In this document: positions 1 to 64,000 of the stretch, piece after piece
Numbering within the stretch: the stretch's first letter is position 1
How the letters are laid out: each line of letters starts with the position of its first letter
Program-made: the position numbers and the translations under genes
Notes under the pieces: model-generated
What the model saw: the letters and a program-made list of their open reading frames with translations, nothing else
The model's database searches: none
Told to the model about the DNA's origin: nothing
IMG/VR virus record: IMGVR_UViG_3300043177_000122
Span: 32,001 to 96,000 of that record
Strand: one strand, 5' to 3'
From: a virus
Taxonomy: Duplodnaviria > Caudoviricetes
Length of the DNA stretch: 64,000 nucleotides

Positions 1-424
1 TCAATAGCAAAAATAGTTCTTGATTCTCTCAAATGTCCAGTTTGTCAATCAAGAATTGATCTTCTAGATTGGAAAGATCGCTCTGATGGAATGACATATA
101 ATTTTTGTTGTTCATCTAATTGGGAGCATTATAGAATATATTTTGTACATTGGGAATTAGTTCCTCGTATTGAATACGAAACTGTTATCGTGTATGAAGG
201 AAAACATCAATATAGAATATCTCAGTTTTCTGCTGATCGGAGGTTTCCTTCAGACAGAACTGAGATTAATATTTTTGAGCTTGATAAGGAAAATAGAATA
301 ATATCTTCCAAAGATAGAAAAATTATTCCTCCTTTTTGATTTCTCTAAAACTACTCGTGAAAAATTAGTTAATCGAGTGAAGACTATATTAGTCTTCTCA
401 TAATTTGTCTCTTCGGAGAATGCA

Positions 425-1358
425 ATGTCAAAGAAAAATCTTTCCCGCACTGTTATTGAGGACGGGCGTTACACCGGCAATAAACGGGAACGTCGTAATT
501 CCCATGCTGAGAATCGCGCAGAACTTCGCAATTATATGCAAGAGGTGCGACTTGATCCTGACAACTATGATGAGTATGATATTGAACCCACTCAACATGT
601 GTACAAAGGATTCAAAGACAAATTAAGACCCATGTACCGATGGCTTAACAGCCAGGTTGGTCGTTCATGGGACGAAGTTTATTCTGATGTAAGAAAGTCT
701 TTTGACACCCGCACAACTGCTGGTCGTCATATTGTTTTCGATCATCTTCTCAGTTCTGTAGAAATTACTGAGAATCCACGTTTTCGTTGGTCATATCGTC
801 CAGAAGACCCGACTACTTCTTATTCAGACAACGATTTCTATGTTGATGCCGAGGGTATTCTTCAAAAGAAGCGATATCTTGGTCGACGTTCTTATCGTAA
901 TAAGGTTCCTTCTTGGGACACTAAACAACTCGCTAATTGGTTAAATGGCCGAATTGTTGGTAAAGTTGGTAAAGTTGGTAATAAGTTCTTCTGTTTCTCT
1001 CCGGTGGGTAAAGCAAAAAAAGCACCGCTACGGTGGCCACGCTCATATCTGGAGAACTACTTGGGGGTATCGTGAATATGGCCCAGTCTTTCAATACCTA
1101 TCCTACGAAATTATTTACAAACTCGACAGCAATGGTCGTCAGGTGCTTGGTGAAGATGGTAAACCTATTGAATTCGAACGTAAACCAAAATGGGTGAATG
1201 CTACTTATACCCCATCTCTTCGCCAAGATCGTAAATTGAATGAAAGAGAAATTGCCTACTGGGAAAGCGTTCCTGAGTATTATCGAACCAAGATTTTGGA
1301 AAAATCTCCAAACTATCCAAAACCACCAAAACCAGATCCTAATCGATATTATTATTGA
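425..1358 (+). pseudogene. Hypothetical protein split by a frameshift (ORFs 425..1075 and 945..1358)
   Basis: Removing one A from the A7 run at 1015-1021 joins the frames (...GKAKK-HRYGGHAHIW...); a 9-bp tandem duplication gives GKVGKVG at ~955-975. Confidence 0.55.
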
Positions 1359-1381
1359 TATCATTATTCTGTCATAGCAAT

Positions 1382-1927
1382 ATGGCAGTCAAAAAGGTTC
1401 ATGGACCCTATAAGCGTAGAGATGGTCGTCAAATCGTTGTCGTTGTTGAAGACGATGATGTTAATGGTTGTGTAACCAGACGCACTATTTCATACCCAAA
1501 ATGGTTATTGGAATTACAATTAGGCCGTAAACTCGATCCTGATTTGGAAACCGTTGATCATATTGATAGTAATTTTGACAATAATAATTTAGACAATTTA
1601 AGGATAATGCCTCGTAAAGAGCATTCGACCGAAGATACTCGTAGAGTAAAATTGGTTAAATTCAAATGCCCGTGGTGTGAAAAAGATTTTGAGCGTAGTC
1701 CTCGTCTTGTAAGAGATAAGGCTCGTAAAAATAAAGCTGGTCCATTCTGTTCTAGAAATTGTGCTGGCAAATATAGCCGAAAATTGCAACTCAAATTAAT
1801 TGATAAATTTGATACGCAGCCGGTTATTGATTCAGAATATTATAAGAAAAAATACGTAAAAGCATTTTGTTCAATTGTTGATAGCGATATGTTAATTGAT
1901 TTTATTTGTGATGTGTGGTCAGAATAA
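1382..1927 (+). CDS. HNH homing endonuclease (HNH_3-like) with C-terminal Cys zinc motifs
   Basis: ETVDHIDSNFDNNNLDNL HNH motif; CPWC and FCSRNC; start taken at MAVKK. Confidence 0.75.
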   Translation: MAVKKVHGPYKRRDGRQIVVVVEDDDVNGCVTRRTISYPKWLLELQLGRKLDPDLETVDHIDSNFDNNNLDNLRIMPRKEHSTEDTRRVKLVKFKCPWCEKDFERSPRLVRDKARKNKAGPFCSRNCAGKYSRKLQLKLIDKFDTQPVIDSEYYKKKYVKAFCSIVDSDMLIDFICDVWSE

Positions 1928-2020
1928 TTTCTTCTATTTGACTTTTGATGCGAAGCGACATATTATGAGCGTTGGTTTATACGCGCATAGTATAAGCTAA
2001 TTACATTAAAGAGGAAAATA

Positions 2021-3091
2021 ATGAAGAAAGTCTTAAAACTATTTAGCATTGCTTTAGCATGCATTGGTTTAGTAGCACTACCTTCCATAGCACAAGCCCA
2101 AGAGGTAACTCTGAGAGCGGAACCTGGCGTAGCCATTCCACTCACGGATCCTCAGGCTCAGCGCTTTGGGGTAGGTGGAGCTATCGCGGTTAAACCAGAG
2201 ATTACTCTGTTCCACTTCTTAGGGCTTGGTCCTAGTGTTCAGTGGATTGGTCTTCCATCTAACGTCTCTGGCGTAGATGCTGGTACCGCTACTCGATTGG
2301 GTGCATTTGCAAGAGTCAAGCGTCCACATGATGAAACCAACACTGGTCGTGGTTTTTCTGCAGCGTCCCCTTGGGTTGATGCTGATATTGGCTATGTTCA
2401 GACTGATGGTCTTGATCGTCTAGGCACTAGCATTGCTGCTGGTGTACAAGTCCCAACTAGCGATTCACGTTGGCTATGGGTTGGCCCATTTGCCCGTTAC
2501 GATCTTGTTAATCAAGAAGATGGTAAGCGTTTGGTAAACACCAATAGCGCGAAAACTTTAATTCTTGGTCTAAGCTTTGAAATTGGTGCACCTGCTCCAA
2601 AGAAAGCTGAACCAAAGAAAGCTGAACCAAAGAAAGCTGAACCAAAGAAGGCTGAGCTGCCACCCCCTCCACCCCCTCCAGTTGTGGAAAGGCCAAAAAA
2701 ACCAGAACCTCCTCCAGTTGTTGAAGAAACTGTTGTGAAGTTTAAGCCGCGCATTCAATTTGCGTGTGATTCCGCAGTGCTTGATCAGGCGCAGCAGATT
2801 GTGCTAAAGGATGTTGTCAAGTCTCTTTTGGCTGATAAGTCTTACAAAGTACGGATTGAAGGTCATGCATCTTCTGAAGGTCCAGTTGAGCACAATAACA
2901 AGTTAGCTCAGCGTAGAGCTGATTCGGTACGCAATTTCCTCATTGCCAATGGTGTTGACGGAAGTCGCTTAACTGCTACTGGATTTGGTTCCAGGGTGCC
3001 AGTTGCCGATAATAAGACTGAGGCTGGACGTATCCAGAACCGAAGAGTCGAATTCGACGTATCATTTGTAGTGGTGAAAGAGAGTAAATAA
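2021..3091 (+). CDS. OmpA-family outer membrane protein (signal peptide, beta-barrel-like N-domain, Pro/Lys linker, OmpA C-domain)
   Basis: Signal peptide ending AQA; IEGHAS...NNKLAQRRADSV...GFGSRVPVADN...NRRVEF OmpA_C motifs. Confidence 0.9.
   Translation: MKKVLKLFSIALACIGLVALPSIAQAQEVTLRAEPGVAIPLTDPQAQRFGVGGAIAVKPEITLFHFLGLGPSVQWIGLPSNVSGVDAGTATRLGAFARVKRPHDETNTGRGFSAASPWVDADIGYVQTDGLDRLGTSIAAGVQVPTSDSRWLWVGPFARYDLVNQEDGKRLVNTNSAKTLILGLSFEIGAPAPKKAEPKKAEPKKAEPKKAELPPPPPPPVVERPKKPEPPPVVEETVVKFKPRIQFACDSAVLDQAQQIVLKDVVKSLLADKSYKVRIEGHASSEGPVEHNNKLAQRRADSVRNFLIANGVDGSRLTATGFGSRVPVADNKTEAGRIQNRRVEFDVSFVVVKESK
2587..2654 (+). repeat. 15-bp tandem repeat encoding (PKKAE)x4
   Basis: ccaaagaaagctgaa units in the OmpA linker. 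Confidence 0.85.
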
Positions 3092-3093
3092 CA

Positions 3094-3948
3094 ATGAAAA
3101 AACTAGTGTGTGTTTGCTCGTTGCTTTTAGCAGCGATTGCAGTTGGATGTGGGTCTCAAGTAGTAGAGTTTGCTGAGGCCACCGGCAGCGATGCTGGTGC
3201 ACCCCCAACTCTTCTTGAGCCGCCTCCTACTGAGGGTTGTGTCGATCAGAACTGTCCTTTGGGACAAGCCTGTCGAGATGGAGTATGTACTGTAGTTGAT
3301 CCTTGTGAGGGAGTAGTTTGCCCTGAAGGTAATGTTTGCCGCGATGGTGCCTGCGTTGCAGTTGACCCATGTGCAGGTGTAATTTGTCCAGAAGGTTCTG
3401 TTTGTAAAGATGGAACTTGCACTCCAGTTGATCCTTGTGCTGGTGTAATTTGTCCAGAAGGCGCTCAATGCGTTGATGGTACTTGTGTAACTCCAGGCCC
3501 ATGTGCTGGTGTAGTTTGCGAAGCTGGTACTTGTGTTAACGGACAATGTGTTGTTCCAGAAACTGATGGTGGAACAGACAGTGGCCCAGTTGATCCATGT
3601 GTTGGAGTGGTATGTGATGGTGGTACTTGTGTCAATGGTCAATGTGTACCAAATGATCCATGTGCTGGCGTTACTTGCCCACCAAATTCTACCTGCCAGA
3701 ATGGAACCTGTACACCAGTTGATCCTTGTGCCGGAGTTCAGTGCCCTGAAAGCCGCGTCTGTCAAAACGGAGTTTGTGTATGTGATGGAGATCACGATGA
3801 TGATAAGGTTTGCCGTGAAGGTAAGACTCTAATTTGTCATCGTGCCGGTCCACATGGCAAGAAAGTACAACTATGTGTTGGTAATCCTGCTGTCAAGGCG
3901 CACTTGAAGCATGGTGATAAGGTTGGCGACTGCGACCTTTGCCACTGA
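3094..3948 (+). CDS. Cys-rich repeat lipoprotein, myxobacterial style
   Basis: Lipobox-like LAAIAVGC; about 8 four-Cys units DPCxGVxCPxGxxCxxGxC; C-terminal ICH...AHLKHGD..GDC module. Confidence 0.75.
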   Translation: MKKLVCVCSLLLAAIAVGCGSQVVEFAEATGSDAGAPPTLLEPPPTEGCVDQNCPLGQACRDGVCTVVDPCEGVVCPEGNVCRDGACVAVDPCAGVICPEGSVCKDGTCTPVDPCAGVICPEGAQCVDGTCVTPGPCAGVVCEAGTCVNGQCVVPETDGGTDSGPVDPCVGVVCDGGTCVNGQCVPNDPCAGVTCPPNSTCQNGTCTPVDPCAGVQCPESRVCQNGVCVCDGDHDDDKVCREGKTLICHRAGPHGKKVQLCVGNPAVKAHLKHGDKVGDCDLCH

Positions 3949-3968
3949 TCATTAGTTGTTGATGTAAA

Positions 3969-4006
3969 TGACCTATACCGTAAAAAGTGTAGGTCATTCT
4001 ATTTTT
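3969..4006 (+). terminator. Probable rho-independent terminator
   Basis: atgacctatac/gtgtaggtcat stem followed by a T-rich tract. Confidence 0.6.
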
Positions 4007-4021
4007 ACAGAATGGCACACC

Positions 4022-4050
4022 TTGACGGCGCCAAAAATAATGAATATACT
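4022..4050 (+). promoter_or_regulatory. sigma70-like promoter
   Basis: TTGACG-N17-TATACT upstream of ORF 4066 and the RNase P RNA. Confidence 0.65.
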
Positions 4051-4065
4051 ACTGAGTGAAAAGTT

Positions 4066-4395
4066 ATGAGCTTACCTTGGTCTCGAAATATGAAGCTGGA
4101 TCCTGGGACATTTGGAGGATCTCCTGCATGTCATGTTCTAGTTGATATGATGAATAACGATGTAATCCCTGTACAAGAGAAACATCGTGTATTGTCATTT
4201 ATTAATAGTGCCATTATACATTTCCAGGCCCTCTCAGATATAAAAAGTTATGGTATCCGTTCTTACGCAATGAATCTAATGAGAGATGATTTGTTCGCTA
4301 AAATTGATCGGATGGCTTATCCAGAGAAGTTTAATTCACACCTGAAAAACGTGTTGACTCACCATCTCAGGCGATACTTGAATGGAGCAATCTAG
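4066..4395 (+). CDS. Hypothetical protein; last codons overlap the 5' strand of RNase P helix P1
   Basis: ORF track; promoter directly upstream. Confidence 0.55.
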   Translation: MSLPWSRNMKLDPGTFGGSPACHVLVDMMNNDVIPVQEKHRVLSFINSAIIHFQALSDIKSYGIRSYAMNLMRDDLFAKIDRMAYPEKFNSHLKNVLTHHLRRYLNGAI

Positions 4396-4712
4396 ACAAT
4401 CGCTCCGTAAGGAGAGGAAAGTCGGAGCTACACAGGACAATCTGCTGGCTAACGGCCAGGCGTAGTGATACGACGGAAAGTGCAACAGAAAATAAACCGC
4501 CCGCAATGGTAAGGGTGAAATGGCAGTGTAAGAGACTACCGCATTTATAGTGATATAAATGGCAAGGTAAACCCCAGATGTAGCAAGCTAAACAGAGAGT
4601 GACTTGTCCGGTCAATACTCTCGGGTTAGTGCTGGAGCAGCTAAGCAATTAGTTGCCAAGATTAATGATTGTCTCGATTAATAGACAGGACTCCGCTTAT
4701 AGGATTACTCCA
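4383..4712 (+). ncRNA. rnpB: Bacterial-type RNase P RNA
   Basis: Conserved segments GAGGAAAGTC, GAAAGTGCAACAGA, GGTAAGGGTGAAA, GGTAAACCCC, AGCAAG and ACAG..CTCCGCTTA; P1 (TGGAGCAATCTA/TAGGATTACTCCA), P2 (GACAATCG/TGATTGTC), P3 (CTCC-GTAA-GGAG) and P4 (CGGAG/CTCCG) all pair. Confidence 0.92.
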
Positions 4713-4758
4713 TTCAAGTTCCTGTTTCTTGACAAATAACAAATATATAAGGATTATA

Positions 4759-5451
4759 ATGGCAGATAAAGTTACCACTGTTAGCGCAAAGGGTTGCGTT
4801 GTAACAGATTTTGACACGGCTACATTTGCACTCTCATTTAATGAGTTTGCCCCCAAAGCGAAGGACGCAAAACTTAAGTTAAAGAAAGGCACGGCAAAAA
4901 TTACTGCTGTGCTTGATGAGCTTAAGAAACGAGGCTTGGAGTTTTTGACGAATAATTATCGTAGTAATGTTACTGTACAACCAAACTACGTTTATGATCG
5001 CAATACTCATCAACAGAGATTAGAAGGACAGAAAGCTACTTATTCTGTTACATTCCAGACACCTACATTGGAAATGGTCAATGAAGCATACGATGTGCTT
5101 TCTGAGATTGAGGTTAATGAGTTGACCATCAATTCTCCTACCTATTCAGTTAGGTCTGAGGCGCAGTTCAAACAACAAGCTCTAGAAGATGCTTGGAAGG
5201 TTGCACAAGTTCTATTCGCAAACCAATGTAAAGTTCTTGGTTTTGATGAGAAAAAGTTCTCTGTTGATAGTTGGCAAGTTAACTATAGTGGTTATGACCA
5301 TGGTGGTTTTGCTAAGGGACGTAGCTATTCAAATGCTGTAATGGCAGGTGGTGCAGGTCCCGAAATGAGCGATGACGCTATTGAATTAAATGCGGGCCGT
5401 GCTATTATTGAAGTAGTTCTTACTGTCGATTACGTTCGTTCTGGATCATGA
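4759..5451 (+). CDS. SIMPL/DUF541-family protein
   Basis: Family-like layout (V.AKG.V.TDFDTA..., QQALEDAWKVA, I.LNAG...V.LTV); start moved to MADKV because the upstream part of the ORF is RNase P RNA. Confidence 0.65.
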   Translation: MADKVTTVSAKGCVVTDFDTATFALSFNEFAPKAKDAKLKLKKGTAKITAVLDELKKRGLEFLTNNYRSNVTVQPNYVYDRNTHQQRLEGQKATYSVTFQTPTLEMVNEAYDVLSEIEVNELTINSPTYSVRSEAQFKQQALEDAWKVAQVLFANQCKVLGFDEKKFSVDSWQVNYSGYDHGGFAKGRSYSNAVMAGGAGPEMSDDAIELNAGRAIIEVVLTVDYVRSGS

Positions 5452-6131
5452 AAATTAAGCTAGCCTATCCAAAAATTCCTGACACATTAGATTGCCCACT
5501 CAAGCAATGTATTGCGTTTGAGAAGCTAGATGGAACTAATCTGCATTGGCTTTGGAGTAAGGATAAAGGTTGGCATGCATTTGGAACTCGTCGAGATAGG
5601 TTTAACTTAGATGAACAAGGGATTGTTTCTTTCAATCAAGCTCACCCTGGTTTGGAAGAAGCAGTCTCTCTGTTCAATAAATCATATGCTCATCTTGAAG
5701 AATATCCAATCTCTCATAAGTATGGTCCCGGAGAGGTAATCTTATTCACTGAATTTTTAGGAAACAAATCTTTCGCGGGCAGCCATCAAAAAGATGATCC
5801 AAAAAGATTGGTCTTGTTTGATGTGCAAACTACTAATGGAATTATACCACCTGATCAATTTATAATTGATTTTGGACAATTTGAAGATATTCCTGAAAAT
5901 ACTTCTGGAAATAAAATTGCAGGTTTTCATATTCCTAAAATTGTTTTTTCTGGAAAGTTTTCCGGACAACTCTTTGTAGATGTAAGAAAAAACAAATTTA
6001 ATCTAAATGAAGGCGTGGTAGTTAAAGGGGTTTTTAGTGGTCAGATTTATATGGCTAAGATAAAAACAGAAGCCTATTTAGAGCGCCTGAAGAAAGAAAT
6101 GCCAAACGATTGGAAAAATTACTGGGAATGA
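5448..6131 (+). CDS. RNA ligase-like nucleotidyltransferase
   Basis: Motif I AFEKLDGTN, III FTEF, IIIa LFDV, IV EGVVVK, V MAKIK. Confidence 0.7.
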   Translation: MKIKLAYPKIPDTLDCPLKQCIAFEKLDGTNLHWLWSKDKGWHAFGTRRDRFNLDEQGIVSFNQAHPGLEEAVSLFNKSYAHLEEYPISHKYGPGEVILFTEFLGNKSFAGSHQKDDPKRLVLFDVQTTNGIIPPDQFIIDFGQFEDIPENTSGNKIAGFHIPKIVFSGKFSGQLFVDVRKNKFNLNEGVVVKGVFSGQIYMAKIKTEAYLERLKKEMPNDWKNYWE

Positions 6132-6198
6132 GCCGGACATAAATAAACCAATTGTATAATTTGATTTAGAAAGATCAATTCTTTTTCTTTTGATTTTG

Positions 6199-6240
6199 TT
6201 GACACTACTGGATTCGTGTATATAGTATATAAATATACAC
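6199..6240 (+). promoter_or_regulatory. sigma70-like promoter with an inverted repeat over the -10 box
   Basis: TTGACA-N16-TATAGT; GTGTATAT (6216-6223) and ATATACAC (6233-6240) form a perfect inverted repeat. Confidence 0.6.
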
Positions 6241-6271
6241 GAGGTATGTCCTCTAATTTCGGAGAATAACG

Positions 6272-6604
6272 ATGAGTTCAAAAGATGTCGAGCGTATGAC
6301 CGCTTTTTCCAAAGAAGTTTATGAAGCTGCTGAGCATGCCGTTCAGGCAATGGCTGAAGGCGAACGCATTCAAATCAAACAACTGGCACAAGTAGTTGGA
6401 TTGGCTTTAGCTAAGGACCCAAAGGATGTTTTAGGTTTTGTCAATCATTACGCCCATGACAATAGCCTTTCTTACGTAACACGCGGAAAGAATGGTGGTA
6501 TCATTAGGGGCACTAAGCCAGCCAAAGTAGTCAAGGCACCTAAACGCCAAAAGAAAGCTGATACAATTGTAACAGATTCGGTTGTTGATCCTGCGACTAA
6601 CTAA
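6272..6604 (+). CDS. Small putative winged-helix DNA-binding protein with a Lys-rich tail
   Basis: Helical N-part, wing-like YVTRGKNGGII, tail TKPAKVVKAPKRQKK; inferred only. Confidence 0.35.
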   Translation: MSSKDVERMTAFSKEVYEAAEHAVQAMAEGERIQIKQLAQVVGLALAKDPKDVLGFVNHYAHDNSLSYVTRGKNGGIIRGTKPAKVVKAPKRQKKADTIVTDSVVDPATN

Positions 6605-6632
6605 TGAGTAAAGAGCGAGGTGTTCTAGCTCA

Positions 6633-6965
6633 ATGACATTTGTTCATTATAATGGTAAGATAGTTAATACTACTATTATTGAATGGATAGATTATCATAA
6701 TCTTGCCAAAATGGGTTACATCAGGGTATATTGTAAAGATTCTGTTGGTGAAGTTGTTGAAGGGCCGGAAGCTTTCAATATCGTTATGTTATTGTGTCCT
6801 GATGCATTAGAGGGGCATGATGCGAAATATCATCGTCATGCCTGGGCCATTCATAATTTAATTGGGCACCCCTTGATGCAGTTGCTGTCGTGGTTACGTT
6901 TGTCGTCCCTGGCAATCAAAGTTCATGATGCTACGGTGCCTAACCCAAAGATTATCAATGGATAG
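6633..6965 (+). CDS. Hypothetical protein
   Basis: ORF with RBS in a co-directional cluster. Confidence 0.5.
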   Translation: MTFVHYNGKIVNTTIIEWIDYHNLAKMGYIRVYCKDSVGEVVEGPEAFNIVMLLCPDALEGHDAKYHRHAWAIHNLIGHPLMQLLSWLRLSSLAIKVHDATVPNPKIING

Positions 6966-7302
6966 AACAATTGGAACACTCTCAGTTTTACCGTCAGATC
7001 AGTTACTTGAACTTCAACAACTGACAGCGGATGAGAAGCGAAGATACATTCAAGCTGGGTATGCCGATTTTACGCTCCAACAATTAGTTTTGTTTCGAGC
7101 GGATGGCACGAGTGTTATAGCTCCGTTCGCAATGTTTGAGCCAACTCCAAACGAAACCCCAGATTTCCATGATCTTGAAATCATTGATTATGGTCAGGCC
7201 GTGCGTCTCGGGAGCTATGAAGCGAGCGCCAGATCCATCCTCATTGATTTGGATCCTGAGTATAAAAAATATTGCGACTCGATTAGACGAGATACTAATT
7301 AG
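6958..7302 (+). CDS. DUF2442-like protein
   Basis: TPDFHDLEIIDYGQAVRLGSYEAS resembles myxobacterial DUF2442-like proteins; start MDRTI. Confidence 0.45.
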   Translation: MDRTIGTLSVLPSDQLLELQQLTADEKRRYIQAGYADFTLQQLVLFRADGTSVIAPFAMFEPTPNETPDFHDLEIIDYGQAVRLGSYEASARSILIDLDPEYKKYCDSIRRDTN

Positions 7303-7339
7303 ACCGAAAATTTGATTGACCGTAAGTTATATCATATGT

Positions 7340-7898
7340 ATGGCTCGCTCACTTTATGACATACCAAACGCTTGCATATGTTCGATTTACGTAATCAAAA
7401 ATTCAGTAAACAATAAAGTTTATGTTGGCCAAACATGGCGCTCAATCGAACGCAGATTTCAAGTACATTTACAGAGTAGTACCGCTAACCATTGTTTAAA
7501 GCTTCGCAGAGCTATCAATAAATATGGTAGCAAAAAAATTTCACATTGAACTATTAACTTTTTGCCATTCTCAAGAGATAGCTGATTATTGGGAAATCTT
7601 TTTTATCAGGAAGTTTGATAGCGTGAAGAATGGATACAATATACTTGAGTTTGCTAACAATCGTAAAGGCACTAAACACTCAATAAAAACTAAGAGAAAA
7701 ATGTCAGTAGCCCGCAAAGGTGAGAATAACGCTAATTCAATATTAGAGACTTGGCAAGTAGACCAAATTAGGAATGAGTATGAGAATTACTCAAACCCTA
7801 AAACTGGAAGTAAATATGGTGCAATAACTTTTCTTTCTAAGAGGTACAGAGTGGGGATTTCAACAATTTTTGAAATAGTAAAAGGTCAGGCTTGGTGA
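7340..7898 (+). pseudogene. GIY-YIG homing endonuclease, frameshifted
   Basis: SIYVIKN...VYVGQT; removing one A from A7 at 7532-7538 restores KYGSKKFHIE and the C-terminal part. Confidence 0.8.
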
Positions 7899-8437
7899 TG
7901 CCTACTCACTTGGAGATAGAGAGAAAGTTCTTGGTCAAATTTCCGTCAGATTGGTCAGCACTTGCTGAGTTGTTTGATGGTATAGTAGATGTAAAACGCA
8001 TCTCTCAAACTTATTTAAAACCAGAACCTGGCGAACAAGCTGGACGAGTAAGAAAAACAGTAGAAGGGATAACTGGTGAGACTGAAACTGTATACCACCA
8101 TAATCAAAAGAAGCCAACAGGCGATACTGGAGTGCATGAAGAAACCGAATCTGAAATTACAGAGAAGGAGTACAACCAGGCACTTAAGAGAGCAAACCCT
8201 GATAAATGCGCTGTTGAAAAGACCAGATTCGTTTTTAAGTGGCACGATCAAGTTTTTGAGCTTGACCTATTCAAAGGGCACCTCAAGGGGTTGGCTATAC
8301 TGGAAATTGAATTAAAAGATAAAGATGATACGGTGGAGTTACCACCATTTTTAAAAGTAATTAAAGAAGTAACTAAGGATAAAAAGTTTACTAATTTTAG
8401 TTTGGCGGATAAGAAGTTAAAAGAAAGACGTGAGTGA
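7892..8437 (+). CDS. CYTH (triphosphate tunnel) protein
   Basis: EIERKF, KTR, FELD and LEIEL motifs. Confidence 0.85.
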   Translation: MVMPTHLEIERKFLVKFPSDWSALAELFDGIVDVKRISQTYLKPEPGEQAGRVRKTVEGITGETETVYHHNQKKPTGDTGVHEETESEITEKEYNQALKRANPDKCAVEKTRFVFKWHDQVFELDLFKGHLKGLAILEIELKDKDDTVELPPFLKVIKEVTKDKKFTNFSLADKKLKERRE

Positions 8438-8440
8438 TTT

Positions 8441-8656
8441 ATGGGAAAACTAAAGGGTCTTTCAGCTCAAATTACTGAAATGTTGGACAAGATTCTCCCC
8501 GATGAGATGTGTTGTGCAATTGTTTTGATTGATCTGAAAGAAAAAGAAGTATCTACTGTCTCTAATCTTTCTGATGAAAGCATCATAGTTTTATTGGAAA
8601 AAGCTGCTGAAGCCATGAGAACTCCTGAAGAAGTAGATGATTTGAAAATGAATTAA
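8441..8656 (+). CDS. Hypothetical protein
   Basis: ORF track. Confidence 0.5.
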   Translation: MGKLKGLSAQITEMLDKILPDEMCCAIVLIDLKEKEVSTVSNLSDESIIVLLEKAAEAMRTPEEVDDLKMN

Positions 8657-8660
8657 GCAT

Positions 8661-8685
8661 ACTAATAATCGGATATATAATACAC
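8661..8685 (+). promoter_or_regulatory. Recurrent AATAA-N3-GATATA motif upstream of a tRNA cluster (candidate phage promoter)
   Basis: Same motif at 10333, 18201, 58056 and 60565, and with N1 spacing at 57445. Confidence 0.5.
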
Positions 8686-8693
8686 AGCATTAG

Positions 8694-8769
8694 GTGGCAG
8701 TACCCAATCGGATAAGGGAGCTGTCTGCAAAACAGCTATGAGCTGGTTCGACTCCAGCCTGCGACTCCA
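8694..8769 (+). tRNA. tRNA-Cys(GCA)
   Basis: Cloverleaf, loop CT-GCA-AA, U73, encoded CCA; one acceptor mismatch. Confidence 0.85.
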
Positions 8770-8777
8770 TCGCCTAC

Positions 8778-8867
8778 GGAAGGGTGCGTGAGTGGCTTAA
8801 ACGGCTACCCTGGAAAGGTAGTGACCTCGCAAGGGGTCCGAGGGTTCGAATCCCTCCTCTTCCGCCA
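8778..8867 (+). tRNA. tRNA-Ser(GGA)
   Basis: Cloverleaf, long variable arm, CCA. Confidence 0.95.
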
Positions 8868-8878
8868 AACCATAATAC

Positions 8879-8968
8879 GGAAACGTGACCGAGAGGCTTA
8901 TGGTACTCGTCTTGAAAACGAGAGATCCTGAAAGGGGTCCGTGGGTTCGAATCCTACCGTTTCCGCCA
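8879..8968 (+). tRNA. tRNA-Ser(TGA)
   Basis: Cloverleaf, long variable arm, CCA. Confidence 0.95.
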
Positions 8969-9193
8969 AAGGTAATTAACAATGTGTTATTTGTGTTTAG
9001 AAGATTTTGAATTCGAATTACCTGCCAATCCTAATTTAGATCAGAAAAAGGAAAGGCTTGTAACTATTAAATACCTGCTAAATTTAGCTTCATGGGCCAG
9101 TGCATTTGAGCTTCCTACTTGTGAAGGAAAAGTGGAAGAATTGAAGGCAGAACAATATAGATTGAGCAGAGATTTTTAATTTAGGCAAGTATA

Positions 9194-9433
9194 ATGGAAA
9201 ATCCAGCAACGTGGACTCCGCTTCATCATGAGATTCATGAAGCGTATTATAGATCTCCAGATGGAACTAGTGCAGTTCTAAAAGTATTACAAAACCATAA
9301 TTATCGTGTTACAGCGGAACAAGTTCAAGCTGTTATTAATTAGCACAATGAAGATATGGAACAACATATTTGTGGATTATCCTTGCCATCTATGGTAGTA
9401 AATGCATTGGCCAAGGAAGAAAACAAATGGTAA
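9194..9433 (+). pseudogene. Hypothetical protein with an in-frame TAG at 9341-9343
   Basis: MENPATW...VIN*HNEDMEQH...KW*; final stop overlaps the next start. Confidence 0.45.
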
Positions 9434-10347
9434 AAAGAATTGCAACTTTAGTTGGCTGTGCTGTTGGCGATGCGCTAGGCAACCCATTTGAGATGTGGCA
9501 TGTCTCTAAGCAAGGTCTCAAAGAATGGGATGGTCAGTTTAAGGCTGGTGGTACCTTTTGGGTCGGTGAAGCCGGTCAATATACTGATGATACCCTTATG
9601 AGTTTAGCTTTAGCTGGTTCTTTGCTTGAGAAGCAATGTTTTGATCAGGACCATGTTGCTGCTCAGTATCTAGCTTGGATGGAATCTGGTAACACCCGAG
9701 GCATTGGAGTAACCACTGCTAGGGCTCTTACAGGGCTCAAGATGGGCGCGACAGTTGAAGAGGCTGGCGTTACTCATCAGGAAGATGGAAAGCTTACTGG
9801 AGGTAATGGAACAGCTATGAGGGCATCTCCAATTGGTCTCTGGTATCGCAAAGATGTTGAAAAGTTAATCGAAGTAGCAATGGCTGATGCCACTATTACT
9901 CACAATTCATTCGAGCCAAAGATGGGTTCAGTGGCTGTTGCATTAGGTACAGCACTAATTGCCAATGGTTTAGATGACCGTATTGAAGTTGTTAGAACGG
10001 TTGCGGATATTGTTTCTGATTCTCTAGTAAAAGACAAATTACTGCTTGCTCTAAGGCACCTAGAAGAAGGGACCGATAATTTCGAGGCCCTTGCGGAGAT
10101 CGGCGTCAATGGCTATGCTCCTGAAACGGTTGGCGCAGCATTTTATTGTTTAGGCGCGAACAATAATTATAGAGATGTTGTAGTGTTAGCAGTCAAGGCT
10201 GGTGGAGATACCGATACTACTGCGGTAATAGCTGGGGCAATGGCCGGGACTTTATATGGATTAGAGGGCATTCCAGCGGAAGATAAAGTAGAGAATTTTG
10301 AGTTATTACAATCTTTGACAGACGAACTTGTCAATAACGAGATATAA
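9427..10347 (+). CDS. ADP-ribosylglycohydrolase (DraG/ARH family)
   Basis: GCAVGDALG, YTDDT, GNGTAMRASP, TH and GGDTDT motifs; start MVKRI. Confidence 0.92.
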   Translation: MVKRIATLVGCAVGDALGNPFEMWHVSKQGLKEWDGQFKAGGTFWVGEAGQYTDDTLMSLALAGSLLEKQCFDQDHVAAQYLAWMESGNTRGIGVTTARALTGLKMGATVEEAGVTHQEDGKLTGGNGTAMRASPIGLWYRKDVEKLIEVAMADATITHNSFEPKMGSVAVALGTALIANGLDDRIEVVRTVADIVSDSLVKDKLLLALRHLEEGTDNFEALAEIGVNGYAPETVGAAFYCLGANNNYRDVVVLAVKAGGDTDTTAVIAGAMAGTLYGLEGIPAEDKVENFELLQSLTDELVNNEI

Positions 10348-10361
10348 TAAGAGTATAGCAC

Positions 10362-10451
10362 GGAAGATTGGTAGAGAGGCCAATTACGTCAGTTTGCTAA
10401 ACTGAAGCTCGGGAAACCGGGCCACAGGTTCGAATCCTGTATCTTCCGCCA
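10362..10451 (+). tRNA. tRNA-Ser(GCT)
   Basis: Cloverleaf, long variable arm, CCA. Confidence 0.95.
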
Positions 10452-10532
10452 CAACTAACTAATAGGATGTTGCCGATCCATATCGGAGTATGAGAACCCA
10501 GCATATGTGGACTATAGGGGTTAGTTGATTTT

Positions 10533-10622
10533 GGAAATGTGGGTGAGTGGATGAAACCACCTGTCTCGAAAACAGGCGCTCCTTAATTGGAGCCAAGAGT
10601 TCGAATCTCTTCATTTCCTCCA
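10533..10622 (+). tRNA. tRNA-Ser(CGA)
   Basis: Cloverleaf, long variable arm, CCA. Confidence 0.93.
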
Positions 10623-10628
10623 AGATAC

Positions 10629-10699
10629 GGGTCGGAGCACAGGGTGCAATAGAGCCTCCAAAACTCTGGAAGAGGGTTCGATTCCCTCCTGGCCTGCCA
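10629..10699 (+). tRNA. tRNA-Trp(CCA)
   Basis: Loop CT-CCA-AA, T arm GAGGG/CCCTC, G73, CCA; weak G-U-rich acceptor stem. Confidence 0.8.
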
Positions 10700-11001
10700 A
10701 GAACACTAGCCCCGCTTCTGAAAAGGAGTCGTGGCTTTAGCTTTATAGGGCTATGAAAAGAAGCGCAGCAATTCTTGAATGGAATAAGAAAACTAATAAA
10801 GAAGAGTGGCGTATAATTAACAATCCAACTATTGGTGACATTAGAAATCTTCGGCAAAAGGGCGCTATTATTATGCGCCAGATTATCGAGCGGAATAGAA
10901 ATGAAATCAATAAATATTGGATTACTGATTCTGGCAGAGTAGTTGTACAAACTACAGAATATCTTTGTAGTTGTAGGTGCTGTCATTAAGGAGCTTGATA
11001 G

Positions 11002-11559
11002 ATGGATTTTAACGAAGGTATGGATACCCTAAGCAAACTGTGTAAGGGTAAGGATTGGTTTTACGATGTTGGGGCTGATCAGTATGGCCGCTACGTTGTA
11101 TATGTAAAGTATATGTGCGAAGAAACGCTCCACAGTATTCCGGACACGATTGCTGGCAAGCAAGTCCTAGTGCATTTTGCCGCGTCCAAAACAGCCACTC
11201 GCGAGCAGTTTGTTGAAACTCCCGCCCCGAAGCTCAATTTATCTCCCTCAGAATTTATTCAAAAGACTCGCGAGGCCCAAGCACAAGACATTGATGTTGG
11301 TGTTGGTCAAATGCTCGATGAATTAGATGTTGGCTCAATGAACACTGAAGAATTGAGTATGCGATATCTTGAAGACGAGTTGGATAGTCTTGAGAAGATT
11401 TGTGGAAGCAATTGTCTTCAAGATATCTTCTACGAGATCCAAGATGGACGGAATGCCGTTACAAATCACTCCCTACACTATCCTGATGTTAGATCTAGAA
11501 TGGAGAAGCTATATCTCAAGTATGGCTTTGACGTAATATACGAAAGTTTGGACGGTTGA
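11002..11559 (+). CDS. Hypothetical protein
   Basis: RBS AGGAG; ORF track. Confidence 0.6.
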   Translation: MDFNEGMDTLSKLCKGKDWFYDVGADQYGRYVVYVKYMCEETLHSIPDTIAGKQVLVHFAASKTATREQFVETPAPKLNLSPSEFIQKTREAQAQDIDVGVGQMLDELDVGSMNTEELSMRYLEDELDSLEKICGSNCLQDIFYEIQDGRNAVTNHSLHYPDVRSRMEKLYLKYGFDVIYESLDG

Positions 11560-11730
11560 TATGTCAGAATCAGATGAACTAACAAAAGCAGAAAAAGCTT
11601 TAGCAGACATTTTTAAAGCCGCTGATGATGCCATGGGAGAACCAGGCATGCCAGGTAAAGCTTTGATATCTTTTAGATGGATCAAAAAGTTAGCTGAGCG
11701 AGGACTTGGCAAATCAGAGGACTAAGTGTC

Positions 11731-12040
11731 ATGGAAGAATCTCCTTACCCACAAATTGATAAGATACGCACTAAGTTTGATGCAAATGAACCTCTCTCTT
11801 TAAGAGAGGCTGCTTGGGTTTTTGGCAGAGCTTGGTTCTTGCTGGACTCCAATCTATTTATTTGCTGATTGGTCAAAGAAAAATCATATTCCTCTTACTC
11901 AAAAGTTTCGTTGGCCAGTATGGAAAAATCTGTTCAAAACATTTATGGAAGTAGATTACCCTACAGTTCGTGATAATGTTGATCTAATTGTGAATCTTCA
12001 TAAGATGAACATCAATAAACTATTTGGTAAACTAGAATGA
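11731..12040 (+). pseudogene. Hypothetical protein, frameshifted
   Basis: Extra T in the T5 run at 11819-11823; removal gives ...EAAWV-LAELGSCW. Confidence 0.55.
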
Positions 12041-12043
12041 GTA

Positions 12044-12370
12044 ATGCCAAAAAAAGCAATTAGAAAGTATTTTCGTGATGCCTGTTACAAACGTGACGGG
12101 TTTCGTTGCGCTGTTTGTGGTATGAAGTCTTCTCTGGACAAAGCTGAGGAAGAGTTAGATGCGCACCATATCACAGACAGGCGAGAAATGCCGAATGGTG
12201 GCTATGTCAAAGAGAACGGAATCTCTTTGTGTCCAGATTGTCATCAAAAGGCTGAAGGATACCATTCGACCGGAACGGTTGTGGAGGGATACGCACCGGA
12301 CGATCTCTATAAGAAAATCAATTCCAATTATGAAAAGGCGGTTGAAGCTAGCAAGAAATTGAATTCCTGA
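12044..12370 (+). CDS. HNH endonuclease
   Basis: RDGFRCAVCG...DAHHI...NGISLCPDCH. Confidence 0.85.
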   Translation: MPKKAIRKYFRDACYKRDGFRCAVCGMKSSLDKAEEELDAHHITDRREMPNGGYVKENGISLCPDCHQKAEGYHSTGTVVEGYAPDDLYKKINSNYEKAVEASKKLNS

Positions 12371-12485
12371 TATATGCTATAATGGGTGCAATCTTCTAAT
12401 AAGATCGCATAGTAAATATTAGCCAAACACATATAGGAGGTATTCTAATTCTTGAAATTACTCTAACGCTTTAACTTTTCATAAT

Positions 12486-12857
12486 ATGGAGTTGATCATG
12501 ACTCTTGATGAATTTGAATCTCTGAACGCACTTGAAACTTCAACCTCAGAAGAGAAGGATGATGAATTCAGTATCCCTCTCGATATCACAGATATCATCA
12601 GCATTTGCAAAGACTTTAATAGTCTCGGTTGGCAAATTCAAACTCAAGTAGAGAATATACTAGAAGTTGGCGTGGAAGAAGCAATTAAAAGCGGTAATGT
12701 CAAGAAAGAATCCTTACCTAGGATTAAGTTTTTCTTACGCAAGATTTGTGGAAATGCATATTTTGGTGATGCTGTAAGTCAAGCACAAGATTGCATTAGG
12801 CTTATCCAAGACTATGAAGAAGCACATCAAATTAAATATGCTTCTAATTATAATTAA
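12486..12857 (+). CDS. Hypothetical protein
   Basis: ORF track. Confidence 0.55.
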   Translation: MELIMTLDEFESLNALETSTSEEKDDEFSIPLDITDIISICKDFNSLGWQIQTQVENILEVGVEEAIKSGNVKKESLPRIKFFLRKICGNAYFGDAVSQAQDCIRLIQDYEEAHQIKYASNYN

Positions 12858-12870
12858 CAACACTTAACAT

Positions 12871-12901
12871 AGTCGGGGGCGTAATAGCCCCCGACTCTTT
12901 T
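12871..12901 (+). terminator. Rho-independent terminator
   Basis: AGTCGGGGGC-GTAATA-GCCCCCGACT followed by CTTTT. Confidence 0.8.
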
Positions 12902-12904
12902 ATC

Positions 12905-13318
12905 ATGGAAAGAATCTTCGACCAAGAACAGTTTGCTAAAAACATTTATGTTATTCGACATAAATTGGGCGAATTAAAAATAATCAGTGGTCATCGTTGG
13001 GAATATCAAGTAGGACAGTATACTGTCATCATTTATCCATATGATATTGGAGATGTCCCACCAGCCGATATTGACAACATTCTCAAGCGAGACAAGGTAA
13101 GTGTTGTGTTGAATGAGCGCTCTAAATTAGGAGTAGTTTCTAGTATATCTCTGCTTGATGATCCCAGATTCAAAAACTATGAGCCAATTCAATATAATGT
13201 CATTGAATCTCCTGGAGGCAGACTCAATTTAAGTAATGGGGATAATATGCCCATTCTTCATCTCTGTGAACTTATTCGTTATCTTCATCGTTTGTCAAAC
13301 CTAACAGCATTTATGTGA
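12905..13318 (+). CDS. Hypothetical protein
   Basis: ORF track. Confidence 0.55.
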   Translation: MERIFDQEQFAKNIYVIRHKLGELKIISGHRWEYQVGQYTVIIYPYDIGDVPPADIDNILKRDKVSVVLNERSKLGVVSSISLLDDPRFKNYEPIQYNVIESPGGRLNLSNGDNMPILHLCELIRYLHRLSNLTAFM

Positions 13319-13513
13319 GGAAATTATGGATATCTTGGATAATGAGAAGATATATCTGTTAGTTAAGGATTATCCTATCCGTGATGTTCTTGTTGCTTTA
13401 CAAACGGCAATTAATAAAAGAACAAATGAGCTAGTTGATCTGAATGATGGGCATTCAGATATAGCCAAAGAATTGAGTGTAGTTGCTCATCATTTAAGCA
13501 TCTTTGCAGGAAC

Positions 13514-14014
13514 ATGATTGCTATTCTTATTACAGCCATAGTTGCCTTCTTCGTTACCAGTTTATTTGGTTATGTGGCCCATCGATCATTACATCAACCT
13601 TGGACCGGAGAACTTAATAAGAAACATATGACTCATCATCTGACACTGTATCCACCTAGTGATTATGTTTCAGAGAAATATAGAAATGCAGGCACTGATA
13701 ATACAGTTATTACATTTTCTGTATTGTCAATACCAGTAGTGGCTACCCCAATTATTTTGGGGGTACTAGGTATATTGCCATTATCGCTAGTTATTACAGC
13801 TCTAGTTGTAATGGGTGTTATGGCATTTCTTCATAATTATATTCACGACGCTTTTCATATTAGAAACCATTTTCTAAGTCGAATTCCAGGACTTAGGAAT
13901 ATCTTTGCATACTGGAACCGCTTGCATTATCTACACCACGTTGATATGCAAAAGAACTTTGGAATCTTCTTATTCCATTGGGATCACGTCTTCAAAACAT
14001 TTTGGAAGAATTAA
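13514..14014 (+). CDS. Fatty acid hydroxylase / sterol desaturase family membrane protein
   Basis: His boxes HRSLH, HMTHH, HDAFH and HYLHH with transmembrane segments. Confidence 0.8.
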   Translation: MIAILITAIVAFFVTSLFGYVAHRSLHQPWTGELNKKHMTHHLTLYPPSDYVSEKYRNAGTDNTVITFSVLSIPVVATPIILGVLGILPLSLVITALVVMGVMAFLHNYIHDAFHIRNHFLSRIPGLRNIFAYWNRLHYLHHVDMQKNFGIFLFHWDHVFKTFWKN

Positions 14015-14045
14015 CATTTAGCTGTGGTAGGAAGGAGTAGTAACT

Positions 14046-14478
14046 ATGTCAACCTGGATTGTTCCGGATCTTTGCATCAACTGTGGTGCGTGTGAACCAG
14101 TATGTCCAAATCAGACCATCACTGATGGATCTGATGTTGGTGCAGACACGTTCTACATCCACCCAGATAAATGCACCGAATGTGTAGGTGAAGCGGATCA
14201 CGAGCAATGCCAGGCGGTTTGCCCGGTTGAGTGCTGTCTGCCTGACCCGAAGCACCTAGAGGACGAAGATACACTTGCGTCCCGTGCTATCACTACAAAA
14301 GATGTTACTCGAAGACCCAAGCCTTAAAGCATATACTGACCCAGAAACGTCTCAGACAATTCTGAAAGGTGCTGCCGGGTTTAGCTGGCGGGATATTAAT
14401 CAGGTACATCCGGGTATCTTTCCAGAAGATGTGCGGAAGCGACTTGATAGTTATTTCAAATTGAAAGCGTTTTGGTAA
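14046..14478 (+). CDS. 2[4Fe-4S] ferredoxin (YfhL-like), C-terminal extension probably frameshifted near 14285
   Basis: CINCGACEPVCP and CTECVG...CQAVCPVEC; ORF 14275..14478 continues in another frame. Confidence 0.8.
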
Positions 14479-15236
14479 TGATTTTGATTACACAGCCACG
14501 AGTTGGCACTTCTCATAATGAGATTCTTGCGTTACAGATTGCTGCCAGAGAAATGGGTTGGGATGTTCTCCCTGCGCCATCTGGTTGGCGTTTGGATGAT
14601 GAGTTGATCCAATCTGGTGTCAAAGGTGTACCTTATGGCTCTCAAACTTTCTGTGAGGTCATCGCCATGCAGATGGATTGGACTCTCAAGCAAAACTCTT
14701 TTGATTGGCTATCTAAGATTCATCCTGCCTATTTGAAGCGCAAGGTTGACTTCATGACGCTAGGTGAAGCTCAGAAGATTCAAGAGACCAAATTCATCAA
14801 GCCGGCTGACGATAAAGTCTTTTCGGCCAAGGTGTATGCGCCTGGCGAGCTTATTGTTCCAGAATCTGTTCCGTTGGATACTCCTACTCTAGTATCTGAG
14901 GTGGTTGAGTTTGATTTGGAATATCGAACTTTTGTGGATAAGCGAGTTCGTACTTGGTCTAACTACATCATGTACGACCATATTGCAGATCCAAAATTTT
15001 GGGACATGATTCCAATGGGTGAGGAACGCGAACCATATGAGTTTGTAAATGATATGCTTCACGACATGGAATTTCACGACATGGGCGGGTTGGTCACGGT
15101 TCCTAGCGTTATAGATGTTGGCAGAATCAAGGGTAAAGGTTGGGCAATCATTGAAACCAACCAGGCATGGGCATCTGGTATTTATGGGTGCAGCCCAATG
15201 TCAGTACTTAAAGTATTGGAGCAGTCCTGTGGATGA
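14478..15236 (+). CDS. ATP-grasp protein (R2K/DUF4343-like)
   Basis: FIKPADDKVF, VSEVVEF..EYRTFV, VIDVG.....WAIIETN. Confidence 0.75.
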   Translation: MILITQPRVGTSHNEILALQIAAREMGWDVLPAPSGWRLDDELIQSGVKGVPYGSQTFCEVIAMQMDWTLKQNSFDWLSKIHPAYLKRKVDFMTLGEAQKIQETKFIKPADDKVFSAKVYAPGELIVPESVPLDTPTLVSEVVEFDLEYRTFVDKRVRTWSNYIMYDHIADPKFWDMIPMGEEREPYEFVNDMLHDMEFHDMGGLVTVPSVIDVGRIKGKGWAIIETNQAWASGIYGCSPMSVLKVLEQSCG

Positions 15237-16326
15237 ATTACTAAAACAATTAGAAGAGCAATCTCGACATGTTAGTTTAGCTTCAGGTCGTAAAATGGCC
15301 AAGCGTATTGCGGAAGAGTTGGAAGCAACTAAATTAATCATTGAATATGCTAGGGCTAATCCAAGAGAGAATATTAAAATCTTGGAGAAGGCTGAGGAGG
15401 TAGCATCTCGTCAAGTTGATGAACAATATGCTAATCCTAATGATAATTATATGTTTGTTCTTTTATTGATCTTAAAGTATCTTCACGATAATGGTATTGA
15501 TGATAGTGAAGCTTTCAACATCGCTAAAGATGCCGCAGACCAGATGAAGAATTCATTCTGGTCTTGTATTGCCAGGCATAATAATATGCTTGAGACTATA
15601 TATGACATGTGTCAAGTTAGTCATGCTGACGCTATTGACGAACTGTATTGTACAATCCCAGAATGGCTTGGTGCTCGTCAGTTTGATAAGGTTAATGAAA
15701 TTCTTAAGCAGGTAGATGTCAAAAGACTTCATAACTCTATTCTATATTGTATGGTCAATTTAACATCACCATATATTGATGTACTACCATACTATCAAAC
15801 CTTTTGGCAAAAAGTTTATGATGAATTTTATAGGCGCCGTAATGATCCTGAAGCTGAAGCGGATCAGGTCCGCACCCCTGAACAAATTGAACGGCTGCTT
15901 GGAGACTTTAGAGATGGTCCTCGGATTCGTGAACATAAATACAATCCAGAAAGAGATGATGCTCCTCGCCCTAAATCTCATGAGGAACAGTGGGCTGATA
16001 AGATTGATGCTAAGATGGCTTGGGCCAAAGAGATTGAGGATGAAGACCTATACAACATGCTCAAGTACTATAAGCTAGAGCAGGAACGTAATCAAAATCC
16101 TCGAAACGAATATCATCGAATGCGTTCTAGATTAGGTGACCGAGAAGTAGATCGTCGTACTGTTGAGGCATTACGTGCTATGGCTGATTATATTGAAAAG
16201 AAAGGTCCGCATTTTATTATTGGAGCAGACCTACCTAATCTGCCAATTTTTTCTGGTAAAGATCATGTTGAGCGGTATGTGTCTCATATTGAGGTAACGT
16301 TGGTCGCTGGGCCGTTAGGTGGTTAA
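15229..16326 (+). CDS. Hypothetical protein
   Basis: Long ORF; GTG start inferred from overlap with the previous stop. Confidence 0.6.
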   Translation: MDELLKQLEEQSRHVSLASGRKMAKRIAEELEATKLIIEYARANPRENIKILEKAEEVASRQVDEQYANPNDNYMFVLLLILKYLHDNGIDDSEAFNIAKDAADQMKNSFWSCIARHNNMLETIYDMCQVSHADAIDELYCTIPEWLGARQFDKVNEILKQVDVKRLHNSILYCMVNLTSPYIDVLPYYQTFWQKVYDEFYRRRNDPEAEADQVRTPEQIERLLGDFRDGPRIREHKYNPERDDAPRPKSHEEQWADKIDAKMAWAKEIEDEDLYNMLKYYKLEQERNQNPRNEYHRMRSRLGDREVDRRTVEALRAMADYIEKKGPHFIIGADLPNLPIFSGKDHVERYVSHIEVTLVAGPLGG

Positions 16327-16339
16327 TTAGTATGAAGTT

Positions 16340-16764
16340 ATGAATACCAGTAACATACTCATTTTTATTTGCGTTTTATTGTGGGGAATAAGTTCATTCC
16401 TTAATAGGCTTTCTGTTGAACGAATGCCCCACTATTAATGCAAGTAATTGTTGGTTCTGTATTCTTTTTCTATATTCCAGTTGCCCTTAGATTGACTGGA
16501 GTAAATAATCCATTACATTACAAATGGTCGCTGTATAGTGTTGTGCTAACAGTATTTGCTACACTATGTTCTATTACGGCTAATATTTTATTATATACTA
16601 GTTTAAAAGGAAGTAATAGTTCAGGCTCATCTACAATGATGGTGGCACTTTATCCAATAGTAACTTTCATACTTTCAATCTTTATTTTACATGAACAATT
16701 TTCAATAATGAAGATAGTTGGAGTTGTTGTAATGTTATTAGGAGCTTACCTAATGACTAGGTAA
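16340..16764 (+). pseudogene. EamA/DMT-family small membrane transporter, frameshifted
   Basis: N-part ILIFICVLLWG... joins MQVIVG if one C is added at 16427-16430; ALYPIVTFILSIFILHE motif. Confidence 0.7.
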
Positions 16765-17070
16765 TTGCTTCTTTTTCTGAGGCTTGCCGCCCATCTTACG
16801 ATATACATCATAGACAACTGCCCAAGGCTCATCGTATTTTTTCCAGTACTTCTTGACAGTCTTCTTAGCTCGATTCCAGATTTTCTCATCTAAATCGTTT
16901 GTGTCTTGAACTTGGTTATTGTCTTTCTTTGCAATAGAATTAATGAATTCTCTTTCTTCTGGACTGAAATCAGAAGCTTTTTTGTCAGCAGGAGCATCAT
17001 TCTCATACTGCTCCTCAGCAAGTTTAATGATAAATTTCTCTGCCAATTCAGCCACTTTTTCGAAACTCAT
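16750..17070 (-). CDS. Small protein with shared N-terminal helix (SFEKVAELAEKFIIKLA) and C-terminal ChaB-like helix
   Basis: IWNRAKKTVKKY......WAVVYDVYRKMGG; leader similar to other minus-strand genes. Confidence 0.55.
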   Translation of the reverse strand: MSFEKVAELAEKFIIKLAEEQYENDAPADKKASDFSPEEREFINSIAKKDNNQVQDTNDLDEKIWNRAKKTVKKYWKKYDEPWAVVYDVYRKMGGKPQKKKQLPSH

Positions 17071-17092
17071 ACAATAATACAAGGATAATCAT

Positions 17093-17686
17093 ATGATAGA
17101 GAAGCCCATCATTGTAGGATGCGATGAGGTTGGTTATGGTTGTTTAGCCGGACCACTTGTGGTGGTTGGGGTGAGGACACCCAAAGATTGGCAAATCCCT
17201 GGCCTAAACGATTCTAAGAAATTGTCAGCTAAGAAACGTGAGGCTCTGAGGGGCCAGCTCCTTAAAGCAATTGAAAAAAATGAGATAGCTTGGCATTTAG
17301 CCGAACGATCTAACATTGAGATTGATAAAGCTGGGGTAGCTGTTGCGCTGAAGAGCGCATATGTTGAATGTTTTCATGCTTTGTATCAACAAGATTGCTT
17401 GATCATTAGCGACGGAATTCTAAAATTTGACAATCTCGGGGTCGATGATTATGATAAAGTTTCAGTCATCAAAGCGGACGCAAAATATCCAGCGGTAATG
17501 GCCGCATCGATATTGGCAAAGACCTATCGTGACGAAAAGATGAAGACACTACATCAGTTACACCCTTTATATGGATGGGAATCTAATGTAGGTTATCCGA
17601 CCAAGGATCATTTAGAGGCTATTGAAAGACATGGCCCGTGTCCACTTCATAGATTTTCATATGCGCCAATGAAGAATATGAAATAG
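17093..17686 (+). CDS. rnhB: Ribonuclease HII
   Basis: GCDEVG..C.AGP, DSKKL, SDG, KAD...PAV.AASILAK and GYPT motifs. Confidence 0.93.
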   Translation: MIEKPIIVGCDEVGYGCLAGPLVVVGVRTPKDWQIPGLNDSKKLSAKKREALRGQLLKAIEKNEIAWHLAERSNIEIDKAGVAVALKSAYVECFHALYQQDCLIISDGILKFDNLGVDDYDKVSVIKADAKYPAVMAASILAKTYRDEKMKTLHQLHPLYGWESNVGYPTKDHLEAIERHGPCPLHRFSYAPMKNMK

Positions 17687-17695
17687 GGTTTCAAA

Positions 17696-18194
17696 ATGGC
17701 AGCTATGAGAGTAGCATTTCTGATGGAACATCAAGAGATTACTGACATGGTTGAGATGAAGGCAATGGCTTTATTGCCAGTAGTGGATAAAGATCGCCCA
17801 GAACCTCCAGTTATCAATACAGAATCAGATGATTATTTGGCAGGCGCGTCAGACGCTCTTATTAGTTTAGTTGCTTGTTTAAAACAAAAGGCAGCCGATG
17901 AAAAAGGATTTTACAATTCTTATTAAGGAATTACGTCTTGCATTGCAAGCTGAGTTTAAATCAATTGTCTCTTCGGGATCTTCTATTGAAGAGGTAAGTC
18001 CCAAACTCTCGGAATTAGAAAATAAACAGGATACTATAATAAAAGAGGCAGGCTATGATCCAATTGAATTTCTTCAATTAATGAAGGAATACTTTATGGA
18101 TTTTTCATCACCCGATCCTAATGAATGGGTCATTAGACACGATCCAGAAAATGCGCAAATAATTGCAAGTAATAACTTATCCTACAAACACTAA
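17696..18194 (+). CDS. Two hypothetical proteins (17696..17926 and 17898..18194)
   Basis: ORF track, overlapping operon-like arrangement. Confidence 0.5.
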
Positions 18195-18227
18195 GCTATC
18201 AATAACGTGATATATAGATACACGTAT

Positions 18228-18302
18228 CTCGGCGTAGCAAATCGGATATGCGGCTGTTTCATACGCAGCTTTGAGTGAGTTCGACTCTCACCGCCGAGAC
18301 CA
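18228..18302 (+). tRNA. tRNA with CAT anticodon (probably elongator Met)
   Basis: Paired C1-G72, no triple G-C in anticodon stem (so not initiator), A73, CCA. Confidence 0.8.
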
Positions 18303-18304
18303 AA

Positions 18305-18703
18305 TTATCGCTGAGCGATTCCTGGTTGTGGTGTTTTGCCCGACCAATTCAAGGTGACTGTGCCCTCTGAAATTTGAGGGAAATCAGCAATGTGCCTGTC
18401 TAGGTATTTCTTGATCTGAGCTGGAAGCTTGGTATAATTTGTTGCGAATTGTGAAGGCTCAACTGTTGGGTTAGATACTTCAACACTTTTCCCGCCCATC
18501 ATTCCAGAAGAAATGGTAATAGTAAGACTTAAATCAGCCTGATCTTTTCTAAGCTGAGCAGGAAAGTTCATAATGCCATTAGCACTGGATTCTCCATAAC
18601 TTGCAGCATTTTCAATGATTTGCTGAAGGGTTTGAGATTCTTGAGCGTATTTGTTTTGAAATTTATCTGCTAGTTTAAGCAGTAGGGCTTGAGACTTTTT
18701 CAT
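18305..18703 (-). CDS. Hypothetical protein with shared N-terminal helix (LLLKLADKFQNKYA)
   Basis: ORF track; leader motif. Confidence 0.6.
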   Translation of the reverse strand: MKKSQALLLKLADKFQNKYAQESQTLQQIIENAASYGESSANGIMNFPAQLRKDQADLSLTITISSGMMGGKSVEVSNPTVEPSQFATNYTKLPAQIKKYLDRHIADFPQISEGTVTLNWSGKTPQPGIAQR

Positions 18704-18745
18704 AACAGATATACTACTTTAGTGGTATATAAGATACAAAAAAAT

Positions 18746-18820
18746 GGTCGATTAACTCAGCGGTAGAGTGACACGTTTACACCGTGTAAGTCGGGGGTTC
18801 GAATCCCTCATCGACTACCA
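18746..18820 (+). tRNA. tRNA-Val(TAC)
   Basis: Cloverleaf, CCA. Confidence 0.95.
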
Positions 18821-18823
18821 AAT

Positions 18824-18898
18824 TGGAGATTAGCTCAATGGTAGAGCGTCGGTTTTACACTCCGAAGATCTAGGGTTCGATTCCCTTATTTCCAACCA
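18824..18898 (+). tRNA. tRNA-Val(TAC), second copy
   Basis: Cloverleaf, CCA; minor stem mismatches. Confidence 0.85.
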
Positions 18899-18901
18899 TA
18901 T

Positions 18902-18975
18902 AGGCGATTAGCTCAATGGCAGAGCATCTGCTTGACTCGCAGGATACACGGGTTCGATTCCCCTATCGCCTACCA
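18902..18975 (+). tRNA. tRNA-Val(GAC)
   Basis: Cloverleaf, CCA. Confidence 0.88.
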
Positions 18976-18980
18976 CACAA

Positions 18981-20056
18981 ATGAGTAAGTTAAGCATTTT
19001 TGATGATGGCAAGAAGATTGCCCAGATTACACTGATTGATAACAAGAGTTTTCTCTTTGCTAAAACATCCAGACAATGGAGTGATATGAAGAGATTATTA
19101 GACGCTGCGGAGAAATTACATGAGGCCGACTCTATTATTGATGTATTAGAGAGTCTCGTGAAGATGCTTCATAGCTTTGATTATAGTGCGGAGTTAACAT
19201 AAATAATCATCCCACATTTAATATTGGCTCAGCATATGATAAACTCTATGAAGCCAATGGTAAAAAAGAAGTTATGCTAACTGTCCAAGAAGCTGACGAA
19301 CTTCTTGATTACCTTGAATACATAAGTTGGCTAATCAATCCTCCTGAAGGTATTGAATGGTATGACTATTTACAGTTGAGGAAACATGAGTGGAACTGTA
19401 GAAAATTTTGATGGACTTTGTGGTATTATTGCTAACTTTGCACATTCTGGTAACCAATTGCGTTGCCACTATGAACTGGGACATCATGGCCCGTGTTCAT
19501 TTGAGAAATATAAAGATCACTTCAGATGTCATGCTGGTTGTTTTTCAAGACCAGACCCTGAACGTGGATTTATAGATTCTGTTTTATCTCATCAAGATAA
19601 GGAAAACAATGGTTGACGAAAATAAATTTTGGGACTTAGTTAGAAAGTGGGAATTTGATACCAAATATACTTCCTCAGCAGCTCAGGTCCTTGGCCATAC
19701 ATCTGTGGCCGCTTTAATTCAGATGGGGCCTGAAATTATTCCATTAGCACTAAAAGCTATGAAAGACAACTTCCATTTAGCATTTGTTTTACATAAGCTA
19801 ACAGGAGATTGGCCAGTAAAGGACGAGCATAAAGGAAATGGACCAGCAATCATTGCCGCCTGGCGGAAATGGGCGCATCGACACGGCTACCAAGTCTAAG
19901 ATTCGTTTAGAAGATTATACATTAGGAATAAATTCTTGTAATGCTTGGAAGGATTATCATAATCCTTATCCTAAAGAAACTGAAGAGTATGATGCTTTCT
20001 ATACTGGATTTACAGATGCGCTAGATGATCTAGTGCATGCTTGGGGGCACTACTAG
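18981..20056 (+). CDS. Run of five short hypothetical ORFs (18981, 19199 with ATA in place of ATG, 19386, 19609, 19838)
   Basis: ORF track plus the open frame 19199..19411 behind a GGAG RBS. Confidence 0.45.
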
Positions 20057-20069
20057 TTGCTGAAAAATA

Positions 20070-20105
20070 AAAACGCGAGGTATTTAACCTCGCGTTTTCG
20101 TTTTT
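20070..20105. terminator. Bidirectional terminator between convergent genes
   Basis: AAAACGCGAGG...CCTCGCGTTTT stem flanked by A and T tracts. Confidence 0.8.
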
Positions 20106-20125
20106 GATTCAGTTAAGAATGCTGA

Positions 20126-21055
20126 TTAGAGCAATGCCCAGTTAGTACCGTCCCAAGCATAGGTTCTTTCAGAGGCATGTAAGTCAGTTGCACTGAAGCC
20201 GCCGAATAGAATTACGCGACCACCATTTTGGGTATCCCAGCACATTTGCGCTCCAACCAATCCTGGAGGAGATACGGCTGGTGCAGCCTTGGTCCAGGTA
20301 GTACCATTAAACAGCCAAGTTTCTGGTAGGTAATCATAAGCATTCATACCACCAAATAAAACCCATTGGCTGTTGTCACGGTCAAATGCCATGCAAGCGC
20401 CGGTTCTAGCAGATGGAGATGCTGCTGGCCCTAATTTAGTCCAAGTAGTGCCGTTCCAGGTCCAAGTATCATTCAAACACTCACCTGCGGAGTTTGTACC
20501 ACCGAATAGAAGAGTTACAGCAGCAGAGGAGTCCATTACGTGCCCAACTCTTGCAGATGGAGTAGAAGATGGGTTCATCTTAGTCCAGGTCTGAACATAA
20601 CCGTCCCAAACCCAAGTTTCACTAAGTAGTTTGCTGTTACCACCGTAACCACCAAACATAACTACATTAGTAGAAGATGTAGTAGAGCGGCATGCCTTAG
20701 CAGAGTGACGGCCAAATGGCGGATTGACTGGAGATTTTCTAACCCAAGTAGCACCGCCCCAAGTCCAGGTATCATCTAAGCCATTACCATTAAGTCCAGA
20801 GGAGTCTTGTCCTCCGAACAACATTACATTATAACCATCATAAGCCATACACTGATTGAGACGGCCTGGTAATGGGCCGTTGGCATCGAATAAAGAAGTT
20901 CCAACGTTGGTCCAGTCAGTACCGTTCCAGGTCCATGTCTGGTTGCCAAATTCTGAGACGCCAGGGTAAGCGCCAGCATCTAGTAGAACTACTTCACTTG
21001 AGCCACGTTGTACCATAGCTGAATTTGCGCAACGAAGTGGAGTTGTAGTTGTCAT
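20126..21055 (-). CDS. Kelch/beta-propeller repeat protein
   Basis: Repeated LFGG...DTWTWNGTTW...P.AR.G units; strong RBS AAGAGGA. Confidence 0.85.
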   Translation of the reverse strand: MTTTTPLRCANSAMVQRGSSEVVLLDAGAYPGVSEFGNQTWTWNGTDWTNVGTSLFDANGPLPGRLNQCMAYDGYNVMLFGGQDSSGLNGNGLDDTWTWGGATWVRKSPVNPPFGRHSAKACRSTTSSTNVVMFGGYGGNSKLLSETWVWDGYVQTWTKMNPSSTPSARVGHVMDSSAAVTLLFGGTNSAGECLNDTWTWNGTTWTKLGPAASPSARTGACMAFDRDNSQWVLFGGMNAYDYLPETWLFNGTTWTKAAPAVSPPGLVGAQMCWDTQNGGRVILFGGFSATDLHASERTYAWDGTNWALL

Positions 21056-21149
21056 ATTATCCTCTTTAAGTGAATCAAAAACTTAAAAGCCTATTTGTAT
21101 GGCATATAAGTGATAGAATAATTTTAGCTAATTTTTAACATTTTTAGAC

Positions 21150-21178
21150 TTGACAAGTTTATTTAGTCGACTTAAGAT
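21150..21178 (+). promoter_or_regulatory. sigma70-like promoter
   Basis: TTGACA-N17-TAAGAT before the tRNA-Gly cluster. Confidence 0.6.
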
Positions 21179-21213
21179 ATTTTAGGCATAAGGTGATATA
21201 ATTATTACCGTAA

Positions 21214-21288
21214 GCGGAAGTAGCTCAATGGTAGAGTCCCTGCCTTCCAAGCAGGCTGTTGTGAGTTCGAATCTCATCTTCCGCTCCA
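21214..21288 (+). tRNA. tRNA-Gly(TCC)
   Basis: Cloverleaf, U73, CCA. Confidence 0.95.
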
Positions 21289-21298
21289 GAGTAAGTAA

Positions 21299-21988
21299 AT
21301 GTCTTATGATTATTCTCTGGTTTTAAAGTCTCTTAATGAGAATCCAAAAATTGGGTATTATATACTTGGCGTATTTATTACTGATGGTTCTGTCCGATTT
21401 AAAACAGAACATGAAGCAACTGAGTGTGCTCTTTTTTCTAGAGATGGCGATTGGATCCAACTTATTAGTGATACTTTAGGTGGCGCTACGAAGGTCATAC
21501 CAAAAGATAATGGATACAGAATTAGATTTTGGAATAAAGAAATTTTTGATTGGTTTGTAGGGCGTGGTTGTTTACCAAACAAATCTTTGAATGCTGAGTT
21601 TCCTAAAATTCCAGATCAATATCTTCCAGACTTTCTTAGGGGATGTATTGATGGTGATGGATCTATAACATATACGAGTTATAAAAAGAATGGGAGATCA
21701 TATCCTAAAGTAAACACTTACTTATGTGGCAGCTCAATTTCTTTTCTAAAAGAGTTTGAAATTATCCTTAGAGCTAGGGGTATTAATTGTTCCTTTATAG
21801 AAAAGAAAAATAAAGCGTCTCATGCAATTCAATATAAACACCCCCATTATCGTGTTGTAATGAACGACTCTAGAGCTTGTAAGTTTTTAGAGTGGATTTA
21901 TTACCCCAACCACAAACTTTCTATGCCCCGCAAAAGGGAGCTGGTAGCAAAAATATTAGGTGATAACTTGTTTAAAAACAAGGCATAA
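21299..21988 (+). mobile_element. Free-standing LAGLIDADG homing endonuclease
   Basis: Two motifs, YILGVFITDGS and FLRGCIDGDGS; lies between tRNA-Gly genes. Confidence 0.88.
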
Positions 21989-22011
21989 TGTTATATGTTT
22001 AATGAGATTAA

Positions 22012-22086
22012 GCGGATATAATTCAGTGGTAGAATGTCTGCTTGCCAAGCAGAATGTCGAGGGTTCGAGCCCCTCTATCCGCTCCA
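22012..22086 (+). tRNA. tRNA-Gly(GCC)
   Basis: Cloverleaf, U73, CCA. Confidence 0.95.
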
Positions 22087-22213
22087 AGACGAATGTAGAT
22101 AGGATTACATGGTTAATGCGGCGGGTTTTACCTGCTTAGCTAAAGATGGTTCGAGCCCATCGAATAGTTCGAAAGGACTATATAAAAATCTTATCGCCCC
22201 TTGTCGTCTATAA

Positions 22214-22288
22214 GCGGCCATCTTCTAATGGTCAAGAATTCTGGTCGCCATCCAGAGAATGTCGGTTTGATTCCGACTACCCGCTCCA
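22214..22288 (+). tRNA. Degenerate tRNA-Gly(GCC)-like gene
   Basis: Cloverleaf with C33, T loop TTTGATT and two acceptor mismatches; U73 and CCA kept. Confidence 0.6.
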
Positions 22289-22310
22289 CTAATTTTAATT
22301 TGGGATTACA

Positions 22311-22634
22311 GTGATTGAGATATGTAAGTTTTGCGGTAACGCTTTAACTAGCGATCATGAATTAGGATCTTTATTTAGATCAAAATGGACATGCGACAAG
22401 TGCAAACAATATTCAGTTGTTTGTCTGGGTAATGGATCTATAGAAACAGAAACAGAAACATTACGTTCTGGAAATTTTTATATTGTTTATATACCTGCAT
22501 ATAAAACTGCTAGCATTGTATCTACCCAGGATACAGATAAGAAAATTCTAAAGTCTTTTGACATGGACGAGTTTACCCCAGAGCAAGCCGCTCATTGGGC
22601 AAAGAAACTTAAAACATACGTTTTGTTTCAGTAA
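22311..22634 (+). CDS. Hypothetical zinc-ribbon protein
   Basis: CKFC...CDKC. Confidence 0.5.
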   Translation: MIEICKFCGNALTSDHELGSLFRSKWTCDKCKQYSVVCLGNGSIETETETLRSGNFYIVYIPAYKTASIVSTQDTDKKILKSFDMDEFTPEQAAHWAKKLKTYVLFQ

Positions 22635-22752
22635 CGTTTATGTGAAAAGATATATTAGTGGAGCAAGAGAATTACGTCCGATTTTGTAAAAATATGGACC
22701 GGCTTGACTCTCAATCTCTAGGATTTACATTGCTATAGACAAGGAATATACT

Positions 22753-23655
22753 ATGAGTAATACAGAGCTAATTAGAGAGCTAAGAGCATTGACGTCAGCA
22801 GGGATGAAAGACTGTAAGGATGCACTTGAAGAATCCAATTGGGATTTGCAAAAGGCTGTTGATATTGTTAAGGTGAAGGGCCTCAATATTGCTGACGGTC
22901 GTACTGGACGTGTAGCCTCTGAGGGGCGTGTTGGTACTGCTGATACCCAAGATGATAAGCTTTATGTAATGGCCGAAGTTAATTGTCAAACGGATTTCGT
23001 AGCTAACAGCAAAGAGTTCAGGAGTTTTACTATTCAAGTTTTATCTTCTATTATGGAGTCTCATTTGACTGGTCAGACATGGTCAGTTGATAAAGTGGAA
23101 GAACTTCGAAAAGAAATTGTATCAAAAACCAAAGAGAATGTTGTTATTCGTAGATGGTGGATTGAGGAATCTCAGTCGCCACTTGTTCGAGTTTTCTCGT
23201 ACAGGCATTCTACTAGTAAAATTGCTGTATTGGTTACACTTGTGGCCCCAAATGAAGCTGCTGCTGACTCCGCGGAGTTTAAGACTCTCGGAGAGGAGCT
23301 GGCAATGCAAATTGCTGCTATGAATCCAGTTGCAGTTGATGCCGAACGCATTCCACAAGACGAGAAGGATCGTCAAAAGGCAATTTTTGAGATGCAACTC
23401 AAAGAGGAAAATAAGCCAGAGAAAATGTGGGAAAAGATTATGGAAGGCAAGTTCCGTAAGTGGAACACAGAAGTTTGTTTGCTTGAGCAGGAGTCGGTAG
23501 TTATACCCAAGACGACTGTAAGACAAGTGATTAAGAATGTTGGAACTAAGTTGGGTGGAGAAATTCAAGTTGTGAATTTTGTTCGCTGCCAAGTTGGTGA
23601 AGGTATTGAAAAGAAACAAGACAACCTCGCTGAGGAAGTTTCTAAAATGATGTAA
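22753..23655 (+). CDS. tsf: Elongation factor Ts
   Basis: LRALTSAGMKDCKDAL, EVNCQTDFVA, LAMQIAAMNP, FVRCQVGEG; promoter TTGACT-N16-TACATT at 22704-22731. Confidence 0.97.
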   Translation: MSNTELIRELRALTSAGMKDCKDALEESNWDLQKAVDIVKVKGLNIADGRTGRVASEGRVGTADTQDDKLYVMAEVNCQTDFVANSKEFRSFTIQVLSSIMESHLTGQTWSVDKVEELRKEIVSKTKENVVIRRWWIEESQSPLVRVFSYRHSTSKIAVLVTLVAPNEAAADSAEFKTLGEELAMQIAAMNPVAVDAERIPQDEKDRQKAIFEMQLKEENKPEKMWEKIMEGKFRKWNTEVCLLEQESVVIPKTTVRQVIKNVGTKLGGEIQVVNFVRCQVGEGIEKKQDNLAEEVSKMM

Positions 23656-23730
23656 AGGTACCAATGACGAAACTGGATAAAGAAGCGGCAACTATTCAAC
23701 GATTGATTGATAATGGTAAGTTACTTGAAA

Positions 23731-23780
23731 AAAGATTTGCCCCTGTTAATTCTTGAAAGATTTGCCCCTGTTAATTCTTG
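23731..23780. repeat. 25-bp perfect tandem duplication
   Basis: aaagatttgcccctgttaattcttg x2. Confidence 0.95.
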
Positions 23781-23801
23781 AGGGTCTTGCTTTAGAAACG
23801 G

Positions 23802-25093
23802 TTGCTCATTGGCACAAGATATATAAACGGAAGGAAAAATAAGATGACTAGTGATGTAACTCAATTAATTGACAAGCTAACTAATGCTGTGTCTTTCAAA
23901 TATGCTGAGGATGCTACTTCTCCAAATGTTACCATCTCTAAGTTGCGTAAAGGATACTACTGTTCAGTAGTTCGTTATGCTAAGAGTGGTGCAACGCAGA
24001 AGAAGGTTGTTGTTTGTAATTCTAAAGCAGACAACTTGGAAGATGCAGTAAAGGGCGTAGTTACTGCTTTCTTGAAAGTAGCTCAGCCACAACTAGATCC
24101 TCTCCATGAATTGGATAAGTTAGCTAATGGATAAATCAAGCACTTTAGAAGAGTGCATGATAGCGCTCAATAAACTTCTTCACCCAGAGGACCAGGTGGA
24201 GCTTTTGAAGATGTCGAAAGATGATCTTATATCGCTTCATCATGGCCTTGGTCAGTGGATTAGAAATAATTGTGGCCTTTGGGAAGAATTGGATTTATTC
24301 CATCACATGAAATCTCTGGGATTCGTTCATCAAGACGATATGTCTCAAGCCATCATTGTTGAGTATTGGAATAGATTACATAACCAACCTTCTCAGTTAG
24401 AAGAAGATATTACTCATAGTAAAGCGTACTGGGAGGAACATGGATCGAAAGACTCTGCTTAAGGAAATGAAAGAATCGGTTGGAACACAAGAGCCAGTTG
24501 TTTTCTTTGCAAAAATGGTTGATGTATTAAATCTTTTGTTTGACCGCATCGACTCTTTAGAACAAGATGTCGCTGAAACCAAAATGAATGCCGCTCTTGC
24601 TATTCATTGGGAACCGAAAGTTGCTCGATCAATGATTACAGAACAAATTGATATACTTCGAGCTGATAAAGAGTCTTATGTAGAAGAGATCTCTGCTTTG
24701 AAAAAAGCTTTTATTGAAGATAAGGTCACACAAAACTACAGTGAATTCTGTTCCTTCTGGGAGGGAACTCTAGGCTTCCATCCATTTTTGGATTACAGAT
24801 GAAAAATACTATTGATGCATTTCACGATCTTATTGTTCATCTTCTCTTCTCTGACCGATGGAGAAATAAAGGACCAGGTAAGGTTGTAGAAAGTATGCCA
24901 GCGGAAGATCGTGAGGCCCTTTCTCAACTCAAATCTGATGATATTTCTCCTGAAAAAGCAAGAGTCGAAGACTATTGGATGATATTGCAAACGATTTTGT
25001 AGAAGTAGACAAACGCCAGTGGGCCAGCCCTTCAAAAAAAAAGATTGGTAAAAGAAAACTAGCGTTAGCAGGGTATATGTTAGACGAAACCAT
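23802..25093 (+). CDS. Run of hypothetical proteins (23802, 24127 DUF6794-like, 24440, 24799 frameshifted near 24972)
   Basis: ORF track; HHGLGQWIRNNCGLW in the 24127 ORF. Confidence 0.5.
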
Positions 25094-25167
25094 TCAGGGC
25101 TCGTCTAACGGCAGGATAGAGGACTCCGACTCTTCAGATATTGGTTCGAATCCAATGCCCTGAACCA
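25094..25167 (+). tRNA. tRNA with CCG anticodon (nominally Arg) on a Gln-like body
   Basis: TCAGGGC/GCCCTGA acceptor (U1-A72), loop CT-CCG-AC, T arm ATTGG/CCAAT, CCA; C rather than A at position 20. Confidence 0.85.
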
Positions 25168-25572
25168 ATGCTATCAAGTATTAAGTTTGATTTTCAGGCT
25201 GATAGTGCTGAAGACTTTGAAATATTCAAAGTTTTATTCATAAGAAATGCCGGCATTGCTCAGATGATATACGATTTTTATCTGGGTGACGTGTTAATAC
25301 GTTTGCAGTGCTCATCGATTAACGATTATCAGTTAGTTGGTATTGGATTTTTTCATTACTCCAAACAGGGAAACAGCGTTTCATTAGAACAATTTAATCC
25401 TCTTCAAGATATCAGGTTTACTAATTTTAATGAAATCAAACGCTTATGGTATATTACCGAAGCGTGGGCTTTCTTAAGTTACAGTCCTGAAAATGCCGAA
25501 TCATCATTTAGTATGATTCATGACGTACTAAAAATAGTCGCTAGAATCAATAATTTGAAAGCTTTTTTGTAA
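25168..25572 (+). CDS. Hypothetical protein
   Basis: ATG immediately after the tRNA CCA. Confidence 0.5.
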   Translation: MLSSIKFDFQADSAEDFEIFKVLFIRNAGIAQMIYDFYLGDVLIRLQCSSINDYQLVGIGFFHYSKQGNSVSLEQFNPLQDIRFTNFNEIKRLWYITEAWAFLSYSPENAESSFSMIHDVLKIVARINNLKAFL

Positions 25573-25573
25573 T

Positions 25574-25975
25574 ATGAAGTCAATTGGTAAACTGGTATAC
25601 GATCCAAGAACGCATTTAGCCTCTTCGGATCGCTGGCTAGTATTGATGTGTGATGACGAGATTTCACACTATTATCGTCATCTGTATACCAAGGAATATC
25701 CATATCTGAATGGTGAGAAAACTGGCAAGTTAACTCGTCCAGTGTGGGGTACACATATTTCAATCATTCGTGGAGAATATATTCCAAAATACAAATTGTG
25801 GGGTCTTAATGCTAACAAATTAGTTGAATTCACTTATGAACCAGGTGTCATAGATAATGGTGAGTATTACTGGCTAAAAGTTGTTTGTCCAGAACTTCAA
25901 GACTTGCGGGAGAAATATGGACTGCCTCGCGAACCTCGATTCGGCCTGCACTTAACTATTGGAAGAACTACATAA
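25574..25975 (+). CDS. 2H phosphoesterase (2'-5' RNA ligase-like)
   Basis: Two HxS/T motifs, THIS and LHLT. Confidence 0.75.
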   Translation: MKSIGKLVYDPRTHLASSDRWLVLMCDDEISHYYRHLYTKEYPYLNGEKTGKLTRPVWGTHISIIRGEYIPKYKLWGLNANKLVEFTYEPGVIDNGEYYWLKVVCPELQDLREKYGLPREPRFGLHLTIGRTT

Positions 25976-26379
25976 TGACCAAGAAAGAAATTATTGCTGT
26001 CATTATATTAGTTTCAGCCATCATATATCTTATATTGGAGAACTAATGGGGACATTTACCGTTCAATGTTGGGGGTGTGATTTATCAGAAACACACCCCT
26101 GGAATGGACCAGGACCAGAGCACGATGCTATGGTTGAAGAGATGAAGTCGAGAGGCTGGAAGCGTAGATCATTCTATGAATCAAGTTGGGATGAAGGCCC
26201 CTGGTTTTGTAGTGATGATTGCGCATACAGTTCGTACAATGCAGTTCAAGCAGAACAATACTGGAGAGATGAAGAATTTAGGGATTTTTGTCAGAAAACA
26301 AAGATTCCATTCTATATGTGGGTGCCTCTACTACTTGCTAGCATTCTTGCTTTCGGCGCAATATTAGGAGAGTGCTTCC

Positions 26380-27048
26380 ATGCAGGATTATAATGAATTT
26401 TACCTATACCTTATCCGTCACGGTCAAACAGCAGTAAATGCAAAAGGTGATACTGTTGGGCAAACTGCCGAGTCACCTTTAACAGAGAGGGGACAACTTC
26501 AGGCCCGCCTGCTAGGAGAGAGGTTAGCATATCAAGAGAAAGTTACTTTTGATAAAGTATTTGCTTCAAACTACGTTAGAGCACACGACACAGCCAGAAT
26601 TGTTATTGGAGATAATCAACCGATTATTGTTGCCCCTGAACTTAGAGAGTATAGCGCGGGTGACTGGACCGGTGGCACCAGAGATCAAATCTATAATGTC
26701 CCCACATTGTTACGCATGGCTGCAATGACAAACGCCTTTTTACCGCCTAATGGAGAATCGTTGCATATGGTTGAACGCCGAGCTTCAGTATGGCTCGAAG
26801 AAAACGTACTGTATAATAACTTAGTGAAAGAAGAAGCTAGTAGACGCCATGTAAAGAAGTTACCATCTCAGAATATTTTTGTTTTCTCTCATGGGATGAC
26901 AATTAAATGTTTACTTCATTATATTATGGGGTTTGATCAGAGTTTTACTTGGAAGATTACATTAGAGAATACTTCGATATCTAAGCTTTATTTTGATAAT
27001 AAAGGATGGCGCTTACTCACCATTAACGACCACGCACATTTATTATGA
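26380..27048 (+). CDS. Histidine phosphatase family protein
   Basis: RHGQT, RAHDTA, LREYSAG and FSHG. Confidence 0.9.
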   Translation: MQDYNEFYLYLIRHGQTAVNAKGDTVGQTAESPLTERGQLQARLLGERLAYQEKVTFDKVFASNYVRAHDTARIVIGDNQPIIVAPELREYSAGDWTGGTRDQIYNVPTLLRMAAMTNAFLPPNGESLHMVERRASVWLEENVLYNNLVKEEASRRHVKKLPSQNIFVFSHGMTIKCLLHYIMGFDQSFTWKITLENTSISKLYFDNKGWRLLTINDHAHLL

Positions 27049-27056
27049 GGTCACCA

Positions 27057-27574
27057 TGGGAGCCCAAGAACGAAAAAGACAGAAACGTATCAAAGAATAC
27101 GTTATTAATCGTGATGGTATGCTCTGCTGCTATTGCGATAAAGTGTTGACACCTGAAACTATCACTATGGAACATATTGTTCCAGATAGTAAACGCGGCA
27201 CTTTCAATACTACCAATCTTACCGTCTCTTGCTCAGATTGCAATAATAGACGAGGTAATAAGCCATTTTTTGATTATTGTAAGCAGTTCAATTGGCCAGA
27301 TGATAAGTTGACCAAATATAAAAAGTTATATTTCAATAATCTAAGAATCAAAGTTCTTAATATTGCAAAAGAAGAGTGTATGCAAGAAGATCAAGTAGTA
27401 CCAATCGCCATCATCAAGCATGCCTGTCAGATTCTAAAAATCAAGGGCATGGACTTCTCTGATTATGAGAAGATGTATCAGTTTGAAATTCGTTTCGATG
27501 AGAGTTGCGATAGAAAAAAAATCAAATATTGTTTTGAGCAATTGATTAGAATTATCGAATCTGATAGTGTCTGA
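27057..27574 (+). CDS. HNH endonuclease-domain protein
   Basis: RDGMLCCYC...TMEHIVP...NLTVSCSDCN. Confidence 0.85.
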
Positions 27575-27600
27575 TATATTTGCTTTATAAGGAGTTTAGT

Positions 27601-27888
27601 ATGTTGCAACCATTAAGAGATTTCATTGTCGTGACTGTAGAAAAAGTGAACGAAGAGAAGAAAGTTGGCTCGCTATACATGCCACAAACTATTGAAGAGA
27701 AGGTTACCACTGGCACAATTGTTGCTGCTGGTTCAGGTTATTTAACAGATAGCGGGACAGTAGTTCCCTTAGAAGTCAAGGCTGGTGACAAGATTCTCTT
27801 CAACAAGCAGATGTCAGTTGAAGTAAAGCATAATGGTGAGACTATGTACCTTATGCGTGAAGAGCATGTACTTAGTGTAGTGAGATAA
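27601..27888 (+). CDS. groES: Co-chaperonin GroES
   Basis: LQPLRDFIVV, GSLYMP, VKAGDKILF, YLMREEHVLSVV. Confidence 0.93.
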   Translation: MLQPLRDFIVVTVEKVNEEKKVGSLYMPQTIEEKVTTGTIVAAGSGYLTDSGTVVPLEVKAGDKILFNKQMSVEVKHNGETMYLMREEHVLSVVR

Positions 27889-27890
27889 TT

Positions 27891-28278
27891 ATGACCGATG
27901 AAGAGAAGAAACAAATAAGGGATGAGGTAATGGCGAAGGCTAGGGACTTTGGCTGAAAAAGCGGACAAAGGTCATGACGATCTAGCGGCTAAATACCCAA
28001 TTGTTACTGATAGATTAGGGGGTCGTAACATGACTTATGCTAAAGATTTAGAGATGTATGAGTATCGTATCTGGAAAGATACCGGTGGTCATCATCAGGC
28101 TTATCTAAATCGTAAATGTAATTTTGTCAAAGACTGTCCTAATCGCGCTGAATATACTCAACTTATTAGTGGGGATTTCACTGAAGGTTGTGCTTGTGAA
28201 GAACATAAAACTCTTTGGGATTATGCTAACAGTAAACTAGTCAAATTTATTTCCAATGTATTGAAACCATTCCTATGA
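27891..28278 (+). pseudogene. Hypothetical protein, frameshifted
   Basis: Extra G at 27943-27945; removal gives ...MAKAR-TLAEKADKG. Confidence 0.55.
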
Positions 28279-28893
28279 AATCTTATCCATCAATTACTGA
28301 AGAAGTTAGGCAAGATATTTATATTTATGCTTTTGATAAATTAGACGGATCTAATATACGAGCTGAATGGAATTCCAAAAAGGGTTTCTATAAATTTGGT
28401 ACCAGAACTCAACTAATGGATGAGAAGACTATGCCATTTGGACGGGCTATCCCTTTGATTCGTGAAAAATACGAAGAAGACTTGACAGCAGTTTTTAAAG
28501 AACAAGGTTGGAAAGATGCGTTGTGCTTCTTCGAATTTTGGGGTCCAAGTTCTTTTGCTGGCAACCATAATTTCGAAGAAAAAATGGACGTGACATTACT
28601 TGACGTCAATCCATATAAAGAAGGTATTTTGATGCCAACTCAGTTTATAAAACTTTTTGGCCATTTAGACATACCTAAGATTTGTTATGAAGGTTATGTT
28701 ACAACTGAGCTATTCGATAAGGTAAAGCAGTCTACTTTAGAAGGTATGACGTTTGAAGGTGTGGTTTGTAAAAGCGTAAACGATAAAGCGACCAGGATGC
28801 CTATTATGTTTAAGATTAAATCAAAAGCATGGTTAGAAAAATTGCGCGAATATTGCAAAGGTGATGAAAGATTATTTGAAAAGGTTATCATGA
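28275..28893 (+). CDS. Second RNA ligase-like nucleotidyltransferase (natural stop lost to a 1-nt insertion)
   Basis: AFDKLDGSN, FFEFWG, LLDV, EGVVCK, MFKIKS; removing one G at 28883-28884 gives FEKLS-TGA overlapping the next ATG. Confidence 0.7.
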
Positions 28894-30080
28894 AAAAGAA
28901 CGATATGGACATGTGGAAAAATTCTCAATTCATTAATGTACTTGGTCGTCCTGAAATTTCTGCAATGAATCTTGGAGCCCCCTCCTTATTCAAGGCGTTA
29001 TTTGATAAAACTTCTGGCCATGTTACCGAGTTTTATCGTAAAGGGCGTGTTAAAGGAGTAGATGATAATGAAGACCTTGCTAATGTTGAGCCTTTAAAAG
29101 TAAAATATCAAAAGTTTTTTGATAGCAAAGCGGGTCGTCTTATTTATAATTATTTAGATAATAAATCCATTTATCTATGGAAGGACGGTATTGTAGAGTT
29201 TACTGTTAGTGGAAATTATGTTTCCGTGCATGTATTATCTCACAATCAAAAGTTTGCGGAAGAAGTACGCGATTACTTCAAATCACAATGGGCATTGCCT
29301 GATAAGAAGGGGCACATCTATGCCATTGTTCGTAATGGCATGCATCTTGGGTTGAATAGTATTGGTGATGCAGGTATTCCTTTGGTAGAGGATAACTACA
29401 CTCCAACGGTACAAGAAGATTATAAATATGCTATCAATGATTTGAATTCTGATAGTCCATCTGGTCGTATTGTTATCATGCGCGGTCCTGCTGGAACTGG
29501 CAAAACTCACTTGATTCGTGCTATGTTGCTTCAGGTGCCAGATGCAATGTTCGTTTTAATTTCTCCTGAAGTAGTCACTAACCTTGCTGGTCCAGAGCTA
29601 TTGCCTTTGTTAATGAACTATCGTGGAGGTTCAACTGGCCCTATTGTTTTAGTCCTTGAAGACGCAGATCGTTGCCTAGTTACTCGTGGTGATGAAAACA
29701 TGAGCCTTATTCAATCGTTATTGAATTTGGGCGATGGTATTCTTGGTTCTATGTTGGATATTCGTATTGTGGCGACCACAAATGCTGAAGAATTGAAACT
29801 AGATAAAGCCGTCACTCGTCCTGGTCGTTTAAGCAAAATGCTCAATGTAAATACATTAGATCCTCTTACGGCACAACGTATTTTCCGTCGTTTATTGCCG
29901 GACACAGCATTTCCTGTTGAAATTAATGGATCGACAAATCCAAAGGATTTCAATGTCACTCTAGCTGAAGTATATGCTTTAGCTCGTAAAAATGGATGGA
30001 AAGCAGCGCCACGCAAAGTGGTAGACGATATCGATGACAATGATATCGATGACAATGATATGGATGATTGGGACGAATAA
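28890..30080 (+). CDS. AAA+ ATPase with acidic tail
   Basis: Walker A GPAGTGKT, Walker B LVLED, TRPGRL; 15-bp duplication in the Asp-rich tail. Confidence 0.85.
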   Translation: MKKNDMDMWKNSQFINVLGRPEISAMNLGAPSLFKALFDKTSGHVTEFYRKGRVKGVDDNEDLANVEPLKVKYQKFFDSKAGRLIYNYLDNKSIYLWKDGIVEFTVSGNYVSVHVLSHNQKFAEEVRDYFKSQWALPDKKGHIYAIVRNGMHLGLNSIGDAGIPLVEDNYTPTVQEDYKYAINDLNSDSPSGRIVIMRGPAGTGKTHLIRAMLLQVPDAMFVLISPEVVTNLAGPELLPLLMNYRGGSTGPIVLVLEDADRCLVTRGDENMSLIQSLLNLGDGILGSMLDIRIVATTNAEELKLDKAVTRPGRLSKMLNVNTLDPLTAQRIFRRLLPDTAFPVEINGSTNPKDFNVTLAEVYALARKNGWKAAPRKVVDDIDDNDIDDNDMDDWDE

Positions 30081-30126
30081 TTATGCATAAATAGACAATC
30101 TTATAGGCAGATTGTCCGGAGTATTT

Positions 30127-30366
30127 ATGCAATCAGGCGAACTAATCGTAATAGGAAATGGTGAAGTAACAATTACCTTGCGTGAATGTCCTAGTGGTAT
30201 AAAGTGCCGCTTTAGGCACGAGCATCATATTATTCCGTGCAATCCTCAGCATAGCGACTCTTTAGAATACGAAATACGTCTAAGCCGTAAACACAAAGGC
30301 TACGTACTAGTTATTAAGTGGCAAGTATCAGGAGTTCGTGAGATTATTTGGCACGCTCACTACTAA
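30127..30366 (+). CDS. Small His-containing protein, paralog 1
   Basis: MQSGELIVIGNGE...PC...IKWQVSGVREIIW. Confidence 0.65.
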   Translation: MQSGELIVIGNGEVTITLRECPSGIKCRFRHEHHIIPCNPQHSDSLEYEIRLSRKHKGYVLVIKWQVSGVREIIWHAHY

Positions 30367-30375
30367 GGATATTAG

Positions 30376-30669
30376 ATGCAAAATGGCACATTAACTGTAA
30401 CTGGACATGGTGAAACCGAATTACCATTGCGTAGTTGGCCGCGTGAGGTAATTGTTTATTTCAAGCCGGTCTCAGACCCAAACCCTTGCGATCATCACCA
30501 TCCTCACCACGACCATCGTGATCACGTGTCACATCACATTAGACATGAAGATGAAGATCGTAAGAAACATCCGAAACCAGGCCATCATCATCATGATCGT
30601 AAATATCTCTTAGAGATTAAGTGGAAGGTTGTTGGAGTAAGAGAGATTCTTTGGTTTGTAATCTACTAA
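30376..30669 (+). CDS. Small His-rich protein, paralog 2
   Basis: MQNGTLTVTGHGE...PC-His tract...IKWKVVGVREILW. Confidence 0.65.
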   Translation: MQNGTLTVTGHGETELPLRSWPREVIVYFKPVSDPNPCDHHHPHHDHRDHVSHHIRHEDEDRKKHPKPGHHHHDRKYLLEIKWKVVGVREILWFVIY

Positions 30670-30678
30670 GGTGATTGA

Positions 30679-31641
30679 ATGAAGGTTCTTGTATATGGAT
30701 GGTATCACCAATTAAATATTGGTGATGAGCTATTCGTAGACGCATTTCGGAAACTATTTCCGGACTTTCAGTTTACCTTTCATGAAAAAGTAAGTGTCAA
30801 AAATTTAGAAGGGGTAGATGCTGTCTTTTTTGGAGGCGGCTCTTTTCTTTTAGGCAAACCAGAAATTACTGAAGACGCCCTTAAGATAATCAAAACCAAA
30901 CCAATTTTTTATATTGGTGTAGGTGTTGAATCAGATATCCACCCATTACATATGGAGCTAATTGCTTTGGCAAAGCTTATTGCAACGCGCTCCCCCGATC
31001 AAGTAGATAGGCTTAAGTCTATTAATACTAATGTGATGTGGATCCCTGATTTAGTATATTCTTTACAGAATGATGTTCAACTTAGCAATAAGTTGAATCG
31101 TTCTGTTTTGGTTTTACCTAATATCTCTGTTGTTCCTAATCATTTGCATCCATATTGGATGCATGCATCTTGGAACCATTTCAAATCAGAATTTTCTCAG
31201 TTTTTAGATGTTTTAGTTCAAGAAGGATATAAGTTAGACTTTTTATCTATGTGTCGAGGTCATCAGGTTAATGATGATTGGGCCGGGGGCGAAATTATTA
31301 GTCATATGACTCGCCGAGGTAAGTATTTGCTTAAAGATCAGTCAATGGGTATTGGGCATGTAACTAGCGTTATTTCCCAATATAGCCTGGTGATTACCCA
31401 AAGATTCCATGGAATAGTTTTAGCCGAAATGACTAGGACACCATATATTGCACTTCATCATCATGATAAATTAAAGTTTACTCAGCCGCGTAATGGTTAT
31501 TTTTTATCATACTATAGTTGCTCAAAACAATTACTCATTGATTCATTTGATCAAACGATTAAAATGAAATTTACTAATGCCCTACCAATAGAATCAGATA
31601 TCTACAAGACTCTTGTGGAAAGAGTGAGGAGTCTATTATAA
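30679..31641 (+). CDS. Polysaccharide pyruvyl transferase family protein
   Basis: YGWY...NIGD, FGGGS, GVGV, PDLVY, QRFHG. Confidence 0.85.
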   Translation: MKVLVYGWYHQLNIGDELFVDAFRKLFPDFQFTFHEKVSVKNLEGVDAVFFGGGSFLLGKPEITEDALKIIKTKPIFYIGVGVESDIHPLHMELIALAKLIATRSPDQVDRLKSINTNVMWIPDLVYSLQNDVQLSNKLNRSVLVLPNISVVPNHLHPYWMHASWNHFKSEFSQFLDVLVQEGYKLDFLSMCRGHQVNDDWAGGEIISHMTRRGKYLLKDQSMGIGHVTSVISQYSLVITQRFHGIVLAEMTRTPYIALHHHDKLKFTQPRNGYFLSYYSCSKQLLIDSFDQTIKMKFTNALPIESDIYKTLVERVRSLL

Positions 31642-31653
31642 TGGTTGGTGCAA

Positions 31654-32934
31654 ATGGCGCGTTTTATTGGGGTGAAACATAATCGCATTTGTGTGGTATC
31701 GGATAATATATTCAATAATTCTGGGTTGGAAATTATTGAAGTTCCATCGGAATTGCTCCATTTATCAGCGGCTGACTTAATGATTAATTGTGTTGTCAGA
31801 AATGGTCAGATTGTATGTAAGTGTTCTAAAAAGCCAGTTAGCCAAATTAAATTAGCTTTAGTTGGTAATTGGAAAATGAGATGTGGGATAGCTACGTATT
31901 CAGAAAATCTTTGGCCGGAAGTCGCTAAACATGTTGGCGACTTTAAGCTTTTTATAGAAAAGAATGATATTACTACCGGTGATGTACATCAGTTTGGTGA
32001 CAGGTTATTATCAGAATCTCAGGTTGCGTCTTGCTGGAAGCGTGGCGAATCTTTACAAGATTTGACCAAAGCTCTTAAAGAGTATCAACCAGATATTATT
32101 TGGATTCAACATGAATTTGGTTTATGGCCAAATGCTAGTTACTGGTTATCTATGATGAGTCGGTTATCAGATTATCGTGTAATTGTAACTATGCACTCCA
32201 TTTTTCACCATAAAGACAAAACAATTGTGGAAGCGGCAATGCCAGAAATTGTTGCTCATTTAGAGGGCGGCCGTAAACTTCTCAAAGAAGAGAAGTGCAT
32301 TACTTCCAAGGTACATGTAATTCCGCATGGCTGTTATAAGCTCGATAATGAGCGATTATGGAATTTCTACAAATCTGACAAGACATTCTTGCAGTTCGGG
32401 TTTGGGTTCCGTTACAAAGGCTGGGAGAATTCTATAAAAGCTACCGCCATCCTTAAAGAAAAGTATCCTGACGTTTTCTTCACTGGTTTATTCTCTGAAT
32501 CACCATACGCTAAGCTTGAGCATCAAGTGTACTACAACGAGCTAATGAATCTAATTAATGAACTAGGAATACAAGAGAATGTTGCCTTGTTGCGCGGTTA
32601 CCAGTCAGATGAAGTATTAGATAGTTTCTTACGAACAAATCAAGCCACTATTTTCCCGTATGTATCTCATCCTAATCATGAAGTGTTCGGAGCATCTGGA
32701 GCTGCTAGAATGGCCATGTCAAAAGGATTGCCAGTTGTAACATCTTCCGTTAATCATTTCTCAGATTTACCAACGATAAAAGCAGATACACCAGAAGATA
32801 TTGCAAAGGCCCTGGAAAAGATTTTCACGTCCTACAAAGCAAAAGAAAAACAACTTCAAGTTCAAATGGCCTATCTTAATGAAAATACTTGGGAAAAAAT
32901 TGGTCAGCGCTATATTGATATTTTTGAGGAGTGA
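31654..32934 (+). CDS. Glycosyltransferase (GT-B, family 4-like)
   Basis: CGIATY, IQHEFG, VTMH, VIPHG, FGFGFRYKG, GASGA..MAMSKG.PVV. Confidence 0.85.
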   Translation: MARFIGVKHNRICVVSDNIFNNSGLEIIEVPSELLHLSAADLMINCVVRNGQIVCKCSKKPVSQIKLALVGNWKMRCGIATYSENLWPEVAKHVGDFKLFIEKNDITTGDVHQFGDRLLSESQVASCWKRGESLQDLTKALKEYQPDIIWIQHEFGLWPNASYWLSMMSRLSDYRVIVTMHSIFHHKDKTIVEAAMPEIVAHLEGGRKLLKEEKCITSKVHVIPHGCYKLDNERLWNFYKSDKTFLQFGFGFRYKGWENSIKATAILKEKYPDVFFTGLFSESPYAKLEHQVYYNELMNLINELGIQENVALLRGYQSDEVLDSFLRTNQATIFPYVSHPNHEVFGASGAARMAMSKGLPVVTSSVNHFSDLPTIKADTPEDIAKALEKIFTSYKAKEKQLQVQMAYLNENTWEKIGQRYIDIFEE

Positions 32935-33011
32935 AATTACTGATAAAAAACGATATGACCTATGAAATTAATGATATAGGGTGATTGACAGACAATTACA
33001 TAGGAGAAATC

Positions 33012-33971
33012 ATGTCAACCTCAAATTACACCCTAGAAATTATTAGCCACCACCCAAAATTTAATAACAAGTCCCTTCGCAAATACTACGTTGATGGAAT
33101 TGAAACGGTAGGTGTTTGGGGCGATGAGCCATTCGAAATTCGTTTTAAAAATAATACTTGGCAAAAAGTTCAAGTAAAGATTACATTAGATGGTACCGAT
33201 ATTTTAACCGGCAAACCAGGAGATACTGAAGTCTCTAAGGATATGTGGGTAGTTAATGGATATGGCACTCTCAACCTTAAAGCCTGGCCAGAAGATAATA
33301 ATGGTGGAGCTGGTTTTGTTTTTACAAGCGCCAACAATAGCGTAGCAGTACATACTCATGGTGATATGTCTAGTCGTGGCATTATTGCTGCGGCTGTTTT
33401 CGTAGAAGGACATGTTGAGCCTATTAGACTTACCTATACTCCACCAATCTACGAAACGCATCACCACCACCATCACTATGAGAGACGTAAGTGTTCCGAC
33501 CATTTTTATAGTCCAATTTGGATTGGTGGCACAGGCGGTACTACTTATGGGTCTAGTACGGGCGGATTTGTTGGTGGCACCTTATCTTCAAATACTATCA
33601 GCTTAAACAGTGTTCAGCCTGCCGCATCATCCGCATCAGTTGATTGCTACATGAACGAGGTATGTGATTCAGATTCTCGTGGACTAGATAGTTTAGTTTC
33701 TGTTGGGGCCGGTACTCATGTTGATCAAAAGATTGTAGAGGTTGCTGGACTGATTAAGCCAACCTTTACTGAAACTATCAGAGTAAAATATATGTGGTGG
33801 GATGATTTACAAGCTAAGTTACGTACTGGTACTCGGGCTAAGCCACAACCTTCAGGATTCCCTGGAGACCACAATAAAAAGAATATTGATCTAAAGGGAA
33901 CTCCACGTATTGGAGAGAAGCCTGGATCATTTCGTCGAGTAGAACAACCACAAGTGTTTGATCGATTCTAA
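33012..33971 (+). CDS. Hypothetical protein (N-terminal beta-rich domain, His6 tract, Gly/Ser/Thr linker)
   Basis: RBS AGGAGA; followed by a terminator. Confidence 0.65.
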   Translation: MSTSNYTLEIISHHPKFNNKSLRKYYVDGIETVGVWGDEPFEIRFKNNTWQKVQVKITLDGTDILTGKPGDTEVSKDMWVVNGYGTLNLKAWPEDNNGGAGFVFTSANNSVAVHTHGDMSSRGIIAAAVFVEGHVEPIRLTYTPPIYETHHHHHHYERRKCSDHFYSPIWIGGTGGTTYGSSTGGFVGGTLSSNTISLNSVQPAASSASVDCYMNEVCDSDSRGLDSLVSVGAGTHVDQKIVEVAGLIKPTFTETIRVKYMWWDDLQAKLRTGTRAKPQPSGFPGDHNKKNIDLKGTPRIGEKPGSFRRVEQPQVFDRF

Positions 33972-33979
33972 TTCGACCT

Positions 33980-34010
33980 TGAGGCGAAATGGTTTCGCCT
34001 CATTTTTTAT
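33980..34010 (+). terminator. Rho-independent terminator
   Basis: TGAGGCGAA/TTCGCCTCA stem plus T tract. Confidence 0.75.
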
Positions 34011-34069
34011 TGGATGCGCCTTGACAGCGCATTCGTAGAAATTATATTTGAAGCACGAGGTAAATTTCA

Positions 34070-34531
34070 TGTGGCTTTTATTTCAAAGCAAGAACAGATG
34101 CAATTAAATCTTGAGCAACTAAAAGTTGTGGCTGTTTAACTGGTGATTTGATTTCATCTGGAAATAAACTATCAAATAATTTGGGAGCCATTAATTTAGT
34201 AAGAAGGCACTACAAACATAATGCAAAGAAAAGGGATTTAATTTTCAAGTTATCAGAAAAAGAATTTGAAAATTTCATATTTGGGAATTGTCATTATTGT
34301 GGGGCTGAGCCCAAATTAGTGAAATTTGCTAGTAGCTCTGAAAATAGAAGAGATAAAGAGATTATCTATAATGGTATAGATAGGATTAATAATTCTGTAG
34401 GATATGTATTGTCTAATTGTGTTACATGCTGTTCAATTTGTAATACAGCTAAATCTGATCTTTCATTTGAAGAATTTAATGATTGGATAAAAAGATTAGT
34501 GAGATATAATGGCCAACAAAAAAGTTTCTAA
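34070..34531 (+). pseudogene. HNH-type homing endonuclease with a disrupted N-terminus
   Basis: KSCGC, CHYCG, NGIDRINNSVGY..SNCVTCCSICN; no open start upstream. Confidence 0.7.
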
Positions 34532-36998
34532 ATTTCCGCCTAAACGTCCAGACAATTCACATATAATTAAAGCAAGATCGAAACATGACTGGTCAGATTA
34601 TCAGAAAGCAATTTTTCAAGATATTGCAAAGGGGAAAGATCACACTGTTGTAATTGCTAGGGCTGGCAGTGGGAAAACAAGCACTATTGTTGAAGGTTTT
34701 AGATATATTCCAAAAGGAACGAAAACTCTCATGGTTGCTTTTAATAAAAGTATAGCCGAGGAGTTAAAACAACGAGCCGCATCTTATATTGATGTAATGA
34801 CTCTTCATTCTTTGGGATTCAGAGCTATTAAACAAAGTTTTGGAACTGATGTTATTCTAGAGAATGACAAATGTAATATGCTTATCTCCACACTAATTGG
34901 AGATGATCGGGATATGTGGGAAGTGAATCAGAGCATTGCAAAGTGTGTTTCTCTTTGTAAGGGTTTTCTTGTAGATACTCCATCTAAAGTTGGAGATTTG
35001 ATTGACAAGTTTGGAATCGAAATATTCGATTATTCTAGAGAGAAATTTACTGAATTAGTCCTCAAGACATTAGCTTTGTGCAAAGCAAAGAAAAATGTCA
35101 TTGATTTTGACGATATGATTTGGTTTCCCTTCGTTTATCGTTTAAACGTAGGGAAATTCGATGTTGTTTTTGTTGACGAAGCTCAGGATCTAAATCAGGC
35201 ACAAATTGCCATGGTGTTATCGGCTTGTAAAGTAGATGGTCGCATTATTGCAGTTGGAGACCCGGCGCAATGTGTTGATGAAAATACTATGGTAAATGTT
35301 GACGGAGGTTGGGCTTCCGTTAAAGATTGTAAAGTTGGACAATATATACTTTGCTATAATAATAGCAAATTAGATAGTAAAAAAATTATCAACAAAGTAA
35401 AATCTAATTGGGAATATGGTTATGAAATAACAACGTATTCTGGTAAGAAATTATTGATGTCCCCGAACCATAAGATTTGGGCGTCTGCACCAATGCTTGA
35501 CGAACAATATATTGTTTATTTGATGTATAGACCAGATTTAGGTTTTAGAGTAGGTAAAACTAATACGTGGAAGGATACAAATTATCCATTTGGTTTAAGA
35601 GCTAATTCTGAAAATGCAACCAAACTTTGGGTTCTTGATATTGCAAACTCTAATGAAGAAGCTCTGTTATTGGAAGAGCAGTATTCTTTAAGATATAAAA
35701 TTCCTACATCTGTATTTAATGGTGAACATAGAAATATCAATCAAGAAAGATTAAATACAATTTTTGCAGAGTTTGGAAAAAATGGACACTTTCTTCTTAA
35801 AGATAAAAATCTGCATTTTGCATACCCACATTGGATGGCTTCCTCTAATTCTAAAATCAATAGAAGAACTGTTAGGGTAAATGCTCATTCTAAAAAAGGA
35901 ACTCAAGTAACTTTGGAGTGGAAAGACGACGCTTTAGATAAAGTGTTTATGAAACATGGGGTTATCTTTTCTAAAGGCAAGAATTCAAGAATTAGAAAAT
36001 ACTTCTCTGATTATACTAGCGCCTTATCGTTTGCAGGAATGATTGCACAACTTTCTGGCGGAGAAGTTAACGAAAGATTATCGATTAATGATAATCCATA
36101 TTTGATTACCGCATCAGGTCTTCATGTTGGAATGAAAGTATATTCTTTACTTAAAAATCAACTTGTTGATGATATGATTATCAGTATAGATAAAAAATCC
36201 GGCTCATTTTATGATTTGGAAGTAGAAGAATCGGCCAATTTCATTGGTAATAATATTCTGAGCCACAATTCTATTTACCAGTTCCGAGGAGCTGATAGTG
36301 AGGCTATTCCAAACTTTATTGATAAGCTTAAAGCCAAAACTTTACCATTGTCCGTTACCTACCGCTGTCCGATCAAGGTGGTAGACCTAGCGAAGGAAAT
36401 TGTACCTGACATTGAGGCGGCCGAGAATGCCAAGGATGGGGTGGTAGAAGAGGTTCCAGCAGAACAATTTCTTAAATTGGTTAGGCCGGGGGACTTTGTG
36501 CTCTCTAGGACGAACGCCCCTTTGATTAAACACTGTATGGCTTTGCTAAAAGCAGGGGTACCAGCCAATATTCAAGGAAGAGATGTTGGCGCCAATCTAC
36601 AATATTTCATTAAAAAATCCAAATCAAAGACTATTGTTCAATTTACAGAATATGTAAATGCATGGAGAGAACAAGAAGTTAAGCGACTATTGGCTGAGAA
36701 AAAAGATCCAATTGCAACTATCGATAAAGCAGAATGTTTATTGAACCTCTGTGAAGGAACCCTTACTATTAAGGACCTAAAAGAGACAATAGAAAAGCTG
36801 TTCAACGATGTTAATGATACTGCTAAAGTTATTTTTTCAACAACACATAAAGCCAAAGGTTTGGAACGCGATAGAGTCTTTGTTCTCACCAACACCTACC
36901 GAAAAGGAGCCGGAGGAGAAGAAGACAACCTCTGGTATGTCGCGGTAACTCGTAGTAAATCTGAGTTGTACCTGGTAAAGAAATACTTGAAGCAATAA
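34509..36998 (+). CDS. UvrD/Rep-type SF1 helicase containing an intein
   Basis: ARAGSGKT, DEAQD, GDPAQ|SIYQFRGA, YRCP, THKAKGLE, YVAVTR. Confidence 0.93.
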   Translation: MANKKVSKFPPKRPDNSHIIKARSKHDWSDYQKAIFQDIAKGKDHTVVIARAGSGKTSTIVEGFRYIPKGTKTLMVAFNKSIAEELKQRAASYIDVMTLHSLGFRAIKQSFGTDVILENDKCNMLISTLIGDDRDMWEVNQSIAKCVSLCKGFLVDTPSKVGDLIDKFGIEIFDYSREKFTELVLKTLALCKAKKNVIDFDDMIWFPFVYRLNVGKFDVVFVDEAQDLNQAQIAMVLSACKVDGRIIAVGDPAQCVDENTMVNVDGGWASVKDCKVGQYILCYNNSKLDSKKIINKVKSNWEYGYEITTYSGKKLLMSPNHKIWASAPMLDEQYIVYLMYRPDLGFRVGKTNTWKDTNYPFGLRANSENATKLWVLDIANSNEEALLLEEQYSLRYKIPTSVFNGEHRNINQERLNTIFAEFGKNGHFLLKDKNLHFAYPHWMASSNSKINRRTVRVNAHSKKGTQVTLEWKDDALDKVFMKHGVIFSKGKNSRIRKYFSDYTSALSFAGMIAQLSGGEVNERLSINDNPYLITASGLHVGMKVYSLLKNQLVDDMIISIDKKSGSFYDLEVEESANFIGNNILSHNSIYQFRGADSEAIPNFIDKLKAKTLPLSVTYRCPIKVVDLAKEIVPDIEAAENAKDGVVEEVPAEQFLKLVRPGDFVLSRTNAPLIKHCMALLKAGVPANIQGRDVGANLQYFIKKSKSKTIVQFTEYVNAWREQEVKRLLAEKKDPIATIDKAECLLNLCEGTLTIKDLKETIEKLFNDVNDTAKVIFSTTHKAKGLERDRVFVLTNTYRKGAGGEEDNLWYVAVTRSKSELYLVKKYLKQ
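35271..36269 (+). mobile_element. Intein (333 aa) in helicase motif III
   Basis: C1 (CVDEN), block B SPNH, block F YDLEV, terminal HN followed by Ser+1; excision restores GDPAQSIYQFRGA. Confidence 0.93.
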
Positions 36999-37015
36999 TC
37001 TCGCATCTAGCTGAG

Positions 37016-38266
37016 ATGACTCGCTATAAAATGGTTGCTAGGGATATCAATTCCAATCCCACACAATGGAGAACTTGGGTAGTTCAGGGACAGCCTGATT
37101 TTGACGGATATTATTATACCGGTTATAAATCAGGTCCTAACGCCTTTACGGAAGTACATGCTTATGCTATACCTGATACAGGCACTATAGCTGACTTTAA
37201 TCTTCCAGACCCTACTAATTGGGTAGCTACTACGGACCGTTTAAATTGGGATTTCCCAATTCGTAAGGTTTTGCCAGCTCCATTAGAGGATTCAGCTCTA
37301 GCTGTTCTTGATGGGTACATCTATATGTTTGGCGGTAAGATTACCGACAAGATTTATCGTGCTCATGTCAATAATCCTGCTGATTGGGAAGATACAGGTG
37401 CCGTATTACCCAATCCATTGTTTGGGTCCTCTTTGGCCATTGTGGATGGATACATCTATTTATTTGGAGGAAACAACGGAGTAGATGCTGTAAATGGCCT
37501 TGGTGCTATAGATAATATCTACTCTGCTCCGGTTAGTAATCCATTAGTTTGGACTAATCATGGCTCTTTATTACCACGTAGATTAGAATACTCTCATTTA
37601 GCAATGGATGGTTATCAACTCTATCTATTTGGTGGTAGAGAAATTAACTCAGCTACTAATCTTATTTTTACAGCCACCACTTCTAATCCTTTATCTTGGA
37701 CAATAACTGGCTCCACTTTACCATACAAAGTATATGGCGGAACTTTAGCTCAAATTAATAATAATTGGATGATATTTGGTGGTCTTCTTACTCCTGATTC
37801 CCCTACTAACACAATAATTACAGCGTCAGTTAATACTCCGTTATCTTGGACAACTACCGGATTACTACCATGGTCTACTGGATTCGGACAATTTGTTAAT
37901 ATTGGTGGTGATGGATATCTCATTGGACCAATGAATGGTGCAAATACCAATTTTACATCTATTCTGCGTTGTAATTTGAATAATCCAAATGCATGGGTTG
38001 ATCTTCAAGTTGTGGTGCGCGGTGTTGTCTCTCATTCACAGATAGCAATCATTGCAGATAGAGTATGGCTTTTTGGCGGATCAGGATTAACTGCAATTTT
38101 CGCATGTAACCAGATTACTAAATACAATATATTAGCGCCCAAAGCTATCAATTATGGAACCATTACACGTGTTACTGTGCCTAATACTGATAACATAAAT
38201 AGACCATATACTGCAACTGGTATGCCGTGGTGGAAAACTGATTATCCTTTTTATAATAGACCGTAA
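37016..38266 (+). CDS. Kelch/beta-propeller repeat protein with a distinct N-terminal module
   Basis: Repeated DGYIY(M/L)FGG and ..LP units. Confidence 0.8.
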   Translation: MTRYKMVARDINSNPTQWRTWVVQGQPDFDGYYYTGYKSGPNAFTEVHAYAIPDTGTIADFNLPDPTNWVATTDRLNWDFPIRKVLPAPLEDSALAVLDGYIYMFGGKITDKIYRAHVNNPADWEDTGAVLPNPLFGSSLAIVDGYIYLFGGNNGVDAVNGLGAIDNIYSAPVSNPLVWTNHGSLLPRRLEYSHLAMDGYQLYLFGGREINSATNLIFTATTSNPLSWTITGSTLPYKVYGGTLAQINNNWMIFGGLLTPDSPTNTIITASVNTPLSWTTTGLLPWSTGFGQFVNIGGDGYLIGPMNGANTNFTSILRCNLNNPNAWVDLQVVVRGVVSHSQIAIIADRVWLFGGSGLTAIFACNQITKYNILAPKAINYGTITRVTVPNTDNINRPYTATGMPWWKTDYPFYNRP

Positions 38267-38320
38267 TTTAGTAAATAAAGCAGGGTTGACTTCCCTCTGA
38301 AAATGATTAGAATTTGAATT

Positions 38321-38812
38321 ATGAAAGACTATGATACGCCAGAGGAGTGTGAAAAGAGAGCTTCTCAAGAAGATCCTATTGTTATGTACTTAATTGTTCA
38401 TGAAACATTGAATATGAGTACAGGTAAAACAGCAGCTCAATGCGCTCATGCATCTCAGATGTTAACGCTAGAGTACTTTGAAGCTAAAGATAAATCTCGT
38501 GAATTGCAAAAACAAATTCAAAAAACTACCGATCCTGATGAGTTGCTTGTAATGAAAAGTCTGTATGCCGATTATGGTCGCAAGTTATCTATTTTTGGTG
38601 AATGGATGGAAAACTCTTTCCGTAAAGTAGTGCTTCGAGCAGATGACAAAGAATGGGCAAAAATCAAGCAAGACTATGGCCAACATATGGTTATGGTGGT
38701 TGATGCTGGTTTGACAGAAATTCCCAGCGGCAGTGAGACGGTTATAGGTCTATGGCCTATGCGCAAAAGTCAGAGGCCAAAAACTGTTCAACACTTACAA
38801 GTCTTGAAATGA
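38321..38812 (+). CDS. Peptidyl-tRNA hydrolase 2 family
   Basis: MSTGKTAAQCAHA, KVVLRA, DAGLTEIPSGSETVIG; promoter TTGACT-N16-TAGAAT at 38286-38313. Confidence 0.92.
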   Translation: MKDYDTPEECEKRASQEDPIVMYLIVHETLNMSTGKTAAQCAHASQMLTLEYFEAKDKSRELQKQIQKTTDPDELLVMKSLYADYGRKLSIFGEWMENSFRKVVLRADDKEWAKIKQDYGQHMVMVVDAGLTEIPSGSETVIGLWPMRKSQRPKTVQHLQVLK

Positions 38813-39183
38813 TACATGGATTAGTGGTACAAGAGACACAAAATCGTGGCCTTGGTGTATTTGCCACAAAACCTTTTGAAAAGGGAGAACTCATTGAGTG
38901 CTGCCATGTTATTGTTGTACCACGCACAGAGATTATGATTGGCAATACCAGTTCAGTTATGAGACATTATGTAATTGATTGGGACGGTAAACTAGCTGTA
39001 CCAACTGGTTATGGTTGCTTTTATAATCATTCATATAAGCCCAATGCCATTCATTATAAGCATATAGATTTAAATCAAATTCATTTGCATGCTTTAAGAG
39101 ATATTCTTCCATTTGAAGAGATAACGTTCAATTATGGTGGATTTCCTGACTGCAATGAAACATTATGGTTTGAGGTTAAATGA
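38809..39183 (+). CDS. SET-domain protein-lysine methyltransferase
   Basis: RGLGVFATK...KGELI, FYNHSYKPN, EEITFNY. Confidence 0.9.
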   Translation: MIHGLVVQETQNRGLGVFATKPFEKGELIECCHVIVVPRTEIMIGNTSSVMRHYVIDWDGKLAVPTGYGCFYNHSYKPNAIHYKHIDLNQIHLHALRDILPFEEITFNYGGFPDCNETLWFEVK

Positions 39184-39228
39184 AATGTACATGTCCAGGC
39201 TGGTATGGTACTAAGTATCCTTGGCCAC

Positions 39229-39789
39229 TTAGCTTATGTTCAATCTGACGAAATTTCTTTGTTAATAACAAACTATCAAACATTGGATACTCAATCTTGG
39301 TTTGATAATAATCTTCAGAAGATGATAAGTGTGGCTGCTGGCGTTGCGTCTAGTACTTTTACTACCGAATCTTGGAGAATTTGGATGGATGAGGATACTC
39401 CAAGTTTAAAGAAAATAGTACCAGCAATTTTTGATGCTAGAGCTTTTGTCCTTCCAAAAGAAGATGTTGTCAACTATTTCTTATGGCGTCAGCAGGATGC
39501 TACTAGAAACTCTGTGCAAATGTTAGCCCGATCTCTGTATTCGCACAAAGAGTGCACTAATAAAAATAACTCTGAATTACAAGAGTTGATTTTCCAAAAG
39601 GGAATCAACTGAAATGACTGCCCAACGTCACAAAAGCGTGGACGCTGTATTGTTAAAAAGTATACCAAAAAGTCTACTTTGAATCCTAAAGTTCAACAAT
39701 ATGAAACGGCACTTCGTAGTGAGTGGGAGGTTGATAATGAGATTCCTATCTTTTCACAAGATAGAAACTATATCAATCAATATGTCTAA
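39229..39789 (+). pseudogene. tRNA(His) guanylyltransferase Thg1-like remnant
   Basis: YVQSDEISL, FDAR, NYFLWRQQDATRNS, QKGIN*NDCPT..KRG; N-terminal half missing and Trp codon is TGA (39610-39612). Confidence 0.88.
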
Positions 39790-40117
39790 AAGTCAAATTA
39801 GAAAAGAACGCAAACGAAAACGTTTTAAACAAAAGAAAATAAACACTAAGCTAAAGAAGAAATTGTTTGGTCATCTGTTTATGGCGCCCTGTATTTATTG
39901 TAGGCGGGCCTTTTTATTATCTACATTAACAGTTGAACACATTACGCCATTATGCCTTGGTGGAACCAATGATCCATCTAATATTGCATTGGCATGCTTT
40001 CCTTGCAATAATGATAAGGGAAGAGAAGCTTGGTTCCAAAAACGTGAATTTAATAAGAAACACTATGAACAATATCACTCACAGTATCGAATTGAAAATT
40101 GGGAAAGGATTATATAG
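39782..40117 (+). CDS. HNH endonuclease
   Basis: CIYC...TVEHITPLCLGGTNDPSNIALACFPCN. Confidence 0.8.
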   Translation: MSKSQIRKERKRKRFKQKKINTKLKKKLFGHLFMAPCIYCRRAFLLSTLTVEHITPLCLGGTNDPSNIALACFPCNNDKGREAWFQKREFNKKHYEQYHSQYRIENWERII

Positions 40118-41132
40118 GAACCCAGCACACCCTTTGTGTATTGTCAAAGAGATGGTTTTTGATTATTTTGAAGATTTATCACGAATCGAAATTGATAATC
40201 CATATGTGCCTATTGAATATAATTTCGATAGACTACGTGTACCTACCGATCATCCTTCAAGACGTCCAACTGATACCTACTACAAGGATGATAAGAACTG
40301 CCTCCGCACCCATATGACATGTTATTTATATCCATTTGGGAAATCAGATACTGGTCAAAGTAAGCTTAAGTATATTACATGTGGTGACGTCTATCGAAAA
40401 GATACTATTGATGCTACACATTATCCAGTGTTCCATCAGATGGATGCATTTTGTATGGTTCCAGATGATGTAGATGTAAGGCAAGATTTGCGCAATAGGT
40501 TGCAAGGTTTAGTAAAACATCTTTTTGGCGAAAGCACAGAATGTCAGTTCTTAGAAGATTCAGAATATGAAGAGGTTTACTTTCCTTTTACAATTGATTC
40601 TGTCGAAGTGAGTGTTTCTTTACCGGATGAGCATGGCAAAATTAAACAACTAGAAATTTTAGGAGCAGGAACTGTCCATCCCGACATTATGGCCGATCTT
40701 GGTTTGCCAGGTAAAAAAGCGTGGGCTTTTGGTTTAGGTCTAGAAAGATTAGCTATGGTTATGTTCGGCATTCCTGATATTAGATTATTTTGGAGCACAG
40801 ATAAAAGATTTTTAAGTCAATTTACGCCGGGCAAGATTACCAAATTTAATCCTTACTCAAAATATGAGTCATGTTATAAAGACATTTCATTTTTCTTAAG
40901 TGAAAAATTTTCTTATAACGACCTCTGCTCTATCGCTAGAGATGAAGATGAGAACAACATAATTGAATCTATTTCATTGATTGATGAGTTCCAGGTTAAA
41001 GGCCGAACTTCGCAGTGTTATAGAATTACATATCGCTCCATGGATGGTACGTTACGAAACTCTGATGTAAATACAATTCAAAAATCAATCAGAGACCGAA
41101 TTATCCAAGAGCTAGGAGTAGAAGTAAGATGA
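40065..41132 (+). CDS. pheS: Single-chain (organelle-type) phenylalanyl-tRNA synthetase: catalytic domain plus FDX-ACB
   Basis: LRTHMT, GDVYRKDTIDATHYPVFHQMD, FPFT, AFGLGLERLAM..FGIPDIRLFW, then SKY..CYKDISF...SQCYRITYRSMD.TL anticodon-binding domain. Confidence 0.92.
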   Translation: MNNITHSIELKIGKGLYRNPAHPLCIVKEMVFDYFEDLSRIEIDNPYVPIEYNFDRLRVPTDHPSRRPTDTYYKDDKNCLRTHMTCYLYPFGKSDTGQSKLKYITCGDVYRKDTIDATHYPVFHQMDAFCMVPDDVDVRQDLRNRLQGLVKHLFGESTECQFLEDSEYEEVYFPFTIDSVEVSVSLPDEHGKIKQLEILGAGTVHPDIMADLGLPGKKAWAFGLGLERLAMVMFGIPDIRLFWSTDKRFLSQFTPGKITKFNPYSKYESCYKDISFFLSEKFSYNDLCSIARDEDENNIIESISLIDEFQVKGRTSQCYRITYRSMDGTLRNSDVNTIQKSIRDRIIQELGVEVR

Positions 41133-41647
41133 AAACTGTCTATATCTTTTTTGGAGAAATGGGAAGTGGTAAAAGCTATTGTGGTTCCCGCTATGCAGAG
41201 AAGCATGGTTTCAAGTTTTTCGAAGGAGATAGTGTGGTCACTCCTCGTATGTTAGAGCGAGTTTCTAAGTTCAAAGCTATCAGTGAAGATATCTTAGAAG
41301 AATATATGGATGTTTTGGCTGATGCAATTGCCGATCAAATGACAGATTGTGAACATCTTGTTGTATCACAAGCTTTATACCGAGATGAAGATAGAAAATC
41401 TATGATTACTTTTCTTGAGTGCTTAGGTTATCAAGTAAGAATGTGGTGGGTCCAAGTTAAATGGAATCGTAACATTCAGAACTTGCTTACTAGACCAAAC
41501 GGATGGAAATGGGTTTTGTATTGGTTAATTAATAAACCATTCTTTCAAAGGCCCACTCATGTCCATCAGTTGTTTTACAATATATATATGGGTGAGCACA
41601 ATGGAGAACAAGGAAACCTTTCAAGCCAGAATTCAACCTTACTTTAG
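41129..41647 (+). CDS. P-loop small-molecule kinase (gluconate/shikimate kinase-like)
   Basis: GEMGSGKS...FFEGD. Confidence 0.7.
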   Translation: MKTVYIFFGEMGSGKSYCGSRYAEKHGFKFFEGDSVVTPRMLERVSKFKAISEDILEEYMDVLADAIADQMTDCEHLVVSQALYRDEDRKSMITFLECLGYQVRMWWVQVKWNRNIQNLLTRPNGWKWVLYWLINKPFFQRPTHVHQLFYNIYMGEHNGEQGNLSSQNSTLL

Positions 41648-42233
41648 TCCATCAGATCAATTGGACGTTAAACTGGCATATTGCTTAGCTAAGTTTGGTC
41701 ATCGCGCCCAAACAAGAAAAGAGCTTACGGAAGGTAAACCCACTAGATATTTTGAGCATGTACGTAGAGTAGCAATTGTTCTTATGGATGAAATGAAAAT
41801 CATTGATCGTGATATGATTATTACCGCTCTACTTCATGATTCAATCGAAGATACACATGATTTAACGCCAGAACTATTAGAGCATTGCTTTGGATCTGAT
41901 GTAATCACTATGATTAAGCTGCTTAGCAAAGTTCCCAAGGAAGGATACATTGAGAGATTAGGAAATTGCCATAACTGGAAAGTATTAGCAATTAAAGCTT
42001 GTGATAGATTAGATAATCTGCGATCTTTAATGATACCGGGGACCAGTTTGGAGTTTCAAAAGAAACAAATTGCAGAAACTAAAGAAAAGTATTTCCCTAT
42101 ATTTGACAAGCTGATTAATAATCTATGTCCTCAAGAACACGTTGAAAATGTTTCGAAGGTCCGAGATGAAATTAGAAGATTAATTGAGCGATATAATACC
42201 ATTATTGAATTTCAGGAAGGAAAAACTGCATGA
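41601..42233 (+). CDS. HD-domain protein, SpoT/Mesh1-like small alarmone hydrolase
   Basis: HRAQTRK, YFEHVRRVA, ALLHDSIED, KACDRLDNLR. Confidence 0.8.
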   Translation: MENKETFQARIQPYFSPSDQLDVKLAYCLAKFGHRAQTRKELTEGKPTRYFEHVRRVAIVLMDEMKIIDRDMIITALLHDSIEDTHDLTPELLEHCFGSDVITMIKLLSKVPKEGYIERLGNCHNWKVLAIKACDRLDNLRSLMIPGTSLEFQKKQIAETKEKYFPIFDKLINNLCPQEHVENVSKVRDEIRRLIERYNTIIEFQEGKTA

Positions 42234-42823
42234 CTTGTATTGTAGGATTAGTACACGATGGTGATGTATACATTGGCGGAGATAGTGCCGGTGTAGCTGG
42301 ATTATCTATTTCCATCAGGGCTGACGAGAAGGTATTTGGTAATGGGCCATTCATTATGGGTTTTACTACCTCATTTCGTATGGGTCAGTTACTAAGGTAT
42401 AAGTTATCACCCCCTGCACAGACTGTACATCAATCTGATATGGAATATATGGTAACCAGTTTTATTGATTCATGTCGTCAATGTTTTGCTGGCAATGGTT
42501 TCGGCGATAAAGACGCCACTATGGGTGGTAACTTTTTAGTAGGATACAAAGGAAAGCTTTACAACATTGAAGGTGATTATCAAGTAGGTGTTCCTAAGTC
42601 CCCATTTGATGCAGTTGGTTGTGGTTCTGATTTAGCCCTTGGCGCCATGTATGCTACCGAAGGTTTAAAGCCAGAAGAAAGAATCAATGCTGCCTTAGCA
42701 GCCGCCAGTACTTTTAGTGCCGGTGTTGCTCCCCCTTTCATTATTTTGAAGCTAGAGGGCGAGAATAAGACCAAAGCCAAGTCCAAACCAAGGAAGAAGT
42801 CGGCCAAGAGATCGGTAAAGTAA
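42230..42823 (+). CDS. Ntn-hydrolase / HslV-like protease-fold protein
   Basis: N-terminal Thr (MTCIVG), GGDS, AVGCGSD.ALGA. Confidence 0.65.
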   Translation: MTCIVGLVHDGDVYIGGDSAGVAGLSISIRADEKVFGNGPFIMGFTTSFRMGQLLRYKLSPPAQTVHQSDMEYMVTSFIDSCRQCFAGNGFGDKDATMGGNFLVGYKGKLYNIEGDYQVGVPKSPFDAVGCGSDLALGAMYATEGLKPEERINAALAAASTFSAGVAPPFIILKLEGENKTKAKSKPRKKSAKRSVK

Positions 42824-42950
42824 TAAATTGTCGTGCCCTTGACTTGCCACACGACAGCCTTATGTTATAGCTAGGCTGATGGGAGAGGTGTGTCTTAGGC
42901 ACGCCCTTTTAACTGGACCGCACTTACCCAATCGTAATAAGGTGAAAAAA

Positions 42951-44825
42951 ATGACTCCGAATCGTATCAGAGAGTTAGAGAACAAGATTTTCAAAGCTCG
43001 TACGGACTACTACAACCATCAACCTACTGTTTCTGACAAGGTGTATGATGCTTGGGTAGATGAACTACGCACTCTTGACCCTTCTAACAAGGCCGTAACT
43101 GCCATTGGTGCTCCAGTTGTTCCTTCTGAATGGACTAAAGCTAAGCATCAGATTCCAATGGGATCCTTGGATAAAGTTAATACTCCTGCCGAATTCTCTA
43201 AATGGGTAGAGGATACGTATCCTGATGGTAAGCTTCTTATCACCGAAAAGCTTGATGGACTCTCCATTGAGGTTATTTATGAGAATGGGCATCTTGTTCA
43301 GGCCATTACTCGTGGTGATGGTGACATTGGTGAAGATATTACTGTCAACGTTGTCAAGATGGGAGGCGTTCACTCTCACCTAAAACACAATTTTACCGGC
43401 TCTTTACGTGGTGAAATCATTATGAAGAAGAGCATTCATAAGCAATTCTTTGCTGATAAAGCTAATCCGCGTAATGCAGCATCAGGCACTAGTAAGCGTT
43501 TGGATGGTGTGGGTGTCGATAAGCTCAACATTTTGTTCTATCAAGCACTTGGTGATGTTGATTTTGGTGTGGAGCAAGCTCAATTCGCCTGGCTTGTTAA
43601 CCAAGGGCTAGATACGCCTAACTGGTGGGTAGTTAAAACTGCCGATCAAGTCAATAAATTCTGGCGTGATTACCAAGATACCAAGCGTGACAACCTGGAT
43701 TATGATATTGACGGATTAGTTATTCGTGTTGATGATATGGCCAAGCAGATGGCTCTAGGCGAGAAAGACCTCCGTCCCAAAGGAGCAATTGCGTTCAAGT
43801 TTGAAAATGAAGCTCGCGAATCTATCATTCGAGACATTGTTTGGCAGGTTGGTAACTCTGGTCGCCTAACTCCTGTTGCCACTGTTGATCCTGTTCAATT
43901 AGTTGGCGCTACCATTACACGAGCCAGCCTCTATAATTACTCTTATATTGAAGAACTGAGTCTTGATATTGGCGCCACTGTTCTTGTGGCGCGAGCTAAT
44001 GACGTTATTCCTCGTATTGAAGAGACTATCAAGAAGACAGGTACTGTGGCTAAGCCGCCCAGCAAATGCCCTGAGTGTGATGGTAAGACTGTTTTCGATG
44101 GGGAGAATCTCGTCTGTACTAATACTGAGTATTGTCGAGCACAGATCATTGGTCGTATTAAAAATTGGATTAAAGAACTTAACCTTCTTGAGTGGGGCGA
44201 TACTCTTGTTGAGAAGTTAGTTGAGGCAAAGAAGGTCAAGAACATTGCTGACTTGTACAAATTGAAAGTGGATGATATCGCTAATCTTGACCGTCTTGGT
44301 GAAAAGACAGCAAAGAAGGTGCTAGATATTCTTTGGGCCAACAAGAAAGTGCCTTTAGAAGTTTTTCTAGGTGCATTATCCATTCCTCTTATTGGGCAGG
44401 CTTCGATTAAATTAATTATGAAAGCCGGCTGTGATACTTTAGAAAAGTTTGGGCAATTAAATGCCGATGCTTTTGAACAAGTTCCTGGTCTTGGTCCGAT
44501 TAAAGCAAAATCACTGGCTGACGGTCTTAAAAATAACCAACAACTCATTCTTGATTTATTAAAAAATGGCATTGAAATCAAAGAGGCAATTGATGGTAAA
44601 TTAACCGGCAAAAGCTTTGCCATTACTGGGACTCTTTCTATCAAGCGTGCAGAAGTTGAAAAGATGATTGTAGATAATGGAGGAGAGGTTAAAAGTAGCG
44701 TTGGAAAGGGATTATCTTATCTAATCATTGCCGATCCTCAATCTGCCAGTAGCAAGGCCCAGGCGGCACGCAAATTGGGAACAATTCTTATCGACGAAAA
44801 GCAGTTTTTGGAATTGATTAAGTAA
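42951..44825 (+). CDS. ligA: NAD-dependent DNA ligase
   Basis: TEKLDG, AITRGDG, LRGE, NPRNAASG, DGLV, AFKF, VGNSG..TPVA, zinc finger, BRCT; promoter TTGACT-N16-TATGTT at 42839-42866. Confidence 0.97.
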   Translation: MTPNRIRELENKIFKARTDYYNHQPTVSDKVYDAWVDELRTLDPSNKAVTAIGAPVVPSEWTKAKHQIPMGSLDKVNTPAEFSKWVEDTYPDGKLLITEKLDGLSIEVIYENGHLVQAITRGDGDIGEDITVNVVKMGGVHSHLKHNFTGSLRGEIIMKKSIHKQFFADKANPRNAASGTSKRLDGVGVDKLNILFYQALGDVDFGVEQAQFAWLVNQGLDTPNWWVVKTADQVNKFWRDYQDTKRDNLDYDIDGLVIRVDDMAKQMALGEKDLRPKGAIAFKFENEARESIIRDIVWQVGNSGRLTPVATVDPVQLVGATITRASLYNYSYIEELSLDIGATVLVARANDVIPRIEETIKKTGTVAKPPSKCPECDGKTVFDGENLVCTNTEYCRAQIIGRIKNWIKELNLLEWGDTLVEKLVEAKKVKNIADLYKLKVDDIANLDRLGEKTAKKVLDILWANKKVPLEVFLGALSIPLIGQASIKLIMKAGCDTLEKFGQLNADAFEQVPGLGPIKAKSLADGLKNNQQLILDLLKNGIEIKEAIDGKLTGKSFAITGTLSIKRAEVEKMIVDNGGEVKSSVGKGLSYLIIADPQSASSKAQAARKLGTILIDEKQFLELIK

Positions 44826-44867
44826 AAACTACGTATATTATGAGAAAACGAAAAGTTTATTTAGCAG

Positions 44868-45458
44868 ATGTTCCTAACTCCCCCCACATCACGAGCAGTT
44901 TATTTTAATGGCGCCATTTGGAAACCAGTGGTAGATGAAACTTACTACAATGTAGGTGAGCTTATTGAATGTCAGTTGAAAGCTGAATCAGGCGAGTCTG
45001 TTTTACTAGTTGGAGGCAAACTTCGTGGATATTTAGAAACCTGGTTTGAGGTTTTCCGAAATAAAGAAGCAAAAAAGTGCCGAATACAGGGTTGTGAAAT
45101 CGGACCACCTTTCATTCGTGAGTTATGTAATACTCATTACCAACGAGCACAAAGATGCGGTGATGAAAATTACGTTCCACAAATAGCTCCAAAGGGTACA
45201 GGATTTATAAACAAAGCCGGTTATCGTATAATTTTAGATGGTAATGGTGGTAAAATAAAAGAACACAGATTGGTAATGGAGCAGCATTTGGGAAGAAAAC
45301 TATTATCTCATGAGAATGTTCATCACAAAAATGGCAATAAATCTGATAATAGATTAGAAAATCTTGAATTGTGGAGCACAAAACAACCGCAGGGTAAGAG
45401 AATAGAAGATTTAATTTTTTATGCAAAAGAGATTTTATCTCTTTATGAAGGTGAATGA
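44868..45458 (+). CDS. HNH homing endonuclease
   Basis: KEHRLVMEQHLGRKL...ENVHHKNGNKSDNRLENL. Confidence 0.88.
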   Translation: MFLTPPTSRAVYFNGAIWKPVVDETYYNVGELIECQLKAESGESVLLVGGKLRGYLETWFEVFRNKEAKKCRIQGCEIGPPFIRELCNTHYQRAQRCGDENYVPQIAPKGTGFINKAGYRIILDGNGGKIKEHRLVMEQHLGRKLLSHENVHHKNGNKSDNRLENLELWSTKQPQGKRIEDLIFYAKEILSLYEGE

Positions 45459-46229
45459 TGTGGTTTCGTAATTTGATTGAAAACATTAAATCATTTTGGT
45501 GGTATTCAAGTGAAGGTCAGTTTGGAGCATTAGAAATGGAAGGGCCCATCATCAAAAGAGACCCTTTAGATAAAGAGCGCCCCAATTTCTATATTGGTAA
45601 AATTACACCAGACAGTATGTTTGATTGGGAAGTAATAGAGATTATTGATGACAACAATATCAAAATAAAAGTATTGAAAATCTATCACGATCGTATGGAT
45701 AGATATCTTGATGAGGGCAAAGTGTATCCCGTATTCAAACATTCTGGATGGAATGATGCAACGATGCAGATATGGGAAATTGCCCCAGAACATATGAAGC
45801 GAGATGTTTCGCAGGTTATTCTTATGTGGGATAAGGGGGTTGGATGGAGTTGGGATTTAGATACATAGTCTATAGGGTTAAATGTTCAATTCATTATTAT
45901 TGCAGGGCCTTTATCAAAAGTTTCCGCTCTTTACAAAATACATATTCTTGCATCCAGATGGTTATGAAGGCAAATTATTTAACTTCTCTTCTGATTTAGA
46001 GAAAATTGGCATAGAGTGGGACGTCTCAATTAGAAACGGAACTTATATAGATGTAATTTCAGAGCCAATAGAAATTACTAGGCCCCAATATGGCGCTATC
46101 TCTGTTGTTAAAATCAAAGCTGATGTAGCAACCGACTATCATACGATAATCAAAGAGTTTTGGGTGCCTATCACATGTGTCGTGAAAGTAGAAAACAATG
46201 CAATTGAAAGTTCTGAACTCTCAGATTGA
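45455..46229 (+). CDS. Two hypothetical proteins (45455..45868 and 45882..46229)
   Basis: ORF track. Confidence 0.45.
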
Positions 46230-47064
46230 TCACTCAGTTAACTTTGTCGAAGAACAATTGGTGGGTTTTCTTGAATCGCGCTTCGTCCGGAAGTGTGATG
46301 AGTACTTTATTGCCTATCTGTCATCTCAGACAGGCTGTAACCGTGGTTGTACCTTCTGTCACTTGACGGCAACGGGCCAGACATCCTTTGTGGATACCAG
46401 TCACAATGACTTTATGGCCCAGGCCATTCAAGTCTTCAAGCATTACCGCAGTCAAAAGAAGCCTGCTAAGTACATGCACTACAACTTTATGGCTCGTGGA
46501 GAACCCCTTGCCAATCAAATCCTATTGGATTCTGGTGATGAGCTTCTATCCAAGCTAGGTCAAGTGGCTAAAGATGAGGGTTTGTCCGCTAAGTTCAACA
46601 TCTCTACCATTATGCCACTGACTCTAAAGAAGTCTTTGACCAGTGTTTTCAGTTACATCAACCCAACAATCTACTACTCGCTGTATCATACCGATGAAGT
46701 GTGGCGCAAGAAGTGGATGCCAGCAGCTATGCCCGTATCTGAAGCTCTTTTCATGCTAAAAGAGTACCAAGAATTTTCTAAGAAGATAGTCAAAATCCAT
46801 CACACCTTTATTGCAGGAGAGAATGATTCTGAAGAATCCGTTCACGCTGTGTGCGATGCTACTGAAAACCACAAGTTAATTTGTGAATTTAACTTAGTCC
46901 GCTATAATCCCGCATCAGAAGATCAAGGAATTGAAAGTTCCGATGAAATAATTAGTCGTAATATCGGCATTATGAAGGATAGATTTAGATTCAATACGAA
47001 GGTTCAAACAATTCCTCGTGTTGGGTTTGATGTTAAAGCTTCTTGTGGAATGTTTGTAGAATGA
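46198..47064 (+). CDS. RlmN/Cfr-like radical SAM methyltransferase
   Basis: SSQTGCNRGCTFC, FMARGEPLAN, FNLVRYNP, C-terminal ASCG. Confidence 0.85.
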   Translation: MQLKVLNSQIDHSVNFVEEQLVGFLESRFVRKCDEYFIAYLSSQTGCNRGCTFCHLTATGQTSFVDTSHNDFMAQAIQVFKHYRSQKKPAKYMHYNFMARGEPLANQILLDSGDELLSKLGQVAKDEGLSAKFNISTIMPLTLKKSLTSVFSYINPTIYYSLYHTDEVWRKKWMPAAMPVSEALFMLKEYQEFSKKIVKIHHTFIAGENDSEESVHAVCDATENHKLICEFNLVRYNPASEDQGIESSDEIISRNIGIMKDRFRFNTKVQTIPRVGFDVKASCGMFVE

Positions 47065-47867
47065 AGGATAAATATCTTTGGTTTACAGATACACATCTCG
47101 ATAAGGTTCCACCTTGGGATCTTATTAGACTACTTTTGCATATCATAAAAGAGGATCCAAAAGGCATCTTTTTAACAGGAGATATCTCTAATGGACTTCT
47201 AACTCCATGGCATTTAAGAATGATTGCCACTTTTGTAAAGTGCCCAATCTATTTTGTGTTAGGAAATCATGATTATCATTTCTCTTCAATCGAGAAAACT
47301 CATCAAAAAGTTCGCGCCCTTTGTAAAGAATTTCCCAATCTTATTTGGATGACAGAGGCGGGCGTTGTTCATCTCAATGAAGAAGTGGCCTTAATTGGAA
47401 CTGAAGGCTGGTATGATGCCAATAATGGTAAACCAGAGTATCTTCAGTTCACTTTTGATTGGATGTTAACGGAAGATTTTCGTAAACTATCTGATATGAA
47501 AGCAAGAATTGAGGCTTGGCGAGCAATTGCTGATCAAAGTACCTACTATTTGGTTGATAAAATTGAAAAAGCCATCGAACAAGGCTATAAGAATATCTAT
47601 GTTCTAACACATTTCCCGCCTTGGAAAGAGGCAACTCGTGATGTTGGAACGGTTTTTGAAAAATTTTGGATGCCATATAATGTGAATGTACGCCTTGGTG
47701 TAGCCTTAGAAGAGGTCATGGTTAACCATAAAAAGAAACACATCACAGTATTGGCAGGCCACACTCACACTGATTGCTGGATTCACGTGTCTCGTAACAT
47801 TGAGTGTAAAGTAAGTAAAGCAAAGTACTATGTTGAAATTCGTAACGATGAGCACATTTTTATTTAG
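47061..47867 (+). CDS. Calcineurin-like metallophosphoesterase
   Basis: DTH, TGD, GNHD, TH, GHTH. Confidence 0.9.
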   Translation: MKDKYLWFTDTHLDKVPPWDLIRLLLHIIKEDPKGIFLTGDISNGLLTPWHLRMIATFVKCPIYFVLGNHDYHFSSIEKTHQKVRALCKEFPNLIWMTEAGVVHLNEEVALIGTEGWYDANNGKPEYLQFTFDWMLTEDFRKLSDMKARIEAWRAIADQSTYYLVDKIEKAIEQGYKNIYVLTHFPPWKEATRDVGTVFEKFWMPYNVNVRLGVALEEVMVNHKKKHITVLAGHTHTDCWIHVSRNIECKVSKAKYYVEIRNDEHIFI

Positions 47868-48579
47868 CCTTCTAATTTCATGTCAACAAGAGGTAACTCC
47901 TGCCCCAGTTATACCATCTGAAGATATTGGAGCTATTTATATTCCACCGCCCACCCCACCCGTTGTACAACCAACTATTTGTTCTGAAGATATGGTATTC
48001 GTTTCTAATGGCAAATTTTGTATTGATAAATACGAATGGCCTAATAAGAAAAATACATTGCCAGATTTTGCAATGACGGCTTTTGAAGCAGAAAAATTAT
48101 GTGAAAGTATTAAAAAACGTTTATGTACTCATACTGAATGGCTTAATGCGTGTCTTGGAAAAGATAGCTTACGTTATGGGTATGGTAATTTTTGGCAAAA
48201 AGATGCCTGTAATGACAATACTAACACAAAATATATTCCTGTTAACTGGGGTAAAATGAATGAAGGTCGAGATGCCTGGAAATCATATGCGAAAACTCTA
48301 TATAAAGGAAAACCAAGCGGCTCAATGGAACAATGTTTTGTTAGCGAGGCCAATGATAGAGTTTATGATATGATTGGTAATGTCAGAGAGTGGGTTCGCG
48401 ATCCTGCAGGATATGGTGGATATGCTTTTGAATCTTCTTTTTGGCATGGAACTATGCAAGGTCCTCAAGGTTGTGGTTTTGTAGTCCGCTCTCATGCTCC
48501 TGAATTTGCTTCTTATGAAGTTGGAACACGTTGCTGTAAAGAGACAAACAATGTTAAAGATAATCACCAGCCACAATAA
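47830..48579 (+). CDS. FGE-sulfatase (SUMF1-like) domain lipoprotein
   Basis: LLISC lipobox-like; FCIDKYE, KRLCT..EW, YDMIGNVREW, GTRCC. Confidence 0.8.
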   Translation: MLKFVTMSTFLFSLLISCQQEVTPAPVIPSEDIGAIYIPPPTPPVVQPTICSEDMVFVSNGKFCIDKYEWPNKKNTLPDFAMTAFEAEKLCESIKKRLCTHTEWLNACLGKDSLRYGYGNFWQKDACNDNTNTKYIPVNWGKMNEGRDAWKSYAKTLYKGKPSGSMEQCFVSEANDRVYDMIGNVREWVRDPAGYGGYAFESSFWHGTMQGPQGCGFVVRSHAPEFASYEVGTRCCKETNNVKDNHQPQ

Positions 48580-48774
48580 ACAAGACGTAACATATACTTT
48601 TACTATTGGGCAAAACTTTCCACAAATTGAAGGAAAGTTATTAAGTGTTGAGCTTAGTGGTAAAGAGCTAGAAAAATTCCTGGAAGTCCGAGAGGTTCCT
48701 GTGAATGAAATGAAATGTGCTACCTGGTGTAATGAATATGCTGGTCGTGTCTTGAAGTTATTACGAGAGATATT

Positions 48775-49083
48775 ATGATTGAAGCTATCATTACATTTTT
48801 TGCGATCTATGGTTTAGCCTTCTTAATAAAAGAGAGTTCTGGCCCGTTTGATATTATGGATAAGACGCGTTCATGGCTTATGAGGAATAAGTATGTTGGA
48901 GTCTTCTTCTTTAAATTATTAGATTGTTACTTTTGTGTGGGTTGCCATTGTGGTTGGATCGTATACCTGCTAAGTCACGACTCTTATAAGTGGCATTTTT
49001 TTGTATTGTGGACCCTTGCGGGCGGAGCAATTAGCCTTATATTGAACGGGCTGTTGACGAAGCTACACTCTTCGCACGGCTAA
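48775..49083 (+). CDS. DUF1360-like membrane protein
   Basis: GPFDI..K.R, LLDCYFCVGCH. Confidence 0.65.
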   Translation: MIEAIITFFAIYGLAFLIKESSGPFDIMDKTRSWLMRNKYVGVFFFKLLDCYFCVGCHCGWIVYLLSHDSYKWHFFVLWTLAGGAISLILNGLLTKLHSSHG

Positions 49084-49333
49084 TACTTTTAGCGCATAAG
49101 TAGGTGAAACACTGCCTACTTTTGTTGTTTCTATTGACGAGTTGTGTCAAATTTGCTGCCCCCGTCCCATGGAAACAATCAGACAAATCTACAATAATTT
49201 GTACTGGAGATACTTGCTGTTATCCCCATACTCCGCAGACTATGCAGTGTATTTACAGCCGGCCATTGAACGGTACTGTAATTGTTTATATTAGAGTTGT
49301 TGAAAAGTAATTTGTCGAGAAAAAGTTTAGATT

Positions 49334-49559
49334 ATGTCATTGAAAAAATGAAAATGACGCACTTCGAAAACGTAGTGGTACAGTCAAAATCAATAGTAAG
49401 TTGGTAAGTTTCCTTTATGAAATAATGAGGGATCATTTGCCAACTGGTACAGTCGAAGAAATAGTTCGAGCATCAGAGCAAGAATCAGAAGTAATTTATA
49501 CTAATGGTTGGCTTGCACAATATGCTGAAGATTTAGCAAACCGCCTGAAAGATAAATAA
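49334..49559 (+). pseudogene. Hypothetical protein, frameshifted
   Basis: Extra A at 49343-49348; removal gives MSLKNENDALRKRSG... Confidence 0.55.
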
Positions 49560-49567
49560 GAGAAAAT

Positions 49568-51064
49568 ATGAGTTTACCTGTCATTAAGGACCAATCCGTT
49601 ATTGATCGTATTAAAGTTGTAGAGTCTGTCAAGGGATGGACTTTAAACTTTACTGACATTGTAAATAACAACAACAAGTTCTATAATCTTGAAGTTGTGA
49701 AATCGTCAGATAATAGTTTCTATCTGTATACTGTGTATGGAAGAGTTGGAGCTAGCGGTGCTAAAGAGTATCGCGCTTGTTCTTCTCTTGCTCAGGCAGA
49801 AAAAGAAGCTGAAAGCATTATCAAATCCAAGAACAAAAAGGGATATATTGAAGTTAAACTTGCTAAAGCAGATGTTGGGTCTGAACAAGGTAAAGAGAAA
49901 GTGGATATTTCTGTTACCGTTGAGTCTTTGAAAAAGGCTGGCGTTCAAGTAAAAGAGGAGCCGCAAGTTGCAAGCAAATTGCACCCCGAGGTTCAAGATC
50001 TAGTTCGTACTTGGTTCGGTGTTACACAAGAGTTCGTCGAGTTGAACTTGGATACTAAGAAGTGCCCGCTTGGTCAATTATCTCTTGATCAGATTGATAA
50101 AGCCAAACAGATTCTTGGTGAAGCAACCAAGATTGTTAATCTCAAGAAACCAGATGTTGATGAGCTTAACAGTTTGACTAGCCAATACTACTCTAACATT
50201 CCACACGTACTCCCACATAGAATTAATGCCGATCTTCTGCGCTTTGATGATATGGCAAAGATTACTAAAGCACAAGATATTCTTGATGTCTTTGCAGATG
50301 CTAAAAATGTTCAAGCAGTTATTTCCAAGAAAAGCGCTGTAGATTCACAGTACGCAACCTTAAACGCTGGACTTGAGTATGTAGAACCTACCGATCCAAC
50401 TTGGAAATGGCTTGAGGCAATGGTTCATGAAACCCGCGCTTCAAATCACTCTGGTTTAGGTAAGATTAAAGTTCATAAAATCTTCAAACTTGCTCGTAAT
50501 GATGAGCAAAAACATTTTCTTGAGACGGCTGGTAAGATTGCCAAAGAATGTGGAAATTGGAATCCCTCTCCAATCTACTCTAACTTGGTTAAGAGGCGCC
50601 CTGATGTTCCGAAGGAGTTACAAGAGCTTTATGCTAAAGCTAACATCCTTCCAGGTTGGCACGGCACTCGTAGAGCCAATATGATTGGTATTACTACTAA
50701 AGGGTTGTTGATTCGCCCATCTGGTGTTATCCATGCGGGGTCTATGTATGGTGATGGTATTTATTGGGCCGTTCATAGCACTAAGTCTATTAATTATTGT
50801 GATGTCAAAGGCTCTTACTGGGCTCAGGGTGCTAATAAAACCGCTTATCTCTTCTTAGGAGACGTAGCCTTCGGTAATCAAAAAATGGCTGGCGGATCCT
50901 ACATGTATACCAAGAAGAACATTGCTCCAAACCATTCGGTGTGGGCCAAGTCTGGTGGTTGCTCAGGTCTATACAACGATGAGCTGATTACATATACTGC
51001 ATCTGGTCATGGCCAACAGCATGTACTTCGTTATATCATCGAATTTGAAACGCAGGCTCGCTAA
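49568..51064 (+). CDS. Poly(ADP-ribose) polymerase-like protein: WGR, regulatory and catalytic domains
   Basis: FYNLEV...YGRVG (WGR); SKLHPEVQ...PLGQLS...YYSNIPH (PARP_reg); WHGT, GSMYGDGIYWA, YNDELITY (H-Y-E triad). Confidence 0.93.
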   Translation: MSLPVIKDQSVIDRIKVVESVKGWTLNFTDIVNNNNKFYNLEVVKSSDNSFYLYTVYGRVGASGAKEYRACSSLAQAEKEAESIIKSKNKKGYIEVKLAKADVGSEQGKEKVDISVTVESLKKAGVQVKEEPQVASKLHPEVQDLVRTWFGVTQEFVELNLDTKKCPLGQLSLDQIDKAKQILGEATKIVNLKKPDVDELNSLTSQYYSNIPHVLPHRINADLLRFDDMAKITKAQDILDVFADAKNVQAVISKKSAVDSQYATLNAGLEYVEPTDPTWKWLEAMVHETRASNHSGLGKIKVHKIFKLARNDEQKHFLETAGKIAKECGNWNPSPIYSNLVKRRPDVPKELQELYAKANILPGWHGTRRANMIGITTKGLLIRPSGVIHAGSMYGDGIYWAVHSTKSINYCDVKGSYWAQGANKTAYLFLGDVAFGNQKMAGGSYMYTKKNIAPNHSVWAKSGGCSGLYNDELITYTASGHGQQHVLRYIIEFETQAR

Positions 51065-51535
51065 ATGAATATTTTTGTGTTAGATACAAATGTAAAACTA
51101 GCCGCCCAGGCTCATGTTGACAAGCATTGCGTCAAAATGATTTTAGAAACAACGCAGCTACTTAATAATGCGTTGATTGTTGGATCCCCTGGTTATCAAC
51201 CGGTGTATAAACAAACACACAAAAATCATCCATGTAGTATTTGGACAACTGAGTCTGTTGATAATTTTAATTGGCTAAATAATCTTGGGCTAGCTCTTTG
51301 TGAAGAATATACGTTTAGATACAGCAAAACACATAAATGTCAGCCAATCCTAGAGCAATTTTCTTCTCTTATCGGCACATTAACTTTGCCCAAAATTGGC
51401 ATGACTCAATTTCAACTTTGTATGCCAGACCAATACAAAGTTGATGATCCTGTAGAATCATATCGTAATTACTATCGTGGTGATAAGGCATACATTGCAA
51501 AGTGGTCTAAACGCGAAAAACCTACTTGGTGGTAA
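51065..51535 (+). CDS. Pyrimidine dimer DNA glycosylase (DenV-like family)
   Basis: MNIFVLD, HVDKHCVKMILE, THKNHPCSIW, YRNYY..DK. Confidence 0.85.
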   Translation: MNIFVLDTNVKLAAQAHVDKHCVKMILETTQLLNNALIVGSPGYQPVYKQTHKNHPCSIWTTESVDNFNWLNNLGLALCEEYTFRYSKTHKCQPILEQFSSLIGTLTLPKIGMTQFQLCMPDQYKVDDPVESYRNYYRGDKAYIAKWSKREKPTWW

Positions 51536-51559
51536 AATATATTACGTTGAATATCAAGT

Positions 51560-51783
51560 TTATAGAATATGATTCCAAGTAATTTTTCTAACGGCTCGTG
51601 AAATTGCTGACTCGCTCACATTATTATCAAAACCATATTTTCTAATGCTTTGATAAAGAGGTTTTTGTTTAGTTTTGTAAAAGCTTCATACTTATGACGA
51701 CTCCATCATCTTTTAAGATTATTGGTTTGCCCAACATAAAGCTTTGAATTAATATTATTGCGAATAATATAGATGTAATACAT
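51560..51783 (-). pseudogene. GIY-YIG endonuclease remnant
   Basis: RBS AGGAG, MYYIYIIRN...LYVGQTNNLKR*WSRH, then a frameshift/deletion to ...SESAISRAVRKITWNHIL*. Confidence 0.75.
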
Positions 51784-51804
51784 GCCTACTCCTATATTAC
51801 ATTA

Positions 51805-52317
51805 TTGATAGGGTGTGGTGGTGCAGGTGATGTTTTGATTGAAATAATTACAGGCGATTTTTTGGAAGCCAAAGAAAAATATATTGTACACCAGACTAAC
51901 TGTATCTCTACTAATGGGGCAGCCGGGATTGCGAAGGATATTTTCGATAAATATCCTTATGCAGACTGTTACGTATCTCGCACCGAACCAAGTAAGCCCG
52001 GTACAATTGATATCCGTGGCAACGGATTAGATCAAAGATTGATTGTTAATCTTTACGGTCAGGTTTATCCTGGGCGATGCAGATACCCACTTTCAAGTTT
52101 AGATGGACTGGTAGCTCGTGAGAAATACTTTTACCACGGGTTACTACGTCTGGCCAAGATTGAGGGGCTGGAAAGTATAGCATTGCCGTGGAGGGTGGGG
52201 TGTGGGATCGCTGGTGGGAACTGGGAACATTATCTTGGAACAATTAATAATTTCGCTCAATATGTTAAGGAAAAGGGCGTTGATGTTCGCATCTATCGTC
52301 GTTCAGGAGACGAATAA
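51805..52317 (+). CDS. Macrodomain protein (TARG1/DarG/Poa1p-like class)
   Basis: IITGD, HQTNC...GAAGIAKDIF..YP, PGTI, VNLYGQ, GCGIAGGNW. Confidence 0.88.
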   Translation: MIGCGGAGDVLIEIITGDFLEAKEKYIVHQTNCISTNGAAGIAKDIFDKYPYADCYVSRTEPSKPGTIDIRGNGLDQRLIVNLYGQVYPGRCRYPLSSLDGLVAREKYFYHGLLRLAKIEGLESIALPWRVGCGIAGGNWEHYLGTINNFAQYVKEKGVDVRIYRRSGDE

Positions 52318-52666
52318 TGTCTGATGAAAAGAAAAAGTCTTATCTAGACTATGATTTCAAAAATCAAGAAGCTCCATATCAAGCGGCCAAGACAAATATT
52401 CAATCTGAGATCGATGAGATTCACAAGGCCACTAAAGCTAATGGTACTCGTCTTCTTGAACAAAAAGTTACTATGCGCCCGGATTGGGATCTCAGATTTT
52501 GTTTAAATCTTTGATGACAGGCAGAAAATATCGTATGTTCATTTCTGATTTTCATGACATGATGCTTACAAAAAAGATGCAAGATAATGTTATTGAAGGC
52601 GAATTTACCTTTGTTAAAAAGGGCAGAGTGCAGGGATTTAGAATGATCCTGCCGCCCGCACCTTGA
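52317..52666 (+). pseudogene. Hypothetical protein, frameshifted
   Basis: Adding one G near 52486-52488 gives ...RPDW-GSQILFKSL. Confidence 0.55.
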
Positions 52667-52726
52667 CTTTAATTATTGAAAATACAGATTTAGTTATTAG
52701 CCGCGTAGCGGTGTAAGGAGAAACAA

Positions 52727-53161
52727 ATGTCTAATTTGGAAGATACAGTTCGTTCGGTTGTGCAGGATTTCATTAATCGTGAAGTTCTTTTCACGGCATT
52801 GGATGTTAGCAATTCGGTCAAGCAGAGCTTGCCCCAAGTTCGTCATCGTGAAGTGAGGGATGTTGTTCGTAGCATTTTCTCTACTGAGATTGAGACTCAA
52901 GGTTGGGCTCGTACGCCTATTACCGTAACCTTAGGTGATGGTACTGCGGCCGAAGCCCTCTTGTATCACCCATTAACTGACTCTTGGGATTTGGATAACA
53001 AATATAATACTCAGCAACGTCAAGCGGTCCCAGTCCGCCCAGTGCAGCAAGCTCAGGCTACAATCGCCGCACCCGCTCCTGTTGCAGTTCCTCTTCCAAC
53101 CGCCCGCACACTTTGGGACAGTTTGTTTCAGACACAACCATCTCTTTTCCCCAAAAAGTGA
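52727..53161 (+). CDS. Hypothetical protein
   Basis: RBS AAGGAG; ORF track. Confidence 0.6.
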   Translation: MSNLEDTVRSVVQDFINREVLFTALDVSNSVKQSLPQVRHREVRDVVRSIFSTEIETQGWARTPITVTLGDGTAAEALLYHPLTDSWDLDNKYNTQQRQAVPVRPVQQAQATIAAPAPVAVPLPTARTLWDSLFQTQPSLFPKK

Positions 53162-53164
53162 TTT

Positions 53165-53970
53165 ATGCAGCGCAATATAATTCTGTATCGAGGCATTGAC
53201 TTCGAAAAGGAAGAGTTGAGCGAAGCACACCAATTCTTTGAATGTACTAGACGCCGCCCAGATATTCGAAAGGACGATCTAGTTATTGGCAGGTATTCGC
53301 TTTTACCTTTCTATTTGGAACGGGCCAAAGACATTCAGTATGTAGGTGCAAAGCTGATTAACGATTATCAGCAGCATCGCTACATTGCTGACCTACAGAA
53401 CTATGTTGTTGATCTTTAAGAGTTGACTCCACGTATTTGGACGAGTCCTGCTGACTTGCCAGATAAAGGTCAATTCGTCCTAAAAAAGGCGAGACTAATT
53501 CTCGTAAGTCTAATTGGAAGCGAGATATGTTTGCGCCCGACAAAAAAGCTGCAATTGAGGTCTATTCTAGATTAATGGACGATAGTTTAATCTGACAGCA
53601 GAATATTTACATCCGCCGGTATGAACCTATGGTAACATACCTAGAAGGAGTTAATGGTATTCCGATTACCAAGGAGTTTAGATTTTTTATTTCCTATGGA
53701 CAAATTCTGAGTAGTGGTTACTATTGGGCTAACTATATTGATCAGTTGCCTGAAGTCCCATCTCCTGATGAAGTTCCTCGTGAATTTTTGCAAGAAGTTA
53801 TTGAGCGTGTTGGTAATCAATCTAACTTCTATACCATTGATGTAGGGCAATCAGTTTCTGGTAAATGGTTTGTAGTAGAATTGAATGATGGGCAACAAGC
53901 TGGGCTTTCATGCAATGATCCATTTACGCTATATAAGAATCTAGATAAAGCTATCAGAAATAAAAATTAA
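53165..53970 (+). pseudogene. ATP-grasp (R2K-like) pseudogene
   Basis: In-frame TAA (53417-53419), +2 frameshift in the A run near 53482-53487, in-frame TGA near 53593; motifs KGETNSRK, EFRFF, YTIDVG...VELNDGQQAG. Confidence 0.75.
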
Positions 53971-54572
53971 GTCTTAGTTTTATCATCAGGGCCGAGTTTA
54001 TTTTCTGGCCCTAGAAAGCTTCTTCTAGCCGCTGGTGGTGGTTCAGTTGGAGTTTCTGAGCCGGCACTTCCTGGTGGAACAATAAGAGGATGTTGAATCA
54101 TATAATCTTTTAGTTCAGTTGCTAACTGTTTCAAAGCATCAATACTACGAATCTGTGGATGCTGTAGTTGAGTACTGGTAACAAAATCTTCGTTAGTAAT
54201 TTTTAAATGGTGTTTAGCTAGAAAGTCTAAATTATCCAATATAATTTTAGTAGACCTATCAAAAACATACTGAACCAGCTTTTCAGCGGCCCTATAAGGT
54301 TTATCCTCTTGTATACTCTTGTTAATAGTAATTAGTTCTTGGTAAGTTTTTGCAAATAACGCGAACATTTTGTGGTCAAACTTACGCTCTTTGAGCATAT
54401 AAAGATTCCCGCCCATTTCATTAATAATAATGCGTAGTTGTCTAGTGAAATGGTCATAAAACTTAGAAAGTCTATTGCGCTGTTCTTGATACTGCTTATT
54501 GTTTGGAGAAGTGCCTTTATCAGCTAGAGTGACGAAATTTTCAGCCATTTCTAAGATTTTTTGGATAGACAT
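53967..54572 (-). CDS. Hypothetical protein with shared N-terminal helix (SIQKILEMAENFVTLA)
   Basis: ORF track; AATAA-N3-CATATA upstream on the minus strand (54589-54602). Confidence 0.6.
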   Translation of the reverse strand: MSIQKILEMAENFVTLADKGTSPNNKQYQEQRNRLSKFYDHFTRQLRIIINEMGGNLYMLKERKFDHKMFALFAKTYQELITINKSIQEDKPYRAAEKLVQYVFDRSTKIILDNLDFLAKHHLKITNEDFVTSTQLQHPQIRSIDALKQLATELKDYMIQHPLIVPPGSAGSETPTEPPPAARRSFLGPENKLGPDDKTKT

Positions 54573-54591
54573 TTAGTTACCTAATAGTTAT

Positions 54592-55422
54592 ATGAAATTA
54601 TTCAATACTATTCAAGAGCTGTGGGATTATTGCAGGTATTGTCCCATTTGTACAAGAAATTGTCGCGAGGTAATGGTTTCTGTAGGGCCAGACTTTTCTT
54701 TCATTCTAATTTCTCATTCTAAAAAAGATACAAATTTAGTTTTACAATGTATGTATAAAAGAAAGGGTGACATCTATAACGTTGACTATCAAATTAACTG
54801 TATAGATAATACCTTTCATATTACAGAGCCTAAAGTGGTTCAATTGGCAACTGAACTTGCCAAGCCAGAAAAAGTTAAAGAAGCCTATTTCTATTTCTTT
54901 ATTGAGGGTTTGTGTAATGAGTGTAATAGCTCGTCCACAAATAGTCAAGATTTAGAATTTGATTTGGAGGGCGGAACGATTTCTAATATGGGTCTAGAGC
55001 GTGAGAATTTTTATCTCTTTGAGACAGAAGAAAAATTCCATATCACTTCCATTCACGACCGCAATATAATGCTGGTCAGCCGCCTCTATCAAAACGGGGA
55101 AATTAGCTTCTCTGAGAGCAAGACGATAGAATTACCTATAGTTAAACTTGATCTTTCTGATCAAGCAAAAACTGTTAACAAGCTTAAAACTTTAATTCTG
55201 TTTAGTTGAAAGGAAATCATGTCTACTTTCAGTGATGCAAATCAGGTGCGCCTTTTGTTAAAAATGAAACTATCTGTGTACGCATGGTATAGCTCCAGTA
55301 CAGTCGTTTCTATAGACGATGGTTTTGGTGTTGTTATTGGCGTTAAGCAGATGGATAATTCTATTCGGAAACTAATCCCTCCGGTTGTCAATGACATTTC
55401 TGTGAAGGCAGAAGTAGAATGA
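54592..55422 (+). CDS. Two hypothetical proteins (54592..55209 with Cys pairs; 55219..55422)
   Basis: ORF track. Confidence 0.55.
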
Positions 55423-55462
55423 AAATCAAACGTATTTCAGATCAATTTGTTAGGAATTTAAG

Positions 55463-56134
55463 ATGCGACTTTGCCATATTAGCGATACTCACGGCAAATT
55501 TCCTTGTCTCTATGGGCGATATGATGCCGTTATCCATACGGGAGATCTATTCCCAAACAGCAATGCTGTAATGGTCGGTGATCGTAATGCAGAAATGTCG
55601 TACCAACTCAAATGGCTGCGTAATAGTATGGAAGAAATAAAGTCCTGGCTGCAAGACCATCCATTTTTGTATGTTCCTGGTAACCATGACTTTTTACCCT
55701 CCAGTCTAATGGAATTTGAAATGCGTAGCGCTGGACTAGAAGCTTTTGATTTAACAGACAAAACGCTTATGTTCAAAGGTGTAAATTTCTATGGTTTTCC
55801 ATACGTACCATATATTTCTGGTATGTGGAATTACGAGCGCCATTTTCCCGAAATGCAAAAAGAAGTTGACAAAATGGTAACAGTAATCAATAAGGAATTT
55901 GTTGATGTTATTGCTTGTCATGCTCCGCCCTATAAACAGCTTGACCTAACCATGGGTAATAAGGTTGTAGGTTGCCAGACAATGGCTACGGCGCTAGACT
56001 ATAAGATCAGCAAAGATATGATGCCTTCATATTTCTTGTGTGGTCATATCCATGAAGCTAATGGAATGTCTGTTCGCAATGGAATGATGATTAGCAATGC
56101 GGCGACCACGCGACATATTATAGAAATAATATAG
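55463..56134 (+). CDS. Calcineurin-like metallophosphoesterase
   Basis: ISDTHG, HTGD, PGNHD, CHAPP, GHIHE. Confidence 0.9.
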   Translation: MRLCHISDTHGKFPCLYGRYDAVIHTGDLFPNSNAVMVGDRNAEMSYQLKWLRNSMEEIKSWLQDHPFLYVPGNHDFLPSSLMEFEMRSAGLEAFDLTDKTLMFKGVNFYGFPYVPYISGMWNYERHFPEMQKEVDKMVTVINKEFVDVIACHAPPYKQLDLTMGNKVVGCQTMATALDYKISKDMMPSYFLCGHIHEANGMSVRNGMMISNAATTRHIIEII

Positions 56135-56999
56135 TAATAAAAGGTTGAATGTACAGTTTACGCTATGAATGCCAAGGAAGCTCGCAAAAAACTTACCTCT
56201 TCTAAACCCTGGAATAAGACAAATACAGAAGATGAAATTTCAAGAATTGAACTTGATAATTGGAAAATCCTTGTTTCTCCTAAGGAGATATCATGAAGGT
56301 CAAACCTAAAGAAGTAATGGTGAATCTCCCGGTGGCTCTTCTATTTGATGAGCCCTGGGAGATCATCTCCTTTGCCGCTAATATCAACACAATTCTACAC
56401 GGCAAAGTCAAATTGAAAGTTGAAGAGCTGGGTACACTTGGTGGAAGGCATGTTGGTATTTTCTACCTTGATCGTAATGGTGAGTATCATCAGATTCGTG
56501 ATGAATTCGTTCGTTTGATTGAGCAAGAAGAGATTGTGAATCATTCACCTCCAGCTTTAAGTGAAGAGGATCGGATTGCTGAACAATATGATGAGAATTT
56601 TGGTGACAATAAGCTTTGTTTATGTGGTCACCCTTATTATCGTCATTTTGACACTTATGATCATATGTCAGCTATAGGTTGTAAGTATTGTTACAAATAT
56701 ACTGACAGGCACGTCCTTGATAAAGAGTGCCCATACTTTAAAGAGCAGAAAGATTCTACGGCAGATAAACATCCAAGAGAAGAAGACAAATATGCTCATG
56801 GTCTGTGCCCAGATTGTGATGAGTATTCTATGCTCCATCAAAAAGGAGAAGACCATTGCCGATGCGGTAGCGAAATAAATAATGGCGTTTGTGAGGTTTT
56901 AAGGAAGCAATATGCGTAAACATCAAGTTACTTTTTATAGTCCTGGAACTTTTGTATCTGAAGCGACCACTCGCGATATCGATAGCTGGGATACCACAC

Positions 57000-57407
57000 C
57001 CAACTTATCTTCATGTCTGCCGTCAAATTGACCAAACCCTTAAAGACCTAAAGCCATAGAAAGTAATCTCGGGCATGGCTTTAGGAGTGGACCAATGGGC
57101 AGCTAACATTGCATATAAGCTGGGCATCCCTTTTATTGCCGCTGTGCCTTTTGAGGGCCAGGAGAAGGCGTGGCCCGAGCAATCCCAGAAAGTATTTAAT
57201 ATATTGATTGGAAAGGTCGCAGAGGTGGTTATCGTCAGCCCCGGAGGTTACACTGCTTACAAGATGCAAGTTCGTAACGAGTGGATGGTTGACAGGGCGG
57301 ATAAGGTCATTGCTATTTGGGATGGAACGCCCGGTGGAACTGGCAATTGTGTAAATTACGCCAAGTCTAAAAATAAGGAAATTATTTTTATTAACCCGCG
57401 CGGTTGA
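57000..57407 (+). pseudogene. YspA/SLOG-family protein, 5'-truncated, with an in-frame TAG
   Basis: KP*KVISGMALGVDQWAA, AVPF.GQE, RNEWMVD, GGTGNCVNYA; joined by an apparent deletion to ORF start 56912. Confidence 0.75.
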
Positions 57408-57469
57408 CCCGACGAAAAACTGTGTTACATTGGGCAACTCTAGCAATAAAGATATATAGTAACACTATT

Positions 57470-57555
57470 GCCGAAGTGGTGGAATGGCAGACACAGAAGT
57501 CTCAAAAACTTCCGGGCGCAAGCCCATGTGGGTTCGACTCCCACCGTTGGCACCA
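57470..57555 (+). tRNA. tRNA-Leu(CAA)
   Basis: Cloverleaf, long variable arm, CCA. Confidence 0.93.
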
Positions 57556-57585
57556 ATTCATTTCTAATTTTGATTAAATAATATC

Positions 57586-58047
57586 ATGAATCTAAAGAAT
57601 TTGTTGACCTTGACAATTCGCACCATGGATTTTAACTTGGTTGCGCAACAGCCAGAGCTTTTAGCAAAATTACGGAAACTTACACTAGATCCCTCTTCTG
57701 GAATGAATCATGAGTTGGATCGAATGTTAGAAGATGTAAAAACCCGTTCTGTTAATTGTACAGTTATTTTGGCTTATCGATTTAGTACATTAGTAGGTTG
57801 GAGCATTCTTTCTAAGGAAAATACCACCTACCATTTCTCGCGTGCTCCTGATGGATTTAATGCCGAACATGGTGTTATGTTTCAAGTCTTCGTAGACCCA
57901 GAGTACCGGCGCCAAGGTATTGCAACGGAACTTTATAAAAAGGCTCAGGCACTAGCAAAAACGGAATTGATCTATGTTTGCCCATGGGATACAAGAAGTC
58001 GTTTTTTCTATGAAAAATTCCCTGATGTCAAAACTAAATGGATGTAA
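57586..58047 (+). CDS. GNAT acetyltransferase
   Basis: VFVDPEYRRQGIATELY. Confidence 0.85.
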   Translation: MNLKNLLTLTIRTMDFNLVAQQPELLAKLRKLTLDPSSGMNHELDRMLEDVKTRSVNCTVILAYRFSTLVGWSILSKENTTYHFSRAPDGFNAEHGVMFQVFVDPEYRRQGIATELYKKAQALAKTELIYVCPWDTRSRFFYEKFPDVKTKWM

Positions 58048-58082
58048 TATCTAGTAATAATAGGTTATATACAGTACACGAT

Positions 58083-58166
58083 GCGGATATGGTGGAACGG
58101 CAGACACAGCAGTCTTAGAAGCTGCCGCCGAAAGGCGTGAGAGTTCAAGTCTCTCTATCCGCACCA
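58083..58166 (+). tRNA. tRNA-Leu(TAG)
   Basis: Cloverleaf, CCA. Confidence 0.95.
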
Positions 58167-58195
58167 AAGTAAGATGAAGTATTCGAAAGTATTAC

Positions 58196-58282
58196 GTTCA
58201 TGTGGTGGAATGGCAGACACACCAGTCTCAGAAGCTGGCGTCCGTAAGGACATTGAGGGTTCGACTCCCTCCAGGAACACCA
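58196..58282 (+). tRNA. tRNA-Leu(CAG)
   Basis: Cloverleaf, CCA. Confidence 0.9.
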
Positions 58283-58285
58283 AAT

Positions 58286-58371
58286 GCGGTTGTGTCGTAA
58301 TGGCAGCCGAGCTAGAATGAGAGTCTAGTGCCCGAAAGGGCGTGTGGGTTCGAGTCCCACCAACCGCACCA
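58286..58371 (+). tRNA. tRNA-Leu(GAG)
   Basis: Cloverleaf, CCA. Confidence 0.93.
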
Positions 58372-58440
58372 GTGATTAAATATTCTAAAGAGTTATTAGA
58401 AACTGCATCTCAAGCAGATGCTACTTAATCGTGAGAAGAT

Positions 58441-58836
58441 TTAAGAATATTTCTTAAGTAGTGAGTCAGTAACTTCAACACAAGCCTTCTTGGATTTCTT
58501 TTCAGATTTTCCAATACTTGGATACTTAGAATGAACTTTACGGCTGACTAAGTCCTGCAAACCTTTGAGACTTCCTGAGTACCAGGGTGGAGCAGAACTA
58601 TACTGATGGACGCGGGCCAAAGCATTACGTGCTTGATCTTCGTCATTAATTGGGAAATGGTCCTTCTTATCCTTAGCAGACTCAGCGGGCACACAAACGG
58701 TGCCTCTATTACGCACCTTAGCTTTAGGATCAAGTTTCTTCTTGTCCTTCTTCTTAGCTTCAGTCATTAAAGAATTGATAGCTGTTTTTTCAAAAGCAAT
58801 TGCTTGCTCTAAAACCTGTTCGACGTTATTTATCAT
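58441..58836 (-). CDS. Small basic protein with shared N-terminal helix (VEQVLEQAIAFEKTA)
   Basis: HFPINDEDQARNALARV core; coupled to the upstream ORF. Confidence 0.6.
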   Translation of the reverse strand: MINNVEQVLEQAIAFEKTAINSLMTEAKKKDKKKLDPKAKVRNRGTVCVPAESAKDKKDHFPINDEDQARNALARVHQYSSAPPWYSGSLKGLQDLVSRKVHSKYPSIGKSEKKSKKACVEVTDSLLKKYS

Positions 58837-59614
58837 TGTGCTTCCCCTTCTTTTCTTGGCGGCGTTTGGTTCTAGAAGGAGATTTGAGTTTTAACTCTTT
58901 CTTCCATTCTGGATATGAACGCCCAAACACAGCTCTATCTTCTCCTTGATCGCGAATAATAACATATCCACCATCTGTCATGCTAAATGGCTTGGAAAGT
59001 TTACCTAACCAATCAAATTTAGCACCAGCAGGAGGGGCAGGATCAAACCAAGCAGGAAGGACAAAATTAGAAACTGTGACTGTAGCTCCATCAACCTCTA
59101 CATCATAGTAATCGCTCTCAACAGGGTCTGCCACTTCTAAAGCGTAACTTAATCCTTCTTTCCAATTATCTGCCCAATAGTTAGCCTGTGGGTCCATCAT
59201 AATTTCTAATACCTCATGTGACAATACGGTAGAAATAGGAAGATTGTGCTTTTGGGTAACTTTCACAAAGACGCGGCCATATGGTAATCCATCAGGCCCA
59301 TCAGAATGATAGCCAAGAGCACCCGCAATATCAGCATCATCGAACACTAAAACTTTGAACGCGCCAAGCTCAGTAACAGCTTCGGAGTCTCTATAAACAA
59401 CTTTAGGTGGTTTTAAATCCCAAGTTGGTGCAGCGTGCTCACGAGCCTGTTTCGCAACACCTAAAGTCATGAGTTTTACATCTTCATTTGAAATAATTGA
59501 AGATTTATTGATGACTGCAATAAGCATATTTCCATCTTCACCAAGATTTACAGGTGGTGAAGTAACGGTATTATTTGAGCCAGTAAGCCAATTCCAAAAC
59601 TTTTTAAAGCACAT
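58826..59614 (-). CDS. Zincin-like metallopeptidase-fold protein
   Basis: GALGYH, LSHEVLE, EVADPVE. Confidence 0.6.
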   Translation of the reverse strand: MCFKKFWNWLTGSNNTVTSPPVNLGEDGNMLIAVINKSSIISNEDVKLMTLGVAKQAREHAAPTWDLKPPKVVYRDSEAVTELGAFKVLVFDDADIAGALGYHSDGPDGLPYGRVFVKVTQKHNLPISTVLSHEVLEIMMDPQANYWADNWKEGLSYALEVADPVESDYYDVEVDGATVTVSNFVLPAWFDPAPPAGAKFDWLGKLSKPFSMTDGGYVIIRDQGEDRAVFGRSYPEWKKELKLKSPSRTKRRQEKKGKHNDK

Positions 59615-59712
59615 AGTTTAATCCAATTTTTTTATTTGGTAGGTGTTGACGAAATAAAGGGGAGGGTTATATTACTTACTACTAATAATTAGGCAATAAT
59701 ATTGCTACGTAT

Positions 59713-59789
59713 GGTGGGCGTTTACATCTGGTGATGTTGCGAGATTGTGACCCTCGCTAGGCTCGGTTCGAATCCGGCCGTTCACCCCA
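59713..59789 (+). tRNA. tRNA-His(GTG) with encoded G-1
   Basis: Loop TT-GTG-AC, C73, CCA; promoter TTGACG-N16-TATATT at 59646-59673. Confidence 0.88.
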
Positions 59790-59799
59790 ACACTTTTAT

Positions 59800-59876
59800 G
59801 GTGATCGTATCCGAGTGGTTTCAGGAGACTGGCTGTGACCCAGTTCACGCGGGTTCAATTCCCGTCGATCACCCCA
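59800..59876 (+). tRNA. tRNA-His(GTG) with encoded G-1, second copy
   Basis: Cloverleaf, C73, CCA. Confidence 0.93.
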
Positions 59877-59880
59877 AGAT

Positions 59881-59956
59881 GGTCCCATCATCTAAAGGTT
59901 CAGGATGAGAGATTTTCACTCTCTTCATAGGGGTTCGAATCCCCTTGGGATCACCA
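59881..59956 (+). tRNA. tRNA-Glu(TTC)
   Basis: Cloverleaf, CCA. Confidence 0.93.
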
Positions 59957-59957
59957 A

Positions 59958-60380
59958 ATGAAAATTTGCAGTAAATGCAAAATTGATAAAGAATTAGAAG
60001 AGTTTAATAGAAATTCGACTAAACAAGATGGATCACAGACAATCTGCCGAGATTGTAGTAATAAAAAATCAGCACAGCATTACGCTGTAAATAAACAAGA
60101 TTATAGAGATAGTAAAAGAAAATCTGTCCAAACATTACGTGAATATGTTCTTAGTTATTTATTAGAACATCCTTGTATTGATTGCTCAGAATATGATCCA
60201 GTATGTTTAGATTTTGATCATGTATCTGGTGATAAAGTTAGAAATATTGCAGATATGATTCATGCAGGAGTATCATTAGATAATATCAAACTAGAAATTG
60301 AAAAATGTGTAGTTTGTTGTGCTAATTGCCATCGAAAGAAGACTGCGAAAGATTTTGATTGGTTTAAGAATCGAAAATGA
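59958..60380 (+). mobile_element. Free-standing HNH endonuclease between tRNA-Glu genes
   Basis: CSKC...CRDC; PCIDC...LDFDHV...CVVCCANCHR. Confidence 0.85.
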
Positions 60381-60588
60381 AAGTTCTAATTGCTTGTTTA
60401 TTTCTATCGGGTTGTTTTCTCACAAATCATCCACAATACTGCCACACTGATGGCGATTGTTTAAACGGCCAATGGTGTCCAACAATTAGGGCGCCATCTC
60501 AACCACCTGATATTTGTAAGGGAAAAGCAATTATTAATCACAATATTTTAGCTGACTAACTGTCAATAAAGTGATATAAAATACGTAC

Positions 60589-60664
60589 GGCCCATTCGTC
60601 TAATGGTTTAGGACGGCAGCCTCTCACGTTGCTAATACGGGTTCGAACCCCGTATGGGTCGCCA
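60589..60664 (+). tRNA. tRNA-Glu(CTC)
   Basis: Cloverleaf, CCA. Confidence 0.93.
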
Positions 60665-60670
60665 GCATAC

Positions 60671-60745
60671 GCCTCTGTAGTCTAAGGGATAGGCACTCGC
60701 CTTCTAAGCGATTTAATGTAGGTTCGAATCCTACCAGAGGTGCCA
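60671..60745 (+). tRNA. tRNA-Arg(TCT)
   Basis: Cloverleaf, CCA. Confidence 0.9.
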
Positions 60746-60758
60746 AGTAAGTGTTTAT

Positions 60759-60834
60759 GCGTCTGTAATTCAATGGATAGAAATTTTGCCTTCTAAGCAA
60801 AAAGTTTGGGGTTCGAGTCCCTCCAGACGTGCCA
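60759..60834 (+). tRNA. tRNA-Arg(TCT), second copy
   Basis: Cloverleaf, CCA. Confidence 0.92.
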
Positions 60835-60838
60835 AAAT

Positions 60839-60922
60839 GTTACTGTAACCTAATGGAGAGGTATCGGTCTACGAAACCGAAGCGCAAGCTAAATGCAGGT
60901 TCGAATCCTGCCAGTGACGCCA
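60839..60922 (+). tRNA. tRNA-Arg(ACG) with a 14-nt hairpin variable arm
   Basis: Loop CT-ACG-AA; variable region AGC-GCAA-GCT-AAAT; A20; CCA. Confidence 0.88.
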
Positions 60923-60925
60923 AAT

Positions 60926-61001
60926 GGGTCTGTAGCTCAATGGATAGAGCACTCCGCTACGAACGGAACGGTTGAAGGTTCAACTCCTTTCAGACCCGCC
61001 A
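60926..61001 (+). tRNA. tRNA-Arg(ACG)
   Basis: Cloverleaf, CCA. Confidence 0.93.
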
Positions 61002-61006
61002 ATTAT

Positions 61007-61082
61007 GTCTCCATAACTCAATGGATAGAGTACTTCGCTTCGAACGAAGAAGTTGTAGGTTCAAGTCCTACTGGAGATGCCA
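61007..61082 (+). tRNA. tRNA-Arg(TCG)
   Basis: Cloverleaf, CCA. Confidence 0.93.
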
Positions 61083-61530
61083 TAACACCGAAAGGTGCTA
61101 TTTTTGTTTTTGGAGTATGCAATGGAACTACACGATATTTGCTCTGGCTGCAGCCGACACCTAAGTGTCTGTATGTGTTGTGTGTCTATTGGCCCAGAAG
61201 GGGCAACTCGTTCCAAACCTAATCCAACAAACCTAGCCGGCAAACTAAAAATTATTACCAATAATTCAAAAATGGAACATATTAAAGTTCAAACCCAACG
61301 CCTAGCTGATCAGCTTGTCTGGCGGGCCACCCAAGCCGCCAAACAAGGAAACTTTTCAATTAGTTTATGGTTAAGTGATTTAGGTATCACAAAAGAAGCT
61401 GCTGAATTGGTAGCAAAAGAGTTGGAGCAAGATGGCTTCAAATGTACCATCAGCAACGAAATCACAGCGCATTATTCTAATACGGATTATGACACTGATG
61501 ATCTTTTGTTAATAAGTTGGGAATAATAAA

Positions 61531-62490
61531 ATGAGAATTCTGTCGGGTATACAACCGTCAGGAACAATTCACATCGGCAACTATTTTGGAATGATCAAGC
61601 CCTTGGTCGATTTACAAGGTAAGGGAGAAGTGTATTGTTTCCTTGCGGATTATCATTCAATGACATCATTGTTTGATGCAAAAGAACGTAAAGCAAATTC
61701 AATTGAAGCAGCAACTACACTGCTAGCGTGTGGCATGGATCCTAAAACTGTTTTGTTTCGACAGTCAGATAGTCAGTCAGTGACTGAGCTAGCATGGATG
61801 CTTTCTACTGTAACTCCAATGGGCCTTTTAGAAAGGTGTCATAGTTACAAAGATAAAACTTCTAAAGGCATCCCAACCAATCATGGTTTGTTTGCTTATC
61901 CTGTTTTGATGGCGGCTGATATCCTACTATACCAATCTAATTTGGTACCAGTAGGAAAAGATCAACTTCAGCATTTGGAAGTGACGCGAGATATTGCCGT
62001 CAAGTTCAATACTACGTATGGGGAAATATTTACACTCCCCGAGCCCTATATTCAAGAAGCGGTAGCAACTGTTCCTGGAACTGATGGACAGAAGATGTCT
62101 AAAAGTAATGGTAACACTATCGAAATCTTTGGAGATGAAAAAGTTCTTAAGAAAAAGATAATGTCTATTGTGATGGATAGCCGCTCGCTGGCCACGCCAA
62201 AACCAGATGCAGATAAGAATATTGCAATTCAACTTCTAAAATTAGTAGCTCCGATGAATGTTGCTGAAGAATATGAAATGGAATTGCGAGATGGCTATCT
62301 TGGTTATGGTCAGCTTAAGAATGTTCTATTCGAACAATATTTTAGTTATTTTGAGAAACCAAGAGCATTGTATCAGGAATTGAAGAAGAATCCGGACTAT
62401 GTAGAGCAAATTCTTCAAGAAGGTGCAGAACATGCCCGCTATCAAGCCCATCGTACGATGGAAAAAGTAAGAGAAGTAGTGGGTTTATGA
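61531..62490 (+). CDS. trpS: Tryptophanyl-tRNA synthetase
   Basis: SGIQPSG..HIGN, YPVLMAADIL, VPVGKDQ.QH.E.TRD, KMSKS. Confidence 0.97.
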   Translation: MRILSGIQPSGTIHIGNYFGMIKPLVDLQGKGEVYCFLADYHSMTSLFDAKERKANSIEAATTLLACGMDPKTVLFRQSDSQSVTELAWMLSTVTPMGLLERCHSYKDKTSKGIPTNHGLFAYPVLMAADILLYQSNLVPVGKDQLQHLEVTRDIAVKFNTTYGEIFTLPEPYIQEAVATVPGTDGQKMSKSNGNTIEIFGDEKVLKKKIMSIVMDSRSLATPKPDADKNIAIQLLKLVAPMNVAEEYEMELRDGYLGYGQLKNVLFEQYFSYFEKPRALYQELKKNPDYVEQILQEGAEHARYQAHRTMEKVREVVGL

Positions 62491-62762
62491 GAGTAGTACA
62501 CTGTAAGAAGGAACCATATGATGTCTATATTGGTAGACCATCAAAGTGGGGAAACCCATATACTCATCTAGAAAACACTTCCACACCATATGTGGTTGAC
62601 AGCCGTGAGGATGCGGTTAGATTATTCGAGGAATGGATCCGTTCACAGCCAGAGCTAATGGAGGCCGCCAAGAAAGAACTTAAAGGAAAAGTTTTGGGTT
62701 GTTGGTGCGCCCCATTAGCTTGTCATGGCGATGTACTTATAAGGATTGCTAATGAAGACTAA
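62487..62762 (+). CDS. DUF4326 family protein
   Basis: YDVYIGRPSKWGNP...LKGKVLGCWCAPLACHGDVL. Confidence 0.9.
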   Translation: MRVVHCKKEPYDVYIGRPSKWGNPYTHLENTSTPYVVDSREDAVRLFEEWIRSQPELMEAAKKELKGKVLGCWCAPLACHGDVLIRIANED

Positions 62763-62932
62763 AGAATGGCTTTTACAGCGCAAGAAAGAGCTTGAAGAAG
62801 AGCTTATGGAATCACTCAAAGTAGTTGAAAAAGCATTAAAAGCCCTTGAGCCGAAAAAGGAGAAGACCGAATGTAATGGTTGTCCTGGCGGATGTGATAT
62901 CTGTCGTACCGGACCTTACTATAGATAAAATC

Positions 62933-63616
62933 ATGAATAAATTAGTTGTATTTGATATCGCTGGCACCACAATTGAAGACAATGATGCGGTTGGTCAAGC
63001 TTTTTTGAAAGCTTTTTTATCGTTCGGGTTAAATCCAACCACTGAACAAATTAATAATGTGATGGGACTATCCAAACCACAATCTATCAAGATTATTCTG
63101 AAAGAGCTAGATAACACTACTCCAATTGCTGAAATACACGATCAGTTTTTAAAGAATATGATTGAGCATTATAGTCTTGATGAAAATATAAAAGAAATAC
63201 CTGGAGCTGCTGAAACATTCAACACCCTACATGAAATGGACTATTATGTAGCTCTTGATACTGGATTTAGTCGAGACATTACAAATATCATTCTAGATAA
63301 GCTAGGATGGGTTAACCAAGGATTAGTAGATGCTGTTGTTAGCAGCGATCAAGTCAAATATGGAAGACCTTATCCATATATGATATTCAAGTTAATGGAG
63401 ACGCTCCATATCAAAAGCGTCCATGATGTTGTAAAAGTTGGCGATACTGTCGCCGATATTTATGAAGGTTTAAATGCTGGGTGTGATGTAGTAATAGGCG
63501 TCACTACTGGAACAGAGACTAAACAATCTTTCAAAGAAAAATTATCCGGGTGTCACTACTGTGTAATGGATGACATTACAGAAGTGCCCGCTTGTTTACA
63601 TTACACTCCTATTTGA
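62933..63616 (+). CDS. HAD-family hydrolase (phosphonatase-like)
   Basis: FDIAGT, DTG, GRPYPYMI, KVGDT..DI.EG. Confidence 0.88.
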   Translation: MNKLVVFDIAGTTIEDNDAVGQAFLKAFLSFGLNPTTEQINNVMGLSKPQSIKIILKELDNTTPIAEIHDQFLKNMIEHYSLDENIKEIPGAAETFNTLHEMDYYVALDTGFSRDITNIILDKLGWVNQGLVDAVVSSDQVKYGRPYPYMIFKLMETLHIKSVHDVVKVGDTVADIYEGLNAGCDVVIGVTTGTETKQSFKEKLSGCHYCVMDDITEVPACLHYTPI

Positions 63617-63623
63617 GGAAGTC

Positions 63624-64000
63624 ATGTCTAATATATTCGAAGATTTGGAGCAGCGTGGTTTGATTAAACAAACAACCAACGCAGATAAGTTGCGTCAACT
63701 ATTTAACTCAAATACTCCAGTCACGTTTTACATTGGATTTGACCCCACTTCTGATAGTTTACATATAGGCCACTTACTTCAAGTAGTAACAGCTAAGCGA
63801 CTAGTCCAAGCTGGGCATCGAGCTATCATGTTAGTTGGCGGAGCAACCGCTTTGATTGGAGATCCGACAGGCAAGTCAGAAATGCGAAAAATGCTTTCTC
63901 ATTCTGATATTAGGGTAAATGGTGAAGCCATCGGCGCCCAGATTCAAAAAATAATGGGAAGAGAAATTGAATTAGTCAATAACCTAACTTGGTTTGATGA
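63624..64000 (+). CDS. tyrS: Tyrosyl-tRNA synthetase (5' part; runs off the window, so absent from the ORF track)
   Basis: RBS GAGGA; EQRGLIKQ, YIGFDPTSDSLHIGHL, LVGGATALIGDPTGKSEMRK. Confidence 0.95.
   Translation, partial: MSNIFEDLEQRGLIKQTTNADKLRQLFNSNTPVTFYIGFDPTSDSLHIGHLLQVVTAKRLVQAGHRAIMLVGGATALIGDPTGKSEMRKMLSHSDIRVNGEAIGAQIQKIMGREIELVNNLTWFD

Follow-up and report, generated by a model that had tools for sequence, protein, structure and literature searches.

Since RNase P RNA, one of only a few ribozymes found universally, is regarded as a hallmark of cells and organelles, the locus described here raises the question of whether a phage can encode a complete copy and, if so, with which protein and on which substrates that RNA would act. 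The DNA analysed, referred to as the window, is a stretch of 64,000 nucleotides corresponding to bases 32001-96000 of a 358,993-bp IMG/VR virus record. An initial annotation of the window, made from sequence alone, had claimed a virus-encoded RNase P RNA at 4022-4712, nested in the end of an open reading frame (ORF) and set in a genome rich in tRNA genes, and had proposed a covariance-model search as a check. When performed on the whole window (cmscan, Rfam 15), this search gave a very strong match to RNaseP_bact_a (RF00010), 332 nt on the plus strand at 4384-4715, covering model positions 1-367 of 367 with 270.8 bits (E 2.8e-87) against a gathering score of 100 bits. Only the best of overlapping clan members was retained, and this was class A. 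The claim of a virus-encoded RNase P RNA therefore held. The span originally given to it covers a promoter, an ORF and the RNA, the RNA alone occupying 4384-4715, and the 358,993-bp record contains a single RNase P RNA copy.

4384..4715, plus strand: class-A RNase P RNA (rnpB-like), full RF00010 model with P1-P18 including the P4 and P6 pseudoknots

Positions 4384-4715 are thus a complete, phage-encoded bacterial class-A RNase P RNA gene, a conclusion in which membership of the family is shown and cleavage activity is inferred. The reading we favour, with a probability of roughly 0.75, is that the locus constitutes a working rnpB-type gene, passed on within a phage lineage, the RNA of which acts with host RnpA on phage pre-tRNAs; both its activity and its expression are inferred.

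Helices were read from the covariance-model alignment set against the sequence, and all are present. P1 is formed by 4384-4394 with 4700-4711 (11 pairs, one C-A mismatch) and P2 by 4395-4401 with 4667-4673, while P5, P7, P8, P10, P11 and P15 are likewise present in the alignment. The P6 pseudoknot pairs 4435-4438 with 4606-4609 and, together with P13, P14, P16, P17 and P18, all of which were found and covary, meets the class-A-specific set; class-B RNase P RNA is told apart by P5.1, P10.1 and P15.1. P9 and P14 are each capped by GUGA and P18 by GCAA. The elements that most distinguish this RNA or carry its conserved core are as follows.

4403..4414, plus strand: minimal P3, CUCC-GUAA-GGAG, 4 bp with the GNRA tetraloop GUAA (covariance-model alignment)
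4414..4427, plus strand: conserved region I and P4 5' strand, GAGGAAAGUCGGAG, with U4422 bulged (sequence)
4497..4514, plus strand: shortened P12, 5 pairs with a loop containing GCAA
4623..4627, plus strand: 3' side of the L15 internal loop, GGGUU, with the GGU motif (covariance-model alignment)
4684..4699, plus strand: conserved region V and P4 3' strand, GACAGGACUCCGCUUA (covariance-model alignment, covariation)

A minimal P3, written as CTCC-GTAA-GGAG, and compensatory changes in P4 had both been claimed in the initial annotation and both held. P3 is far shorter than in most bacteria, which may bear on binding of a bacterial RnpA, and covaries in the phage relatives described below (CUGC/GCAG, GAUAG/CUAUC and AAUG/CAUU). 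In P4, A4419, A4420, G4421, C4423, G4424, G4425, A4426 and G4427, with U4422 bulged, pair with C4691-U4698, and two of the eight pairs are altered on both sides with respect to the consensus CCGGG/CCCGG, one from C-G to G-C and the other from G-C to A-U. Further compensated P4 variants were found in related phage RNAs. P4 is 100% paired in the seven phage RNAs aligned, with two positions covarying, and across all viral RNAs detected P4 takes the forms CCGGG, CGGAG, CGGCG, CCGAG, CGGGA, CAGGA, CGGGG and CCGGA, the 3' strand matching the 5' strand in every case except L005, which has C-U as its terminal P4 pair. All five conserved regions, CR-I to CR-V, were found (GAGGAAAGUC at 4414-4423, ACAGAAA at 4485-4491, AAGGGUGAAA / GUAAGAG at 4511-4534, AGAUUAAUG at 4659-4667 and ACAGGACUCCGCUUA at 4685-4699) and are largely invariant among the seven phage RNAs, and the GGGT of L15 is invariant in all seven. 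The GGU motif in L15 of class-A RNAs pairs with the 3' RCCA of tRNA, as in E. coli M1 RNA.

The RNA is therefore like E. coli M1 RNA/rnpB (RF00010) in covering the full model, in its P1-P18 helices with the P4 and P6 pseudoknots and P13/P14, in possessing CR-I to CR-V, in the GNRA loops on P9, P14 and P18 and in the L15 GGU motif. It is unlike typical class-A RNAs in its compactness, being 332 nt in length with a 4-bp P3, a very short P12 and the two compensated P4 changes. The P12 site accepts insertions in relatives, of ∼35 nt in L034 and ∼170 nt in L036. Compact natural RNase P RNAs of this kind, with short P3 and P12, insertions at P12 and rare P4 variants, would be useful for structure-function work.

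The phage context of the gene is shown. TerL (phrog_675, 1.2e-57), portal (3.6e-50), a prohead-protease-like domain and tail sheath are encoded elsewhere on the same contig, nearly all long ORFs lie on one strand, and phage genes flank the RNase P RNA, which is located 36 kb into the contig. The record, with a completeness estimate of 83% (CheckV), thus derives from a huge tailed phage of ∼360 kb or more from freshwater. TerL is at most 27% identical to that of any GenBank phage, and therefore no cultured relative and no lead to the host exist. No GenBank phage gave a near match to the region, and for the RNase P RNA itself GenBank yielded only five partial matches of 67-80% identity, all in unannotated metagenomic records. 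In a look-up of public runs, two freshwater metagenome DNA runs, possibly the source, contain the whole stretch, other runs share only small parts of it, probably conserved cores, and no RNA run was listed as containing it.

Phages of more than 200 kb carry host-like translation RNAs and proteins (Al-Shayeb et al. 2020, cited in PMC8172020), and the phage examined here is like them in possessing 57 tRNAs, PheRS, TrpRS/TyrRS-type synthetases and EF-Ts. The record encodes three aminoacyl-tRNA synthetases; a PheRS-like gene was identified, together with class-I W/Y (TrpRS/TyrRS-type) synthetases, one a complete gene at 61531-62490 and a second beginning at the end of the window. RNase HII, two PF01743 nucleotidyltransferases of the CCA-adding type and a Ro60/TROVE homologue are also encoded. 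In the circular megaphages of PMC8172020, Rfam RNAs are reported to be limited to tRNAs and a tmRNA, whereas the extra RNA detected here is a ribozyme of the tRNA-maturation pathway. We found no description of a virus-encoded RNase P RNA in the full-text literature searched. What is new is the phage carrier, the syntenic phage lineage, the combination of compact P3 and P12 and the fusion to the upstream ORF, the RNA itself being a full member of class A.

A referee might object that the RNA is bacterial DNA, present through contamination, chimeric assembly or a prophage flank, or as a recent and decaying passenger. This was addressed by investigating its distribution and conservation in other viral contigs. 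A scan of IMG/VR with an exact pattern of three conserved RNase P blocks detected 26 viral contigs with an RNase P RNA, all 26 of which were confirmed as class A by Rfam. In many of these contigs (94-279 kb) the RNA lies inside dense tRNA arrays and two also carry a tmRNA, while several matches, with a high GC content and no tRNA arrays, could represent host flanks. Five of the 26 are near the RNA of the window (73-89% identity) and four more contigs were reached via homologues of the ORF upstream of the RNA (ORF 4066, described below). Ten syntenic relatives, 69-89% identical to the window's RNA, are thereby represented (L017, which is on the same contig as L032, L035, L034, L007, L008, L014, L013, L036 and L033), the nearest of which, L017, is part of a 490,849-bp contig. 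The flanking genes common to the relatives and the window encode HNH, OmpA-domain, SIMPL/DUF541 and RNA ligase proteins, and this synteny is shown. In the window, the last of these is the following.

5448..6131, plus strand: RNA-ligase-like gene (PF09414), close downstream of the RNase P RNA (Pfam 3.4e-07; phrog_548 3.5e-11)

An RNA ligase homologue was not called in L034 or L036 and is found 3' of the RNA in L007, L008, L013, L014, L032, L033 and L035. In a maximum-likelihood tree, the relatives, the window and L018 form one group (support 90/93) that excludes the other viral RNAs as well as two RNAs from bacterial MAGs.

Selection on RNA structure within this group is also shown. In an alignment of seven sequences (A1; the window, lineage relatives and L018), onto which the Rfam structure with P4 and P6 was mapped, 95.7% of cells are standard-paired, a value that falls to 31-40% on displacing the 3' partners by 1-3 columns. 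Double-sided changes occur in 57 of 101 pairs, compared with 8-13 after such displacement, and no observed measure was matched in any of 500 shuffles. The RNA of L032 is ∼90% identical to that of the window, while neighbouring genes are 73-84% identical at the nucleotide level. Conservation of the RNA above the level of its flanks, combined with compensatory change, therefore contradicts a dead passenger or contamination.

Two observations can be cited in favour of a bacterial source, the 'provirus' label given by IMG/VR to the related records L017 and L025 and the possible host flanks among the GC-rich matches. Against it, the same RNA occurs in the same gene neighbourhood in no fewer than ten independent assemblies from different samples, lies deep inside a contig bearing phage structural genes and is the locally best-conserved segment, with extensive compensatory change. 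Furthermore, an exact-pattern search for the window's P4 variant detected it in only three of ∼185,000 species genomes, a Rickettsiales MAG contig, an Actinomycetota MAG and an unclassified MAG, whose RNAs are ∼60% identical to that of the window, no closer than others; no donor is therefore identified. These results all but exclude a bacterial source, and vertical inheritance of the RNA within an uncultivated lineage of huge tailed phages of ∼360-490 kb is the likely interpretation. It follows that an rnpB match is no longer a safe marker of a cellular contig. A phage rnpB that is selected and vertically inherited extends the known viral translation parts, tRNAs, tmRNA, synthetases and factors, to the catalytic RNA of tRNA maturation.

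How the RNA is expressed is inferred from the sequence of the region 5' to it, which contains three features.

3967..3998, plus strand: terminator-like hairpin, 12-pair stem with T-run tail, CTATTTTTAC (consensus scan)
4022..4050, plus strand: sigma-70-type promoter, TTGACG-17-TATACT (consensus scan, 10/12 matches)
4066..4395, plus strand: ORF 4066, 109 aa, pI 9.5, no known function (homologues, codon bias, AlphaFold2)

The hairpin, the sequence of which is also found in L032, divides the upstream gene from a unit consisting of ORF 4066 and the RNase P RNA. The sigma70 promoter placed upstream of the ORF by the initial annotation held as a promoter-like site at 4022-4050, on the evidence of sequence, and its -35 and -10 hexamers are kept in L032 and L035. 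Across the record, the pattern TTGAC[AGT]-N16-18-TA[TC]A[ACT]T occurs 15 times on the plus strand and three times on the minus strand, ending in one case 13 nt before a tRNA-Ala and in another 14 nt before a tRNA-Thr cluster. In L008, L033 and L034, a different conserved motif, GGAAACTT(T/C)CGTACCCT, lies ahead of the ORF 4066 homologue, and in L014, which lacks ORF 4066, this motif is found directly before the RNA. The position of the relatives' motif, before the ORF or directly before the RNA, supports ORF 4066 and the RNA forming one transcription unit. A further motif seen upstream in relatives, GGAAACTTTCGTACCCTAT, is absent from the genome of the window. A second promoter-like site, at 4729-4757, was rejected, as the Shine-Dalgarno sequence and ATG (4759) of the gene that follows coincide in part with the '-10' of this site.

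The last codons of ORF 4066, GGA GCA ATC TAG with the TAG at 4393-4395, constitute the 5' strand of P1, and the claim that the RNA is nested in the end of an ORF therefore held. This arrangement is unlike that of bacterial class-A RNase P RNA, the 5' end of the phage gene overlapping a protein-coding gene. No hexamer pair conserved among relatives, which could indicate an internal promoter for the RNA, was found inside ORF 4066, and processing is therefore the probable origin of the mature 5' end; this step, itself inferred, would part the stop codon of ORF 4066 from its message. In this model, a host-type sigma-70 promoter, resembling in type that of the phage tRNA clusters, would most likely drive ORF 4066 and the RNA as one transcript, from which the RNA would be cut out before folding into the usual class-A architecture.

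ORF 4066 is a real gene, as shown by homologous clusters, third-position bias and an invariant motif. Its homologues form 56 clusters, all of ∼109 aa and unnamed, in which GTFGG-PACH...EKHRVLSF is invariant, and differences from L032 fall at first, second and third codon positions in the ratio 27/14/50, mostly third. AlphaFold2 predicts a four-helix bundle without strands (mean pLDDT 86.4). No significant match was detected in Pfam, PHROGs, a PDB profile search, Foldseek against PDB or AFDB clusters, or the ESM Atlas; no PDB or AFDB match reached E <= 0.001, and none of the listed matches was an RnpA. The all-helical predicted fold and the lack of database matches therefore indicate that ORF 4066 is not RnpA-like, RnpA having an alpha/beta fold (PF00825). 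Linkage between the two genes was investigated in the contigs of the family with readable DNA, the window, L032 (on the same contig as L017), L008, L033, L034, L035 and L036. In all seven, the RNA starts within or just after the last codons of ORF 4066, and some homologues read on into the RNA gene. In contrast, L007, L013 and L014 keep the RNA with no ORF 4066 homologue upstream. The link between ORF and RNA is therefore tight but not obligatory.

This linkage is the basis of a bolder reading, in which the phage RNA works with a phage cofactor, the candidate being the ORF 4066 protein made from the same transcript, to form a host-independent RNase P holoenzyme. In its favour, the adjacency of ORF 4066 and the RNA persists in 7/7 contigs, including those in which other neighbours have rearranged, the ORF in some homologues continues into the RNA gene, and the protein is basic, of RnpA-like size and conserved. 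Against it, three relatives retain the RNA without the ORF, the predicted four-helix bundle is not the RnpA fold, no Pfam, PHROGs, PDB or AFDB match ties the protein to RNA binding, and adjacency among close phages may reflect simple synteny. In addition, when the ORFs surrounding the RNA, drawn from 30 loci and the first 10 kb of the window (31 sources in all), were compared all against all by BLASTP, no protein family next to the RNA proved common to different phage RNase P groups. The only matches between groups were spurious ORFs overlapping the RNA gene itself, and a minus-strand ORF at 4367-4648 in the window was likewise rejected as an artefact of the structured RNA. As a partner candidate, a role proposed for ORF 4066 in the initial annotation, the protein thus has tight linkage in its favour, but its absence from three relatives and its fold weigh against it. 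In the absence of binding data we consider it unlikely that an RnpA-unrelated cofactor binds the ribozyme and provides host-independent tRNA 5' maturation; were this the case, cofactor translation would be coupled, through the overlap of stop codon and P1, to RNA folding or release.

The favoured reading instead draws the protein subunit from the host. No match to rnpA (PF00825) was obtained, either in this 358,993-bp record or in a further five large virus records that carry an RNase P RNA, two of these being 90-95% complete, while the same search detected rnpA in 10 bacterial genomes used as controls. The claim that no rnpA is present in the window therefore held and, as a search of the rest of the genome found none, extends to the whole record. 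Absence of a detectable rnpA is thus shown, but a copy in the missing part of the 83% complete record, or a very divergent one that escapes the Pfam model, remains possible. With no rnpA in six virus records, pairing with host RnpA is the best and simplest model, although it is an inference that presupposes a class-A enzyme with RnpA in a host that is unknown. Borrowing of host RnpA, as suggested by the initial annotation, accordingly held only in part, since it fits the absence of rnpA but is not demonstrated; for the associated suggestion that the phage inactivates host processing, no evidence bearing on the claim was found.

In this model, the RNA would assemble with host RnpA, a step proposed because the phage lacks rnpA. 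Being phage-encoded with no cognate rnpA found in the genome sets it apart from cellular class-A RNAs. A parallel exists in organelles, as rnpB is organelle-encoded in glaucophyte and red algal plastids and in some mitochondria; as there, the RNA gene is kept while the protein would come from another genome in trans, which for the phage is inferred. Unlike organelle rnpB, the carrier is a virus and not a bacterial descendant, and the RNA is complete and, as far as activity can be inferred, not reduced in catalytic competence. Phage rnpB is thus a testable case of a hybrid enzyme composed of viral RNA and, putatively, host protein.

The presumed substrates are the phage tRNAs. Of the 57 tRNA genes that ARAGORN detects in the record, all of which are on the plus strand, 25 fall in the window, for which the Rfam scan gave 24 tRNA matches. 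The setting with a large tRNA set claimed at the outset therefore held, but the count given, 27 tRNAs, did not. The genes form several clusters rather than one array around the RNA, the nearest lying ∼4 kb off on each side. Two clusters serve as examples of presumed substrates.

18746..18975, plus strand: three tRNA-Val genes with encoded CCA and 3-nt spacers (ARAGORN)
60589..61082, plus strand: tRNA-Glu and five tRNA-Arg genes with 3-13-nt spacers and encoded CCA (ARAGORN)

The 3' CCA is encoded in 52 of the 57 genes as called, and in 55 after moving three called 3' ends by 1-4 nt. T is present at -1 in 39/57 genes (68%), compared with a genome T frequency of 0.30 (p = 2.5e-9); bacterial RNase P prefers U at this position. 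Spacers between tRNAs are 16 nt or less in 18 of 56 cases and exactly 3 nt in seven, with many in the range of 3-6 nt. Encoded CCA and U at -1 are features that a class-A enzyme prefers, which fits the phage tRNAs as substrates, although this assignment is inferred. The holoenzyme would trim 5' leaders and short spacers from the 57 tRNA precursors of the phage, and the benefit, also inferred, may be added 5'-maturation capacity under high phage tRNA transcription or shutdown of host RNA synthesis.

A further alternative is that the RNA is a decoy that titrates host RnpA or another factor, or that its substrates are phage RNAs other than the tRNAs, for instance mRNAs or Y-RNA-like or tRNA-like elements. 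In support, a phage without rnpA would draw on the host protein pool for any holoenzyme, and a Ro60 homologue is present in the genome. However, CR-I to CR-V, the bulged U of P4 and the L15 GGU are kept under selection, none of which a pure protein sponge needs, and the tRNA genes show the class-A preferences described above. We therefore regard this alternative as very unlikely in comparison with the reading in which the RNA acts with host RnpA on phage pre-tRNAs.

The tRNA cluster of phage T4 is matured at its 5' ends wholly by host RNase P. The phage described here is like T4 in that clustered phage tRNA precursors need RNase P, but unlike T4 in that the phage supplies the catalytic subunit, which suggests that 5' processing can limit a phage expressing dozens of tRNAs. 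For tRNA-His, the phage gene encodes G at -1, opposite C73, as in bacteria.

The P12 helix, which is very short in the RNase P RNA of the window, is the site of insertions in RNAs of the same lineage encoded by syntenic contigs. Approximately 35 nt are inserted at this site in L034, while the 441-nt RNA of L033 carries ∼20 additional nt at P12 and a bigger insertion of ∼85 nt farther 3′, near P13. The L036 RNA extends to 503 nt (L036:3329-3831), with a P12 insertion of ∼170 nt. This insertion seems to hold a hydrophobic ORF of ∼46 codons that starts with ATG, as well as a Shine-Dalgarno-like AGGA, and it is possible that a small membrane-peptide gene resides inside the ribozyme gene. The RNase P RNA gene of the window also overlaps an ORF, on the opposite strand:

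4367-4648, minus strand, 93-aa ORF, within the RNase P RNA gene throughout

This ORF was rejected as a real gene and is an annotation artefact. The apparent conservation of ORFs overlapping RNase P RNA among unrelated contigs merely reflects conservation of the RNA itself.

Upstream of the unit formed by ORF 4066, whose 3′ end overlaps P1, and the RNase P RNA, a promoter-like motif, GGAAACTT(T/C)CGTACCCTAT with a T-rich run after it, is conserved in several relatives, at the following sites:

L008:5290-5374, promoter-like motif
L033:3930-4000, promoter-like motif
L034:3930-4000, promoter-like motif
L014, minus strand, promoter-like motif upstream of the RNase P RNA

The genome of the window lacks the motif. 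It may represent a phage-specific promoter class.

Termination at TAG is rare, being used by only 18 of the 326 plus-strand ORFs of at least 100 aa, ORF 4066 among them. Two CUA-anticodon tRNA genes, amber suppressors, lie side by side outside the window (G000:C1:144353-144509, in coordinates of the whole record, G000:C1). Combined, the paired tRNAs and the scarcity of TAG stops suggest that TAG could be recoded during part of the infection cycle.

Additional genes of RNA metabolism and translation, and other proteins of the window, are as follows (window coordinates unless G000:C1 is indicated):

G000:C1:13335-14960, outside the window, 541-aa Ro60 (TROVE) homologue, TROVE domain matches
G000:C1:231519-232763, minus strand, PF01743 nucleotidyltransferase (CCA-adding / poly(A) polymerase family)
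G000:C1 ∼202024-202419, plus strand, second PF01743 nucleotidyltransferase of this family
22753-23655, EF-Ts
39933-41132, single-chain PheRS-like, class II core and FDX-ACB domain
61531-62490 and 63570-63998, two class-I W/Y synthetases
34509-36998, UvrD-type helicase, interrupted at residues 284-587 by an intein splicing domain
49568-51064, 498-aa PARP-type protein, WGR, PARP regulatory and PARP catalytic domains

A sigma-70-type promoter is located at G000:C1:13281, upstream of the TROVE ORF. Two PF01743 genes are present although CCA is already encoded in nearly all of the phage tRNA genes. The domain layout of the PheRS-like gene is that of mitochondrial PheRS, and the architecture of the WGR/PARP protein resembles that of eukaryote PARP.

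Outside the syntenic set, the 25-kb, GC-rich IMG/VR contig L015 contains two RNase P RNA matches, L015:311-658 and L015:12978-13349, scoring 114.9 and 272.2 bits, respectively; the weaker is conceivably a degraded or divergent second copy.

Follow-up and report, generated by a model that had tools for sequence, protein, structure and literature searches.

A shared N-terminal helix on unrelated small proteins of a huge freshwater phage, a candidate docking tag for the assembling head

Four small genes on the minus strand of an uncultured freshwater phage with a genome of 359 kb encode proteins that begin alike and then diverge. The question they raise is whether this common start is a genuine signal and, if so, where it would send its bearers. 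The genes lie in the window, the whole stretch of 64,000 nucleotides that was analysed, and an earlier note had read their N-terminal leader as a capsid-targeting signal. Next to nothing has been learned about head assembly and head filling in uncultivated huge phages, whose heads are very large.

Leader-bearing genes in the window

ORF calls in the window placed all four minus-strand genes where the earlier note had read them and with the same N-termini, and each represented a family that is conserved among uncultivated huge phages, with about 12 to 419 homologues apiece. P0001 (16750..17070, minus strand; 106 aa with its ATG at 17070, from the ORF, its translation and family alignment A4) consists of the leader, a variable linker, a C-terminal 35-residue module rich in Trp and Lys (W..AKK..KYWKKY.EPWAVV..VY.KMGG) and a Lys tail. 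Its leader spans residues 1-22 (17005..17070, minus strand; six-frame HMM scan, E 5.9e-7), and Lys16 and Ala18 are conserved to at least 90% within the family. P0002 (18305..18703, minus strand; 132 aa, 104 homologues) carries its leader on residues 1-23 (18635..18703, minus strand; same scan, E 9.3e-9), followed by a short break and a compact alpha/beta body; here Lys18 and Tyr19 are at least 90% conserved (alignments A3 and A6).

P0003 (53967..54572, minus strand; 201 aa, 32 homologues) is composed of the leader, a linker of variable length, a helical-bundle body and a disordered Pro-rich tail. In its leader (residues 1-20; 54513..54572, minus strand; E 1.3e-7), Phe13 is invariant, and Met1, Gln4, Met9 and Ala17 are conserved to at least 90% (alignments A1 and A7). 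P0004 (58441..58836, minus strand; 131 aa, 419 homologues) joins the leader through a Lys-rich linker to a nearly invariant core (LDPKAKVRNRG..DHFPIN..QARNAL.RV) that resembles DUF6582/phrog_16160. The P0004 leader (residues 1-23; 58768..58836, minus strand; E 4.5e-5) has a family consensus, ..EQLL.LA..FE.LA, that is closer to the common motif than this copy (alignment A2). Upstream of P0004, and overlapping it by 11 nt, lies a 262-aa ORF (58826..59614, minus strand); the two form a counter-strand two-gene unit. This ORF is without the leader and gave no Pfam, PHROG or PDB sequence match; the pair recurs, with its orientation kept, in a 490-kb relative.

Similarity of the leaders

Compared as four single sequences, the leaders showed a weak similarity that was near noise. 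A leave-one-out HMM retrieved only P0001 (rank 3) and P0003 (rank 7) and not the leaders of P0002 and P0004, and the best pair score of 38 (ungapped BLOSUM62) was reached two to three times in shuffled N-termini, which would fit amphipathic N-terminal helices of a generic kind that look alike by chance and were picked by eye. Family profiles spoke against chance. The best ungapped match of a leader in another family was that family's own leader, in the same register, for 11 of the 12 ordered pairs, and MAFFT, run unguided, aligned 42 leaders in the same register. A six-frame HMM scan of the whole genome returned exactly five matches, every one at an initiator Met and none internal: the four minus-strand genes of the window and one plus-strand gene outside it (genome 328530-328937). 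This fifth bearer, for which no close relative was found in IMG/VR, was absent from the model and scored 13.1 bits, the next best match reaching 5.7. A score of 7 bits or more was reached by six N-terminal windows and by none of the 2732 internal ones; the sixth is a weak case from the head block, and that model had included its orthologue. At the profile level, the similarity among the families is far beyond chance.

The family alignments revised the leader consensus to M-S-x-x-K-[ILV]-[LA]-x-[LM]-A-[DE]-x-[FY]-x-x-(K)-h-A, or in a shorter form S-x-x-x-[ILV]-[LA]-x-[LM]-A-x-x-[FY]-x-x-(K)-h-A, and the Glu of the consensus first drawn from the four sequences was not conserved. The likeness exists at the protein level and not at the nucleotide level; since the codons differ among the copies, the leader is not an RNA element. 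Nor is it exclusive to the minus strand, because the gene at 328530-328937 bears it on the plus strand, where the earlier note had seen no such start.

Modularity and structure of the leader

Across 10 related records, 17 of the 19 leader matches were at an N-terminal Met. The relatives carried the leader on three further unrelated bodies (loci L067, L064 and L068/L075), and a Cys-rich body is among those that they add. Because relatives place the helix on still other proteins, the leader, which is conserved across the clade, is a real modular tag, presumably for docking. Insertions and deletions clustered at the leader-body junction; one P0002 homologue had a 28-residue insertion directly after the leader, and in one P0004 homologue about 50 residues were inserted between leader and core. 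In the AlphaFold2 (AF2) models of P0002 and P0003, the two families modelled, helix 4-18 had a pLDDT of about 50-60 and was followed by a break and a body above 90. The P0002 model had a pLDDT of about 50 over residues 1-20, and the P0003 model a break at 17-21; in both, the helix was unpacked from the body. The leader is amphipathic, with a net charge ranging from -3 to +4, and the five clear bearers are all basic (pI 8.7-9.7).

The earlier view that the bodies are unrelated stood for most family pairs, which hhalign aligned over the leader only, and was left in doubt for P0001 and P0003, for which 82 columns at 76% probability indicate a possible remote link. The P0002 and P0003 models had no fold match in the PDB at E <=0.001; a wider fold search with P0002 reached the C-terminal domains of TolA/TonB weakly (Z about 4). 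PDB sequence searches returned nothing, and Pfam and PHROG assigned the four proteins to no family beyond weak matches. These results show that an N-terminal amphipathic helix of about 20 residues, with a flexible, indel-prone linker, forms a transferable module before unrelated small proteins.

Orientation and upstream elements of the bearer genes

Four of the five bearers lie on the minus strand, compared with 15% of all ORF calls (binomial estimate, P about 0.002). Relatives keep this orientation, which two of the new families show as well, and a P0003 homologue occupies the same counter-strand position in the 490-kb relative. The bearers are scattered over the genome, and because most of them lie as isolated counter-strand islands among early/middle-type genes, their arrangement suggests timing separate from that of their neighbours. 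Elements upstream of bearer genes were conserved among orthologues. The 11-mer TATACCACTAA precedes P0002 and also two structural operons, and had six matches in the genome where about two were expected; relaxed matches were not enriched (67 versus 87 in shuffles). The case for a shared promoter is suggestive only.

Links to the phage head

In two of the four families the body carries a module that recurs inside head-maturation protease or scaffold proteins of other phages, the P0004 matches being sub-threshold. Segments of two proteins match the C-terminal 35-residue module of P0001, with 63% identity in P0319 and 60% in P0332. PHROG classes P0319 as a head-maturation protease (phrog_530, E 1e-64), and it belongs to PF09979; P0332 is a protease of the Mu gpI-like type. 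P0319 further contains DUF6582/phrog_16160, and the P0004 core matches this family weakly: against DUF6582 (PF20223) the core scored 16.1 bits (E 0.015; curated Pfam cut-off, 27.3 bits), and against phrog_16160 it gave a weak E of 0.002-0.004, below the curated cut-off. DUF6582 occurred in 13% of the members of an atlas neighbour cluster. Fused P0001-module proteins were only 2 among 84 module-bearing matches, and standalone P0001-module genes adjoin a MuF-like gene or sit between probable portal and scaffold-like genes. Pa193 gp24, the PF09979 exemplar, was seen at the inner capsid surface and is present in virions (PMC11456595).

For P0002 and P0003, no head link was found. The leader HMM matched neither the capsid protein nor the portal nor other head-block proteins, with one weak exception, a head-block protein family (genome 212604-213356) that has a weak N-terminal leader here and in one relative. 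The leaders end in h-A, with Lys at -2, and hence a conserved Lys-x-Ala end, in only two of the four families (P0001 and P0002). The major capsid protein has a variable N-terminus that keeps K-[YF]-A, like the end of the P0002 leader. K-x-A was rejected as a general N-terminal signal, being only 1.36-fold enriched near N-termini genome-wide. A six-frame genome scan gave no match to Peptidase_S77 (PF03420, T4 gp21 type) at E <=1, a threshold at which a remote homologue is possible, and when further head-block ORFs were compared with PHROG, the portal and large terminase were identified and no protease. A predicted complex of the capsid protein (A9) with P0002 residues 1-45 (A6) scored 0.00, below the mark, and weighs neither way. 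Cultured phages had nothing that matched the region, P0004, the P0001 module or the P0319 N-terminus as DNA or protein.

Discussion

Most plausibly, the leader would bring its bearers into the assembling head. Tentatively, and by analogy with known systems, it would be a docking tag that delivers small accessory proteins there and is perhaps clipped once inside. The helix, lying outside the body fold, would dock its bearers on one common partner, most likely a part of the prohead as it assembles (scaffold/core, portal region or inner shell). It would work like the T4 capsid-targeting sequence or an encapsulation peptide, bringing a small fixed accessory set inside the head. Clipping near the h-A or K-x-A end by a head protease may follow; it is the least supported step. 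The capsid-targeting reading of the earlier note holds up in its shared modular N-terminal signal on unrelated bodies, to which an indirect, module-based link to head proteins can now be added, and fails in its many late proteins. The bearers are few, five to six per genome, with no head-block enrichment beyond one weak case where many matches in late and structural regions had been expected, and they are not a genome-wide system loading many late proteins.

The T4 capsid targeting sequence (CTS), carried by the internal proteins IPI, IPII and IPIII and by Alt, was reportedly described by Mullaney and Black in 1996. The CTS carries foreign proteins into the head, and its packaging and cleavage have been shown (reviewed in PMC9026906). 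Like the leader, it is a short, modular N-terminal peptide common to otherwise unrelated, small, basic proteins. In both cases the bearers are encoded away from the main cluster of head genes, and the leader shares the extreme N-terminal position, both at the start Met of the five bearers and in most matches from relatives. Unlike the CTS, the leader has about 20 residues rather than 10, bears no similarity to MKTYQEFIAE and is without the conserved terminal (L/I)-x-Glu cleavage site. The P0001 and P0003 families have L-A-E or M-A-E in the middle of the leader, the others L-A-D or a variable sequence. The leader phage, for which a look through public runs turned up no RNA data, differs from T4 also in that no Peptidase_S77 was detected. 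On this comparison, the leader system would be a variation on the T4 CTS idea.

Giant phages offer a second comparison. In phiKZ, 201phi2-1 and SPN3US, head and ejection proteins carry N-terminal propeptides, some of which in SPN3US are 20 and 24 residues long (PMC10052503, PMC5694885). These share with the leader a huge phage and a comparable length, but they are defined by a cleavage motif (A/S/G-x-E) and the leader by a shared helix, and the three phages are unrelated to the leader phage's clade.

Bacterial microcompartment encapsulation peptides, like encapsulin cargo-loading peptides, consist of a terminal amphipathic helix of about 18 residues and a poorly conserved flexible linker on unrelated cargo; the encapsulin peptides, which are mostly C-terminal, dock inside an HK97-fold protein shell. 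The AF2 models, junction indels and hhalign results gave the leader the same terminal helix, linker and unrelated bodies. The architecture is identical, whereas compartment and sequences differ and the leader's shell partner is putative. Pa193 gp24 (PF09979/DUF2213) and the helix-turn-helix of P22 scaffolding protein bind the capsid interior (PMC11456595), and similar helical docking on the inner capsid surface is proposed for the leader. The leader is, however, a single N-terminal helix rather than a helix-turn-helix within a scaffold protein. P0319, itself of PF09979, has accessory modules in common with the bodies of P0001 and P0004, and the PF09979 link runs through those bodies and not through the leader.

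An unlikely, though serious, alternative is that the leader is a recognition tag for a common non-capsid partner, such as a chaperone, a multi-substrate modifying enzyme, a turnover-timing protease or a host hub protein. A detached terminal helix with a linker would suit any docking function, P0002 and P0003 are without a head link, and there is precedent in a T4 head protein whose N-terminus sends proteins to GroEL (cited in PMC10052503). A Radical_SAM gene lies about 3 kb from a P0003 homologue in one relative; yet no candidate enzyme is consistently adjacent to the bearers, which are dispersed over the genome, and for two of the bodies the module is found elsewhere as a fusion to proteins of the head interior.

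It is improbable that the helix serves self-association, as a short coiled coil in homo- or hetero-oligomers of the five proteins, or is an in-plane membrane-binding element. Its amphipathic, heptad-like spacing of L/A/F and the absence of packing on the body in the models would fit, but at only about 15 residues the helix is on the short side for stable coiled-coil formation. Membrane-targeting helices are as a rule cationic, unlike a leader with its observed charge range. Moreover, A at two sites and one aromatic are kept across unrelated families, which points to one defined receptor rather than generic amphipathicity.

Quite improbable is descent of the families as highly diverged paralogues of one ancestral small protein, with the helix as the best-preserved remnant. 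The P0001-P0003 alignment and the uniformly small, basic bearers would agree with it, whereas the alpha/beta P0002 and helical-bundle P0003 models, the leader-only alignments of the other pairs, the further bodies in relatives (one Cys-rich) and the occurrence of the P0001 body module without a leader inside unrelated proteins argue against it. Chance resemblance, finally, is hardly conceivable, already contradicted by the profile and genome-scan results, the independent fifth member and the new N-terminal members in relatives.

In its fullest form, which is doubtful as a whole, the head-docking reading would equip these huge freshwater phages, as a clade, with a helical address tag of 20 residues that serves this purpose and is unrelated to the T4 CTS. 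The tag would load a small conserved accessory set into the prohead, including unfused counterparts of modules that in smaller phages are joined to head protease/scaffold, and would afterwards be cut at its h-A / K-x-A end. The bearers would form a regulon of single counter-strand genes, timed on its own, whose 5' leaders are very short and have no Shine-Dalgarno sequence. If this were true, the tag would offer a transferable means of packaging foreign proteins into the heads of huge phages.

Whichever partner it has, a conserved, transferable tag marks a concrete set of proteins that would share one partner, and so provides a testable entry point; if that partner were outside the head, the tag would still be a new docking motif. 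If it is a head-loading tag, it would account for the occurrence here, as free genes, of modules that small phages carry fused to head proteases, and it would extend T4-style capsid targeting to an unrelated and environmentally widespread clade.

Results

The phage and its leader-bearing genes

The phage genome was recovered as a single contig of 358,993 bp (38% G+C) with approximately 465 ORF calls, 85% of which lie on the + strand and 15% on the minus strand, and the window (bases 32001-96000) alone holds 25 tRNA genes. Because PHROG matches were obtained for the major capsid protein (genome 230225-231238), the portal (genome 207907-209790) and the large terminase (genome 205945-207828), the sequence is assigned to a huge tailed phage. 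The public runs that contain it are freshwater metagenomes, and a search of a cultured-phage collection returned nothing that resembles it.

Four minus-strand ORFs had been described in the earlier note as sharing an N-terminal leader: P0001 (window 16750-17070), P0002 (18305-18703), P0003 (53967-54572) and P0004 (58441-58836). All four were confirmed exactly as described and are genuine genes with homologues, 104 for P0002, 32 for P0003 and 419 for P0004. P0001 has approximately 12 full-length homologues, and numerous further proteins match its C-terminal module only. Many homologues of the four families are carried on contigs of 200-510 kb, and a 490-kb relative has the P0003 and P0004 homologues at the same counter-strand positions with the same neighbours. 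A fifth bearer, of 135 aa, is encoded on the + strand (genome 328530-328937), directly downstream of a collagen-like 558-aa protein. The five bearers are all basic, with pI values of 8.7-9.7 where the genome median is 6.55, and none matched a curated family.

Two further minus-strand ORFs lie near these genes. A conserved 262-aa ORF with an HEVLE motif (window 58826-59614) shares 11 nt with the start of P0004 and had no family match and no PDB sequence match. A 309-aa Kelch-repeat beta-propeller protein (window 20126-21055; Pfam E 3e-25) lacks the leader.

The shared leader is supported by family profiles

Compared as lone sequences, the four leaders resemble one another barely above chance: a leave-one-out HMM built on the four sequences retrieved P0001 and P0003 only, and the score of that pair (38) was reached 2-3 times among shuffled N-termini. 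The resemblance was well supported, however, when family profiles were used. A profile was made from each family alignment, and each leader was moved through the other three families from end to end. The top position was the leader of the other family, in identical register, in 11 of 12 comparisons; in the remaining one it ranked second. MAFFT, run unguided on 42 leader segments drawn from across the four families, settled on the same register, and when hhalign compared P0004 with P0003, or P0002 with the fifth protein, the leaders were the sole local alignment.

An HMM that combined the leaders gave the fifth bearer, which was absent from the model, 13.1 bits, and the runner-up anywhere scored 5.7. 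The genome scan proposed in the earlier note, run in six frames, gave exactly the five bearers, each at an initiator Met; since the fifth is on the + strand, the leader is not confined to the minus strand, the only one on which the earlier note had seen it. When the model was enlarged, a score of at least 7 bits was reached by six N-terminal windows and by none of 2732 internal windows. The sixth of these N-terminal windows belongs to a head-block protein (genome 212604-213356) whose orthologue formed part of that model. Codon usage differs between the leader copies, and conservation is therefore at the protein level.

The leader is a transferable element

The leader model was run over ten related records; their capsid proteins share 78-98% identity with that of this phage. 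Of 19 matches at E <= 1, 17 begin at the Met of an ORF; of the other two, one is C-terminal and one is internal. The majority are orthologues of the four families, and three new, mutually unrelated bodies also carry the leader (loci L067, L064 and L068/L075), one of them the orthologue of the head-block protein at 212604. In all families indels concentrate immediately behind the leader, and single homologues have insertions there of 28 residues (P0002 family) and approximately 50 residues (P0004 family). AlphaFold models of P0002 and P0003 predicted a helix at residues 4-18 (pLDDT ~50-60), then a break, then a body (pLDDT >90); the P0002 body is alpha/beta, that of P0003 a helical bundle. In the families of P0002 and P0003, column conservation is about equal in leader and body; in the other two families it is lower in the leader. 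These N-terminal Met matches, new bodies, junction indels, structural models and conservation indicate that the leader is a separate, selected and transferable element.

The C-terminal exception (L066, G003:C1:27457-27507) is a leader-like segment, KLLELAKQFEKIS, at the end of a relative's 466-aa ORF, and is the sole terminal match that is not N-terminal.

Orientation and upstream signals

Four of the five bearers lie within + strand blocks on the minus strand, which holds only 15% of ORF calls; they are present as singletons or, in one case, in a two-gene unit. This orientation is conserved in relatives, where two of the new families are likewise single counter-strand genes. For three bearer genes the gap to the divergent neighbour is 19-25 nt or is occupied by tRNA genes. 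The P0001 start (window 17070-17093) lies 22 nt from the start codon of a divergent + strand RNase HII-like ORF, and the P0003 start (window 54572-54592) lies 19 nt from that of a divergent + strand 205-aa ORF; the promoters of both genes must therefore lie within the neighbouring coding sequence. The three genes with these short or tRNA-filled gaps also lack the AGGAG-type ribosome sites that precede head genes. Orthologues keep short AT-rich elements 12-30 nt upstream of the ATG, for which no late-promoter identity could be demonstrated. An 11-mer, TATAC[CT]ACTAA, lies 15 nt upstream of P0002 (window 18719-18729, minus strand) and has six matches in the genome; those at 195569 and 234751 (+) lie 49-57 nt upstream of the gene that opens the head block (genome approximately 195-237 kb) and of a structural paralogue cluster. 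It is a candidate promoter element.

Possible links to the phage head

The C-terminal 35 residues of P0001 were found in 84 proteins, two of which, P0319 and P0332 from other phages, are long (63% and 60% identity over the module, respectively). P0319 has matches both to phrog_530, 'head maturation protease' (E 1e-64), and to Pfam PF09979; the second protein, P0332, is a Mu gpI-like protease. Pa193 gp24, the namesake of PF09979, was detected in virions and modelled on the inside of the capsid, at its vertices (PMC11456595). The N-terminal part of P0319 is DUF6582/phrog_16160, a family weakly matched by the invariant core of P0004. Stand-alone genes that carry the module adjoin a MuF-like gene or have a probable portal gene on one side and scaffold-like genes on the other. 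In addition, K-[YF]-A is kept in the otherwise variable N-terminus of the capsid protein and recurs at the end of the P0002 leader. Together, these ties make it plausible that P0001 and P0004 are located in the head. The other three bearers (P0002, P0003 and the fifth protein) have no comparable link, apart from the collagen-like neighbour of the last.

The module itself (W..AKK.V.K.W..Y.EPWAVV..VY.KMGG; window 16750-16890, the C-terminal third of P0001; proteins P0259-P0342) is widespread at the C-termini of small phage proteins and had no Pfam family match. Many module-bearing proteins from other phages (P0294, P0303, P0317, P0321, P0328, P0333, P0334 and P0341) begin with a helix that differs from the leader but recalls it, M-x-x-D-x-K-K-L-A-A-F-A-K-K, and continue with a Lys/Pro/Ala-rich linker; this helix may represent a related leader of a second type.

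Capsid genes of relatives showed two irregularities. In G003 (C1:219798-221869; L086, L087) the match to the major capsid protein gene is split into two segments approximately 1 kb from each other, with an intervening stop, which suggests an intron or homing-endonuclease insertion. Two relatives carry extra, diverged partial capsid protein copies (34-58% identical) distant from the head block (G008:C1:44843-45424 and G010:C1:29838-30116; L094-L096).

Discussion

The earlier note compared the leader with the capsid-targeting sequence (CTS) of T4. The comparison holds as an analogy and fails as membership: unlike the T4 CTS, the leader has no (L/I)-x-E end, and a search of the genome for a PF03420 protease (T4 gp21 type) gave no match. 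A literature search found no paper describing the leader motif or DUF6582. Cleavage of the leader may occur, with a lower probability than a partner in the prohead; a Lys-x-Ala end, a candidate cleavage site, is conserved in the P0001 and P0002 families only, and the enrichment of K-x-A near N-termini is only mild. That the bearers are injected into the next host, as the earlier note proposed, is speculation.

The best-supported mechanism is that the leader would act as a docking helix by which a limited group of accessory proteins is tied to a single partner, and it is probable that the bearers do share such a partner. More tentatively, this partner could belong to the prohead, with the leader then working like the T4 CTS (PMC9026906) or an encapsulation peptide.

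Follow-up and report, generated by a model that had tools for sequence, protein, structure and literature searches.

One-chain phenylalanyl-tRNA synthetase (PheRS) is treated in textbooks and in the structural literature as a mitochondrial peculiarity. The human mitochondrial enzyme is fully active as a monomer (PMC3275996). An organellar-type PheRS that consists of the alpha chain only and is presumed to be monomeric has been described for Klosneuvirus-like members of the Nucleocytoviricota (Mol Biol Evol 2024, PMC11304981); phages are not mentioned in that paper. Huge phages are known to encode aminoacyl-tRNA synthetases of their own, which were proposed to charge phage tRNA variants (Al-Shayeb et al. 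2020, PMC7162821). Single-chain PheRS is thus a known kind of enzyme, with giant-virus homologues published (PMC11304981) and bacterial relatives modelled by NCBI. Our literature search, in which few subscription journals were covered, found no paper on single-chain PheRS in phages.

The window analysed here is a 64,000-nucleotide stretch of virus DNA corresponding to positions 32,001 to 96,000 of IMG/VR record IMGVR_UViG_3300043177_000122. The full record spans 358,993 bp (~359 kb), is 83% complete according to CheckV and contains 57 tRNAs. Tail sheath and tail fibre PHROGs identified the contig as that of a contractile-tailed huge phage. Assignment of the contig to a giant virus of eukaryotes was rejected because it carries phage tail genes.

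The single-chain PheRS gene (P0001) occupies 40065–41132 on the plus strand and encodes 355 aa plus a stop codon from an ATG start. The longest version of this frame opens at a TTG at 39933; however, relatives start where the query ATG stands, and the ATG was taken as the start. No Shine-Dalgarno-like sequence was evident upstream of this ATG, and a promoter scan performed no better than on shuffled sequences. Residues 17–253 (40113–40823, plus strand) constitute a class II catalytic core (PF01409 tRNA-synt_2d, E 4.8e-50), while residues 265–355 (40857–41129, plus strand) constitute a B8-type FDX-ACB anticodon-binding domain (PF03147, E 2.7e-17) that matched positions 698–798 of the pheT model. 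With both domains in one open reading frame and tail PHROGs on the same contig, the claim of the first-pass annotation that a phage-like genome encodes a single-chain PheRS was borne out. That annotation had described a 355-aa catalytic domain fused to FDX-ACB; the fusion is correct, but 355 aa is the length of the whole protein and not of the catalytic domain alone. We confirmed that the gene encodes an intact one-piece enzyme built like the mitochondrial form.

The protein scored 260.8 bits with the NCBIfam mitochondrial PheRS model TIGR00469, which is a marginal pass, 2.4 bits over the cut-off of 258.35; other phage homologues scored 293–373 bits, above the query. It failed the canonical pheS model TIGR00468 (166.8 bits versus a cut-off of 237.45). 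The best PDB matches were to human mitochondrial PheRS (E 1e-65) and covered both domains. An AlphaFold2 model of the query (mean pLDDT 95.0, pTM 0.90) gave 3CMQ, the human mitochondrial enzyme, as the top Foldseek match (TM 0.89, rmsd 2.4 Å, 403 columns). This superposition spans both domains in the closed arrangement; comparison with the tRNA-bound open structure 3TUP yielded a TM of 0.65. In the alignment to the human crystal-structure chain, the query N-terminus falls at residue 28 and carries no extension, indicating that a targeting peptide is lacking. It is nuclear encoding, the targeting peptide and organelle import that define 'mitochondrial', not the enzyme type; the peptide is absent here and the gene resides in a tailed phage.

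Phylogenetic analysis made use of a larger homologue set of 102 rows and a careful final tree of 45 rows. The single-chain enzymes were split from PheS at 100/100. In the 45-row tree the query fell within a phage subclade (99/96) that, together with organellar, giant-virus and Bacteroidota SrmL sequences, formed a crown group supported at 98/98, the backbone of which is without resolution. The giant-virus sequences formed their own clade (100/99), as did the SrmL sequences (100/100), whereas monophyly of the eukaryotic clade reached only 57/93; the query lies outside that clade. The single-chain enzymes of Patescibacteria constitute a deep clade (100/99) that is outside the crown group and excludes the query. 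The phylogeny proposed earlier as a check therefore sets the query apart from PheS and joins it to the organellar enzymes within the crown group. The accompanying statement that the single-chain form is typical of organelles was too narrow, as it also occurs in Patescibacteria, Bacteroidota (SrmL), giant viruses and many huge phages. Considered together, architecture, profile scores, predicted fold and phylogeny support placement of the query with the single-chain PheRS-M enzymes, away from standard PheS. More boldly, the crown group could have spread to giant viruses, Bacteroidota and eukaryotes out of a reservoir in huge phages, not in organelles. On this reading the tree is neutral, speaking neither for nor against it.

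The same results bear on whether the protein could be a replacement alpha subunit that works only with the beta subunit of the host. Homology of the catalytic core to bacterial PheS (30–35% identity) would be compatible with such a role. However, the query contains its own FDX-ACB domain, the anticodon-reading part of beta, and lacks the canonical PheS N-terminal extension, as the match begins at PF01409 position 12, and at residues 97–101 of the canonical PheS proteins compared. The 100/100 split from PheS and a predicted two-domain fold that matches the self-sufficient human enzyme also argue against a substitute subunit, which we consider highly improbable.

Alignments of 22, 56 and 102 homologues revealed that the columns of motif 2, the Phe pocket and motif 3 are invariant or nearly so. 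The corresponding query residues are R111, D113, H119, F123, Q125 and D127 in motif 2, F173, F175, T176 and A221 in the Phe pocket, and G223, G225 and R228 in motif 3. Among 56 homologues, R111, H119, F123, Q125, G223, G225 and R228 were invariant, and F173, F175, T176 (human Thr235), A221, D273, F276, R292 and R355 were kept in at least 90%, the last four being FDX-ACB residues with family-wide conservation. Single-chain enzymes contain 'IDxxHYPVFHQ' in motif 2 and 'WAFG' in motif 3, whereas canonical PheS contains 'DS-DxTHSPMFHQ' and 'FAFG'. The motif 2 segment DATHYPVFHQMD (residues 116–127 of the query) had been called mitochondrial in style; it is present and differs from canonical PheS, but the Patescibacteria clade has the motif as well. 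For this reason motif 2 alone was rejected as a mitochondrial diagnostic.

The substrate pocket of the query subclade is remodelled from Ser/Gln/Glu to Thr/Leu/Asp. In the query, Ser is replaced by Thr85, and human Gln124 and Glu159 by Leu88 and Asp127, respectively. This subclade also has Asp in place of the proline of 'FPFTxPS' and a short insertion ahead of 'YFPFT', and its branch is long (0.37). Given the long branch and the substrate-adjacent changes, the amino-acid specificity of the enzyme may be altered. A more radical departure would be an SrmL-like ligase, in which the PheRS scaffold serves another substrate or acceptor such as a modified aromatic amino acid or a target other than tRNA. 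The query changes affect residues that contact the ring meta position in the human enzyme (PMC3275996), and the query matched the separate NCBIfam model 'PheS-related mystery ligase SrmL' (NF051887) end to end. Moreover, a genuine SrmL member from Chryseobacterium, with 335 bits to SrmL and scores above both the SrmL and pheS_mito cut-offs, lies in the same crown group amid viral sequences. However, the query score of 193.7 bits is far under the SrmL cut-off of 300, and the F173/F175 aromatic pair, A221, all ATP and motif residues and the anticodon-binding invariants are retained. A GAA tRNA in those related records that extend to the tRNA array, and the occurrence of the same Thr and Asp changes throughout the Patescibacteria clade, argue in the same direction, and we regard a ligase of this type as improbable. 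NCBI curates these Bacteroidota crown-group relatives as a 'mystery ligase' of unknown function.

Comparison with relatives L087 and L102 gave PheRS dN/dS values of 0.027 and 0.072, respectively, synonymous sites being saturated in the other comparisons. The gene is under strong purifying selection. More than 120 protein clusters with 70–91% identity to the query were found on contigs of up to 486 kb, and synteny was conserved in 17 IMG/VR loci. All neighbouring genes described here are on the plus strand. The conserved upstream neighbours encode a Pth2-type peptidyl-tRNA hydrolase (38321–38812; PF01981, E 2.8e-20), which is syntenic in relatives, and a short Thg1-like protein (39205–39612; PF04446, profile positions 65–130 only) with 63–74% identity in 11 relatives. 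The conserved downstream neighbour encodes a small RelA/SpoT-type HD hydrolase (41559–42233; PF13328, E 2.5e-10; hydrolase part of TIGR00691) and is syntenic in 15 relatives. Two further genes overlap the PheRS gene. A free-standing HNH endonuclease gene (39701–40117; PF14279 and PF01844) shares its last 53 nt with the start of the PheRS gene. Only six of the 17 syntenic relatives have it, and in those whose match extends to the end of the gene the overlap is again ~50 nt; it is an optional mobile passenger that forms no part of the PheRS enzyme. The start of a P-loop kinase-like gene (AAA_33; 41129–41647) overlaps the PheRS stop codon, and this gene was found only in the three closest relatives (L087–L089).

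An 8-kb megablast search of the GenBank phage collection returned no match, and tblastn against this collection yielded a weak match in a 635-kb uncultured phage and otherwise only canonical PheS from records that are contaminated or prophage-like. The PHROG tail-sheath model had no matches in the related huge-phage records, and of five such records just one was matched by the sheath protein of the query phage itself. As the sheath searches were mostly negative, some records listed as 'IMG/VR other' were taken as phage by the absence of an NCLDV capsid and by the IMG/VR classification. The eukaryote-like flavour of several neighbours (Pth2, SET, Thg1-like, PARP and Kelch) could point to an inactive relic, or to a stretch recently inserted into the contig from a eukaryote or a contaminant. 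We consider both extremely unlikely, as dN/dS is about 0.07 at most, synteny extends over the 17 phage loci and no frameshifted or truncated PheRS gene was seen in relatives. The protein also lacks a targeting peptide and is not nested among eukaryotic sequences, and the contig carries phage tail genes.

The first-pass annotation had also suggested searching the genome for pheT and tRNA-Phe. Neither pheT nor a B3/B4 editing domain was found in the 83%-complete, 358,993-bp record, where the sole TIGR00472 match was the query's own FDX-ACB domain. The only other synthetases detected in the phage genome were TrpRS and TyrRS. The TrpRS gene (61531–62490, plus strand; PF00579; TIGR00233, 282.7 bits versus a cut-off of 176.75) lies fully inside the window. 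TyrRS (PF00579 plus SYY C-terminal and S4 domains) is represented by its 5' part (63570–64000, plus strand), the full gene extending over genome positions 95570–96835 (421 aa). The assertion that all three aromatic synthetases are in the window is consequently true of the genome, but the window end cuts TyrRS. In several complete phage genomes, a test of four families (PheRS and Pfam classes Ib, IIa and Ia) detected no synthetase other than PheRS. Its presence as the lone detected synthetase fits with the single-chain form being the only form of PheRS within ~1 kb.

Two tRNA-Phe(GAA) genes were identified outside the window, at genome positions 23823–23898 and 23908–23982, both above the Rfam tRNA threshold. 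The first (type 1, 23823–23898) is a divergent species with G8 and G14, the second being type 2; type 1 is the sole G14 tRNA among the 57 of the phage and one of four without U8. The divergent tRNA-Phe contains compensatory changes in eight of 24 pairs, and the copy in the query genome has a G2-A71 mismatch that is absent from its three orthologues, G2-C71 being the form found in relatives. These data raise the possibility of phage-private charging, in which the remodelled Thr85/Leu88/Asp127 enzyme would be dedicated to a G8/G14 tRNA-Phe that the host PheRS handles poorly. Such a private channel for Phe decoding might outlast host shut-off or a defence directed at tRNAs. All four related records that extend as far as the tRNA array keep the divergent tRNA-Phe; among them, a CheckV-complete 481-kb genome has it at the syntenic site, where no canonical-looking copy was found. 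Maintenance of so unusual a tRNA by compensatory changes, and the position of the enzyme among tRNA end-repair and rescue genes, are also consistent with a private pair. However, the query genome and its closest relative have a canonical-looking tRNA-Phe as well, and eight other clade records, each 14–47% complete, gave no match to the type 1 tRNA-Phe. Furthermore, substrate recognition by human mitochondrial PheRS is reported to proceed much as in the bacterial enzyme (PMC3275996), such that broad acceptance of tRNA-Phe is equally likely. We hold phage-private charging as a tentative, narrower version of our preferred explanation. Somewhat more doubtful still is the full proposal that an editing-free PheRS with a more hydrophobic pocket (Gln to Leu, Glu to Asp and Ser to Thr) and the G8/G14 tRNA-Phe constitute a phage-private pair. 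If so, together with TrpRS and TyrRS, aromatic codons would be decoded even when host charging is shut down or attacked.

The most likely explanation is that the gene encodes a working single-chain PheRS of the mitochondrial type (PheRS-M), and we have good confidence in this reading. Activity, Phe specificity, the monomeric state and the tRNAs charged are all properties that we infer. The terms monomeric and host-independent, which the enzyme had been given earlier, likewise apply to it presumptively by homology. One polypeptide combines a class II core of the bacterial alpha type with the B8/FDX-ACB domain that forms the end of the bacterial beta chain. If it works like the homologous human enzyme, its core would activate Phe with ATP, the FDX-ACB domain would swing from the closed to the open position and read the GAA anticodon, and Phe would be moved onto the tRNA with neither a beta subunit nor proofreading. 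The most likely role during infection would be to keep tRNA-Phe charged, the substrates being phage tRNA-Phe, particularly the divergent G8/G14 species, and probably host tRNA-Phe too. The enzyme would act within a conserved tRNA-maintenance block (Pth2, the Thg1-like protein and the RelA/SpoT-type hydrolase) and beside the phage TrpRS and TyrRS. With this enzyme, a large and well-conserved huge-phage lineage joins the carriers of one-chain PheRS. A very small natural PheRS (355 aa) with a candidate cognate odd tRNA may be of interest for genetic-code engineering, and it would provide a means to test tyrosine rejection by an editing-free PheRS.

Compared with known systems, the query is far from canonical bacterial (alpha-beta)2 PheRS (PheS/PheT; TIGR00468 and TIGR00472). 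The catalytic core and anticodon-binding domain are homologous; however, the canonical enzyme is an obligate heterotetramer encoded by two genes, totals ~1,100 residues and has an editing domain. Patescibacteria/CPR PheRS is single-chain like the query and has a Thr/Trp/Asp pocket where the query has Thr/Leu/Asp, but these are cellular enzymes of a separate deep clade whereas the query is viral. SrmL of Bacteroidota such as Chryseobacterium (NF051887) shares length, two-domain architecture and crown group with the query, but the SrmL clade has a Ser/Gln/Glu pocket. Giant-virus PheRS (Yasminevirus, GVMAGs and records with an NCLDV capsid) is likewise virus-encoded and of the same crown group; these sequences form a clade with the canonical Ser/Gln/Glu pocket, whereas the query belongs to a separate phage clade. 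As in the huge phages of Al-Shayeb et al., many tRNAs occur with phage-encoded synthetases, although this PheRS departs from the standard bacterial type. Mitochondrial PheRS (human FARS2 and yeast Msf1; 'PheRS-M' in AARS Online; TIGR00469; 3CMQ and 3TUP), which supplies the closest solved structures, has the same one-chain core plus FDX-ACB/B8 domain and likewise lacks an editing domain. The query shares with it motifs 2 and 3, the Phe/Phe/Thr pocket and the invariants of the anticodon domain, and the predicted structure superimposes at the TM of 0.89 given above. With ~34% identity to the human enzyme, the query differs from it in being without a targeting peptide and a ~30-residue insertion after motif 2, in having Leu88 and Asp127 where the human protein has Gln124 and Glu159, and in being encoded by a tailed phage.

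The PheRS gene (P0001; window 40065-41132, + strand) opens with an ATG and encodes 355 residues. A longer alternative frame opens at TTG 39933. As the N-termini of the relatives all coincide with the ATG position, e.g. 'MNNI...', we conclude that ATG 40065 is the right start and that the first-pass annotation had placed the gene correctly. Pfam searches identified a class II PheS core (PF01409, residues 17-253, E 4.8e-50) and a ferredoxin-fold anticodon-binding domain (FDX-ACB; PF03147, residues 265-355, E 2.7e-17). The protein scored 260.8 bits with the NCBIfam mitochondrial PheRS equivalog TIGR00469 (cut-off 258.35) and fell under threshold with both the canonical pheS model (166.8 versus 237.45) and the model for SrmL, the 'PheS-related mystery ligase' NF051887 (193.7 versus 300). 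Positions 698-798 of the pheT model were matched by its C-terminus. The nearest solved structures were six human mitochondrial PheRS entries (E about 1e-65), with both domains aligned. This alignment opens at human residue 28, and hence the phage protein is without a targeting peptide.

Residue conservation was scored on an alignment of 56 homologues with 35-91% identity. Motif 2 residues R111, H119, F123 and Q125 and motif 3 residues G223, G225 and R228 were invariant, while F173, F175 and T176 (corresponding to the human Phe232/Phe234/Thr235 pocket), A221, and D273, F276, R292 and R355 of the anticodon-binding domain were kept in at least 90% of the homologues. AlphaFold2, supplied with the same alignment, returned a model with a mean pLDDT of 95.0 and a pTM of 0.90. 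The top Foldseek match was human mitochondrial PheRS in its closed arrangement (3CMQ, TM 0.89, rmsd 2.4 Å, both domains). The tRNA-bound open form (3TUP) matched with a TM of 0.65, a lower score that is expected because of the known domain swing, and bacterial alpha subunits matched the core only (TM about 0.58). dN/dS against relatives was 0.027 and 0.072, synonymous sites being saturated in the remaining pairs. More than 120 protein clusters with 70-91% identity to the query were found on metagenomic contigs of up to 486 kb.

The gene order Kelch, Pth2 (peptidyl-tRNA hydrolase), (SET), Thg1-like, (HNH), PheRS, (kinase), RelA/SpoT-type hydrolase, ORF, NAD-ligase was shared by 17 IMG/VR loci. 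Judging by the conserved residues, predicted fold, low dN/dS, spread and synteny, the PheRS gene is evidently maintained and working. A free-standing HNH endonuclease gene (window 39701-40117, +) separates the Thg1-like gene from PheRS and shares the last 53 nt of its 3' end with the start of PheRS. This gene was present in only 6 of the 17 syntenic relatives, with an overlap of about 50 nt wherever the match reached the gene end, and looks like a homing-endonuclease passenger. The 135-aa Thg1-like protein (window 39205-39612, +) covers only Thg1 profile positions 65-130, the second half of the domain; despite the missing N-terminal part, it retains 63-74% identity across 11 relatives.

The IMG/VR virus record is 358,993 bp long, the window being bases 32001-96000, and its completeness according to CheckV is 83%. 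As it encodes tail sheath and tail fibre proteins, the contig belongs to a contractile-tailed huge phage and not to a giant virus of eukaryotes. Also encoded are elongation factor Ts (window 22753-23655, +; TIGR00116, 232.9 bits versus a cut-off of 104) and a UvrD-type helicase (window 34509-36998, +) split by an intein, with the Intein_splicing domain over residues 284-587. A PARP with WGR and PARP regulatory domains (window 49568-51064, +) and an ADP-ribosylglycohydrolase (window 9370-10347, +) are eukaryote-like in make-up, though carried by a phage.

When the whole record was searched for pheT and tRNA-Phe, pheT was absent and two tRNA-Phe(GAA) genes were present. The sole match to the pheT model was the query's own FDX-ACB domain, and thus the record, at 83% completeness, lacks both a beta subunit and a B3/B4 editing domain. 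All three aromatic synthetases had been placed in the window; PheRS and TrpRS (window 61531-62490) do lie within it, but TyrRS (genome 95570-96835) runs past its end. Eight other synthetase catalytic families (Pfam tRNA-synt_2b, 2, 1, 1c, 1g, 1d, 2c and 1e) were not found in the genome, making these three the sole synthetases detected. A 481-kb relative, complete according to CheckV, has the same adjacent TrpRS-like/TyrRS-like pair and yielded no class IIa or Ia families. In two clade relatives with complete genomes (389 and 536 kb; G009 and G010), PheRS was detected but none of the class Ib, IIa or Ia families.

ARAGORN predicted 57 tRNA genes in the record, among which no tRNA-Trp was found. 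The two tRNA-Phe(GAA) genes lie side by side some 8 kb upstream of the window (genome 23823-23898 and 23908-23982), and both passed the Rfam tRNA threshold (39.1 and 67.5 bits). The canonical-looking copy is common only to the query genome and its closest relative. The other, divergent copy (23823-23898; L135:3823-3898; 8.1 kb upstream of the window) occupies the same tRNA-array place in three related huge-phage records, including the complete 481-kb genome, with 96, 90 and 76% identity. Its cloverleaf is backed by compensatory changes, seen in 8 of 24 pairs. It carries G8 and G14, positions occupied by the usual U8 in 53 and A14 in 49 of the 57 phage tRNAs, and, in the query genome only, a G2-A71 acceptor mismatch. 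This pattern suggests that the enzyme and the divergent tRNA-Phe may work as a pair.

Phylogenetic analysis was carried out with representatives from an exhaustive profile search, 45 IMG/VR loci and bacterial genome loci, together with eukaryotes (insect, lancelet, marsupial, fungi, choanoflagellate, fern, Euglena and Vitrella), Yasminevirus, and canonical PheS as outgroup. Two trees were built, one of 102 rows and a careful one of 45 rows under LG+C20 PMSF. PheS and the single-chain enzymes were split at 100/100. A Patescibacteria-type clade was the first single-chain branch (100/99), and all others formed one crown group (98/98) containing giant-virus (100/99) and Bacteroidota SrmL (100/100) subclades, with the query in a phage clade (99/96). 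NCLDV capsid was present in records clustering with giant-virus MAGs and was not found in five phage-like records of 222-536 kb. Eukaryote monophyly had low support (57/93; recovered in 64% of bootstrap trees), and the crown backbone was without resolution. The enzyme is thus mitochondrial-type in the family sense, but the trees give no direction of transfer. Separately, the 460-aa single-chain PheRS of an actinobacterial MAG chromosome ('Lapillicoccus sp.', L014, OZ255840.1, 5158336-5165643) joined the fungal (Blumeria) mitochondrial enzyme on a short branch (SH-aLRT 100), which points to eukaryotic contamination, chimeric assembly or recent transfer. Open frames of 1,055-1,188 aa starting with a PheS core in Oscillospiraceae, Christensenellales, Elusimicrobia and Terriglobales MAGs (L047, L052-L057, L060, L066, L074 and L083) suggest putative fused PheS-PheT single-chain enzymes, quite different in kind from the query.

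Three near-substrate positions co-vary. A Ser/Gln/Glu pocket is shared by canonical PheS, by the organellar, giant-virus and SrmL enzymes and by most other phage enzymes. In the 14-member phage clade of the query the residues are Thr85/Leu88/Asp127, and in the Patescibacteria clade they are Thr/Trp/Asp. The query clade also has Asp for the proline of 'FPFTxPS' and a short insertion before that motif. Residue-by-residue alignment equates Leu88 and Asp127 with human Gln124 and Glu159, which in the human enzyme are reported to form hydrogen bonds with the meta-tyrosine hydroxyl (PMC3275996). The pocket is probably more hydrophobic and may help this enzyme, which has no proofreading, to discriminate against hydroxylated analogues. 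A changed amino-acid specificity is possible, but a Phe-like substrate is favoured by the aromatic pair and Ala221.

Domain architecture, the TIGR00469 score, the fold match and phylogeny all support the initial reading of a single-chain, mitochondria-like PheRS, and confirm a real, conserved PheRS-M-type synthetase of a huge tailed phage. It is inferred to be active, specific for Phe and monomeric, and the tRNAs that it would charge are likewise inferred. Two features had not been anticipated, namely its Thr/Leu/Asp pocket and the G8/G14 tRNA-Phe with which it is co-conserved. Our literature search found no paper describing single-chain PheRS in phages; a 2024 study, which reported that giant-virus PheRS clusters with its organellar counterparts and proposed that it acts as a monomer, does not mention them (PMC11304981). 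In NCBIfam the Bacteroidota relatives are covered by the SrmL model, and one protein, from Chryseobacterium pennae (L008), passes both SrmL (335 versus 300) and pheS_mito (293.7 versus 258.35), indicating that these curated equivalog families overlap. Human mitochondrial PheRS carries, following motif 2, an inserted stretch of about 30 residues that the phage enzyme lacks, and the monomeric mitochondrial enzyme has been described as a chimera of an alpha-subunit core and a B8 domain.

What the first reader, a model, noticed from the sequence alone, without database searches (positions are those of the whole stretch)
60839..60922. tRNA-Arg(ACG) with a class II-like variable arm
Seen: fully paired stems, A20 and CCA, but a 14-nt variable region forming AGC-GCAA-GCT (GNRA tetraloop). 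The adjacent Arg(ACG) copy has a normal short loop. Established: long variable arms are normal for bacterial Leu, Ser, Tyr and Sec tRNAs, not Arg. Inference: the stable hairpin looks selected; it may shield the tRNA from host nucleases or change which synthetase charges it (SerRS recognises long arms, and G73 is present).
Basis: partly seen in the sequence, partly recalled or inferred. Interest (0 to 1): 0.55.

Follow-up and report, generated by a model that had tools for sequence, protein, structure and literature searches.

The report
Phage arginine tRNA with extra hairpin
A giant uncultured phage carries a second arginine tRNA with a small extra hairpin of the kind textbooks reserve for Leu, Ser and Tyr tRNAs; it most likely still carries arginine, and the add-on recurs in many phages but hardly ever in bacteria.

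Summary
Window 60839-60922 is a high-scoring 84-nt tRNA-Arg(ACG) with a 14-nt variable region, AGC-GCAA-GCU plus AAAU. A normal 76-nt Arg(ACG) lies 3 nt downstream. The host genome is a 359-kb phage with 57 tRNA genes.

The gene recurs 83/84 identical in a related phage, and again in a soil-metagenome contig. Every difference keeps an acceptor-stem pair and the hairpin never changes.

All arginine marks are present: A20, C35, G36, G73. The serine marks (G2-C71, an 18-nt arm) and the Leu/Tyr mark (A73) are missing, and the phage encodes no ArgRS, SerRS or LeuRS. A synthetase switch is therefore unlikely.

The tRNA is not alone:
- In five related phages, 11 of 13 long-armed class-I tRNAs sit beside a normal copy with the same anticodon.
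- In a motif scan, 63 of 92 viral tRNAs carrying such a hairpin had non-Leu/Ser/Tyr anticodons, against 2 of 107 in cellular genomes.

Best reading: a working back-up arginine decoder with a selected, phage-typical add-on hairpin. Its purpose is unproven; escape from tRNA-attacking defences is my leading guess. I found no paper on this. This scan has already noted the same design on other phage DNA (Asn, Cys, initiator Met).

The parts
60839..60922 (+). tRNA-Arg(ACG), 84 nt, with a class-I core plus a variable-region hairpin; G73 at 60919, encoded CCA at 60920-60922
   Evidence: ARAGORN; Rfam RF00005 56.9 bits
60871..60873 (+). Anticodon ACG in loop CUACGAA (60869-60875). After the usual A34-to-I editing it would read CGU/CGC/CGA (the editing is inferred).
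   Evidence: CGT+CGC+CGA make up 50% of the Arg codons in 221 ORFs.
60881..60894 (+). 14-nt variable region, AGCGCAAGCTAAAT
60881..60890 (+). Hairpin AGC-GCAA-GCU: 3 bp capped by a GNRA tetraloop, followed by the 4-nt linker AAAU (60891-60894), whose last base can form the A15-U48 pair
   Evidence: Kept in the minimum-energy fold. Identical in G001 and in a soil contig.
60852..60858 (+). D loop AAUGGAG with A20 at 60857, the main bacterial ArgRS determinant
   Evidence: Rfam alignment; PMC9976931 passages
60926..61001 (+). Normal-length second tRNA-Arg(ACG), 76 nt, variable loop CGGTT; only 68% identical to the long copy's core
60589..61082 (+). Tight tRNA array Glu(CTC)-Arg(TCT)-Arg(TCT)-Arg(ACG, long)-Arg(ACG)-Arg(TCG), with 3-13 nt spacers; presumably one transcript
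   Evidence: The same order is seen in relative G001.
61087..61110 (+). Terminator-like hairpin CACC-GAAA-GGUG followed by a T-rich tail, just after the array. It is below the scan tool's 5-bp threshold.
   Evidence: Read; not listed. Relatives carry a different hairpin plus T-run at the same place (loose ends after 61082).

Best explanation
This is a working, extra arginine tRNA of a huge phage. It keeps the class-I core and every arginine identity mark. It is therefore most likely charged with arginine by the host's ArgRS, since the phage encodes none. After the usual A34-to-I editing it would read CGU/CGC/CGA, which are half of the phage's arginine codons.

The 9-10 nt GNRA-capped hairpin sits where class-II tRNAs carry their arm, leaves the core contacts in place, and points away from class-I synthetases. 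It is an add-on typical of phage tRNAs and is maintained by selection. It gives the phage a second Arg(ACG) decoder that is shaped differently from the ordinary copy next to it.

My leading guess for the benefit is that the protruding arm keeps a tRNA-targeting host factor, such as an immune nuclease or toxin, from binding. One decoder would then survive an attack.

Shown: the gene, its fold, its conservation, its identity marks, and the phage-wide recurrence of the design. Inferred: expression, arginylation, I34 editing, and the protective role. My odds are about 0.8 that it is a functional Arg tRNA, about 0.6 that the hairpin is selected rather than merely tolerated, and about 0.35 that the benefit is defence evasion.
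For: Gene and fold.

Arginine marks:
- A20, C35/G36 and G73 match the Arg identity set in PMC9976931.
- With the hairpin removed, the nearest tRNAs among 271 from five phages are Arg tRNAs. After the G001 orthologue, 7 of the next 9 are Arg, at 70-73% identity.

No phage synthetase for it:
- Pfam on all 223 ORFs of at least 180 aa found only PheRS-, TrpRS- and TyrRS-type enzymes.
- Six-frame searches for the ArgRS core PF00750, the class-IIa core PF00587 and the class-Ia core PF00133 gave 0 hits, with controls positive in 14 of 14 genomes.

Conservation:
- The copy in G001 is 83/84 identical, and its one change turns U3.G70 into C3-G70.
- A soil-metagenome contig covers 60667-60918 with no indel in the arm. 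Its changes at 60841 and 60843 give C3-G70 and U5.G68.
- The flanking normal Arg(ACG) copies of the window and G001 differ far more, roughly 70% identical (estimated by eye from the alignment; not computed).

Back-up pattern: 11 of 13 long-armed class-I tRNAs in five related phages coexist with a normal-length tRNA of the same anticodon.

Recurrence:
- An unbiased scan for long-armed Arg(ACG) in viral contigs gave 18 tRNAs (14 unique) among 100 loci.
- Of 13 unique arms tested, 12 from that scan (one dubious 96-nt call left out) plus the one metagenome hit, 6 are GNRA-capped hairpins with at least 3 bp, against 0.17 expected from shuffles. The stems differ.
- One pair of arms shows a compensatory C-G to G-C change (L304/L313 versus L368).

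Phage enrichment: 63 of 92 motif-bearing tRNAs in viral contigs have non-Leu/Ser/Tyr anticodons, against 2 of 107 in cellular genomes (Fisher p 2e-26).

Arms-race context:
- The phage carries PNKP, two RNA ligases, RlaP, a Thg1-like enzyme and CCA-adding enzymes.
- Phage tRNAs are known to rescue cells from tRNA nucleases (PMC12445682 and PMC10264068, passages and abstract).
- A toxin is known to choose its substrates by the variable arm (MenT3, PMC11162799 abstract).
Against: - There are no RNA, charging or modification data. The one RNA-library contig that touched the region is another organism's 77-nt tRNA.
- Only three copies of this exact gene are known and they are nearly identical, so the invariance of 14 nt is weak. 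There is no covariation inside this hairpin.
- The hairpin alone is thermodynamically modest.
- Pairing with a normal copy fits relaxed constraint on a redundant gene just as well as it fits bet-hedging.
- A structured insert may be selected only because an unstructured one would harm folding.
- No nuclease is known to be blocked by a variable arm. Published phage-tRNA escapes map to the anticodon arm (PMC10264068, PMC12445682).
The 63/92 and 2/107 are samples, and the motif was fixed by my pattern.
Confidence: 0.45

Rival explanations
1. Tolerated, functionally neutral insertion. The tRNA works as an ordinary Arg decoder. The hairpin arose by insertion in a redundant copy and persists because a compact GNRA hairpin at the class-II arm position does no harm.
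For: - A normal Arg(ACG) lies 3 nt away, and 11 of 13 such tRNAs in the clade have a normal twin, so constraint is relaxed.
- Three relatives (G002, G003, G004) do without the long copy.
- The same genome holds an obvious slip product, a Pro(TGG) whose 'arm' is a 10-nt tandem duplication of the T arm.
- Some long arms are unstructured (L330, L296).
Against: - GNRA-capped hairpins are far commoner among the arms than shuffles predict: 6 of 13 against 0.17 expected.
- The design is rare in cellular genomes, which also have redundant tRNA copies: 2 of 107 against 63 of 92.
- The long copy is the best conserved tRNA of its array between the window and G001.
Confidence: 0.3
2. Handle or decoy. The hairpin is a tag bound by a phage-encoded protein (processing, repair, modification or sequestration), or the tRNA acts as bait for a host factor rather than as a decoder.
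For: - The phage encodes many RNA-handling proteins: Ro60/TROVE, RlaP, PNKP, RNA ligases, a Thg1-like enzyme, CCA enzymes and PIN-PhoH.
- Hairpin tags in the variable arm can recruit proteins to otherwise active tRNAs (PMC7590224, abstract and passages).
- The same AGC-GNAA-GCU module appears on Asn (this genome), on Cys (G005) and on many isotypes elsewhere.
Against: - Only 4 of 57 tRNAs in this genome have a long arm, and the arms differ in sequence across the clade. That is not what a shared protein tag predicts.
- The phage's own Leu and Ser arms are also GNRA-capped, so the cap is generic.
- No partner protein was identified.
Confidence: 0.12
3. Identity switch. The long arm makes SerRS, or LeuRS/TyrRS, charge this tRNA, so CGN codons would be partly read as Ser or Leu.
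For: - The arm is as long as this phage's tRNA-Leu arms and G73 is compatible with SerRS.
- Precedents exist: nematode nev-tRNAs are leucylated (PMC3333845, abstract), and allo-tRNAs with a long arm and G73/U73 are serylated (PMC5389517, passages).
Against: - U2-A71 replaces the G2-C71 that is conserved in bacterial tRNA-Ser and in all 4 phage tRNA-Ser. The arm is 14 nt with 3 bp, against 18 nt with 5-6 bp (PMC9976931).
- G73 blocks LeuRS and TyrRS, and A73 is essential for leucylation.
- The D arm is class-I, and the full Arg set A20/C35/G36/G73 is present.
- Across phages, hairpin-bearing tRNAs carry the discriminator of their anticodon's amino acid: Cys U73 in 3 of 3, Met A73 in 3 of 3, Asn G73 in 3 of 3. 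Only 6 of 25 have G73.
Confidence: 0.04
4. Decaying pseudogene: a duplicate damaged by an insertion and on its way out.
For: It is redundant with its neighbour and absent from three relatives.
Against: - It scores as well as its neighbours (56.9 bits against 54.4-67.9).
- All stems are intact, and its three known substitutions all preserve pairing.
- It is 98.8% identical between phages whose TrpRS proteins are 84% identical.
Confidence: 0.04

Closest known systems
Canonical bacterial and phage class-I tRNA-Arg(ACG/ICG), e.g. E. coli argQVYZ-type tRNA (named from memory)
   Same: 7/5 acceptor-T branch, 4-bp D stem, A20, loop CUACGAA, C35 G36, G73, encoded CCA. The anticodon arm is identical to the normal Arg(ACG) of relatives G002-G004.
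   Different: The variable region is 14 nt with a hairpin instead of 4-5 nt.
Class-II tRNAs (bacterial Leu, Ser, Tyr)
   Same: A stem-loop arm at the same place, of the same size and with the same GNRA cap as this phage's tRNA-Leu arms.
   Different: Class-I D arm, Arg anticodon, G73 instead of A73 (Leu/Tyr), and no G2-C71 or long stem (Ser).
Phage class-I-anticodon tRNAs with a variable-arm hairpin. This is an informal group seen here and in earlier notes of this scan on Asn, Cys, initiator Met and a 344-kb phage. I found no paper on it.
   Same: Phage-encoded, a short and often GNRA-capped hairpin, identity marks of the anticodon's amino acid, and usually a normal twin in the same genome.
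   Different: Many members found have class-II-like D arms (3-bp stem, large loop) and may be rebuilt from Leu/Ser/Tyr genes. This Arg tRNA, like L286 and L295, is a class-I body with a bolt-on hairpin.
Allo-tRNAs (Mukai et al. 2017, PMC5389517)
   Same: Long variable arm combined with non-Ser/Leu anticodons, found in metagenomes. G73 or U73 is common.
   Different: Allo-tRNAs have an 8/4 or 9/3 acceptor-T branch, a tRNA-Sec-like D arm and Ser (or Ala) identity. This tRNA is 7/5 with Arg identity marks.
Nematode nev-tRNAs (PMC3333845) and other eukaryotic non-canonical V-arm tRNAs
   Same: Class-II-type arm on tRNAs whose anticodons are not Leu or Ser.
   Different: They are eukaryotic, full class-II bodies, and leucylated in vitro. 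Here the identity marks argue for cognate charging.
Engineered aptamer-tagged tRNAs (PMC7590224)
   Same: A small hairpin at the tip or site of the variable arm is compatible with translation.
   Different: They are synthetic and built on an allo-tRNA chassis. V-loop Spinach inserts in E. coli tRNAs were only marginally active (passage).

Membership tests
tRNA (Rfam RF00005) | Cloverleaf scoring above the gathering threshold | tested here: met
   56.9 bits against 29, full model 1-71, no flagged mispairs; ARAGORN call
Bacterial-type tRNA-Arg | A20 in the D loop | tested here: met
   D loop AAUGGAG aligned to the model gives A20; determinant per PMC9976931
Bacterial-type tRNA-Arg | C35 with G36 or U36, and A/G73 | tested here: met
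   Anticodon ACG, discriminator G
Bacterial-type tRNA-Arg | Class-I variable loop of 4-5 nt | tested here: not met
   14 nt
Bacterial-type tRNA-Arg | Charged with arginine by ArgRS | not testable with these tools
   Needs an aminoacylation assay. No phage ArgRS was found.
Class-II tRNA (Leu/Ser/Tyr) | Long variable arm with a stem-loop | tested here: met
   3 bp plus GCAA, 14 nt; the phage's Leu arms are 13-16 nt
Class-II tRNA (Leu/Ser/Tyr) | Class-II D arm (3-bp stem, enlarged loop) | tested here: not met
   4-bp D stem and 7-nt loop
tRNA-Ser identity | G1-C72 and G2-C71 plus a long arm | tested here: not met
   U2-A71. All 4 phage tRNA-Ser have GGA/UCC and 18-nt arms; PMC9976931.
tRNA-Leu / tRNA-Tyr identity | A73 | tested here: not met
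   G73. All 5 phage tRNA-Leu and the tRNA-Tyr have A73.
Allo-tRNA | 8/4 or 9/3 acceptor-T branch | tested here: not met
   7-bp acceptor and 5-bp T stem
Phage class-I tRNAs with a variable-arm hairpin (informal) | Phage-encoded, non-Leu/Ser/Tyr anticodon, structured arm of at least 9 nt | tested here: met
   (terminase, baseplate)
Phage class-I tRNAs with a variable-arm hairpin (informal) | Normal-length twin with the same anticodon in the same genome | tested here: met
   60926-61001; 11 of 13 in the clade

The most novel reading that the evidence does not exclude
Variable-arm hairpins on class-I tRNAs are a widespread, phage-specific device. Phages bolt a small, stable arm onto a second copy of a heavily used decoder. 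This would give them isodecoders that tRNA-targeting immune nucleases or toxins (or the phage's own host-tRNA-degrading enzymes) cannot bind, opening a second axis of the phage-host tRNA arms race beside the known anticodon-arm mutations.
Probability: 0.3. Interest if true: 0.8.

Novelty: new variant of a known kind. Interest (0 to 1): 0.55.

Why it matters
Textbooks treat a long variable arm as the hallmark of Leu, Ser, Tyr and Sec tRNAs in bacteria. Here it sits on an arginine tRNA that keeps its arginine marks. The same add-on turns up on Lys, Trp, Gln, Asn, Cys, Thr, Met, His and Arg tRNAs of many phages, but almost never in sampled cellular genomes.

If the arm protects tRNAs from immune nucleases, it adds a new and easily testable mechanism to the fast-moving field of tRNA-targeting phage defence. 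It would also give natural designs for nuclease-resistant or orthogonal tRNAs. If the arm is neutral, it shows how much extra structure the translation machinery tolerates. It also warns annotators that arm length alone does not give the isotype.

Tried and rejected
- **Deposited phages.** Blastn against 50,697 records found no close relative of the array, none of the tRNA itself, and none of a hairpin-bearing Met tRNA used to look for a cultured example.
- **Exact 25-mer across the arm.** It found only G001 in viral contigs. The same anticodon arm with any 9-22 nt variable region found G001 again, and in metagenome contigs found one unrelated Arg(ACG) with an unstructured 10-nt region.
- **Arg-specific hairpin scan**. 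Of 12 loci, only 3 were Arg tRNAs (G001, L286, L295). Five were tRNA-Ser(GCU) and four gave no tRNA call for the match.
- **Sequencing runs.** Among the four runs laid, no RNA run covers this tRNA. Parts of the region without cover in runs X3 and X4 say nothing.
- **Recoding.** Two tRNA(CTA) genes suggested that TAG is read as sense. However, the standard code already gives 87% coverage by ORFs of at least 100 aa, and reading TAG as sense adds little. I dropped the idea.
- **Weak Rfam hits** over the region (YrlA 26.7 bits against 69, Plastid-ycf2, SpF41) are tRNA look-alike noise.
- **ORF 60893-61222** (109 aa) overlaps four tRNA genes and is spurious.
- **Nuclease-target test.** I considered asking whether hairpin-bearing isotypes match known nuclease targets, but gave it up. 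Known targets cover most isotypes, so any overlap would be meaningless.

Full report
**What is there**

The window is bases 32001-96000 of a single 358,993-bp contig with 38% G+C. The contig carries a gpA-type terminase, a baseplate-J protein, DnaE, RecA, a tubulin-like protein and many homing-endonuclease genes, so it is a huge tailed phage. IMG/VR classes it as linear and CheckV estimates it 83% complete.

ARAGORN finds 57 tRNA genes in the genome and 25 in the window. The flagged gene at 60839-60922 is called tRNA-Arg(ACG), 84 nt. Rfam's tRNA model gives 56.9 bits against a threshold of 29, over its full length and with no mispaired stem position. It places an 11-nt insertion in the variable region.

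Read directly:
- The acceptor stem has 7 pairs including U3.G70.
- The D stem has 4 bp with loop AAUGGAG, which gives A20.
- The anticodon arm is UCGGU-CUACGAA-ACCGA.
- The variable region is AGCGCAAGCUAAAU (60881-60894), the T arm is 5+7+5, the discriminator is G73 and CCA is encoded.

Three nucleotides downstream lies a 76-nt Arg(ACG) with a 5-nt variable loop.

**Is the hairpin more than chance?**

By energy alone, only weakly. The minimum-energy fold keeps AGC/GCU with the GCAA loop (z -2.96 for the whole tRNA). The isolated hairpin is only -2.7 kcal/mol (z -1.6; 10 of 200 dinucleotide shuffles fold as well; 1.4% of mononucleotide shuffles).

The comparative evidence carries the case:
- Using the TrpRS gene 450 nt downstream as a probe, I fetched six related viral contigs.
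- The closest, G001 (TrpRS 84% identical), has the same array and the same 84-nt tRNA. It is 83/84 identical, and the one change turns U3.G70 into C3-G70.
- A 270-nt contig of a soil metagenome (run X7) covers 60667-60918 without any indel in the arm. It differs inside this tRNA only at 60841 and 60843, giving C3-G70 and U5.G68.
- So all three known substitutions keep a stem pair, and none touches the 14-nt region.
- Between the window and G001 this tRNA is the best conserved of the array. The normal Arg(ACG) beside it is only about 70% identical (estimated by eye from the alignment; not computed), and the last tRNA has been replaced.
- Three other relatives (G002, G003, G004; TrpRS 77-80%) have a single, normal-length Arg(ACG) with the same anticodon arm. 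The long gene is therefore an extra copy carrying a 9-10 nt insert.

**Which amino acid?**

The tRNA has A20, C35, G36 and G73, which a review gives as the arginine set, with A20 the main determinant for E. coli ArgRS (PMC9976931, passages). With the hairpin removed, its nearest tRNAs among 271 from five phages are Arg tRNAs, at 70-73% identity.

- G73 is the ordinary discriminator here, present in 5 of the genome's 7 Arg tRNAs.
- All four phage tRNA-Ser have G1-G2-A3/U70-C71-C72 and 18-nt arms with 5-6 bp, whereas this tRNA has U2-A71 and a 3-bp arm.
- G1-C72 and G2-C71 are described as absolutely conserved in most bacterial tRNA-Ser.

In size the arm resembles this phage's tRNA-Leu arms (13-16 nt, 3-4 bp plus GNRA). 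However, leucylation needs A73, and G73 is listed as an anti-determinant against LeuRS and TyrRS.

The phage has no synthetase of its own for any of these:
- Pfam on all 223 ORFs of at least 180 aa shows only PheRS-, TrpRS- and TyrRS-type enzymes.
- Six-frame searches for the ArgRS, class-IIa and class-Ia cores are empty, with positive controls in 14 of 14 genomes.
- The record may be incomplete, so absence is not proven.

From memory, not from a call: class-I synthetases such as ArgRS approach tRNA from the side opposite the variable loop. If so, an arm there should be tolerated.

CGT, CGC and CGA, the codons an I34 Arg tRNA reads, are 50% of the arginine codons in 221 ORFs. AGA is 38%, and its decoder UCU is also present twice. 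The duplicated decoders thus match demand.

**It is one of many**

The same genome has two other structured long arms on class-I anticodons:
- Asn(GUU), 88 nt, with arm AAGC-GAAA-GCUU.
- Ile(UAU), 94 nt.

It also has a Pro(UGG) whose apparent arm is just a 10-nt tandem duplication of the T arm.

Across five related phages (271 tRNAs in the regions I fetched) I count 13 class-I-anticodon tRNAs of at least 80 nt with variable regions of at least 9 nt, leaving out one with an unreadable anticodon. Eleven of them coexist with a normal-length tRNA of the same anticodon. The exceptions are the two Ile(UAU). The Asn copies of G001 and G002 differ by a compensatory C-G to U-A change in the anticodon stem while sharing an identical arm, so these genes evolve like working tRNAs.

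A pattern for the AGC-GNAA-GCU hairpin just before a T arm hit at least 116 viral stretches and at least 121 stretches of cellular genomes.
- Viral sample: 92 tRNAs carry the motif. Of these, 63 (45 unique) have non-Leu/Ser/Tyr anticodons: Lys 13, Trp 11, Gln 8, Cys 8, Thr 6, Asn 5, Met 5, Arg 3, His 2, Glu 1, Gly 1.
- Cellular sample: 107 tRNAs carry the motif, and 105 are Leu, Ser or Tyr. The two exceptions are a doubtful 98-nt archaeal call and one Val.
- Fisher p is 2e-26, or 5e-20 on unique sequences.

Discriminators follow the anticodon's amino acid (Cys U73 in 3 of 3, Met A73 in 3 of 3, Asn G73 in 3 of 3). Only 6 of 25 CCA-ending unique tRNAs have G73, so a general serine identity is not credible. 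The motif itself was fixed by my pattern, so its sameness across hits means nothing.

To remove that bias I scanned for any Arg(ACG) loop followed 17-30 nt later by a T arm.
- 100 loci gave 18 long-armed Arg(ACG) tRNAs, 14 of them unique.
- Their stems differ (GCGC/GCGC, GGC/GCC, GCC/GGC, CUAUC/GGUAG and others).
- Of 13 unique arms tested, 12 from this scan (a dubious 96-nt call left out) plus the one metagenome hit, 6 are hairpins of at least 3 bp capped by GNRA, against 0.17 expected from shuffles.
- L304/L313 and L368 differ by a compensatory C-G to G-C change.
- Two other phage Arg tRNAs, with anticodons CCU and UCU, carry nearly the same module as the target, followed by a 3-nt linker.

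**What the hairpin does**

This part is inference. The insert sits where class-II arms emerge, and the linker AAAU can still supply the core contacts (A15-U48). The tRNA should therefore fold as a normal L shape with a small protruding arm.

I favour a selected add-on that makes the second copy structurally distinct. My leading guess is that it blocks a tRNA-targeting host factor. The context fits:
- The phage carries PNKP, two RNA ligases, RlaP, a Thg1-like enzyme and CCA-adding enzymes, a tRNA-repair kit.
- Phage tRNAs are documented to resist and rescue from immune tRNA nucleases. So far this is through anticodon-arm changes (PMC10264068 abstract; PMC12445682 passages).
- A toxin that selects tRNAs by their variable arm is known (MenT3, PMC11162799 abstract).

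Against this reading:
- No nuclease is known to be blocked by such an arm.
- A twin copy also means relaxed constraint.
- A compact hairpin may simply be the only insert that does no harm.

I put the neutral reading at 0.3, a protein handle or decoy at 0.12, and an identity switch and a pseudogene at 0.04 each.

**Comparison and novelty**

The tRNA fails the defining test of allo-tRNAs, an 8/4 or 9/3 acceptor-T branch (PMC5389517, passages). It is also unlike the nematode nev-tRNAs, which are full class-II bodies leucylated in vitro (PMC3333845, abstract). It meets every test of a bacterial-type tRNA-Arg except loop length.

Seven literature searches and a 2020 review of non-canonical tRNAs, which has no occurrence of 'phage' or 'virus' (PMC7609411, term search), gave no description of phage class-I tRNAs with variable-arm hairpins. 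Subscription journals, and a 2025 Trends in Microbiology review that I saw only cited in a reference list, were not searchable.

This scan itself has reported the design before on other phage DNA: Asn, Cys, initiator Met, and nine such tRNAs in a 344-kb phage, 'usually paired with a normal copy'. My results agree with those notes and add three things: an Arg case, a phage-versus-cell contrast, and a GNRA enrichment test.

**Verdict**

The tRNA is real and conserved, almost certainly still an arginine tRNA, and a member of a phage-typical but unpublished design. The purpose of the arm remains open.

Noticed in passing
L002:3841-3928 (genome 21841-21928) and L002:5469-5562 (genome 23469-23562): Two further long-armed class-I tRNAs in the same genome: Asn(GUU), 88 nt, with arm AAGC-GAAA-GCUU, and Ile(UAU), 94 nt, with a 23-nt arm. 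The Ile arm's stem covaries with the copy in G002 (GCU/GGC against GGA/UCC).
   Followed up: partly
L002:3175-3261 (genome 21175-21261): In Pro(UGG), 87 nt, the apparent long arm is a 10-nt tandem duplication of the 5' half of the T arm (ATCAGTTCGA twice). It is probably a replication slip or a damaged copy. A normal 77-nt Pro(UGG) exists.
   Followed up: no
L002:5566-5642 (genome 23566-23642); also L031:5090-5166, L037:2050-2126, L041:1878-1954, L045:2566-3271: The converse oddity: Leu-anticodon tRNAs (UAA, CAG, UAG, CAA) of 73-77 nt with a short class-I variable loop and A73, often the only tRNA with that anticodon in the phage. Type-I tRNA-Leu is published for Streptomyces (PMC6614811, listing only).
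   Followed up: partly
L009:353-509 (genome 144353-144509): Two adjacent tRNAs with anticodon CUA (amber-reading). The standard code nevertheless already gives 87% ORF coverage, so TAG is not globally reassigned.
   Followed up: partly
window 60580-61100 against L021:4900-5570: The tRNA array is a mosaic. Between two phages, Glu(CUC), Arg(UCU) no. 2 and the long Arg(ACG) are 96-99% identical, while Arg(UCU) no. 1 and the normal Arg(ACG) are about 70-78% identical (by eye, not computed) and the last tRNA is replaced. This suggests that single tRNA cassettes are swapped.
   Followed up: partly
Whole genome, for example L007:8456-9394, L007:11400-12695, L007:1111-2232, L008:13433-14221, L013:15522-16763, L001:13335-14957: A large tRNA repair and handling kit: PNKP, an Rnl1-type RNA ligase, RlaP, a Thg1-like enzyme, CCA-adding enzymes and Ro60/TROVE. 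There are also EF-Ts, IF3, trigger factor, DnaJ and two ClpP genes, plus PheRS, TrpRS (window 61531-62490) and TyrRS (window 63570 onward).
   Followed up: no
window 34509-36995 (L004:12509-14995): The UvrD-type helicase ORF of 829 aa has an Intein_splicing match (E 1e-9) between its helicase halves, so it probably holds an intein.
   Followed up: no
L045:14534-14619 (record G005): ARAGORN reports an 86-nt tRNA with a four-base anticodon call (agga) and a 16-nt variable region. It is either a quadruplet-type or odd-loop tRNA, or a miscall.
   Followed up: no
window 61087-61110: A terminator-like CACC-GAAA-GGUG hairpin with a T-rich tail closes the tRNA array. Relatives seen in runs X3 and X4 have a different hairpin plus T-run at the same spot.
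   Followed up: partly
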